Below are positions 1-39,044 of a DNA stretch of 39,044 nt, in pieces. The position numbers were made by a program, and so were the translations under genes. Source of the DNA: Ardenticatenales bacterium (GTDB lineage Bacteria; Chloroflexota; Anaerolineae; Epilineales; Epilineaceae); the NCBI GenBank assembly GCA_039931375.1, contig JBDTSC010000003.1, positions 1-39,044 of the forward strand, given 5' to 3'. The first letter of the stretch is position 1; the number at the start of each line of letters is the position of its first letter. Below the pieces are notes generated by a model. It did no database searches. It was not told where the DNA came from and saw nothing but the letters and a program-made list of their open reading frames with translations.

Positions 1-63
1 TCGCCACCACCGCCTGCCGGCTCGTCGCCGAACCGCGAATGGGTTCCGTCAAGCAGAGGAGTC

Positions 64-1213
64 ATGACCGTGGATGATATCATCGCCCGCCTGTCCGAAC
101 TCGAGGATCGCCTCCGCCGCGTCCTCAACCGTCTTTGACCTGGCTGAACGCACCACGGAGGCGGACCGGCTCGAAGCGGAAACGCTGAGCCCGACGTTCT
201 GGTCCGATGCCGACACCGCACGGCGCACGATGCGCCGATTGAACGAACTGCGCGGCGAGGTCGAACGCTGGACCAGCGTCGGCGTGCGCATGGCGGATGC
301 CCGCGAGCTGGCCGAACTGGCGCAGCTCGAGGCCGCTGACGATCAGATCGCCATGGCCGCCGAGCTCGACGGCGAGGTCACCGGGATCGAGACCACGCTG
401 GACGACATGGAGCGATCGCTGCTGTTCTCCGGCGAGTACGACGCGTACGACGCGATCCTCAGCATCCACGCCGGCGCGGGCGGCACGGACAGCCAGGACT
501 GGGCGGACATGCTGCTGCGGATGTACATGCGATGGGCGGACCGGCACGGCTTCCAGACCGAGATCCTCGATCGATCGGACGGCGAAGAGGCCGGCATCAA
601 GAGCGCCACGCTGTCGATCCAGGGCCGCAACGTGTACGGGCTGCTGCGCAGCGAGCGTGGAACGCACCGTCTGGTGCGGATCTCGCCGTTCGACTCCGCC
701 GCCCGGCGCCAGACGGGCTTCGCGCTCATCGAGGTGTCCCCGCTGATCGAGGACGACGTCGCGATCGACGTGCGGGACGAGGATCTGCGCGTGGACGTCT
801 ATCGCGCCAGCGGCGCCGGCGGCCAGCACGTGAACAAGACGTCCAGCGCCGTGCGGATGACCCACCTGCCGACCGGCGTCGTCGTCACGTGCCAGAACGA
901 GCGCTCACAAGCGCAGAATCGGGATACGGCGATGAAAATCCTTCGCGCCCGGCTGCTCGAGCTGGAGCTCGAGAAGCGCGAGGCCGAGCAGGCGCGGATC
1001 AAGGGCGATCACGTCTCCGCGGAGTGGGGCAACCAGATTCGATCCTACGTCCTGCACCCGTATCAGATGGTGAAGGATCACCGCACCGAGCTGGAGACCG
1101 GGCGGACGCAGGCCGTGCTGGACGGCGACATCGACCTGTTCATCGACGCCTGGATGCGGCACCAGATCGGCGAGCCCGTCGACCGATCCGCCGGCGCCGG
1201 CGCCACCCGCTGA
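64..1213 (+). CDS. prfB: Peptide chain release factor 2, translated via programmed +1 frameshift
   Basis: AGAGGAG SD at 55-61 and ATG at 64. ORF1 (MTVDDIIARLSELEDRLRRVLNRL) ends at CTT TGA C (133-139), and the +1 frame continues DLAE... to TGA 1213. Contains the SPF anticodon-mimic motif (RISPFD) and GGQ (GAGGQHVN). Confidence 0.97.
133..139 (+). promoter_or_regulatory. prfB +1 ribosomal frameshift site CTT-TGA-C
   Basis: Canonical CTTTGAC at codons 24-25, in frame with ATG 64. Confidence 0.93.
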
Positions 1214-1221
1214 GCGCGGCG

Positions 1222-1878
1222 ATGTGGACGCCGTTCGCCCGCCGCGCTCTCCAGCCGCGCCTCGCCTTGATCGTCGATGCCCTGGCGCGATGGGGCGTTG
1301 AGCCGAACACGCTGACGTTCGCCGGCGTATGGCTGCACGCGCCCGTCGTCTGGCTGCTCGCCCGCCACACCGCCGCGTGGCCCGCCGGCGTCGCCCTCGC
1401 GCTGGCGGGCGCGTTCGACTCCCTCGACGGCGCGCTGGCGCGGGCGACGGGCCGCACGTCGCCGTTCGGCGCGTTCCTGGACAGCGTTGTCGACCGCGTC
1501 TCGGAGTCGCTGATCTGTTGCGGGCTGGTGCTGCGCGCCTACCTGATCGGCCAGTGGCCGCTGGCGATCTGGGCGTGCGTTATGCTGGCCGGCTCGCTGC
1601 TCGTCTCGTACGTGCGGGCGAGAGGCGCCGGCATCGGCGTCGACACCAAGGTCGGGTGGTTCGGGCGGTTCGAGCGGGTCATCGTCCTGATTGCCGGGCT
1701 GCTCAGCGGATGGCTGCTACCGGCCGTGATCATCATCGCGGTCGGTTCGTGGGCGACGGCGATCGCGCGGGCGATCGACGTGTGGCGCCGGGCGCCGCGG
1801 GCGGCGCTCAGCGACGCGACGGCCCTCGGCCAAGCCGGACCGAGCGACGATCCGATGGCCGCCGAGGTCCGCGCGTGA
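1222..1878 (+). CDS. CDP-alcohol phosphatidyltransferase (PgsA/PIP synthase-like)
   Basis: Signature DSLDGALARATGRTSPFGAFLDSVVDR, hydrophobic helices, SYVRAR and GWFGRFER. ATG is 8 nt after the prfB stop. Confidence 0.92.
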   Translation: MWTPFARRALQPRLALIVDALARWGVEPNTLTFAGVWLHAPVVWLLARHTAAWPAGVALALAGAFDSLDGALARATGRTSPFGAFLDSVVDRVSESLICCGLVLRAYLIGQWPLAIWACVMLAGSLLVSYVRARGAGIGVDTKVGWFGRFERVIVLIAGLLSGWLLPAVIIIAVGSWATAIARAIDVWRRAPRAALSDATALGQAGPSDDPMAAEVRA

Positions 1879-3149
1879 CGCGGCGGCGCTGGATCTTCGC
1901 GAGCGGCGCGGCGCTCGTGGTGGTCGGGGTCCTGGCGGCATCCGGGACCGGGACGCGCGCTTGGCGCGCGGCGTACCCATACCTTCCGGCGCGCGTACAG
2001 GCGGTGCCGTACCGTCTGGCGGCGCTGGTGCGCCGTCCGGCAACGCCCGTCGCCCTTCCCACGCCCCGCCCGCCGGGCCCGGCCGAGCCTCCTTCGTCCG
2101 CCGTGCCGCCGGGCGCGCAGCCGGGCGCGCAGCCGGCCGCCACAATGCATCGGCCGGCAACGGACCCGCCCACATCGCCGTCGACGCCGCTTCCGACGCC
2201 CGGGCCGATCCCGACGTCGATCACCGGCACCGCCCAACTGTCGGGGGTCACGCACGCATACCAGACATGGAACAACTGCGGGCCGGCGACGATCAGCATG
2301 GCGCTGAGCGTGCTGGGCCTCGACGAAGGGCAGGCGCAGGCGGCCGTGCGGCTGAAGCCGAATCCGAACGACAAGAACGTGAGCCTGGACGAGCTGGCGC
2401 GGTACGCCGCCGAACGCGGCGCGGCCACGACGCTGCGCTACGGCGGCCGGATCGACGCGCTGATGGCGCTCGTGCGCTCGGGCTGGCCGGTGATCGTCGA
2501 GACGTGGTTCGAGCCGGAGCCGGGCGATGAGATGGGCCACTATCGGCTTGTGACGGGCTTTGACGCGGAGCGGCGCACGCTGACGCTCTCGGACAGCTAT
2601 CTCGGACCGGCGATCACCGAGCCGTTCGATCGCTTCGACGCGGACTGGCGGGCGTTCGACCGGGCGCTGCTGGTCGTCCATCCGCCGCAGGTGGCGCCCG
2701 ACGTCGTGGCCATCGTCGGCGACGGCGGGGCCGCGATGTGGATTCGCGCCGCGGCGACGGCGTCCGAGGAGATCGCGCGGAACGCGGACGCCTTCGGCTG
2801 GTTCAACCTCGGGACGAGCCTTCAAGGCAGCGGCGACAGCGCCGGGGCGGCGACGGCGTTTGACCGCGCGCGGGCCATCGGGTTGCCGTGGCGGATGCTG
2901 TGGTACCAGTTCGCGCCGTTCGAGGCGTACGCGAGCGTCGGCCGCTGGTCGGACGTGAAGGCGCTGGCGGACGCGAACCTGAAAAACGCCGCTGACCTCG
3001 AGGAGTCCTGGTACTGGCTCGGCCGCGCCCGCGACGCGGACGGCGATCGGCCAGGCGCGATCGCCGCGTGGCGGGGGGCGAGCGACCTCAACCCGTTGTA
3101 CGAGGCACCAGCGAACGCGCTCGCGGCGGTCGGCGGCGGCGCGCCGTAG
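1875..3149 (+). CDS. Membrane-anchored C39-like cysteine peptidase with Pro/Thr linker and C-terminal TPR-like repeats
   Basis: GTGA overlap with the upstream stop. N-terminal RRR plus hydrophobic segment, P/T-rich linker, QTWNNCGPA (Gln/Cys), GHYRLVTGFD (His), SDSY (Asp), and TPR-like AFGWFNLG...AFDRA and ESWYWLGRA...NPLY. Confidence 0.85.
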   Translation: MTRRRWIFASGAALVVVGVLAASGTGTRAWRAAYPYLPARVQAVPYRLAALVRRPATPVALPTPRPPGPAEPPSSAVPPGAQPGAQPAATMHRPATDPPTSPSTPLPTPGPIPTSITGTAQLSGVTHAYQTWNNCGPATISMALSVLGLDEGQAQAAVRLKPNPNDKNVSLDELARYAAERGAATTLRYGGRIDALMALVRSGWPVIVETWFEPEPGDEMGHYRLVTGFDAERRTLTLSDSYLGPAITEPFDRFDADWRAFDRALLVVHPPQVAPDVVAIVGDGGAAMWIRAAATASEEIARNADAFGWFNLGTSLQGSGDSAGAATAFDRARAIGLPWRMLWYQFAPFEAYASVGRWSDVKALADANLKNAADLEESWYWLGRARDADGDRPGAIAAWRGASDLNPLYEAPANALAAVGGGAP

Positions 3150-3220
3150 GCGCGATGTCGGTGCGCCGACCGATCGACGACGATGTTCGGTGGTGCGGGC
3201 CCGCGCGGACGCGCAAGACC

Positions 3221-3249
3221 TTCCCCGAAATGCCCGGTTCTGCTATGCT
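3221..3249 (+). promoter_or_regulatory. Putative sigma70 promoter (extended -10) for the lipoprotein-lgt genes
   Basis: TTCCCC-17 nt-TATGCT with TG at the extended -10 position (TGcTATGCT, 3241-3249) in an intergenic gap. Confidence 0.4.
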
Positions 3250-3377
3250 CGCCCCCGCTGCCCTACGAGCGGGCCATGCCGACGCGTTCAGCCCCGCGGT
3301 ATCGTTCTGCCGCACGCCGGCGCTCATACCTCCACCGGCCCTGACGAAGACCGGATCCCGTCGAGCGGAGTCGAAAG

Positions 3378-4115
3378 ATGCCCGGTCCGCGCGTGCGCGC
3401 TCGATGCGCACCTCTCCTGCTGGCGCCGAGCATGCTGCTCGGCGCATGTCGCGCCATCGACCCGCCGACCGTCACCCCTTCCGCCCCGCAGAGCGCCGGC
3501 GCGACCACCTTTGAGATGACCGTGCCCGCCCCCGCGCCTGCTCAGCTGGCGCCGGTGCCCGTGACGATCGGCGCCAGCGCGTTGTTCGACGATCCGGGTG
3601 GACTGTTCAAGATCGAGGTGCCGGATGGCTGGACGGAGAGCCGCCAGCCGCTCGATCCGGACAAGAACCCGTTCCTCAAGGTCGGCACCGTGTTCCTGGC
3701 CCCCGGCGGCGGCGATGCGCTCCTGAGCGTGACGCAGTGGGACAGCGGGCGCAAGCCGAGCGGCCTTGGCGTGACGATCAACCAGGTGCTCCGCGAGGTG
3801 ACCGGCTGGATGGACCAGCCCGGCTATCGCGAGGTGAACCGCGAGACCGTCATGGAGCGCAAGGGCGAGGCGCTGCGCATCGAGATCCAGTACACGCGGT
3901 CCAGCGGTGTGCCGATGCACAGCCTGGCGCTGTTCCAGATCGACGGCACGACCTTTTCCATGGTGAACGTGAGCGTCGAGGAGGGCAGCTGGGCCGCTGA
4001 CGATGGCCGTGTCCGCGAGATCCTGCGCACGTACGTGCCGAACGCCGCCGCCCCGCCGCCACCGGGCGCCGCCGCCGCGGCGTCCGCCGCGGCGCCGACC
4101 GCCGCCGCGCCCTAG
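3378..4115 (+). CDS. Lipoprotein, possibly PsbP/DcrB-like fold
   Basis: Basic N-terminus, hydrophobic stretch and lipobox LLGA-C. FDDPGGLFKIEVPDGW resembles PsbP-like N-terminal motifs. Lies directly upstream of lgt. Confidence 0.65.
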   Translation: MPGPRVRARCAPLLLAPSMLLGACRAIDPPTVTPSAPQSAGATTFEMTVPAPAPAQLAPVPVTIGASALFDDPGGLFKIEVPDGWTESRQPLDPDKNPFLKVGTVFLAPGGGDALLSVTQWDSGRKPSGLGVTINQVLREVTGWMDQPGYREVNRETVMERKGEALRIEIQYTRSSGVPMHSLALFQIDGTTFSMVNVSVEEGSWAADDGRVREILRTYVPNAAAPPPPGAAAAASAAAPTAAAP

Positions 4116-4193
4116 TCCGTCGACGGCCCGCAGTCGGGCCGTCGCTCGTCCGCCGCTCGTCCGCCCTACCCCGCCTTCCGCTAGGAGACGACC

Positions 4194-5048
4194 ATGCCGA
4201 TGCCGCCCGATCCCGTCGCCTTTACCATCCGACTGTTTGGCTTTCAGCGCGAGGTATTCTGGTACGGGATCATGATCACGCTCGGCACGCTGGCCGGCGC
4301 GTACGTGGCGGATCGCGCCGCCAAGAAGCGCGGGTTGAACCCGGATCACGTCTGGAACGCGCTCATCGTCATGATGATCCTCGGGTTGCTGGGCGCGCGG
4401 CTCTACCACGTGTTCTCGCTGCCGGCCAACGTCGACCCGGCGGTACGCAAAGAGTACTTCGACCATCCACTTTCGATCATCAACTTCCTGAGCAGCGGCC
4501 TGCGCGGCCTTGGAATCTACGGCGCGATCGCCGGTGGATTGCTCGGACTGTGGCTGTATACCCGCTTCATGCACCTATCCTTCGCCCAGTGGTGCGACCT
4601 CGCCGCCCTCGGCGCGCCGCTCGGACAGGCGATCGGCCGCTGGGGGAATTGGTTCAACCAGGAGCTGTACGGGACGCCGACCCGTCTGCCGTGGGGCACG
4701 CCGATCAGCCCTGAGAATCGGCTGCCCCAGTTCCAGGGGCTGCCGCCCGAGGTGCGCTTTCATCCGACGTTCCTCTACGAGTCGCTGCTGAACCTGCTGG
4801 CGTTCTTCATCCTCATGTACATCGCCGACCGGTGGTCGGACCGGCTGCGCAAGGGCGACCTGGCGTTGATCTACCTGATCTTGTATCCGCTCGGCCGCTA
4901 CGTTGTCGAGCTGCAGCGTCCGGACGCCTGGACGGCGGGTGGGGTGCCCGTCGCGCAGATCCTCGGCGTGGCCTCCGTCATCGTCGCGTCGATCGTGATC
5001 CTCGTGCGACACGGCATGCAGCACCGGCTGGCCGGCGCGCAGGCCTGA
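4194..5048 (+). CDS. lgt: Prolipoprotein diacylglyceryl transferase
   Basis: WYG, GARLYHV, GQAIGRWGNWFNQELYG and HPTFLYES motifs. AGGAG SD upstream. Confidence 0.97.
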   Translation: MPMPPDPVAFTIRLFGFQREVFWYGIMITLGTLAGAYVADRAAKKRGLNPDHVWNALIVMMILGLLGARLYHVFSLPANVDPAVRKEYFDHPLSIINFLSSGLRGLGIYGAIAGGLLGLWLYTRFMHLSFAQWCDLAALGAPLGQAIGRWGNWFNQELYGTPTRLPWGTPISPENRLPQFQGLPPEVRFHPTFLYESLLNLLAFFILMYIADRWSDRLRKGDLALIYLILYPLGRYVVELQRPDAWTAGGVPVAQILGVASVIVASIVILVRHGMQHRLAGAQA

Positions 5049-5114
5049 GGTGCCGACGTCCGCCGCCGCTCGCATCCCCACCCGATCCGCTCCCGACCAC
5101 GCCCGCGCCGCGCG

Positions 5115-7211
5115 ATGCACCCGCTGACCGTCGATCCCGTCGGCTATGCGCGTCTGGCGGTGGCGGTGGCGGTATGGTTGACGGTGCCGGGATCGGCTGT
5201 GCTCACGCTGGTGCGGCATCCGTCGCGCGGCCTCGGCCGCCTTGCGCTCGCCCTCGGCCTCAGCGTAGCGGTCGTGCCGCTGGCGACGCTTTGGTGGTCG
5301 ACGGCCGCCGCGGGCTGGACGCGCGGCGGGCTACTGTTCGCGCTGGCCGCTTGCGGCGCGGTCACGCTGATCTGGGGCGCGCGGCTCTGGCAGCGACGGC
5401 GCACGGACGGCGGGAGCGAGCGGATCGCAGCCGCCATCGCGCTCTTGATCGTGCTGGCGATGGCGATCGCGCTGCGGGCCAGCCAGGCGGTCGACCTCGT
5501 CGCCGCGCCGTGGGTGGACGGGTACCATCACACGTTGATGACCCAGCTGTTCATCGACCACGGCGGCATCCCGGACGGGTATCGTCCATACCTTGCGGTC
5601 GACGGCTTCTACTACCACTTTGGTTTTCACGCGCTCGCGGCCGCCATCGCCGTCGTCGCGATGGCGCCGGCGCGGCTGGCCGTGCTCTGGCTCGGCCAGG
5701 CGCTGAACGCCGGCGCCAGCCTCTCGACGTGGTACCTGGCCCGCCGGCTCGGCGTCTCGCCAGCCGCTTCTGTCTGGGCCGCGGCCCTGCCGACAGGCCT
5801 CTATTTCTTTCCGGCCTACTTCGTGAGCTGGGGCCGCGAGACCCAGCTGACCGGCCTGGTCGTCCTGCCCGTGGCGCTTATGCTGCTCGTGGACGCGGTT
5901 CGGCCGGAGCCGGCCGAACGGACACTGGCCGAATCGATCCTTCAGGACATCGACGCGCCGCTTGGGCCCAGGGCCGTCCTGCGCGTCGCGGCGGCCGCGA
6001 TCGCCGCGGCGGGATTGCTGCTCGTTCACTATCGCGTGATGGTGTTCTACGCGATCGGTGCGCTCGTGCTGTGCGGCTGGCTGGCGGGTGCGGCGTGGAA
6101 CCCGGACAACCGCATGGCCGTCCGCGCGGCGTTCGCCCGGCTGGCCGCGACCGCCGTCCTTGCGGTGGCGCTCGTCAGCCCGTGGCTGTTCTTTCATCTC
6201 CTGCCCGGCATCCGCCACCTCCGCGCCGCCGCCGAAGGTTGGTACCTCGGTCCAAGCGGCATCGAAACGGTAGAAGCCTGGCAGCTGACGATCGACCAGA
6301 ACGCCTTCTGGCTCGGTCTCGCGGCCGTGGGCGTGGTCTGGGCGATGGCGCTTAGGCGGCCGGCGGCGCTCGCTCTCGGCGCGTGGCTTGCGCTGGCGGT
6401 GCTCGCCGTCAGCCCGCCGCTCGTCGGCTTGCCCCGGACGTGGATGCTGCCGCCGTCCGCCCTGCTGATCAGCCTGTTCATCCCGGTCGCGATCGGGGTG
6501 GCCCTGTTCGTCGAGCGCTGCGCCGCGCTGGGCGAGCGGTACGCGCGGGGCCGCGGGCGCGTGCCGTGGGTTGTTGCGCTGGGGGCGGTGGCGGTGCTGG
6601 GCGTCGGCGTGGCGTTCGGTGATCGTCCCGGCGTCGCGGCTCGCTCAGCCGTCGTGAACCCGGACACCGTCCTGCTGGCGCCGGCGGACATCGAGGCGAT
6701 GGCGTGGGTGCGGGTGAACACGCCCGGCGATGCGCGATTCCTGGTCGGCACGCAGCATTGGCAGTTCGGCACGTACCGCGGCATCGACGGCGGCTACTGG
6801 CTGCCGCTCCTGGCCGAGCGACAGACGAACGTGCCGGCCGCGCTGTACACCTACGGCGACCCGGCGGACGTGCGGACGATCACGGCGCTGTGCGAGCGCG
6901 TTGCCCTCGGGGATGCCTTGAGCGCGGGCGAGCTCACGGCCACCATGGCGGACGCGGGCGCCGACTACGTCTATATCGGGGCGCTTCATCGCCCGGAACG
7001 CGGCTTTTCGAAGGAGCGTTTGCTCCTGCAGCCCGACTTGGTGCAGGTTTATGCCCACGACGAGGTCACGATCTTCGGCCGGCGCTCGCTAGAGTCCACG
7101 GCGCCGGAGCGCACTGCGGGCGGCGCCGGCCAGAATCCAAGCGACGTCGTCCAGGGATCGATCGAATCGAATCGCGATGTCGCAAGCGGCGACGACGCCA
7201 CGAACGGCTGA
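5115..7211 (+). CDS. Polytopic membrane protein, probable GT-C-fold glycosyltransferase
   Basis: Many TM segments. First external loop PWVDGYHH...FYYHFGFHAL has an acidic residue after the early TMs. C-terminal soluble domain DIEAMAWVRVNTPGDARF...DGGYWLP...ADYVYIG is typical of GT-C-like membrane proteins. Confidence 0.65.
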   Translation: MHPLTVDPVGYARLAVAVAVWLTVPGSAVLTLVRHPSRGLGRLALALGLSVAVVPLATLWWSTAAAGWTRGGLLFALAACGAVTLIWGARLWQRRRTDGGSERIAAAIALLIVLAMAIALRASQAVDLVAAPWVDGYHHTLMTQLFIDHGGIPDGYRPYLAVDGFYYHFGFHALAAAIAVVAMAPARLAVLWLGQALNAGASLSTWYLARRLGVSPAASVWAAALPTGLYFFPAYFVSWGRETQLTGLVVLPVALMLLVDAVRPEPAERTLAESILQDIDAPLGPRAVLRVAAAAIAAAGLLLVHYRVMVFYAIGALVLCGWLAGAAWNPDNRMAVRAAFARLAATAVLAVALVSPWLFFHLLPGIRHLRAAAEGWYLGPSGIETVEAWQLTIDQNAFWLGLAAVGVVWAMALRRPAALALGAWLALAVLAVSPPLVGLPRTWMLPPSALLISLFIPVAIGVALFVERCAALGERYARGRGRVPWVVALGAVAVLGVGVAFGDRPGVAARSAVVNPDTVLLAPADIEAMAWVRVNTPGDARFLVGTQHWQFGTYRGIDGGYWLPLLAERQTNVPAALYTYGDPADVRTITALCERVALGDALSAGELTATMADAGADYVYIGALHRPERGFSKERLLLQPDLVQVYAHDEVTIFGRRSLESTAPERTAGGAGQNPSDVVQGSIESNRDVASGDDATNG

Positions 7212-7217
7212 CAGCGG

Positions 7218-9011
7218 ATGGAGTCACGAATGAGCAGTGTCAAGCGGATGCCGACCTCGCGCGTGCTCTCGGCGGTCGGCGCCAGCGCGCTCCTCATGGC
7301 CCTGGGCGTGCTCGGCGGGGTGGCGCTGCGCGGCCCGGCGAGCGCCCAGGACAGCGCCACGAGCCAGTGCGCCGCCGCGGTCGACAAGTGGGCGTCCCCG
7401 ACGGTCCTCGAGCTCGGCCAGACGACTCGCGTCACGCTGACGTTGACGTCCGCCTGCCCAGCGGAGGCGGCGCCGATCGATGTGATGATGGTGCTCGACG
7501 TGTCCGCCTCCATGGGCGACAACGGCAAGATCCAGAACGCGAAGGCGGCGGGCATCGCGTTCGTGAACGCGATGACGGACGGCTCACGTGTCGGCCTGGT
7601 CAAGTTCAACCAGGACGCCGGCGTCGCGGTCGCGTTGACGGAGGATCGCGCGCGCGTACGCACGGAGCTGGACGTGAACGCCACGAGCGGCCTCACCAAC
7701 GTGTCGCAGGCGATCTCCGTCGCCGCGGACCACCTGATCGCGGCGGGCCGGCCGAGCATCACCCACGCGATGATCGTACTGACGGACGGGAAGAACACCG
7801 TGCCAGCCGATCCGATCCCGGTCGCCGCCCAGCGGGCTAAGGACGTCGGGATCACGGTGGTTACGGTCTGCGCCGGCGGTGCGTGCGACCCGGACCTGCT
7901 GCCGGCCGCGAGCTCGAGCGCCCTGTATTTCAACGTGCCGAACCCCGCGGATCTCGTCGGCCTCTACACCTCCCTGGCCGGCCAGCTGCAGCAAAACGCG
8001 GTCGTTCAGCTCACCGTGCGCGACGTCGTGCCGGACAACATGCGCTACGTCGCCGGATCGGCGCAGCCCGCGGCGGACGAATCGATCGAGCCCGGATCCG
8101 GCCGCACGGTTTTGACGTGGCGCCTGGCCGGCGACATCCCGGCCCCCGGTCTGAGCTATCTGGTCGAACCGCTCGAACAGGGCGAGCACCCGACAAACGT
8201 GATCGCCACGGGTGACTTCGTGGACCGCAAGGGGCTGCGGGGCAGCGTGCTGTTCCCGGTGCCGAGCGTCATCGTGCCGGGCGGCTGCCCGCGCCGGCCG
8301 ATGGAGGTGTACTTCCTGATCGACGACAGCACGTGCCTCCTGGGCGCGTCGCTGTCCGGTCTCGACTCGAAGGAGGCGATCGCCCAAGGCGTGAGCCGCG
8401 TGCTCGACATGATGGACATGAATCAGGACACGGCGGCCGTCATCGGCTTCGGCAGCATCGCGACGATCTACCAGACGTTGACCCACGACCACGCCGCCGT
8501 CGTCGACGGCGTCCGGCGCGTGGCGATGCAGGACCAGGCGGCGCGGCTCGACCTCGGCTTCCAGGAGGTGCGCCGCGAGTTGGCCAGCAGCCGCTCCCGC
8601 CCGGACACGGTGAAGATCACGGTGTCGGTGACGGACGGACCGATGATGCCCTCGCCGCTCCGCGCGACCGAGCACGCCAAGAGCCTTCGCGCGAAGGGTT
8701 TCCACCATTACACGATCGGCATCGGGCCGATCGTCCAGCACGGCGTGCTGCGCGCCGTCGCCGAACCCGGCGGCTACCGCGCGCTGCCGCTCGGCGGCGA
8801 CGTGATCGGTGCGTACGTTTCCCTGGGCGGCATGTTCGTTCCGTTGGCGAACGTCTGCCCGCAGACGCCTGGCGTGCCGACGCTAACGCCCGTCATGCCG
8901 ACGCTCGCGCCCACGTCCACGAGCCCGCCGACGGCGGTGGCGCAGGCCACCACGCCGGCCGCGCCGGTGCGGCGCGCGTTCTTCCCGCTCGCGGAGCGCG
9001 GCGCGGAGTAG
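7218..9011 (+). CDS. Secreted double-vWA protein with DUF11-like domain, Pro/Thr linker and C-terminal AFFPLAER motif
   Basis: Signal peptide (...GPASA-Q). vWA1 has MIDAS DVSASM/T/LTDG, and vWA2 has degenerate DDSTC/VTDG. P/T-rich tail. An alternative start at 7230 has a GGAG SD. Confidence 0.88.
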   Translation: MESRMSSVKRMPTSRVLSAVGASALLMALGVLGGVALRGPASAQDSATSQCAAAVDKWASPTVLELGQTTRVTLTLTSACPAEAAPIDVMMVLDVSASMGDNGKIQNAKAAGIAFVNAMTDGSRVGLVKFNQDAGVAVALTEDRARVRTELDVNATSGLTNVSQAISVAADHLIAAGRPSITHAMIVLTDGKNTVPADPIPVAAQRAKDVGITVVTVCAGGACDPDLLPAASSSALYFNVPNPADLVGLYTSLAGQLQQNAVVQLTVRDVVPDNMRYVAGSAQPAADESIEPGSGRTVLTWRLAGDIPAPGLSYLVEPLEQGEHPTNVIATGDFVDRKGLRGSVLFPVPSVIVPGGCPRRPMEVYFLIDDSTCLLGASLSGLDSKEAIAQGVSRVLDMMDMNQDTAAVIGFGSIATIYQTLTHDHAAVVDGVRRVAMQDQAARLDLGFQEVRRELASSRSRPDTVKITVSVTDGPMMPSPLRATEHAKSLRAKGFHHYTIGIGPIVQHGVLRAVAEPGGYRALPLGGDVIGAYVSLGGMFVPLANVCPQTPGVPTLTPVMPTLAPTSTSPPTAVAQATTPAAPVRRAFFPLAERGAE

Positions 9012-12000
9012 TGGCCGGGCGCCGCGCCCTCGCCGCCGCCGCCGCGATCCTGATCGCGGCGGCGGCTCCGCGCCCCGCTGCCGGCCGCTCGGCCGCCCCG
9101 CCGACAATTGGCGGCTCGTACCGCCACGTCGCGACGTGGTCGAACGAGCCGTGGCAGCTGCGCGCCGGCTGGTTCGCCTACGCGATGGACATCGCCCACG
9201 GCCCGGACGGCGACCGGTGGGTATTGGACGCCGTCCAATCCGCCGTGCACCGCATCCGGTCGGACGGGCAGCCGCGTGCGGTGTGGCCGCTTGCCGCCGT
9301 GAGCGGCGGCGAAGGAGGCCCAGGCGACGTCGGCGCCGAGCAATGCATACCGCGCCGCCTTGCGGTGCGCCCGGCGGGGGATGGCGTGGCCGTGATGGCC
9401 ATTTGCACGGGCCAGAGCGGAACGCGCCGGACGGACGTAGCGCACTACGCGCCCGATGGTCGGCGAACGGGCGGGTTCAGCGTGCCCGTCGCGTATCGCG
9501 ATCTGGCCTTCTTGCGCGACGGGCGGCTCATCTTGGCGCGATCGGAGCCGCGCGTGCCGCCGACGCCGTCGCGCGTCGTCCCGTTCCGCGCGCCGGGCGG
9601 CCTCGATGTCTACACCCTGGACGGCGTGCACGCGGGCACGATCGAAGGGCCGGAGCTGGATCTCGCCATCGCGGTCGACGTCGCCCCGGACGGCACGGTG
9701 TACGTCGTGAACTGGCTGCCCTATCCGGGCGCACCGCCTGGCGCGCCCGAGCCGACCCCGCGTCCGTCCGGGATGCTGTCCGGGCTGCTGTCCGGAGTGC
9801 GATCCGGAATGCTGCCCGCGCGCACCCACGACGCGGTGCCGGTGGAGGGCGTCGTTCGATATGATGCGGCGCTGCGCTACCTGGACGCCACGCCGTTCGA
9901 CGGCGCGGACGATGTCGCGGCCGGGCGGAGCGTGTACGTCGCGCGTGCAGACGAGGTGTTCGAGCTCGGGCGCGCCGAGCCGATCTGGTCCGCACCGTCG
10001 GGCGCGCTGTACGTGCCCTATCGCCACCGCCTCCTCGCGCTGACGGTCGATTCGGAGGGCTCTCTTGCCGCCGCGCTCGATCATTGCTGGTTCCAGGGGA
10101 TCGTCGAGCTGGGCCCGGGGTCCGCCGACGGACCGATCGCCCTGCACGGCGAGCTGGATCGTCCTGCGCTCGCCGGGCCGTTCGCGCCGTTGCGCCTGGC
10201 CGCCGGCAGGACGCTTCGCGTGCTCGGCGCGCGCTTCCAGCCCCTGGACACGCCGGGCCGGGCGCCGGTGCGCATTGAAGCGAACGGGGAGGTGGCGCCG
10301 GAACCGCAGAGCATCGTTCAACTGCGCGCGGACGGCCGGCTGGTCGATCAGCGCGGCGTGTGCGGCGACGACCTCGCGTTCACCGAACCCGGCTCGACCG
10401 CGAACTGGGCGCGGGACGTAGCGTCCGTGGGGGACTGGGTGTTCGAGGGCGGTCCGGAGATCGTGACGGCGTGGCGCGCGGCGGATGACCGCCTGCCCGC
10501 CTGGCAGCTCTGGTTGGGCAGCGTGGCGGCGCCCGGCGGCGTTCCCGATGCCGGAGCGGACGCCGCCCGTCCGCGGCTGGCGGCGATCGACGCGCGGGAC
10601 GGACGGCTGGCGATCCTCGACCAAGGGCGGGGCCTCGTGATCCTCGTTCCGCTGACGGGCGCCCTCGCCGATCCGTCCGCCGCCGCGACCGCGTGGTCCG
10701 TCCGTTCCTTCGGCCGCGACGTTCCGACGGACCTGGCGATGGCGAACGACCAGGTCTATCTGGCGTACGGCGGGAGCCGCCGCGTCGTGGTCGCCTCGCT
10801 GGACGGCCGGCGAATCGATGCGTTCGACGTGGACGACGCGCCGCTGGCCATCGCGCCGGCCACCGTCGAGGGCGCGGCGGACGACGTGTTGATCCTCGGA
10901 CGGAACGGCTGGGGCCTGCGCTATGCGGATGGCGTCCTGGTGGCGCGCTGGCGCCTGCCGGCGCCGTTCGGCGCGACCGATATCAGCCCGCTGCCGGACG
11001 GCCGCGTGGGCGTCTCGTTCCTGCGCGGACCGCCCGTGGCGATCGACGATCCCGGCGCCGGACGAACGGTCGAGGAGGGCGGCGTCTGGGTCTTCGCGCC
11101 GGATGAAGCCGCGCCATCGCCCCACGTCCTTCCCGGCGCATGCCTTGTCGAACCGGACAAGTCCGCCGCGCCCGCGGAGGTGCGGCTGGGCGATCCGGTG
11201 ACGATCACACTCCGCGTCGCGGGCACCTGCCCGCCGGCACGCGACACGACCGACCTCGTGCTCGTCGTCGACACGTCGCGCTCGATGAGCTGGGAGGGCG
11301 CGCTCGACCGCGCGGCGTCGGCGGTCGTGGCCGTCCTCGGCGCGCTGAACGCGGCTGAGACGCGCGCCGCAGTCGTCGCGTACGCGGACGACGGGCTTGT
11401 CGTCGAACCTTGGACGAGCGACATCGGCGGCCTTGCGCAGCGCATCGCCGCGCTCTCGCCGCTCGGCGACACGCGGTTGGCGGGGGGGCTCGCGGCGGCC
11501 GATCAGGTGCTGCGCGACACCGATGGGCTTGCGGCGCGACAGGCGGTTCTCATCGTCACGGATGGTGAGCTGAAGGACTACCCGCAGGCCGTCGCGCGCT
11601 CTCTGGCGGATCGCAACGTCGCGCTGTACGCGCTCGCGATCCCGCGGAGCTCATACGACTACGGTCAGACCCGGGCGCTGGCCGGCCTCGTCGGCGCGGG
11701 ACACGTCTTCGTCGATCCGGACGCCGCGGCCGCCGCCCTGCTCGCCGCGACGCTCGCCGGCGAGCGTTCGAGCTCCGATCTGTTGGCCACGGCGATCGTC
11801 ACGGATACGCTGCCAGCAGACATGGCGTACCTGGACGGATCCGCCGTCCCGGACGCCGAGTACGATCCGCCGTCCCGTACGCTGCACTGGCGCATTCCGG
11901 CCGTTCCGCTTACCGCCACCTTGACGCTCCGCTACGCGGTCCGGCCGGCCGTCGTCGGGCTGCGGCCGACCAACGTCGCCGCCCGGTTGGTCGGCCGCGA

Positions 12001-12682
12001 CGGCGTCGGTCGTGACCAGGCGCTGATCTTTCCGGTGCCGTCCGTCAAAGTATGGGACCGCGCCTCGCTCGCGCACCGCGCCTACCTGCCGATCGCGATC
12101 CGCGGCGCGTGCGTCCGCCCGCCGGAGGCGGACATCGTCCTCGTCCTCGATGCGTCGAGCAGCATGGACGAGCCGGCCACGCCTCTGCCCGGGACGAAGC
12201 TGGACGCGGCCAAGGCCGCCGCGCTCACGTTCGCCGGCCGCCTTGGCGCGCACGGCGCGCGGGCGGGCCTCGTGTCCTTCGCGACGGACGCCGTCGTCGC
12301 GCTCGGCCTGACGACGGACGTCGCCGCGCTCGCGCGCGCGATGGACGCGATCACCACGGCCCCCGGCACGCGATTGGACCGTGGGCTGGCGACGGCGGAC
12401 GACCTGTTGACGCGCGGCCGGCGGCCCGGCGCTCGGACCGCGATCGTCCTCCTGACGGACGGCCGCGCCTCCGCGCCGGACGCCGACGTGCTCGCCGCCG
12501 CCGCGGCGCTCGGGGAGCACGGCACAACGATTGCCGCGATCGCTCTCGGTGCGGACGCGGATGTGGCGCTCCTAACGCGGGCGGCGGGTCCGGACGGCAT
12601 CGTCGTGCGCGCCGGGGACGCTGCGGAGGTGGCGGGCGCGTTCGAGGAGGTCTTCGAGCGGCTGCGCTGCCGGTCGAACTAG
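9011..12682 (+). CDS. Large secreted protein: beta-propeller-like region, DUF11-like domain with inserted vWA, and C-terminal vWA
   Basis: GTG overlaps the upstream TAG. Signal peptide MAGRRALAAAAAILIAAA. NHL-like blades (DIAHGPDG, DVAPDGTVYV, PTDLAMA). MIDAS DTSRSM and DASSSM. Internal RAYLPIAIR. Confidence 0.85.
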   Translation: MAGRRALAAAAAILIAAAAPRPAAGRSAAPPTIGGSYRHVATWSNEPWQLRAGWFAYAMDIAHGPDGDRWVLDAVQSAVHRIRSDGQPRAVWPLAAVSGGEGGPGDVGAEQCIPRRLAVRPAGDGVAVMAICTGQSGTRRTDVAHYAPDGRRTGGFSVPVAYRDLAFLRDGRLILARSEPRVPPTPSRVVPFRAPGGLDVYTLDGVHAGTIEGPELDLAIAVDVAPDGTVYVVNWLPYPGAPPGAPEPTPRPSGMLSGLLSGVRSGMLPARTHDAVPVEGVVRYDAALRYLDATPFDGADDVAAGRSVYVARADEVFELGRAEPIWSAPSGALYVPYRHRLLALTVDSEGSLAAALDHCWFQGIVELGPGSADGPIALHGELDRPALAGPFAPLRLAAGRTLRVLGARFQPLDTPGRAPVRIEANGEVAPEPQSIVQLRADGRLVDQRGVCGDDLAFTEPGSTANWARDVASVGDWVFEGGPEIVTAWRAADDRLPAWQLWLGSVAAPGGVPDAGADAARPRLAAIDARDGRLAILDQGRGLVILVPLTGALADPSAAATAWSVRSFGRDVPTDLAMANDQVYLAYGGSRRVVVASLDGRRIDAFDVDDAPLAIAPATVEGAADDVLILGRNGWGLRYADGVLVARWRLPAPFGATDISPLPDGRVGVSFLRGPPVAIDDPGAGRTVEEGGVWVFAPDEAAPSPHVLPGACLVEPDKSAAPAEVRLGDPVTITLRVAGTCPPARDTTDLVLVVDTSRSMSWEGALDRAASAVVAVLGALNAAETRAAVVAYADDGLVVEPWTSDIGGLAQRIAALSPLGDTRLAGGLAAADQVLRDTDGLAARQAVLIVTDGELKDYPQAVARSLADRNVALYALAIPRSSYDYGQTRALAGLVGAGHVFVDPDAAAAALLAATLAGERSSSDLLATAIVTDTLPADMAYLDGSAVPDAEYDPPSRTLHWRIPAVPLTATLTLRYAVRPAVVGLRPTNVAARLVGRDGVGRDQALIFPVPSVKVWDRASLAHRAYLPIAIRGACVRPPEADIVLVLDASSSMDEPATPLPGTKLDAAKAAALTFAGRLGAHGARAGLVSFATDAVVALGLTTDVAALARAMDAITTAPGTRLDRGLATADDLLTRGRRPGARTAIVLLTDGRASAPDADVLAAAAALGEHGTTIAAIALGADADVALLTRAAGPDGIVVRAGDAAEVAGAFEEVFERLRCRSN
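9767..9814. repeat. Degenerate tandem repeat, 4 x 12 bp (SGML/SGLL/SGVR/SGML)
   Basis: TCCGGGATGCTG TCCGGGCTGCTG TCCGGAGTGCGA TCCGGAATGCTG. Confidence 0.75.
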
Positions 12683-13398
12683 ATCGCCAACCAGTCGCGC
12701 AGCTCGCGCAGATCGTGGATCACGACGCAATCGAACGGCGGATGCTTTCGATCGCGGTCGATGAGCACGGGCGTGATCCCGGCCGCGCGGGCGCCGACGA
12801 CGTCCTTGACGTACGTGTCGCCGACGTGCACCGTGCCCGCGGGCCCGACGCCGAGGCGGTCGATCGCCATCTGGAACAGCGCCGCGTCCGGCTTGGCCAG
12901 ACCAAGGCGGGAGGACACGACCAACGTGTCGATCTGGCCGCCGATCGCGAGGTCGAGCAGGATCGCCTCCAGCCCGTGCCCCCAGTCCGAGACCACGCCG
13001 ATCGGCACGCGCGCCGCGCGCAGGGCGGCGATCACCTCCGGCACGTCGTCGTAGATCCGCCAGTGCCGCGCGTCGCCGTACTGCGCGTAGATCGCGTCCG
13101 CCAGCGCGCGGATCCGAACGGTGTCCGCCATCGCCGCTGGCGTCTGTCCTTCCCCGACCGCCGTGGCGGCCCGTAGCGCGTGCGCGTAGGATTCGGTGAA
13201 CAATCGGCGCACGAATTCCTCGCGATGCCAGTAGTCTCCGACGTGCCAGCGCGATGCGACGTCCGCGGCGGCCGCGGCCATCGCGGTCGCCAGCGCCTGC
13301 GGCGGCACGTCCAGTCCGATCTGTGCGGCGGCGGCCGCCGCCACCTCGCCGGGCGGCGTTCGCTCGCGGATCAGCGTCTGGCCCGCATCCAGCAGCAC
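12679..13398 (-). CDS. HAD-superfamily hydrolase (subfamily IA, REG-2/HDHD3-like); true start probably further upstream
   Basis: Motif I (AV)LLDAGQTL, motif II VVSDW, motif III KPD, motif IV HVGDTYVKDVVGARAAG. Confidence 0.88.
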   Translation of the reverse strand: MLLDAGQTLIRERTPPGEVAAAAAAQIGLDVPPQALATAMAAAAADVASRWHVGDYWHREEFVRRLFTESYAHALRAATAVGEGQTPAAMADTVRIRALADAIYAQYGDARHWRIYDDVPEVIAALRAARVPIGVVSDWGHGLEAILLDLAIGGQIDTLVVSSRLGLAKPDAALFQMAIDRLGVGPAGTVHVGDTYVKDVVGARAAGITPVLIDRDRKHPPFDCVVIHDLRELRDWLAI

Positions 13399-13463
13399 GG
13401 CTTCCAGCGGCGGCCGGCCGCCCCGCCGTGGAACGAGCTGCGGCGGGGCGTTGCGCGAGGCGC

Positions 13464-14132
13464 TCAGGCGAGGACCGGCCGCAGGAGCACCACCGTCGTC
13501 TCGTCCGCGTCGCGGTCCGCCACGACGCGGTAGCTGTCCACGGCGCCCGCGTCGGGCATGCCCATCGCGGCCAGGAAGTGCGCCAGCGCCTCCGCCTCCG
13601 CCGCGGGCGGCTGGTCCATGGGTTCGGCCCCGTGGTCGGCCCCGTGGTCGGCCCCGTGGATCGGGATGACGACGGACGGCGCGAGCTTGCCGACGACCTC
13701 GGCGGCCTTCGCCGGCGCTAGGCGCCCCTCACCGCCGATCCGCACGACCAGAACGTCAACGCGGCCGAGCGCGTCGAGCTCCGACTCCGCCGGCACGTGG
13801 CCGATCGCGCCGAGCACGCACACCGCCACGTCGTCCACGCCGAACACGAAGGCGGTGTTAAGCTCTGACTCGTCGGTCGGCCCAAGGCGCGCGGGCAGCG
13901 TGCGCACGCCGATCACGAACACCCCGGCCTTCTCGTATTCGCCCGGCCCATCGATCCATGGCCGATCCGAGGCATCATCGCCGCGCAACGCGCGCCGGCT
14001 CACCGCCACGACGTCGGCGCGATCGATCACCGCAGCCAGCGCCGGCGATGGCGCCAACGGCGGATCGACGACGACGACGGATCCGGCGGCGCGCAGTTCG
14101 ATGCAGCCATCGGCCAACCAGCGGATGTCCAA
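13464..14132 (-). CDS. Metallo-beta-lactamase-fold protein (Lactamase_B_3-like) with degenerate metal ligands
   Basis: MDIRWL...VVVDP, IDGPGEYEKAGVFVIG, LGRVDVLVVRIGG and PSVVIPIH match this family layout. TTG start with GAGGGAG SD. Confidence 0.75.
   Translation of the reverse strand: MDIRWLADGCIELRAAGSVVVVDPPLAPSPALAAVIDRADVVAVSRRALRGDDASDRPWIDGPGEYEKAGVFVIGVRTLPARLGPTDESELNTAFVFGVDDVAVCVLGAIGHVPAESELDALGRVDVLVVRIGGEGRLAPAKAAEVVGKLAPSVVIPIHGADHGADHGAEPMDQPPAAEAEALAHFLAAMGMPDAGAVDSYRVVADRDADETTVVLLRPVLA
13624..13659. repeat. Tandem repeat, 3 x 12 bp (TCGGCCCCGTGG), in frame (HGAD/HGAE)
   Basis: Three exact copies read directly from the sequence. Confidence 0.9.
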
Positions 14133-14249
14133 GCGATACTCCCTCGGGGTTCCCGACGATGCCGGCGCGTCGCCGCGAGCGGTCGATCCGCCGCCGACGT
14201 TCGCTTCGGTCGCACGGCATCGACGGGCGGTCGTAGCCCTCGATTGGTC

Positions 14250-15338
14250 TTAGCCCTCGATGTCGAGGGCGTCCTTGAGGTCCGTGATGTAGATGATGAC
14301 GTCCGCGGACCGGTGCTGCTCGGCCAGCCAATCCTGCACCCGCTTCTCGCGCAGCTTGAACCCGAGATCGGCGTCGATCTCGCGCGCCGGATCGACCTCG
14401 GTGACTTCGACGATGTGGTAGCCGTAGTCCGTCTTCACGACCGCCGAGCGCTGGCCCGCCTGCAGCCCGGCGATCACGGTCTGCAAGTCGGCGCTCGGGA
14501 GGTACGTAAAGCCCTTGATGATCGGCACCCAGCCAAGATCGCCCCCTTGCGCGGCGGACACCTCGTCCTTGGACACCGCCGCTGCCACGGCCGCAAAGTC
14601 CTCGCCGCCGTCAAGGCGAGCCAGGGCGGCCGTGCACTCCGCTTCCGTGGCGCACAGGATGTGCCGGGCGTGGTAGAACGGGGCCGCGGTCGGGAGATCG
14701 CGGCTGATGTCCTCCACGAACTTCCGGCCGACGATCGCCTGCCGCTCCATGGCGAACACGTCCGCGTCGCTCGCGCCGGCCTCGTTGCGCGCGGCGTCGA
14801 AGTCGGCGGTGCCGCCGGACTGCTCGCGGTAGCCGGCCAGGCTCGCCTCGACCTCCTGGTTCGTCGCCGTGATCCCCTTGCGGGCGGCTTCCTGTTCGAT
14901 GAGCGCCTGATTGATCATCTCGCTGAGCACCTGACGCCGCAGCGCGAGCAGCTGTCGCTGGCCGGCGTCCGTGTTCGGGTCGAGGCCCTTGTCCACGAAG
15001 TAGCGCTGCGTCTCCAGCGCTTGGCTCTGGAAGTCCGCGAGCGCGACCGGCTGGCCGTTCACGGAAGCGGCCAGTTCGGGGGACTCAGGCGCACCCGCCG
15101 GTGCGATCGGCGAACGATCCGCGTCGCCGGTGACGCCGCTCTTGACGGGCGCACCCGCCGCCGGATCCGTCGGCCCGCCCTCATCGCCCAAACTGGCGTG
15201 GCTTGCCGCGCTCTGGTCCGCGTCCGCGCCGCCATCCGTCGTCGAGCCTTTTGCGCATCCGGCGAAGACGCCCATCAGCAGCAGGGCGCAGCCGCCCGCC
15301 AGCCACCGTTCGCGCCGTCGCATCCAATCGACCTTCAT
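14250..15338 (-). CDS. PrsA/SurA-like parvulin peptidyl-prolyl isomerase lipoprotein
   Basis: Lipobox VFAG-C, SurA-N-like AASVNGQPV...LIEQEAARKGI, and parvulin motifs HARHILC, GEDFAAVA...SKD..SAAQGGDLGW, VKTDYGYHIVEV. Confidence 0.9.
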   Translation of the reverse strand: MKVDWMRRRERWLAGGCALLLMGVFAGCAKGSTTDGGADADQSAASHASLGDEGGPTDPAAGAPVKSGVTGDADRSPIAPAGAPESPELAASVNGQPVALADFQSQALETQRYFVDKGLDPNTDAGQRQLLALRRQVLSEMINQALIEQEAARKGITATNQEVEASLAGYREQSGGTADFDAARNEAGASDADVFAMERQAIVGRKFVEDISRDLPTAAPFYHARHILCATEAECTAALARLDGGEDFAAVAAAVSKDEVSAAQGGDLGWVPIIKGFTYLPSADLQTVIAGLQAGQRSAVVKTDYGYHIVEVTEVDPAREIDADLGFKLREKRVQDWLAEQHRSADVIIYITDLKDALDIEG

Positions 15339-15451
15339 CGTTCGCTCCGGTTGCAGTCCCGATCGCCGCCGACGCGGGGTCGGACGGCGGCCGCAGTATA
15401 TGCGGCGAGCGCCGCCAAGCAAGATGTGGGCCGTACGATGTGGACGCACCG

Positions 15452-17770
15452 CTACCCGTTGAGGTCCCCGTCCCCCTTCGCGCCCCGTCGACGCGCCGCG
15501 ATCCGTTCGCACAGGATTCGGCGGGCTGTCGCCGGCCAGGTCCGGCGGACGGCCAGCCACGCCGCCTCGAGCCGCTCGGACAATGCGTGCGAGGTGCGGC
15601 GGCCAAATCGCTCCGCGACGTACGCATCCGTGATCGCGGAAATTTCCGTGCCGGCGTCGGGAATTTGCTGCGCCAGGCGGCGGCTGTATTCGCTCGGGGT
15701 CTCGGAATGGCGCGGACCGACGCCCAGCCAGCGGGCGACCCGCACGAGCCGGCCGAACGAGCGCTCCGCCGCGCTCAGGCCTTCCATCGGACGCGCCCAC
15801 CAGAACCGGCCGGCCAACACGACACCGACGATGCCGAGCAGGGACGCCAGCCACGGCCAGAAGCGGCCGAGCCCGACGGCGACCGCAACGGTGTCCGCGC
15901 GCCGCGGCGGAACCTGATCGGCGGCGGGCGGCTTCACATCTTCCGGCGGCAGCGCGTCCTTTGGCGGTGCGGCGGACTGATCCGACGCGGGCGGCGGCTT
16001 GGCGGCCAGCGCCCGCGCGTCGTCGGCGGTGGACGGACGGTCGAGCGGCTGTTCGTTGGCCGTCGGCTCGAACTCGATCCAGCCGTAGCCCGGAAAGAAC
16101 ACCTCGGGCCAGGTGTGGGCGTCGTAGTCGTGCAGGCGGCGGCCCTGGACGCCGACGAGAGGTTCGCCGCCCGCATACCCGGCGGCGAGCCGAGTCGGAA
16201 CGCCCTGGCTGCGCGCCAGGACGACGAAGGCGGTGCTGTAGTAGTCGCAGTAGCCTTCCTTCGTGTCGAACAAGAACCAGTCCGCCTTGTCCCGGCCGCG
16301 CGGCGGATCGGCGATCGACTCCGTGTAGGTCATCTCGCGGCGTAGGTAGCCCTCGATCGCGTGCGCCTTGTCCCAGCGGGTTGTCGTGCCGCCGGCGATC
16401 GTCGCCGCCAGGTCCGTCACCCGCGCGGGCAGCGCTTCGGGCAGCTGGAGGTATCGCGCTGTCACCCACGCCGGGTCCCCACCGCGCTCCGCGCCGTCCA
16501 GCTCGCCGACGCTTGCCGCGCTGACGTTCGAGACGACCTCGTAGCCGCGGCCCTGCGATAGCGGCTGCCGGCTCTCGACCGTGAGCACGTCCCCCCCGTC
16601 ACCCGCCGTTTCCACGGACGTGTCGACGTCGAACCGGGCGGGAGAACCGAGGGCGTAGAGCTGGCTGATGTTGGGCTTGAGCGTCGTCACGGTCTGGGTG
16701 ATCGGCAGGACGGACTGCCATGGGCCGCCGATCGCGTCGTACGCCGCCGCGTTGTGTCGATCGTCCGCGTTGCGGCGCCAGCTCTGGCCGTCCCAGGTGT
16801 CGAACACTGCCATCCGGAAGTACCGCGCCGGCACGGCGGACTGCCCGCTCAGCGCGACGTCGAACACGGGCGCGTTGCCCAGCTGGATGCTGCCCGTCAG
16901 CGGCATGGCGTCGCCGAAACTGGTCCCTTCGCCGCGCACGGGGTAGTTGATGTTCGGAAAGTACCGCCCGGAAAGCGCCCGCGCGCGCGACGTCGCGGCC
17001 GACCAGGTGGTCGGCAGGTTGCGCAGGACCTCGCTCTGGATGCGGCCGGGGAGCACGAACGCGAACGCGATGGCCAAGCACGCCAGGACAAGGCTGTCGC
17101 GCAGGAAGTCGAACTCGAGGCCGGCGCTGTGGTGGACGCGCTCTGCCTGCCAGTGCTCCTTGCGCAGCGCCAGATGGGTCCGCGCCGCCAGCAGGAACGC
17201 GCACAGCATGAAGAAACCGACGTACGCCGAGTCGTTCGACAGGTGCGCCGAATACAGGCTGAACACGAGCGCGAAACCGCTGGGCAGCACGGCTCCCGAC
17301 CAACTGATGTAGCGGGCCGCGAACCATGTGCAGATGTACGCGAGCAGCCAGAGCAGGAGCGCCATCGTGATCGTGAAGAACAGCGCCATCATGTCTTGCT
17401 GGGCGTTCGACAGCGGCATCCCACTGCGGGCGACGGCGGGCCAGGCGAGGTATGTCGATCGCACGTACGCCAGTCGGTCGAGGAGCGACCACGCGCCGTA
17501 GTCGCTCGGGGTGCTCTCGTAGCCCGCCACCAGACCTGTCGCCAGGTAGAATGTGCACACCGTGCCGAGGACGGCGCTCCACCCATGGGCGATGAGCACC
17601 GGCATCCATCGCCACGACGAGAGCACGGCGCCGATCACCACGCCGCCGATCACGACCGGCGTGAGGATCGCGAGACCCGACACCCAGCCCGCGTTTTCGA
17701 TCGACCAGGCAAGGCACAGCTGCATGAGCCCGACCAGGACGATGCTAGTCCAACCCGATGGTGGTCGCAC
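15452..17770 (-). CDS. Membrane transglutaminase-like protein (TgpA-like, DUF3488/DUF4129-type architecture)
   Basis: N-terminal TM bundle, YFRMAVFDTWDGQSW, catalytic GYCDYYSTAF and HTWPEVFFPGYGWIEFEPT, then a C-terminal TM and SETPSEY...YVAERFG domain. Confidence 0.9.
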   Translation of the reverse strand: MRPPSGWTSIVLVGLMQLCLAWSIENAGWVSGLAILTPVVIGGVVIGAVLSSWRWMPVLIAHGWSAVLGTVCTFYLATGLVAGYESTPSDYGAWSLLDRLAYVRSTYLAWPAVARSGMPLSNAQQDMMALFFTITMALLLWLLAYICTWFAARYISWSGAVLPSGFALVFSLYSAHLSNDSAYVGFFMLCAFLLAARTHLALRKEHWQAERVHHSAGLEFDFLRDSLVLACLAIAFAFVLPGRIQSEVLRNLPTTWSAATSRARALSGRYFPNINYPVRGEGTSFGDAMPLTGSIQLGNAPVFDVALSGQSAVPARYFRMAVFDTWDGQSWRRNADDRHNAAAYDAIGGPWQSVLPITQTVTTLKPNISQLYALGSPARFDVDTSVETAGDGGDVLTVESRQPLSQGRGYEVVSNVSAASVGELDGAERGGDPAWVTARYLQLPEALPARVTDLAATIAGGTTTRWDKAHAIEGYLRREMTYTESIADPPRGRDKADWFLFDTKEGYCDYYSTAFVVLARSQGVPTRLAAGYAGGEPLVGVQGRRLHDYDAHTWPEVFFPGYGWIEFEPTANEQPLDRPSTADDARALAAKPPPASDQSAAPPKDALPPEDVKPPAADQVPPRRADTVAVAVGLGRFWPWLASLLGIVGVVLAGRFWWARPMEGLSAAERSFGRLVRVARWLGVGPRHSETPSEYSRRLAQQIPDAGTEISAITDAYVAERFGRRTSHALSERLEAAWLAVRRTWPATARRILCERIAARRRGAKGDGDLNG

Positions 17771-18001
17771 AGGTCACCTACTCTTGCTCGCGATCCGAAA
17801 CGAAACACGCCCCGGTCACCTGATAGGGGCGGCGGGGCGCGCGTGCGCAAGCTCTGCATGCCCCATGGCTTCCTTCGCCCGCGATGCGGACAACGGGTCG
17901 GGGCGGACCGCGTCGCGCCAAACGATAGCAGGGCCGCCGTCGCTCCGCCAACCCGGTGGACCGCCGCGTTGCGACCAGTCCGCCGCCCACGTAGAACGCG
18001 G

Positions 18002-19273
18002 ATGAGCGCCAGCGCGTTCAACGCTCCGCCGAGCATCCCGTCCGCGCTCGATCCGCCCGATCGGCTCGCGCTCGCCCGCGACGTCGGCCGTCTTGCCGTC
18101 GGCGCCGCCCTCGGCCTGCCGGACGACGCCTTGGTTCGCCGTGTCGCCGAGCGCCTCGGAGGTCGGACGGGCGCGGCGGCCGAGGCTTTCGGTCGCTGGG
18201 CCGAGCAGGAGGGGGTCGCGGCCCTCATCGCGCCCAGTCTCAGGCGCCGCGTTGGGCCGGACCGCGTGTCGGCGGTCATCCCGGATCTCCTGGACGACAC
18301 CGCTCGGCGCGTGGCGTTGCGCGCTTTGGCGCTCTCGGACGACCGCGCCCGATCGCAGTCGGCGCTCGCGGCCGAGGGCGTGCCGTGGCGACCGATCAAG
18401 GGGGCGTGGCTGGCCGACAACGCCTACCGCAGCCCTGACGTCCGGCCGATGGCGGACACGGATGTGTTCGTGCCCGGCGCGATGCTCGCGGCCGCGGACC
18501 GCGCGCTCACCTCGCTGGGCTACGCGCGCGGAGTACAGAGCTGGAAGCACATCGTCTACCGCCGCCCGGGCGAAGCGGTCGTCGATCCGCGCGGCGAGCA
18601 TGTGGACAACCCTCGCCCGATGGAGGTTCATCCGCGCTGGGGCGATGCGTTCCGCGGCGTGTGGCTCGACGTCGGCGCGATGGACGGCGAGCGGCTTGGC
18701 GGTCCGCCGTATGCCTGTGCCGAGCCGTGGCCTGACCGCGCGGCGATGATGATCCATGTCGCCGCTCACGCGACGGTGGACGCGCTCGGCCGTCGGCTGC
18801 GGCTGTTGGCGCTGGTCGATGCGGCGGTCCTGGCCGCCCAGCTCACCGCGGCCGAATGGCAGGCCGTGCGGCGCTCCGCCGGCAACGCCCGCGCCGCGCG
18901 CTTCGTCTGGCCAGCGTTGGCGCTGGCGCGGCGCGATCTGGGCGCGGCGATCCCCGACGATGTGCTGGCCACGCTGGCCGGCCACGTGCGTCCCGCGTTA
19001 CGACGCTGGCTGGACGATGTGGACGTCGACTGTGTGGGCCGCCATGGGGCGGGGGCCCGCCGCTCGTTCTTCGAGGTGCCGCGGATCTGGCCGATCGACG
19101 CCCGCGAGCGGCGAACGGTCTGGCGATGGATCCTCTGGCCGCCGCGCGCGGCGCTCGTGGATCGCGAGCCGCGCTGGGCTTCGTCGGCGCTCTGGCCGAT
19201 GGCGTATGCGCGACACACCGTGTTTCTCGGACGTGGCGCATGTCGCCGGCTGCGGCAGCGTCGTGGGGCTTGA
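18002..19273 (+). CDS. Nucleotidyltransferase family protein (NTP_transf_5-like)
   Basis: PIKGAWLADNAY...RPMADTDVFV, LGY, MEVH, IHVAAHA and LLALVD motifs. Start uncertain. Confidence 0.8.
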   Translation: MSASAFNAPPSIPSALDPPDRLALARDVGRLAVGAALGLPDDALVRRVAERLGGRTGAAAEAFGRWAEQEGVAALIAPSLRRRVGPDRVSAVIPDLLDDTARRVALRALALSDDRARSQSALAAEGVPWRPIKGAWLADNAYRSPDVRPMADTDVFVPGAMLAAADRALTSLGYARGVQSWKHIVYRRPGEAVVDPRGEHVDNPRPMEVHPRWGDAFRGVWLDVGAMDGERLGGPPYACAEPWPDRAAMMIHVAAHATVDALGRRLRLLALVDAAVLAAQLTAAEWQAVRRSAGNARAARFVWPALALARRDLGAAIPDDVLATLAGHVRPALRRWLDDVDVDCVGRHGAGARRSFFEVPRIWPIDARERRTVWRWILWPPRAALVDREPRWASSALWPMAYARHTVFLGRGACRRLRQRRGA

Positions 19274-19327
19274 GCGGAAGCCTTCGCGGTCGAGGCGATC
19301 GGACGGTCTGCGCAGCGCTGATCTCGG

Positions 19328-20053
19328 TCAGACGCCGCGGTGCAGCGGCCCGGCGACAGCGTCCCGCAGGACGTCGATTCGCAGGATCGTCCAATACTCA
19401 ATGCCCCGTTCGATGACGTGCTCCAGCTGGTAGGTCTCCATGATCCGTTGCGCGACGGACGGGCTCTCCAGCACCGCGATGGAGGCGATGTCCTCGTAGC
19501 TGAGCGCAGCCTTGATCAGTCTGCCACCGCCTTCGGCCGGCACGCCGTGCCGATGGTCGTACTGCAGCAGCACTTTGGCTACCTTGCCGGCCGGACTTCG
19601 CGTGTCCGACAGCTTGTCGTTCATGCGCCGCACCATCTCCGCCAGGGTGTGCAGCACAGCGTCCAGCGCGGAACGCTCGCCGTGGATCAACTCCATGAAG
19701 TCGTCGCGGTGCAACCGGAGCAGCTTCGTGTCCGCGACGGCCGTCGCCGTCGCGCTCCGCGGCTCGCCGTCGATGAGCGCCAACTCCCCGAACGGCTCGT
19801 CGGCGTAGACGGTGTCGAGCGTCAACGGCTGCCCGGTCTGCGATTCGACGGTGATCCGCACCTCGCCGTCCTCCACGATGTAGAGCGCGTTGCCCGGATC
19901 GCCATGTTGGAACACCACCTCGCCGGCGCTCAGCGTGCGGTGCTGGGTCCGACCGGCCAACCAGGCGATCTGCGCTTCGGACAGGCCGGACGACAGAAAC
20001 GAGCGGCGAAGGGCAGCGGCGTCATCGGACATGCGCTTCATCTCCACGGGCAT
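19328..20053 (-). CDS. Crp/Fnr-family cNMP-binding regulator
   Basis: cNMP domain GEVVFQHGDPGNALYIVEDGEV...FGELALIDGEPRSATATA and a C-terminal HTH-like region. The start could be 20053, 20041 or 20032. Confidence 0.85.
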   Translation of the reverse strand: MPVEMKRMSDDAAALRRSFLSSGLSEAQIAWLAGRTQHRTLSAGEVVFQHGDPGNALYIVEDGEVRITVESQTGQPLTLDTVYADEPFGELALIDGEPRSATATAVADTKLLRLHRDDFMELIHGERSALDAVLHTLAEMVRRMNDKLSDTRSPAGKVAKVLLQYDHRHGVPAEGGGRLIKAALSYEDIASIAVLESPSVAQRIMETYQLEHVIERGIEYWTILRIDVLRDAVAGPLHRGV

Positions 20054-20108
20054 GACGAAGGGGGCGTAGGCGGTCGAACGAACCGCACCACCGCGCATTG
20101 TGCGAGGT

Positions 20109-21293
20109 TCAGCCATCGAGCGCAAGCGCATCGCGGTGTCCAGCGGCGGCGGCGACGTAGATTCGCGCCGTCGCGGTGGACGCCTCTTCGGCGGTGCGGG
20201 ACCAGGCGGAACGGCGGCCGGCGTCGCTGAGGGCCGCCCGCAGCCGTGGATCGCGGCCCATCGTCACGAGGTGCGCGGCGAGCGTTCGCGCGTCCGCTGG
20301 ATCGGCGACGAGTGCGCCGCTCTGCCCCGCTTCAGGCAGCCCGCCGCGGTCGGATCGGACGACCGGACAGCCGCACGCCAGCGCCTCCAGCGCCGTCAGC
20401 CCGAAGCCCTCGTGCTGCCCGACGCAGGCCGTCAACTCCGCGCCGGCGTACAGCGCGTGCAGCGCGCCATCGTCCATCTCGCCCAACCAGCGCACCCGCT
20501 CCGCCACGCCGAGTCGTGACGCGATCTCGCGCACCTGCGCGTCGCGATCGCCCGGCGGGCCGACGAGGGCGAGCGCGGGCGGCGGGCCGGGCAGGGCCGG
20601 CAGGGCCAGCGCGAACGCTTCGACCAGCACGTCGACGCGCTTGCGGGCGGTGCAGCCCCCGACGTGGAGCCACCAGCGCTCTCCGACCGCCGCCCGGACG
20701 ATGGGTTCCAGGGGGGGCGGCGCCGTGCGCCAGCGGTCTGCGACGCCCGGCCGGACGACCGCGATCCGAGCGGCGGCGCGCGGCCATCGGCGCCGCACCG
20801 CCGTCGCGGTCGACTCCGAAACGCAGATCAGGCGGTCGGCCCTCGGGATCGACGCGCGCAGCCAAAGGCCGGCCAGCACGCGCTCGCGCAGCGGAAACGC
20901 TTCGGGCGCATCGAGCAGCCATACGTCGTGCACCGTGACGACGCTGGGCGTGCGCGACCCGAGCGCCGAGCGGCCGGTGGTGTAGTGGGCGACGCGTACG
21001 GGTGGCCGCACGCGTGCCGGGACTTCGGCCTGCAACCAGAGCATGGTTGGCCGATGGAGGACGGGGCGAGGCGCCGCAGCGCACGGGATACCGATGCCCG
21101 AAGCGGCGTCCATCTCCGCCGTACGCCATGCCTCCCATGCCGCCGGTCGGTTCGTCAACGGCAGGACGATCAATGGGCGGCCCGCCGACCGATCGGGCAG
21201 ATGGGCGATCAGGTCCGTGACATATCGACCGACGCCGCCCGTCGCGCGCCGCACCGGGCTCACGTCGATCGCGACGGTGAGCGGTCGCGTCAA
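20109..21293 (-). CDS. GT-B glycosyltransferase, family 4
   Basis: TTG overlaps the rpiA stop (TTGA). VAIDV...GGVGRY, VVTVHD, ICVSESTA, RKRV and EGFGLTALEALACGCPV. Confidence 0.9.
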   Translation of the reverse strand: MTRPLTVAIDVSPVRRATGGVGRYVTDLIAHLPDRSAGRPLIVLPLTNRPAAWEAWRTAEMDAASGIGIPCAAAPRPVLHRPTMLWLQAEVPARVRPPVRVAHYTTGRSALGSRTPSVVTVHDVWLLDAPEAFPLRERVLAGLWLRASIPRADRLICVSESTATAVRRRWPRAAARIAVVRPGVADRWRTAPPPLEPIVRAAVGERWWLHVGGCTARKRVDVLVEAFALALPALPGPPPALALVGPPGDRDAQVREIASRLGVAERVRWLGEMDDGALHALYAGAELTACVGQHEGFGLTALEALACGCPVVRSDRGGLPEAGQSGALVADPADARTLAAHLVTMGRDPRLRAALSDAGRRSAWSRTAEEASTATARIYVAAAAGHRDALALDG

Positions 21294-22012
21294 CGGCGCC
21301 GCCGCATCTCGCGCACGCCGCCCGGTTGGGCGATGAGGGCGAGATCGGCCAGCCCAAGGAACAGCCCCGTGGCGACGACGCCAGGCCGGTCCCGGAGCGC
21401 CGTCTCGACGCCGGCCGCGTCGGCGATGCCGTCCGGGAAGCGGCAGTCCAAGAGCAACAGGCCGTCGTCCGTGACGACCGCCTCGCCATCCGGGCCCGTG
21501 CGAAGCGTCGGCTCCGCGCCGAGGGCGCGCATGGCAGCCAGATGCGTCTGCCACGCGAACGGGATCACGGCTACCGGCAGCGGGGCGCGCGTGCCCAGCC
21601 GCTGCACGCACTTGCTCTGGTCCGCGACGACGACGAACCGCGCCGCGGCGCGGGCGACGAGTTTCTCGCGCAGCAGCGCCGCGCCAAGGCCCTTGATCAG
21701 GTCCAGCGACGGGTCGATCTCGTCGGCGCCGTCGATCGCCAGGTCGAGCGCCGGACGCTCGGCGAGCGTGGCCAACGGGATGCCGACCGCCTGCGCGAGG
21801 GTCGTCGTCCGCTCGGACGACGGCACGGCGACGATGTCGTTCAGCTCGCCGTCCGCAAGCCGCCGCCCGATCGCGCGGGTCGCCCAGTCGGCCGTCGAGC
21901 CGGTGCCGAGGCCGAGCCGCATGCCGGAGACCACGAGCGCCGCGGCCGCCTCGCCGGCGGCGCGCTTGGCGGCATCCAGTGATCCGCCGTCCGCTCGCGG
22001 CGGAGTCGTCAT
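21290..22012 (-). CDS. rpiA: Ribose-5-phosphate isomerase A
   Basis: GLGTGST, DGADEID, IKGLGAALLREK and VTDDG..LLD motifs. Confidence 0.96.
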   Translation of the reverse strand: MTTPPRADGGSLDAAKRAAGEAAAALVVSGMRLGLGTGSTADWATRAIGRRLADGELNDIVAVPSSERTTTLAQAVGIPLATLAERPALDLAIDGADEIDPSLDLIKGLGAALLREKLVARAAARFVVVADQSKCVQRLGTRAPLPVAVIPFAWQTHLAAMRALGAEPTLRTGPDGEAVVTDDGLLLLDCRFPDGIADAAGVETALRDRPGVVATGLFLGLADLALIAQPGGVREMRRRR

Positions 22013-22051
22013 CGGGCCGGCGCGGGGAACTGGTCTGTGGCCATGGTCGCC

Positions 22052-22060
22052 AGTATAACA
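22052..22060 (-). promoter_or_regulatory. Putative extended -10 promoter for rpiA
   Basis: The minus strand reads TGtTATACT in the divergent rpiA/alaX gap, about 40 nt upstream of the rpiA ATG. Confidence 0.5.
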
Positions 22061-22115
22061 CCGGCCCTGGGTACCCGGTTTGATCGGCCCGGCCGTAGCA
22101 GCAATGGAGAACGAA

Positions 22116-23393
22116 ATGGACGATCCCGACGCGGCGGCCTACACGCGCGACGCGTACCAGACCGAGATCGACACCCAGGTCGTCGACACGGGTCGTGATG
22201 CGCGCGGTCGGTGGGTCGCGTGCGCCGACACCGTGCTCTACCCGGAGGGCGGCGGACAGCCGGCGGACCACGGCGCACTGGACGGCCGGCCGATCGTCGA
22301 CGTCCAGCGCGTCGATCACGTCGTGCGGCACTACCTGGCCGCCGCAGATGCGTCCCCCGAGGTGGGTTCGACGGTCCGGCTGACCCTGGATTGGAGGCGC
22401 CGCTTCGATCACATGCAGCAGCACAGTGCCCAACATGCTCTTACCGCCGTCGCCGCGGACCGCTTTGGTTGGTCGACGACGGCGTTCCACCTGGGCGACC
22501 ACACGGCGGACATCGAGCTGGACACCGCGGCGATCGGCGGGGCGGCGCTGGAGTCCCTGGCCGAGGCCCTGGCCGCCGAGCTGCGCGCTGGGCGCGCGAT
22601 CCGCGCCTCATTCGTGTCCACGGACGATGCCGCGCACCATGGGGCTCGCTCGCGTGGGCTGCCGGAAGGGCACATCGGACCCGTGCGGCTTGTCACGATC
22701 GACGGGCTCGACGTGTCGACGTGCGGCGGCACGCACGTTTCGAACACGGCCGAGATCGAAGGGATCGCGCTGCTCGGCACAGAGCGAATGCGCGGCGGTG
22801 TTCGCCTGCATTGGGTGGCCGGCGGGCGCGTCCGCCGACGCCTTGCGGCGGACGAGGCGCGGCTGTCCGGGCTGCGGCGCGGGCTCGGGGCGCCGGACGA
22901 TGGCCTCGAAGCGGCGCTCACGGCGCGGCTCGAGCGGTTGGCGCAGGCCGAACATCGCGTCGCCGATCTCGAGAGCGAGATCGCCCGCCTGGCCGCGCGA
23001 TCGCTGTTGAACGCGCTCGCGGGCGAGGCGCCGGATGTGCGGACGGGCCGCGTGCTGTGCCTTGGGCACGACGTCCGCTGGACGCGGGCGCAGCTGCTCC
23101 TCGTGGCGAAGTGCGTGCGCGAAGGAGCGCCGACGGCGCTCGTCATCCTCAGCGCCGGCGCCGCTCCGAACGGGCACCTGGTCGTGGCGGCGGACGGCGA
23201 CGTCTCCGACGCCCGCCTGGCGCGCGTCGCAGGCGCGGTCGCGGCGTGGCTTGGCGGTCGCGGCGGCGGTCGAAACGGGTTGCATCAAGGCGCCGTCGCC
23301 GCGCCGGAACGCCTGGCCGGCGCGGTGGGGCGGCAAGACTGTAGCTTCGTCGTCGCGTCAGCCTGGTCCGATTCGTCAGGAAATAGCGCCTAG
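22116..23393 (+). CDS. Alanyl-tRNA editing protein AlaX (long form, DHHA1-like C-terminus)
   Basis: YPEGGGQPAD, HMQQHSAQH and TCGGTHV zinc motifs, and C-terminal GGRGGG. ATG 22116 is preceded by GGAG (alternative start 22104). Confidence 0.9.
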   Translation: MDDPDAAAYTRDAYQTEIDTQVVDTGRDARGRWVACADTVLYPEGGGQPADHGALDGRPIVDVQRVDHVVRHYLAAADASPEVGSTVRLTLDWRRRFDHMQQHSAQHALTAVAADRFGWSTTAFHLGDHTADIELDTAAIGGAALESLAEALAAELRAGRAIRASFVSTDDAAHHGARSRGLPEGHIGPVRLVTIDGLDVSTCGGTHVSNTAEIEGIALLGTERMRGGVRLHWVAGGRVRRRLAADEARLSGLRRGLGAPDDGLEAALTARLERLAQAEHRVADLESEIARLAARSLLNALAGEAPDVRTGRVLCLGHDVRWTRAQLLLVAKCVREGAPTALVILSAGAAPNGHLVVAADGDVSDARLARVAGAVAAWLGGRGGGRNGLHQGAVAAPERLAGAVGRQDCSFVVASAWSDSSGNSA

Positions 23394-23394
23394 C

Positions 23395-23424
23395 TTGCTT
23401 GCGGGTTTACGAATTTATTACACT
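23395..23424 (+). promoter_or_regulatory. Putative sigma70 promoter for the large repeat protein
   Basis: TTGCTT-18 nt-TACACT in a locally AT-rich patch. Confidence 0.45.
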
Positions 23425-23537
23425 TCCGCACGATGGCCGGCTAGCTTGAGAGATTGGCGCGGAGTTATGGCTGCCTAGGTCATGTACCGCGGCCGTGCGT
23501 CGGCGCCGCTCCACCTGAACAGAAATGAGGCTTCGTG

Positions 23538-26500
23538 ATGCTCCCACCCACCGCGAAGCGTGCGTCGCGCACGCTGCTCCCCGCCTTGGCGCTGGCCCTG
23601 CTCGGCGCAGCGCAGGCGCCTTGGCACGCCCCGACGACGCCGGTGAAGGCGATGGTTCAGCTGCAGGCACCTCAGCCGGCCACCGCCATTCTGGCCGCCA
23701 TGCACGACAACGCGCTGACATGGCGAACGACGCCGGCGACCGCGGTCACCGCCCAACTGCGCGAAGGCACGACGGTGCGTGGACAGGGCCAGCCGGCCGT
23801 GTCGGACGCGCAGGGCAACGTGCGCATTCAATTCTTCGGCGGCGGCGGTCCCGGCGGCGGCATGGGCAGCCGGGGCGCGTTCATCAACTCGGGCTACACG
23901 ATCGCTTTGACGCCCGCGGGTGGTCAGGAGCTGACGGCGACGATCCCCGATCTGTCGGCTGACATCGACATCGACGGCGACAAGATCGTCGGCAAGGCGC
24001 CGGCGGGCGCGATGATCGACGTCGTGCTCAACGCAGGGCCCGGCGTGACAGGGGCGATGACGAGCACGGTGACGGCCGCCGCGGACGGCTCGTTCAGCGC
24101 GAGCTTTGGGGGCGTGGACCTGTTGCCCGGAAATGCGGGCGAAGCGTGGTTCAGCGGCCCGGACGGCAACCGCTACGCGGCCCGCTTCGCGGCGCTCGAG
24201 GCAAGCGTGAGCATCGGCGCCCGCAACGTGACCGGGTCCGCCACGCCGGGTGACCGCGTGAACGTACGGTTCAGTACCGGCGGCGCGTCGCGTGGCCAGG
24301 CGGCGGTCGCGACCGTCCGGCCCGGCACGACGTGGGCGGTCGGCGGCGGCGGGGGCGGCGGGGGCGGGGGCGGCGGCGGCGGACCGAACGGGCTGCAGGC
24401 CCTTCGCGTCGGCGATACGGTCAGCGTCACCGTGACGAGCGCGCTGACCGGCGGCACCCGCAACATGATCGGCGTTGTGCCCGACGTCAAGATCGACCAG
24501 GTGTCGCAGGGCGAGCGCAAGGTGGTCGGACATGCGCCGGCCGGCACCGTGCTCTCGATCGTGGCCGTCTCTCCCTACGGTGACGCGACCGCACCGGCGA
24601 CGGCGACGGCTGCGGGCGATGGGACGTTCAGCGCCACGTTGTCGGGCACGGATCCGATCGGCCCCGGCTGGCGCATCCAGGTGTCGGCGCAGATCGTGCC
24701 GGGCTTGTCCGTGCTATCTGTCAATGCGATCGATCAGGTGCGCGTCGGCGTTCATACCGGCGTGGTCAGCGGCGTCGCCGACCCGGGCGTACCGGTAACG
24801 GTGACGCTCCGGTCTGGCGCTGGCGTCGAGAAGGCCACGCAGTCGGATCGCTCGAACAACGCCGGGACGTTCAGCCTGCAGTTCGGCGGCCAGAACGGCA
24901 TCGTCGTCGGCGACCGCGTCGAGGTGACGTTCATCGATGGGGATCCGATCATCATCCCGGTCAGCGATCTGACCGCGATGACGGACAAAGTGGCCGACAC
25001 CGTCTCCGGCAGCGCGCTGGCCGGATCGACCGTGACCGTGATGTACCGCCAAGGGGGTCAGAACGGCCAGGTGACACGTCGTACGGCTGTCGCCAACGCC
25101 TCAGGGCAGTACCGAGTCGACTTCAGCGGCGTGCTGGACCTGAACGACCCGATGGCCGGCGAGGTCGCGGTGCGGCTGGCCAGCGGACACGAGCTCGTGA
25201 CGAACTGGGCCGCCGTGCGGATGACGTTGCAGCTCAACCAGTCGTTCGTCACCGGCAATGGGCCGGCCGGCCGATCCGCGCACGTCGATCTGATCGACAC
25301 CCCCAGCGGCAACGTCGTGGCGTCGGCGGATTCGAACATCGGTGGCGGCGGCGGCGGCGGCTTCGGCCAAGGCGGCGGCGGCGGTGGGTTCGGCGGCAAC
25401 TGGTTCGCCAACCTCGTCGATACGACGGATCAGCCGGTGATGGTGCGCGCTGGGGACACGCTGCGGGCGACGGTCGGCGACGACGCGTTCACGCTGGTCG
25501 TGCCCGAGCTGCGCGGCGTGGCATTCGTCGCGGACGACGTGATCAACGGCGAGACCGCGCCCAACCGGGTCGTCTCGATCGCGGTCTTCCGGCCGCTGAT
25601 CAACGGTGTCAACGCCCGGGCGGAGACGACCGCGGACAACGCGGGCACGTTCACCTACGACTTCAGCGGTACGTTCGATCTACAGCACAACGACAGCCTT
25701 ACGTTCTCGGTGGACGAGAGCGGGCACACGATCAACAGCCAGATCTTCGTGCCCGGCTTGCGCCTCAACCTGGACACCGGCGTCCTGGCCGGCTCCTGGC
25801 ATCCGACGAGCAATGTGGCGATCACGGTCCTGTCCGGCGGGCAGACGATCTTCACGGGCAGCGCCAAGACGGACATCCAGGCGCTCTTCACCGTCACGCT
25901 AGCCGATGGGTCCGGTGCGCCGCTGCGGCTCAAGCAGGGCGACATCGTGCGCGTGGTGCCCGCGGGTGCGGACGCATCGGAGACGCTCGAGATGGAGATC
26001 CCCGAGCTGAGCGTGGCGTTCGACGAGCAGGCGGAGAGCGTTTCCGGCCGGGCGACCGTCGGCGGCCACCTTGAGCTGAACGTCGGCGATGCGATCGCCC
26101 GTCCGGGCGGCGGCGGCGGGCCGGGCGGCGGGGGCGGCGGCGGCCAGCGGAACGCGGAGCCGACGATCAACGCGGACGGCACGTGGACCCAGACGTTCCA
26201 GCGGCCGGCGTACAACGTCCAGCCCGGCACGTACGCCCAGGCGATCTACCGCGTGCCGATCGGGCACCGCGTGCAGATGGTGCGCTACGTGCCGATCCTG
26301 GTCGCGCAGCAGGGTGGCAGCCACGTCTGCGGCCTGGTCGGCGCGCCGCGCGATGCCGTGACGTCCGACTTGGCGGACGCGGGGGGCGCCAGCTTGGCGT
26401 CCGCCGGCGGCGCCGCCGGCTACACGTCGCAGTTCGACTTCGAGTGGGCCAAGGGCGGCCAGACCGTGAACAGCGCCGCCGGCCAGGTCATCAAGGCCAA

Positions 26501-27380
26501 GCTTGGCGCGAAGGACGTGTCGATCACGCTGCCCGAGCTGACCGTGAGCGTGGACTGGACGACCGGCCAGGTCACGGGCAAGGCGCCCGCCACGACGATC
26601 GTGATGCGCGCGTTCCCGGCCGGCGGCTGCCTCAACCTCGGGCGCGGCGGCGTGCAGGCCGTGCGCAGCCAGGCGGACGGCACCTTCCAGTTCCCGCCGC
26701 TGCCGAACTTCCTGCGCGAACCGGGCGACGGCTTCGAGATCGGGATGTTCACGGCGGACGGCAACTACGTCTACAAGCACGCGTACCGCAACCAGGGCGA
26801 GGTATATGTCCACCACGATCGTGTCGCGGGGCGCGCGATCCCGGCCGCCGACGTGACCATCGTCGTGAAGGCCGCCGACGGCAGCGAGAAGGGCCGCGGG
26901 GTCGCGATCGCGGATGGCTCCGGGCAGTTCGACGTACGGGTGGTGGGCGCGGCCGGTGCGGTGAGCATCGAGCCGGGCGACACCGTGCACCTCGACGCCA
27001 GCGGCGACAGCGCCGACATCGCGGTGGACGAGCTCGACTTCGACTGGAGCCCCGGCGCCGCGAGTGCGATCCGCGGCACGACAACGCCCGACCGCCAGGT
27101 GCGCTTGTACCTGCGCCTGCGGAGCGGCCGGACGATCGCGTTCGACCGCGGCTCAGACACGAGCGGCGGCTTCGGCTTCGCGGCGGCAGACGTACCGCCG
27201 CGGGCGGACTGGTCGATGGGCGACGTCGTCGGCGTGCGGATCGAGACGGACACGGTGAACCGCCACATCCTCGTGGCGGAGGTCGGAGAGAGCGTCGGTC
27301 CGGTGCCGACGCCCACGCCGCCGCCCGCCACGGGCGTTGGCACGATCTACCTGCCGTTCGCCTACCGTTACAAGCGGTAG
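23538..27380 (+). CDS. Large secreted beta-sandwich repeat protein (S-layer/surface-protein candidate) with poly-Gly loops and C-terminal TIYLPFAYRYKR
   Basis: Signal peptide and about 7 repeats of 170-180 aa (IPDLS, VPDVK, VSDLT, VPELR, IPELS, LPELT, VDELD, each followed by ..V.G.A). G/T/V/A-rich, PTPTPPP linker, monocistronic with a strong terminator. Confidence 0.8.
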   Translation: MLPPTAKRASRTLLPALALALLGAAQAPWHAPTTPVKAMVQLQAPQPATAILAAMHDNALTWRTTPATAVTAQLREGTTVRGQGQPAVSDAQGNVRIQFFGGGGPGGGMGSRGAFINSGYTIALTPAGGQELTATIPDLSADIDIDGDKIVGKAPAGAMIDVVLNAGPGVTGAMTSTVTAAADGSFSASFGGVDLLPGNAGEAWFSGPDGNRYAARFAALEASVSIGARNVTGSATPGDRVNVRFSTGGASRGQAAVATVRPGTTWAVGGGGGGGGGGGGGGPNGLQALRVGDTVSVTVTSALTGGTRNMIGVVPDVKIDQVSQGERKVVGHAPAGTVLSIVAVSPYGDATAPATATAAGDGTFSATLSGTDPIGPGWRIQVSAQIVPGLSVLSVNAIDQVRVGVHTGVVSGVADPGVPVTVTLRSGAGVEKATQSDRSNNAGTFSLQFGGQNGIVVGDRVEVTFIDGDPIIIPVSDLTAMTDKVADTVSGSALAGSTVTVMYRQGGQNGQVTRRTAVANASGQYRVDFSGVLDLNDPMAGEVAVRLASGHELVTNWAAVRMTLQLNQSFVTGNGPAGRSAHVDLIDTPSGNVVASADSNIGGGGGGGFGQGGGGGGFGGNWFANLVDTTDQPVMVRAGDTLRATVGDDAFTLVVPELRGVAFVADDVINGETAPNRVVSIAVFRPLINGVNARAETTADNAGTFTYDFSGTFDLQHNDSLTFSVDESGHTINSQIFVPGLRLNLDTGVLAGSWHPTSNVAITVLSGGQTIFTGSAKTDIQALFTVTLADGSGAPLRLKQGDIVRVVPAGADASETLEMEIPELSVAFDEQAESVSGRATVGGHLELNVGDAIARPGGGGGPGGGGGGGQRNAEPTINADGTWTQTFQRPAYNVQPGTYAQAIYRVPIGHRVQMVRYVPILVAQQGGSHVCGLVGAPRDAVTSDLADAGGASLASAGGAAGYTSQFDFEWAKGGQTVNSAAGQVIKAKLGAKDVSITLPELTVSVDWTTGQVTGKAPATTIVMRAFPAGGCLNLGRGGVQAVRSQADGTFQFPPLPNFLREPGDGFEIGMFTADGNYVYKHAYRNQGEVYVHHDRVAGRAIPAADVTIVVKAADGSEKGRGVAIADGSGQFDVRVVGAAGAVSIEPGDTVHLDASGDSADIAVDELDFDWSPGAASAIRGTTTPDRQVRLYLRLRSGRTIAFDRGSDTSGGFGFAAADVPPRADWSMGDVVGVRIETDTVNRHILVAEVGESVGPVPTPTPPPATGVGTIYLPFAYRYKR

Positions 27381-27399
27381 GTCGGCGCACGAACGCAGA

Positions 27400-27438
27400 A
27401 ACGAGGGGGCCGGCGATTCGCCGGCCCCCTCGTTCTTT
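27400..27438. terminator. Rho-independent terminator, probably bidirectional
   Basis: Perfect 17-bp inverted repeat AACGAGGGGGCCGGCGA / TCGCCGGCCCCCTCGTT followed by CTTT, between convergent genes. Confidence 0.88.
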
Positions 27439-27511
27439 CGTACCGTGAGGGTCCGTTGTGCCTGGTGGGAAGGGCCGCTGGACGGGCCCGTTCCGCTACG
27501 GGATTACGGAT

Positions 27512-28924
<1,413 letters not shown>

Positions 28925-29131
28925 GCTACCTGTCGCTTGGTGCGGGCGGAGCGACGACCGAGGGCGCACCTCGAACGGTGCAGGACGGGCCTCGGGCGTC
29001 CGGCGGATCGGCGCTCACTGCCGGGTGGACATGGGATGCGCCAGGCAGTGCCCGGCGCCGCATGAGTGTATCCCTTTCGGCCGGGTCGGCAAGGCGCCGC
29101 GGCAAGCCAGAGTCGTCCGAAACATGGTGCA

Positions 29132-29160
29132 TTGACCGCCTCATAACGCCAGCTTAACAT
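29132..29160 (+). promoter_or_regulatory. Putative phoX promoter with Pho-box-like 11-bp repeats
   Basis: TTGACC-17 nt-TAACAT. Hexamers TTGACC (29132), ATAACG (29143) and TTAACA (29154) are spaced exactly 11 bp apart. Confidence 0.55.
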
Positions 29161-29183
29161 GGGTCGCGGCGGCTCGCCGGTAC

Positions 29184-31163
29184 ATGCCGTCGCCGCGTAC
29201 CCATTGGACGTGCCCGTTGTCCGACGCCGAACCTCCAACGCAGGACACGCCTCCGCCAAGCCGCGCCGGCGTGGGCGAGACGTTCGACGCGATCGTCGCG
29301 CGCCGATGGTCGCGCCGCGCGTTCGTGCGCGACAGCCTGCTTGCCGGCCTGACGATCTACCTGCCGAGCGTGCACAAGAGCGGCATCGCCGACGCGGGCA
29401 GCCGGATGGCCTTCGGACACGTCGCGAGCACGCAAGGGGACGTCATGGCCGTCGCCGACGGGCATCGGCTGTCCGTGCTCCTGCGCTGGGGCGATCCGCT
29501 ATTTTCGGATGCGCCGCCGTTCGATCCATGGCGCCAGAGCGCCGGCGCGCAGGCGCGCCAGTTTGGTTACAACTGCGACTTCGTCGGGTATTTTCCGCTG
29601 CCCAGGCCGTCCGAAACGCCCGATCACGGCCTGTTGGTCGTAAACCACGAGTACACGAACCCCGAGCTGATGTTCCCCGGCTACCGCGACGGCGCGCCTA
29701 CGGCCGAACAGGTGGCGATCCAACAGGAGTGCGTCGGCCTCTCGATCGTCGAGGTCGTGCGTGGCAAGGGCGGCGACTGGCGGATCGTCCTCGACAGCCC
29801 GCTGAACCGGCGCATCTCGGCGACGACGTCATGCCAGATCAGTGGCCCCGCGGTGGGGCACACTCTGTTCCGCACGGCGGCCGATCCCGTCGGCCGGACC
29901 GTCCGCGGCACGCTGGCGAACTGCTCGGCCGGGCGCACGCCGTGGGGCACCGTGCTGTCGGCCGAGGAGAACTTCCAGGACGTGTTCGGCAACCGCGACA
30001 AGCTGCTCCCGGCGAGCGAAGACCTGGTCAACCACATGCGCGTCGGCGTCCCCGCCGGCCCGTCGCGCTTCGGCTGGGAACGACATGACCCGCGCTTCGA
30101 CGTCGAGCAGAACCCGCGCGAACCGTACCGCTTCGGCTGGGTCGTCGAAGTGGACCCGTACGATCCCACCTGGGTGCCCCGCAAGCGAACGGCGCTCGGG
30201 CGCATGCGGCGCGAGGCGGCGAATTCCGTCGTGAGCAAGGGCGGCCAGGTGGCCCTCTACTCGGGCGACGACACCGCGTTCGAGTACGTCTACAAGTTCG
30301 TGACGCGCGGCCGCTACGACCGGATCAACCGGATCGGCAACCGCGACCTATTGGACTACGGCACGCTGTTCGTGGCGCGATTCAACGCCGACGGCAGCGG
30401 CGCATGGCTGCCGCTGGTGTTCGGACAGGGGCCGCTCACGCGGCTGAACGGCTTCACCTCGCAAGCGGAGGTCTGCATCAACACGTTGCGGGCGGCCGAC
30501 CTGGTCGGCGCGACAAAGATGGATCGACCTGAGGACATCGAGATCGCGCTGGACGGCACGGTCTTCATCGCGCTCACCAAGAACGCCCAGCGCGGCGCGC
30601 CCGGCTTTGCGCGCCCGGACGCCGCGAACCCGCGCAGCCTGAACAAGCACGGCCACATCATCGAGCTGCACGAAGACGGCGGCGATCACGCGGGCCGCTC
30701 GTTCCGCTGGTCCCTGTTCATCGTGTGCGGTGAGCCGGGCGACCCGTCGACGTACTTCGCGGGATTCCCGGCCAACGGCGGGATCTCGCGCATCAGCTGC
30801 CCCGACAACCTGGCGTTCGACCACGCCGGCAACCTCTGGATCGCCACGGACGGACAACCGGACGCGTTCGGCATCAACGACGGCCTGTTCGGCGTGCCGG
30901 TCGACGGGCCCGAGCGCGGCCGCGTGCGGCGATTCTTCAGCTCCGTCGCCGGCTCCGAGGTGACGGGTCATTCGTTCACGCCGAACGACGGGACGCTGTT
31001 CCTGAGCATCCAGCACCCCGGTGAAGGCAGTTCAATGGCCGCGCCTTCGAGCGTGTTTCCTGACGGCGTCTCCCCGCCCCGCCCGTCCGTCGTGGCGATC
31101 GAGCACGTCCTCGGCCTGCCGATCGGCTCGGCTCCGCCGCCGGCGCCGGCCGTCGGCGGCTAG
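29184..31163 (+). CDS. phoX: PhoX-family alkaline phosphatase, Tat-exported
   Basis: SRRAF twin-arginine motif, FGYNCDF, VNHEY, NCSAGRTPWGTVLSAEEN, MDRPED, CPDNL, SEVTG and IQHPGE. Start uncertain. Confidence 0.93.
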   Translation: MPSPRTHWTCPLSDAEPPTQDTPPPSRAGVGETFDAIVARRWSRRAFVRDSLLAGLTIYLPSVHKSGIADAGSRMAFGHVASTQGDVMAVADGHRLSVLLRWGDPLFSDAPPFDPWRQSAGAQARQFGYNCDFVGYFPLPRPSETPDHGLLVVNHEYTNPELMFPGYRDGAPTAEQVAIQQECVGLSIVEVVRGKGGDWRIVLDSPLNRRISATTSCQISGPAVGHTLFRTAADPVGRTVRGTLANCSAGRTPWGTVLSAEENFQDVFGNRDKLLPASEDLVNHMRVGVPAGPSRFGWERHDPRFDVEQNPREPYRFGWVVEVDPYDPTWVPRKRTALGRMRREAANSVVSKGGQVALYSGDDTAFEYVYKFVTRGRYDRINRIGNRDLLDYGTLFVARFNADGSGAWLPLVFGQGPLTRLNGFTSQAEVCINTLRAADLVGATKMDRPEDIEIALDGTVFIALTKNAQRGAPGFARPDAANPRSLNKHGHIIELHEDGGDHAGRSFRWSLFIVCGEPGDPSTYFAGFPANGGISRISCPDNLAFDHAGNLWIATDGQPDAFGINDGLFGVPVDGPERGRVRRFFSSVAGSEVTGHSFTPNDGTLFLSIQHPGEGSSMAAPSSVFPDGVSPPRPSVVAIEHVLGLPIGSAPPPAPAVGG

Positions 31164-31197
31164 GAGTCCGACGCCAAGGCCGCTAGAATCGCCGGCC

Positions 31198-31755
31198 GTG
31201 AACACCATCCCTACCGACCTGCCGGGAGTCCTCGTCTTCGAGCCGCGCGTCTTCAACGACGCGCGCGGCTTGTTCTTCGAGGCGTGGCACGCGGAGCGCT
31301 ACGCCCGCGCCGGGCTGCCGATGGCGTTTGCGCAGGACAACGTCTCGCGGTCGTCGCGCGGCGTGCTGCGCGGCCTGCACATGCAGAACCCAGGCCCGCA
31401 GGGCAAGCTGGTCACGGTGTTGGCGGGCACGGTGTGGGACGTCGCCGTCGACGCACGTCATGGCTCGCCGATGTTCGGCCGTTGGACGGCGGTCGAGCTG
31501 AGCGGCGAAACGATGCGCCAGTTCTGGCTGCCGCCCGGGTTCGCGCACGGGTTCGTCGTCACGAGCGAGACGGCCTTGTTCAGCTACAAGTGCTCGTGCC
31601 CGTACGATGCCGCCAGCGAGTTCGGGATCCGCTTCGACGATCCGGACCTCGCGATCCCGTGGCCGATCGCCGCGCCGATCCTGTCCGACAAGGACGCGGC
31701 GTTGCCGCGGCTGCGGGACATCGCCCCCGACCGGCTCGTGCGCTATGTGGGTTAA
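31198..31755 (+). CDS. rfbC: dTDP-4-dehydrorhamnose 3,5-epimerase
   Basis: DARGLFFE, QDNVSRSSRGVLRGLH, QGKLV, DVAVD, GFAHGF and LSDKD motifs. GTG start. Confidence 0.96.
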   Translation: MNTIPTDLPGVLVFEPRVFNDARGLFFEAWHAERYARAGLPMAFAQDNVSRSSRGVLRGLHMQNPGPQGKLVTVLAGTVWDVAVDARHGSPMFGRWTAVELSGETMRQFWLPPGFAHGFVVTSETALFSYKCSCPYDAASEFGIRFDDPDLAIPWPIAAPILSDKDAALPRLRDIAPDRLVRYVG

Positions 31756-31833
31756 CCCGTCCTGGCATACGACGCGCGATGCGTCGTCGCCCGATGGCTG
31801 TCCCGCACGCCGACGGCGCCAACGCATCAGCGC

Positions 31834-32763
31834 ATGCCGATGATGGACAGCCACCTGCGCGACGCGCGCGTGATCATGGAGGCGACGCCGCCGCTCCGAA
31901 AGCACGAGGACAAGGCGTTCGCGATCCTCGAGCACTGCCTGCGCGCCTACACCCGGTTCGACGCTCTGTCCGTCCCCGACATCCAGGACGATGGCGAGTT
32001 CAACCGCAACGTGCAGCGGGTAAGCAACCTCGAGTTCGCGCGCTGGCTGCAATCGCAGGCCGCCAAGCCGTTGAGTCTGTATCGGGTCAGCGTCGCCACG
32101 GAGCGCGCGCCGTTTGAGGCTTGGCTGGATGAGGCCGAGGCGATGGGCGTCCACGACGTCGTGCTCGTGGGCGGCGACGCCTCCCAGAAGCAGTACGGTC
32201 CGAGCGCCCTCGACGTCGCCTCGGCGGCCGTCATCGCCCGTGAGCGCGGCTTCCACTGCGGCGGCATCATCATCCCGACCCGGCGGCGCGAGTTCGTGCC
32301 CCGCCCGGCCAGCCACGACGAGCTGGCGCGATTGCAGCAGAAAATCGCCACATCCAACCTCGAGTTCTACACGACGCAGCTGTTGTACGAGGGCGAGTGG
32401 ATGAGCTGTCTGCTCCTGGACATGGTCCGGACGATCCCGCTGGACCAGTTCCCGAAAATCTTCCTGACCTTTTCACCCTTCGTGGGAGAGGACGACCTCA
32501 ACTTCGCGCTCCGCGCCCTGGGCGTCTACGTGCCGCACGACGTCGAGCGCACGCTGCGGGGCGCGCGGAGCATGGTCGAGGCCTCCATCGCCCAGCTCAC
32601 GCTGGTCTGGGAGCGGTTGTCGACCTTCGCCAGCGAGATCGGCATCCCGGCCGACCGGCTTGGGATCAACGTCGAATATCTCAATTCCCGCAACCCACGC
32701 AACGTGCGGGCGGCCTTCGAGCTGGCCGAGGAGTTTGGGCGGATGATGGGGATCGAGGGGTAG
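31834..32763 (+). CDS. Methylenetetrahydrofolate reductase-like protein, resembling the mycobacterial type
   Basis: N-terminal IMEATPP, VLVGG, GIIIPTR..E..RL..K, FYTTQLLY and PKIFLTF recall MTHFR TIM-barrel motifs, especially the IPTR/TQLLY of mycobacterial-type enzymes (recognised from memory, not searched). Confidence 0.65.
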   Translation: MPMMDSHLRDARVIMEATPPLRKHEDKAFAILEHCLRAYTRFDALSVPDIQDDGEFNRNVQRVSNLEFARWLQSQAAKPLSLYRVSVATERAPFEAWLDEAEAMGVHDVVLVGGDASQKQYGPSALDVASAAVIARERGFHCGGIIIPTRRREFVPRPASHDELARLQQKIATSNLEFYTTQLLYEGEWMSCLLLDMVRTIPLDQFPKIFLTFSPFVGEDDLNFALRALGVYVPHDVERTLRGARSMVEASIAQLTLVWERLSTFASEIGIPADRLGINVEYLNSRNPRNVRAAFELAEEFGRMMGIEG

Positions 32764-32791
32764 GGAGCGGGGCGACGCCCGCCTCGATCCG

Positions 32792-35700
32792 TTAGCGCCG
32801 CCGCGCGTACGTCGCGAGGAACGGCAGGCTGATCGTACAGCGTCCGGTCGGGCCGCAGCGGCTCACCGGCGTCCCGGCCGTCGGCGTGGCCTGGGGAGTC
32901 CCTTCCGTCGACGACGCGCTAGCCCGTGGATCTGGCGTCGGTTCGAGCGTTCCCGTCCGCGTCGCGCTCGGCGTTGCGTTGGGGGTGACCGATGGCGTCG
33001 TCACGGGCGTTTCCGTCGCCGTGGCGTCCACATCGATCGTGGGGCTCGGCGTGGACGATGCGGTCGGGGTGTCGGTCGGCGTCAGCGTCGGCGCCGCGGT
33101 GGGGATGAACGGCGTCGGCGTCGCGGTCGGGATGATCGCCTCGTCGTAGACGGCGGCGCCGTTGCGCAGAGTGCCCAACCACACGGACGGACCGCCCGCG
33201 TCGATGGACGAGATCTGGTTCGAACCGAGCGCGCTGTCGTCGGGACCGATGCGGTACCACGCGGCGCCGACCAGCAGCTTCACGCCGCCGATCGGCGGCA
33301 CGACGCCCCGATGGTAGCGATGGGTGCCGACCCATAGCCGCCCGAGCGCATCGACGTCCAGCGCGCTCACGAGCCCATCGCCCAGAAAGCGTTTGCCGGT
33401 CCAATCCTTGGCCCGGCACGTCTCCAGCGGGCAGGCGTCCAGTTGGGCGTGCACGTTCTCACCCCGCGGCCAGTGGAACGTGCTGCCGATCGTCGCCCAG
33501 CCGCCGGCCCAGACGCGATCGCGCCCGCGATCGATCGTCACCGCGTTGTAGACACCGTAGTCGCCGAAGGTGGCCATCGTCGAGCCGCTGTCCTTCTTGG
33601 TCCACGACTTCCAGCGCGTGCCGTCCCAGCGCGCGACGCCGCCGCCGGCCACGACGATCTGCTCCGGCTGGCCCGGGCCGATCGACACCTTGCGTTCGAC
33701 CGGATAGTGCGCCGTCCAGACGTAGCCGTTCACCGGATCGACCGCCAGGTCGGCGACGCCGTTGCCGGCGTTGAAGTCCGCCGTCACCTGGTGAGTGCGC
33801 CATGTCCCGGATGCCGGGTCGAGCACCGCAAGGCCGAAGCCCGTCGCGACCAGGTTGCCCACGGCGATCCAGACCTTGCCCGTCGAATCCGCTTCGATGG
33901 CGACCGCCTCACGGTACGCCAGCGGGCTGTTGCTCGGGTCGTACACGCGCCAGCGCCCGTCGACGAGTCCGGATGCGCCGCCGTCCTGCCAGCAGTCCGG
34001 GTAGCGGTCGCAGGTCGGCGGCGTCCCGGTCCGCTGGTACAGCCGGTCGTTGCGCAGCGCCGACACCCACGGCTCGGAGCCGTTGCGCAGCGCGATCTGG
34101 GTCGCGTGGTCGCCCGCGGGACCGCGCACGAGCCGCACCACGCCCGCGCCTGCGGCGACATCGGCGTCGAGCGGCGGCGCGAGCGTCAGCATCCCGTTCT
34201 GGCCGTCGCCGTTCGCGCTGAACGCGGTCACGCGATGGATCGTCGCATCGTCGCCGATCCGGACGATCGGCTCGCCGTCCGGGAAGCGCAGGTCGAACGC
34301 GGCCTGGGACGCGATGTCGACGACGACCCGATTGGCCCCGTCGACGCCGTCCACGACCGTGACGGCCACACGCCCGGCGTCCTGGTACGCGCCCCACCAC
34401 GTCCACTGGTCCCCGTCGTGCAGCCAGCGCGCGACGCCGCGGTTCTTCAGCGCGAACCACGTCGCGCCGCCGGCCGCGTCGTCCGCGATGTCGGCGATCT
34501 GGTTGGAGGGCAGGCCGTGGTCCGCCGTGCGCAGGTTGCGCCAATCGTACCGCCCCGTCGCGGACGGGTTCGGCGCGCCGAGCAAAAGCCCGTCGCCGTC
34601 GCCGTTTTGGTCGTCGATCGTGCCGACCACGAGGCCGTTCGAGACGTCGATCGCCGACGCGAGGCGGTCGCGCACGGCGGTCGGACCGAGGGTCAGCGAC
34701 GTGTACAAGTCGTCCGAATTGAAGGCGATCGGGGAGCCGGGCGAATCGTCGTAGGTGCCCTTCGGGTCGAGGATCGAAAGGCCCAGGCCGGCGTCCGTTC
34801 CCTCGCCCTGGCTGACGAAGATGCGACCGCCGCCCGGTTCGACGGCCACCGCGCGCACGACGTTGCCGAGCAGGCCTGGGTTGACCGGGTCGGGCCGACC
34901 GCGGGGCTTGATGTAGTACGCCTGGCCGCTCGAACACGACCAGCCTTGCGAAAACCCGCGCATGAGCAGGACGCCGTGTCCTTGCGTGCCCGCCCAAAGG
35001 CGTTCGTCCGCGTCCGCCGCGAGCGATGTGATCGTTCGGTCGTAGCACGAGGTGTCCGTCTCGCTCGTCGGATACCAGCGCCGCCACGTCTCGCCTTGTA
35101 GCGCCGCCAGCCCGCCGCCCACGAGGATCCAGTAGTCCGAGCGGCTGAGGCAGTCGCTGTCATGGCAGTCCGTGGCGTCCCAGGCGTAGTACGGCCGCGT
35201 CCCGACCCACAGCGTGCCCGCCGAGTCGAGGGCGAGGGCCGTCACGTTGTCGCTCGGCAGCGTGCGAAACTTGTGGTCGCCGCTCGCCTCGCCGGGCACG
35301 AAGACGATCTCGGCCACCGCGGACATCGACCATGTGTTGCGCGACGGGTCGAAGCGGGCCACACCGCCCGGCCGAAACGCGCCGTGCACGCTGCCGTCCG
35401 AGGACGCCGGGTGCACCCGGTCCGCGTCCCATTCCTGGCTGAAGCCGACCCACAACGTGCCGTCCGCCAGCGGCGCTATCGCCGTCACGACCCGCGCCGG
35501 CATGCCCGGCGACGTCGAGGGCGTCACGACCTGCCACTGGTCGCGCTCGGGAACGAACCGCGCGAGCCCCCGTCCGGTCGCCGCCCAGACGCCGCCGCCG
35601 ACGGCCGGGGCCACGTCGTACACCGTATTGTCGGGCAGCGGCGACTGCGGGTGCAGGTATTGGGTGTACGTGCCGGCCGAGATCGACCATCGAACCAGCC

Positions 35701-35977
35701 CGCCGGCCTGGGCGGCCACCCACAGCGTGTCGCCGTCGCGATAGATGCGCTTGACCCGATCGCCGTTCGCGACGCTGTGCCAGCTGCCGGCCAGCGCCGG
35801 CGGCGGATCGACCGCCAGGCGTCTGCTCGGCGCGCCGGCCACCCGTGCCTCGCGTACGGTGGCCGCGATCGCCAGCAGCGTCAACGCGACGCCGATCACC
35901 CGCCGCGCGCGCGGCGGGCGGGGTGCGATGGGCGTTGCGGCGGACGACCCGCCGAGCGGAACACGATCGAACATCAC
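32792..35977 (-). CDS. Large secreted beta-propeller (two-component-regulator-propeller-like repeats) protein with Pro/Thr linker and C-terminal TISLPFLATYARRR
   Basis: Signal-like hydrophobic segment, repeated LPxNxV..L..D..G.LW.GT blades, long PT/TP linker. GTGA overlap with the upstream GT gene. Confidence 0.85.
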   Translation of the reverse strand: MMFDRVPLGGSSAATPIAPRPPRARRVIGVALTLLAIAATVREARVAGAPSRRLAVDPPPALAGSWHSVANGDRVKRIYRDGDTLWVAAQAGGLVRWSISAGTYTQYLHPQSPLPDNTVYDVAPAVGGGVWAATGRGLARFVPERDQWQVVTPSTSPGMPARVVTAIAPLADGTLWVGFSQEWDADRVHPASSDGSVHGAFRPGGVARFDPSRNTWSMSAVAEIVFVPGEASGDHKFRTLPSDNVTALALDSAGTLWVGTRPYYAWDATDCHDSDCLSRSDYWILVGGGLAALQGETWRRWYPTSETDTSCYDRTITSLAADADERLWAGTQGHGVLLMRGFSQGWSCSSGQAYYIKPRGRPDPVNPGLLGNVVRAVAVEPGGGRIFVSQGEGTDAGLGLSILDPKGTYDDSPGSPIAFNSDDLYTSLTLGPTAVRDRLASAIDVSNGLVVGTIDDQNGDGDGLLLGAPNPSATGRYDWRNLRTADHGLPSNQIADIADDAAGGATWFALKNRGVARWLHDGDQWTWWGAYQDAGRVAVTVVDGVDGANRVVVDIASQAAFDLRFPDGEPIVRIGDDATIHRVTAFSANGDGQNGMLTLAPPLDADVAAGAGVVRLVRGPAGDHATQIALRNGSEPWVSALRNDRLYQRTGTPPTCDRYPDCWQDGGASGLVDGRWRVYDPSNSPLAYREAVAIEADSTGKVWIAVGNLVATGFGLAVLDPASGTWRTHQVTADFNAGNGVADLAVDPVNGYVWTAHYPVERKVSIGPGQPEQIVVAGGGVARWDGTRWKSWTKKDSGSTMATFGDYGVYNAVTIDRGRDRVWAGGWATIGSTFHWPRGENVHAQLDACPLETCRAKDWTGKRFLGDGLVSALDVDALGRLWVGTHRYHRGVVPPIGGVKLLVGAAWYRIGPDDSALGSNQISSIDAGGPSVWLGTLRNGAAVYDEAIIPTATPTPFIPTAAPTLTPTDTPTASSTPSPTIDVDATATETPVTTPSVTPNATPSATRTGTLEPTPDPRASASSTEGTPQATPTAGTPVSRCGPTGRCTISLPFLATYARRR

Positions 35978-38688
35978 GGATCAGACGGCTCTGGGGGGGG
36001 AGCGACACGGCGAGCGGCTAGCGTAACCGATGGCCGCCGCTCTGACAAGCCCTCGCGGTGGACTGGCGCCGCGAACGCACCGGTGTTGCTCGGCTCGCTC
36101 ACCGCGTCCGTGAGTCCGATGTCGATCCACTGCGAGCGCGACCACCCCCAGCGCCCGCGAACCGCGAACGGACGATCGAGCGCGCCATCGCCCTCGGCGC
36201 CGAGCGCGGCCTGCACGCGCAGCAGCCCGCTCGCCCCCGCCGGCACGGCCAGCGTGATGGACGCCGTCGCCAACCCGCCCGCACGAACCATGGGGAGCAC
36301 GCCGGAGGCGCGCGCAACCTCGACGCCCGCCGCGTCGACGAGGCGCAGGGCGGCGCGGGCGGTGGTGTTCGCCCTGCCCCTGTCGACCTCCACGTTTTGC
36401 TGCCACGTGACGCTCAGCGCCATCGCGCCGGCCGGCTTTGCCGTCGCGGGCACGACGGTGTGCGCCACGAACCGCCACTCAGGATCGGCGCCTGCCAGCC
36501 GCCACGGGGCGGACGTCCAGCCGTCCCGGCGGACCTGGAGTCGACGAAGCGTGCGGGCCGACAGTTCCGGCGCGGAGATCAACATGTGCCCGAGGATCAC
36601 GGCACGCGCATCGTCGCCTTCCTCAGCGTCGGCCGCGCCCGCGTCGACCCGCTCGGGAACGCCGGCGCCGCTGTCGACGAGGCGCAGCCGGATCGTGGCC
36701 GGCCCCTGCGGCGCATCGACGGGCAGCATCGCCTCGAGCCACGACGCGAACGTTGCGGGCGAATCGGATGCCGTCGTCGACGCCGCTTCGTGATCCTCGG
36801 CCCCGGCAGTCAACCCGTCGCCTGACTCTGATCCGGACGACGGCGTGGGCGCAGACGCTAGCGGTGCGAGCCGATCCGTCGCGATCTGCATCGCCGGGCC
36901 GTCGTCCGGCGTGAGGACAAGCTCCCACGCGGCCTCGGCAGCCCCATCCACCGCGTGCTGCCAACGCGTCAATATCCGGAGCGAGGTGCCGGGCGCGGCG
37001 GGCGACTGCGGTGACGATGGCTGGACGAGGCGCAGGCCGTTCGACCACTCGGCAATCGGGGCGCGGTCGGTGGACGGGGTTGGGGCGGCGACGCCGCCGT
37101 ACTCGCGCAGCCCAACCTTCAACCACATGCGGTGGTACTGGCGTCGGTCCAGCAGCGCCCAATGATCGTCCGCGACGCCGACGAGGTGGTCGCGGTTGAA
37201 GCCGCCGCGCGGTTCGGGGCGATCGACGAACCATAGACGTCCCTCGCCGCTCGGCGCGAGCGCGAGCAGCCGTTCGTCCGCGGCCGTCTTGGCCTCGGTG
37301 GGGAAGTGCGGCACGGCGCGCCACGGCAGATGGACCCCGAGATCGGCCGCCTCAGCGTCGAACGTGAAACCGATCAGGGCGTCGTGCAGAACGATCGTGT
37401 CGCCGCCGCGAACCCGAACGGCGAGGTCGGCGACGAGGCTGCGGATGTCGTCTTTGACATAATCCAGCGAGCCGAATTGGCGGTTGATCTGGCCGGACGC
37501 GACCGCGAGCGACGCGACGGCCAGCCCCGTGATCGCAACCATAGGCAGAATGAACACGGCGCGCCCTGGACGCCCTGGACGCCCCGGCCGCTTCGCGCCG
37601 CGCAATGTTCGCCGTGCTGCCAACGAGAAGGGTAGGTGGATGGCGGCGGCCGCGAGGACGAGAAACGCGGGCAGCCCGGCCATCGCGTGGCGCGGGCCGT
37701 TGTAGATCGGGTTGAACGCGGACAGGCCGATGAGGGCGATGAGCGGTCCGATGCAGCCGGCGACGGCGATGCCGACGCCACGGCGCGTGCGGCGATCGAC
37801 CAGGCCGGCCAGCGCGCCGGCCACGGCCAGCACGGCCATCGGCGCGATCCGCGGCCACGGGTGCCCGAGGGACGGCGACACGCCGACGGCGAACGCGGCG
37901 AGCGCCTGCGACGCGATCATCGTGGCGCTCACCGCAGTGAAGTCGACCTGGGCCGGGCCGAAGAGGATCTTGACGGCGCCCGGCAGCGCGATCGCGAGCG
38001 CCGCGGCGGTGGGCAGCGCGACGGCGAGGCGCAAGCGCGCCCCCGCCGCCCGCCATGCCGCGGGCAGCACGAAGGGCGCCTGGGCGGCCGCTGCCAGGAG
38101 CGCGAACGGATGGAGCGCCGTCGTCAATGCCACCACGAGCGACCAGCGCATTGCGCGCCGAACCGGCGGCGTGCCCGCGGCGGCGATCGCCGTCATCGCC
38201 ATCACCCCGGCGACGAGCAGCGCGTAGGGCCGCAGCTCCTGGCTGTACCACACGAGAAGGGGCGATATGGCCGTGAACACCGCAGCGCCGAGGCCCGCCG
38301 CGCGCCCCGCGACCCTGCGGCCGGCGAGCCACCCGAGCGGCACGACCGCGACGCCCAGCGCCGCCGCCACGAAACGGGCCGCCCAGATGCCCGGCCCAAG
38401 CGCTCGTCGCGCCAGGGCGAGCAGCACGAAGTACAGCGGCGGCATCGGGTCGGTGGTGACGAAGCCGTCCACGACGATGCGTCCACGGAGCAGGTCGCCC
38501 AGGCCGAGCCCGGCGCGGTGGAGGCTCAAGCCCTCGTCGCTCCAAAGCGGCTGTGCGTCCAGGGCATGCAGCCGCAGCGCGAGCGCCGCCAACACGAGGA
38601 CGACGACGAACGCGCGGTCCAAGACGCCCGCGGCTGCGAGCGGATGGCCCTGGCGGCCTGGGCGGCCCGCACCGCGCGGCGCGGTCAT
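35974..38688 (-). CDS. GT-C glycosyltransferase (PMT_2/ArnT-like) with C-terminal extracellular domains
   Basis: LRLHALDAQPLWSDEG, PPLYF, YSQELRPY and multiple TMs. ATGA overlap with the upstream gene. Confidence 0.88.
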   Translation of the reverse strand: MTAPRGAGRPGRQGHPLAAAGVLDRAFVVVLVLAALALRLHALDAQPLWSDEGLSLHRAGLGLGDLLRGRIVVDGFVTTDPMPPLYFVLLALARRALGPGIWAARFVAAALGVAVVPLGWLAGRRVAGRAAGLGAAVFTAISPLLVWYSQELRPYALLVAGVMAMTAIAAAGTPPVRRAMRWSLVVALTTALHPFALLAAAAQAPFVLPAAWRAAGARLRLAVALPTAAALAIALPGAVKILFGPAQVDFTAVSATMIASQALAAFAVGVSPSLGHPWPRIAPMAVLAVAGALAGLVDRRTRRGVGIAVAGCIGPLIALIGLSAFNPIYNGPRHAMAGLPAFLVLAAAAIHLPFSLAARRTLRGAKRPGRPGRPGRAVFILPMVAITGLAVASLAVASGQINRQFGSLDYVKDDIRSLVADLAVRVRGGDTIVLHDALIGFTFDAEAADLGVHLPWRAVPHFPTEAKTAADERLLALAPSGEGRLWFVDRPEPRGGFNRDHLVGVADDHWALLDRRQYHRMWLKVGLREYGGVAAPTPSTDRAPIAEWSNGLRLVQPSSPQSPAAPGTSLRILTRWQHAVDGAAEAAWELVLTPDDGPAMQIATDRLAPLASAPTPSSGSESGDGLTAGAEDHEAASTTASDSPATFASWLEAMLPVDAPQGPATIRLRLVDSGAGVPERVDAGAADAEEGDDARAVILGHMLISAPELSARTLRRLQVRRDGWTSAPWRLAGADPEWRFVAHTVVPATAKPAGAMALSVTWQQNVEVDRGRANTTARAALRLVDAAGVEVARASGVLPMVRAGGLATASITLAVPAGASGLLRVQAALGAEGDGALDRPFAVRGRWGWSRSQWIDIGLTDAVSEPSNTGAFAAPVHREGLSERRPSVTLAARRVAPPPEPSDP

Positions 38689-39044
38689 GGGCAGCGCCGC
38701 ACCTCGACCGGGCGCGGCAGCACGTAGGCGCGGGAGGCGTCGTCCACGCCGCGGACGGTGAGCGGCACGCGCACGAGATCGTCCAGGCGATAGAAGCCGG
38801 TCGCGACCTCGTACTGCCCAGCGGCCACATCCGGCGGCACGTCGATCCGCCGTTCATCGACCAAGCGCTCCCCGGCTGACCATAGGCTCGACGGATATGG
38901 GAGCCCCTGCTGCATCACCGGTCCATCGCCCTGCGCGACGGGCGCAACCTCGCCCCGCCGTCGCAGGTGGATCAGGCGCTGGAGGTCGACATGCGGCGGC
39001 GCGAGAACGTCGATCGTGAGCGCGACCGTCAACGCCGCGCCGGC
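38685..39044 (-). CDS. C-terminal part of an upstream gene; Ig-like domain of the kind that ends Chloroflexota membrane glycosyltransferases
   Basis: The frame is open to the window edge. Pattern IHL...AQGDGP....YPSSLWSAGERLVD....VP.DV..G.Y....GFY. Confidence 0.7.
   Translation of the reverse strand, partial: AGAALTVALTIDVLAPPHVDLQRLIHLRRRGEVAPVAQGDGPVMQQGLPYPSSLWSAGERLVDERRIDVPPDVAAGQYEVATGFYRLDDLVRVPLTVRGVDDASRAYVLPRPVEVRRCP

Follow-up and report, generated by a model that had tools for sequence, protein, structure and literature searches.

Do the five short YLP-like peptides carried by otherwise unrelated exported proteins in one stretch of Chloroflexota DNA (39,044 nucleotides, hereafter the window) constitute a single surface sorting or anchoring signal, and by what means might such a signal act? 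An earlier note on this DNA had proposed the signal, and each of its five peptides was found by translation where it had been placed. The first gene, P0001 (7218-9011, + strand), encodes an exported protein with a hydrophobic stretch at the N-terminus, two vWA domains (Pfam VWA, E 1e-29), a Pro/Thr linker and a YLP-type tail, RRAFFPLAER (8970-8999, +), with four residues between it and the stop (9009-9011). This copy is degenerate, and it is weak on the matrix described below (score 8.3) because FFP replaces YLP. P0002 (9020-12682, +) combines, by translation and Pfam, a propeller-like region, a vWA domain, a DUF11-like piece, an internal tag and a C-terminal vWA domain; its reading frame is open from 8333 to 12682 and overlaps the preceding gene, the true start lying probably near 9020. 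The internal tag, HRAYLPIAIR (12074-12103, +; matrix 16.5, lineage profile A1 14.8 bits), is situated two residues upstream of the Cys with which the C-terminal vWA module begins, and alignment A2 delimits a unit of tag, Cys, intact DxSxS MIDAS and terminal Cys (12035-12679, +).

The strongest of the window's copies, TIYLPFAYRYKR (27342-27377, or 27342-27380 with the stop, +; profile A1 17.6 bits, E 0.022, and very strong on the matrix), closes P0003 (23535-27380, +), which translation and Pfam describe as a 1281-residue repeat protein with Gly runs and a short Pro/Thr linker. In the PhoX alkaline phosphatase (29184-31163, +; Pfam PhoX, E 1e-149) the peptide TIYLPSVHKS (29352-29381, +; matrix 18.1) lies within the hydrophobic part of the Tat-like N-terminal signal RRAFVRDSLLAGLTIYLPSV, so its role is ambiguous, and it may be a tag or simply a segment of the Tat signal. 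Lastly, P0005 (32792-35977, - strand; translation and Pfam) is a Reg_prop/beta-propeller protein in which a Pro/Thr linker about 110 residues long precedes the tail TISLPFLATYARRR (32795-32836, or 32792-32836 with the stop, -; matrix 16.9), in which Ser stands for Tyr. The cores are thus YLP in P0003, P0002 and PhoX, SLP in P0005 and FFP in P0001, and their placement is C-terminal in three cases, internal in one and N-terminal in one. The three C-terminal copies (P0001, P0003 and P0005) come after Pro/Thr-rich stretches and have 7-10 residues beyond the Pro, which makes a TM helix impossible. No Pfam model matched the tails.

All five peptides are instances of a single peptide tag under selection, with the core [IV]-[YFW]-L-P-[aromatic/aliphatic]-[small]-x-[RK] and usually a basic residue at -4. 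By using a matrix of 13 columns trained on the genome's own tails, 189 sites were found in 188 of 2312 ORFs predicted by a simple codon-usage caller with uncertain starts, that is, about 8% of the genes of an assembly 85% complete and in 521 contigs. One site per protein was the rule (187 of 188 tagged proteins). The sites comprised 107 C-terminal, 17 N-terminal and 65 internal ones, those of the C-terminal class having 5-19 residues beyond the Pro (median 8), and YLP itself was 9.1-fold enriched within the last 20 residues (67 tails, 182 bodies). The composition showed R/K at -4 and +4, flanking I/V, Y/F/W, L, P and W/F/V; L (111 of 116 sites) and P (115 of 116) were almost invariant. Profile A1, built from 44 sites of the lineage, connects the window copies with the canonical form. 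The scan that the earlier note had proposed returned matches in this genome as well as in other Chloroflexota, for which the note had mentioned similar tails.

Such a short motif could in principle arise by chance, from a biased composition or as a translated DNA repeat, since GC stands at 71% in this genome, proteins rich in Pro/Thr/Ala are numerous, and short-profile searches yield 1-6 "hits" in most genomes, the best 20 from low-count genomes being mostly spurious. However, at a score of at least 14 the real proteome had 107 sites no more than 15 residues from a stop and 74 in other places, whereas the shuffled one had 0 and 3, respectively. In addition, the codons of the tag vary synonymously and the DNA 3' of the stop is not conserved, which indicates selection on the peptide rather than on the DNA and rules out a translated repeat, and orthologues at 40-70% identity retain the tag while their linkers change. 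For this genome the explanation is refuted, and it is left with practically no probability.

Conservation in orthologues, on which the earlier proposal depended, was observed for all five copies. In the orthologues of P0001, seven of the seven found and examined have an aromatic/aliphatic-aliphatic-Pro tail after the Pro/Thr linker, such as RFIPWAEKP and ILLPLILRTRALR. A same-genus orthologue of P0002 retains RRAYLPIGFVGAC at the internal tag, eight P0003 orthologues read from the family keep [IV][YF][LM]P tails, and L014 and L015, the two PhoX genes read from genus-mates, retain GLTIYLP. For P0005, tails of the form x-LP-x-[LV]..R were present in six of 12 full-length family homologues (the window's own excluded), whereas five of the 12 end in a propeller repeat without the tag. 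The family relatives include MAGs titled Candidatus Epilinea brevis, Ardenticatenales and Anaerolineales, and it is at the level of this Anaerolineae family that the tag has spread, to about 190 exported proteins of large size. In five out-group genomes, 19 of 27 matrix matches lay within 11 residues of the stop; the canonical out-group form stands 0-2 residues from the C-terminus, and these tails score 18-24 on the matrix.

The tag is what NCBIfam calls the YLP-box putative sorting motif, and it is consequently not new in kind. Two NCBIfam models, NF050076.1 "sort_motif_YLP" and NF053834.1 "ultrashort_CTERM", carry the same description, "YLP-box putative sorting motif-containing protein". They share with the window tag the core R-[VI]-Y-L-P-[LF]-[VI]-[VLF]-R at the ends of exported Chloroflexota proteins, and the Y-L-P, about three hydrophobic or small residues and basic residue of the NCBIfam core are all present here. 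The models matched eight of nine out-group tails, NF053834 above its cut-off in six and NF050076 in two. With the five window copies, searched as pieces of 30-89 residues, both were silent at E<=10, although HMMER filters discard many weak short matches and such a miss carries little weight; neither matched the whole window proteins at E<=0.01. Genome-wide, NF053834 gave nine matches and NF050076 16, three of them over the cut-off, so that the NCBIfam models recover less than one tenth of the roughly 189 sites given by the lineage's own profile. In six-frame searches they also matched 10-11 of 14 unrelated control genomes, and their cut-offs are sensible only for called proteins. The earlier statement that no established mechanism is known for such tails thus holds for the mechanism, but the motif itself had already been catalogued independently by the NCBI curators. 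A literature search, mostly of titles and abstract openings, returned no paper on the YLP motif. In comparison with the NCBIfam YLP-box, positions +1 to +3 are relaxed in this lineage (W/F/Y/A/G), the Pro can have as many as 19 residues beyond it, and further conserved copies stand downstream of signal peptides and upstream of vWA domains; the name "ultrashort_CTERM" implies an extreme C-terminal location, and of the five window copies three are C-terminal. What is new is the family-level expansion, the degenerate consensus, and the conserved use after signal peptides and before C-terminal vWA domains.

The position flexibility suggested in the earlier note was evident among the matrix sites, and the tag occupies three positions: the C-terminus, just after the signal peptide, and two residues before a Cys-bounded C-terminal vWA domain, always adjoining a Pro/Thr linker or a domain boundary. 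About 15 copies come after a signal peptide and ahead of a linker, and 33 of 64 internal copies precede a Cys...DxSxS; N-terminal, interdomain (in G081 and G093) and pre-vWA copies are present in other families too. Across 27 paralogous tag-vWA modules L and P are invariant, at a mean column identity of 39%. An AlphaFold2 model of the P0002 module gave pLDDT values of 96-98 for the vWA part and 62-65 for the blocks over residues 1-30, where the tag lies; the tag segment has no regular structure beside the confident vWA fold, which is compatible with an exposed linear peptide. The vWA domain as a receptor in cis was discarded, as the model leaves the tag undocked on its own domain. A predicted complex of the vWA domain (A2 residues 25-215) with the P0003 tail scored 0.00, which is no answer and speaks neither way.

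The same domain boundaries, namely the pre-vWA sites and the interdomain copies, would suit a site of maturation or cleavage at which modules come apart, by release of the vWA domain or trimming of a terminus, with no anchoring role. The 107 C-terminal copies, however, would lose merely 5-19 residues by such cleavage, and a single site per protein together with the anchor position in homologous families fits sorting better, which leaves this explanation very improbable.

That the carriers are exported and unrelated, as first proposed, was borne out. Signal-like N-termini were detected in 57 of 85 C-tagged ORFs versus 558 of 1809 untagged ones by a crude hydrophobicity heuristic applied to ORFs with uncertain starts, under which one third of the tagged ORFs fail. 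A Pro/Thr-rich composition in the 40 residues upstream was found for 54 of 107 C-terminal sites versus 41 of 1901, in agreement with the linkers described in the earlier note. The tagged proteins are large, and the 28 of 188 that were scanned carry S8 peptidase (subtilase), vWA, NHL/LVIVD propeller, beta-helix, DUF11, PA, FG-GAP and Ig-like domains. Elsewhere, NCBIfam relatives of this cargo depend on LPXTG, myxosortase, rhombosortase, T9SS or PEP-CTERM, and others are annotated as "choice-of-anchor Q", which suggests that the tag occupies the place held by the anchor signal in other lineages. No general surface sorting or anchoring route is known to have been described in Chloroflexota beyond sortase and lipoproteins.

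The nearest familiar system is LPXTG/sortase, with which the tag shares a C-terminal location, the L-P pair, the position after wall-spanning Pro/Thr regions and a basic end. The tag is, however, devoid of TG, TM helix and spacer: +2 is T in 11 and +3 is G in 13 of the 116 sites, and the 5-19 residues beyond the Pro hold no TM helix with basic tail. The genome encodes three sortases and at least six canonical LPxTG+TM+basic substrates, which are proteins separate from the tag carriers, and this supports the earlier claim that the tag is not LPXTG. Among 135 ORFs with a TM-like C-terminal segment, two had a matrix match and neither was a C-terminal tag. Of 401 sampled Chloroflexota, 280 have a sortase, among them every clearly tag-rich genome and also most tag-poor ones; the tag and sortase tallies include the unpublished genomes G115, G220, G301, G345 and G414, and the sortase tally also G248, none of which carries a specific claim made here. 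The neighbourhoods of the three sortase genes were uninformative. Since the sortases have their own LPxTG+TM substrates and their distribution in the phylum does not track tag counts, sortase is not favoured as partner of the tag.

A second comparison is with tripartite CTERM signals, described as a signature, a TM-length hydrophobic segment and an Arg cluster, in this order (10.1101/2023.06.07.544157). PEP-CTERM/exosortase, GlyGly-CTERM/rhombosortase, PGF-CTERM/archaeosortase and MYXO-CTERM/myxosortase resemble the tag in the order of signature, hydrophobic and basic parts, in having many targets per genome with one signal per protein, and in overlapping cargo families. The tag differs in that its hydrophobic run is of about three residues and forms no TM helix, so that the feature by which this source defines such signals is missing; it is also used N-terminally and internally, and no cognate multi-TM protease was identified. 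On these likenesses, the tag could be an ultrashort signal of the Haft type. A dedicated peptidase or transpeptidase would then cut at YLP or beyond it and attach the protein by a covalent bond to wall, lipid or glycan, with the few residues that follow the tag, or an entire vWA domain, as the leaving group. The extreme C-terminal placement of the canonical form, the near-invariant L and P, the cargo families that carry sortase-type signals elsewhere and the NCBIfam names are all in line with such processing, and a signature with three hydrophobic residues and a basic one may be regarded as a compressed tripartite layout of the kind outlined in the same source. Nevertheless, the precursor would have no TM hold on the membrane, the conserved copies right after signal peptides would have no upstream part to be attached, no enzyme emerged as a candidate, and sortase is uninformative or already occupied, as set out above. 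Enzymatic processing is hence considered a possibility, although a rather unlikely one.

The search for few-target genomes with a processing gene next to a sole substrate was dropped, as the best 20 profile matches from low-count genomes were mostly spurious: about five are real tags (L147, L148, L152, L149 and perhaps L141), four are one conserved internal segment of a protein of 920-963 residues, and the remainder are short Arg-rich spurious frames. In the survey of tag counts across the phylum, up to 23 candidates were scored for each genome, and a count of 1-6 is mostly noise.

The position independence of the tag favours docking over C-terminal transpeptidation, and the tag is tentatively read, at somewhat less than even probability, as a TM-less docking peptide, non-covalently bound, at the end of a Pro/Thr stalk nearest to the wall. 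After export by Sec or Tat, the tag would most likely be the attachment point at that end of the extended stalk; exposed and linear, it would be bound by a common envelope component, either a receptor or a surface-layer or sheath protein, and unrelated enzymes and adhesins would in this manner be held on the cell surface without a TM helix. Abundance and specificity of the tag, the single site per protein, the export signature, the type of cargo, conservation in orthologues, peptide-level selection and NCBI's independent curation as a putative sorting motif were counted in favour of docking. Counted against it were the neighbourhood analysis, which gave ECF sigma factors but no partner, the near-invariant Pro, more typical of enzyme recognition sites (LPXTG, PEP, PGF) than of beta-strand addition, the crude signal test, the use of an own gene caller on an incomplete assembly, the ambiguous PhoX copy and the weak P0001 tail; the extreme C-terminal out-group form, which resembles a shrunken signature/hydrophobic/basic signal, suits enzymatic processing equally. 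The functions suggested in the earlier note, namely anchoring, processing or strand addition, are likewise proposals. SLH domains, dockerin-cohesin and the T9SS C-terminal domain, common modules placed after linkers on unrelated exoproteins, are analogous only: they are folded and of 50-100 residues, whereas the tag is a linear peptide of 8-10 residues. A broader and unlikely version of docking would be a position-independent short-linear-motif display, in which one receptor or surface layer holds about 190 exoproteins by an eight-residue peptide at either end of the stalk and about 40 tag-vWA modules add a second, metal-dependent layer of surface cross-linking.

On about 8% of genes, such a tag would define the surface proteome of an activated-sludge-type Anaerolineae lineage, comprising proteases, a phosphatase and adhesin-like vWA and propeller proteins. 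The conserved use of the motif away from the C-terminus, as read from the sequences, would constrain any mechanism. Where the motif has diverged, as in this lineage, the curated YLP-box models find about ten times too few copies, and this genome family is a rich training set for finding the partner of the tag by phylogenetic profiling or peptide-protein docking.

A separate explanation has no dedicated receptor, the tag binding directly to a non-protein component of the envelope such as the membrane interface, an anionic wall polymer or a sheath polysaccharide. The aromatic/aliphatic patch between R/K at -4 and +4 and the use of the tag at either protein end are compatible with this, but eight residues would bind weakly, by estimate alone, and the strict L-P pair is hard to derive from bulk physico-chemistry, so that direct binding is held to be very unlikely. 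The gene neighbourhood, in which families were defined by all-against-all BLAST of the 2312 ORFs, offered no partner gene among the families neighbouring tagged genes, a result which direct binding would accommodate. Among untagged families, the ECF sigma factors alone were over-represented at a distance of up to two genes from a tagged one (11 of 19 versus a baseline of 15.8%, binomial p 3e-5, 68 families tested), an enrichment that points to regulation rather than to machinery.

Each of the five YLP-like peptides described in the earlier note was present in the translations of the window, which is the complete 39-kb contig C3 of a 4.0-Mb assembly (521 contigs, 71% GC, completeness rating 85%). 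By Pfam, copies are carried by the double-vWA protein P0001 (7218-9011), the long propeller/vWA protein P0002 (open from 8333, start probably near 9020, end 12682) and PhoX (29184-31163); the others lie in P0003, a 1281-aa repeat protein (23535-27380), and P0005, a Reg_prop propeller protein on the minus strand (32792-35977). Pro/Thr-rich stretches do precede all three C-terminal copies (P0001, P0003 and P0005), which leave 7-10 residues after the Pro, and the PhoX copy falls within the hydrophobic stretch of a Tat-like signal, where its role as a tag is ambiguous. In P0003, pure Gly runs of up to 13 G separate repeated Ig-like units; its sole Pfam match is a sub-threshold Big_6, and paralogues are many in the genome (14 matches) and the family. 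A 904-aa ORF without a Pfam match (35974-38688, minus strand) overlaps the P0005 start by 4 bases, and the two are probably co-transcribed. Envelope-related genes surround the tagged ones: a TgpA-like membrane transglutaminase (15452-17770, minus), a SurA_N/PpiC rotamase (14250-15450, minus), Lgt (4194-5048, plus), a DUF6541 multi-TM gene immediately upstream of P0001 (5115-7211, plus) and a Peptidase_C39_2-TPR gene (1329-3149, plus).

Genome-wide, the tag is a selected peptide, present once per protein on exported multi-domain proteins. In a gene set from a simple codon-usage caller (2312 ORFs, 2096 with a stop), YLP was enriched 9.1-fold in the last 20 residues (67 tails vs 182 protein bodies) and LPW 10.8-fold. 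Iterative training on the genome's own tails (116 sites) produced a 13-column matrix whose consensus is G/R-G/R-G-R-[IV]-[YFW]-L-P-[WVFAI]-[ALVG]-x-[RK]-[GR], with L (111/116) and P (115/116) nearly fixed. At a score of at least 14 the matrix located 107 sites no more than 15 residues from the stop and 74 at other positions, vs 0 and 3 in a shuffled proteome. The total comes to 189 sites spread over 188 ORFs (8.1% of 2312), 187 of which have a single site, with 5-19 residues (median 8) following the Pro. The core codons differ synonymously and nothing is conserved downstream of the stop, so selection acts on the peptide and not on a DNA repeat; a translated repeat is thereby ruled out as the source. 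The stop codons of 101 C-tagged genes are TAG (50), TGA (48) and TAA (3), CTC encodes the tag Leu in 4/104 vs 35% genome-wide, and tails are enriched 28-fold for IPC.

ORFs with a C-terminal tag tend to be long (median 766 aa vs 365 aa), and the suspected associations with export and with linkers were both borne out. A signal-peptide-like N-terminal hydrophobic stretch occurs in 57/85 C-tagged vs 558/1809 untagged ORFs, excluding those beginning at a contig end, and a Pro/Thr-rich composition marks the preceding 40 residues in 54/107 vs 41/1901. Among the 28 of 188 tagged proteins that lay wholly within fetched loci, the domain scan found the varied surface-type content expected of unrelated exported carriers: S8 peptidase, vWA, NHL/LVIVD, DUF11, PA, beta-helix, FG-GAP, Laminin_G, C25 and Ig-like. 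Among the NCBIfam relatives are LPXTG-anchored peptidases, a PEP-CTERM protein, a choice-of-anchor Q domain and M36 peptidases dependent on myxosortase, rhombosortase or T9SS; the tag thus occupies the place where other lineages put an anchor signal.

The tag stands where a Pro/Thr stalk ends or where domains meet, and three positions are in use: C-terminal, after an N-terminal signal, and internal before vWA, the flexibility that had been proposed. Non-terminal matrix sites are not noise; the few internal matches in ordinary enzymes are chance, at the level expected from shuffling. About 15 sites lie between an upstream N-terminal hydrophobic signal and a downstream Pro/Thr linker, and 33 of 64 internal sites stand just ahead of a Cys and the DxSxS beginning of a vWA domain, ~185-230 residues from the protein end. 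When 27 such tag-vWA modules were aligned, the tag L and P, the MIDAS residues and the terminal Cys were invariant, the first Cys nearly so, and mean column identity was 39%. In these C-terminal modules (window 12035-12679 and 26 paralogues) one Cys lies 7 residues past the tag Pro and another near the end (...IPC or ...LPC), a pairing that suggests a disulfide clasp. The vWA module numbers 47 copies in this genome and 46 in one genus mate, and 59 further genomes of the class have 0-5 each; the tag-Cys-vWA arrangement is also present in one genome (GC 51%) from another family of the class.

Orthologues largely keep the tag. P0003 tails read [IV][YF][LM]P in 8/8 orthologues read (~40-70% identity) with differing linkers, P0001 keeps an aromatic/aliphatic-aliphatic-Pro tail in 7/7, both genus-mate PhoX genes read retain GLTIYLP, and RRAYLPI before the Cys persists in the same-genus orthologue of P0002. 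Conservation extends to about half of P0005 homologues: among 12 full-length ones in the family, 6 besides the window's own have x-LP-x-[LV]..R tails; another 5 finish on a propeller repeat.

That the tag is not LPXTG holds at genome level: at least six proteins (on contigs C304, C13, C264, C43 and C6) have a C-terminal LPxTG followed by a TM helix and basic tail, all separate from the tagged ones, and three sortase genes are present. A sortase is encoded by 280 of 401 sampled Chloroflexota, and its presence does not set tag-rich genomes apart from tag-poor ones. A 966-aa ORF on contig C20 has a PEP-CTERM-like tail (VPEAG, TM segment, RQRK); with the true LPxTG tails, several sorting signals therefore exist side by side. 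A TM-like C-terminal segment is present in 135 ORFs; a matrix hit occurs in just 2 of these, and neither hit is a C-terminal tag. A second recurrent ending, ...NP.RR.L.LRN....YHP..N.....CGC plus one residue, closes ~5-12 otherwise different proteins (e.g. on C32, C252, C193, C177, C197, C393, C57, C137, C264) and resembles a distinct, small C-terminal domain that contains Cys.

The earlier reading of a surface tag on exported proteins is supported, and the observation behind it confirmed. The tag would mark where a stalk attaches to the envelope, and we tentatively favour an exposed linear peptide docking non-covalently to a common envelope component, because N-terminal and internal copies are conserved, there is no TM segment, and structure prediction leaves the tag unstructured beside a confident vWA fold. 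The main rival, an ultrashort sorting signal processed by an enzyme, is possible but rather doubtful: the invariant L-P and the canonical form at the extreme C-terminus speak for it. The tag departs from the standard tripartite signal, as outlined in 10.1101/2023.06.07.544157 (signature, TM helix, Arg cluster), in that its hydrophobic part spans only ~3 residues. Direct binding of the tag to a lipid or polymer is improbable, and a pure maturation site would be similarly surprising. Around tagged genes no partner was found, the neighbourhood being enriched only for ECF sigma factors: 11 members of a 19-member ECF-type sigma-70 family are no more than two genes away from a tagged one vs a 15.8% baseline (e.g. 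on C141, C300, C163, C124, C6, C1 and C10), and many tagged proteins may be ECF-regulated.

In annotation resources the YLP-box is already registered as a putative sorting signal. NCBIfam has two curated models for it, NF050076.1 (sort_motif_YLP, 11 positions) and NF053834.1 (ultrashort_CTERM, 10 positions), which share the description "YLP-box putative sorting motif-containing protein"; no Pfam model covers the tails, and a literature search at listing and abstract level returned no paper on the motif. With a permissive threshold and tails cut to 70 residues, the two models match 8/9 tails from Chloroflexota outside the window's family. They report 0/5 window copies, and across this genome NF053834 matches only 9 sites and NF050076 only 16, a ten-fold under-call. 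In the window's family the motif is diverged, expanded and flexible in position, and curated models mostly miss it; that flexibility constrains the mechanism, and the many sites offer a large training set for a partner search.

A lineage profile of the tag (16 columns, 44 sites) gave 140 matches at E<=10 in this genome and 132 at E<=1, with 89-99 in three genus mates, 27-79 in nine other genera of the family and 4-17 in eight genomes of four sister families of the order. In a 400-genome phylum sample, with at most 23 candidates scored per genome, most genomes had 0-6 matches, on inspection mostly noise, with a few outliers. Five outliers searched in full gave 14-35 matches, with canonical R-[VI]-Y-L-P-[LF]-[VI]-[VLF]-R ending 0-2 residues from the stop, which agrees with the similar Chloroflexota tails mentioned in the earlier note; 19 of their 27 matrix hits are no further than 11 residues from a stop, and N-terminal and interdomain copies also occur. 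An internal segment, EERR[VA]YLPLV[VL]RA, is conserved in a 920-963-aa protein of four other Chloroflexota, genomes G217, G411, G271 and G303 (loci L151, L154, L155, L156); it lies 124 residues from the protein end without a linker and is probably unrelated, a look-alike that swells the counts from short profiles.
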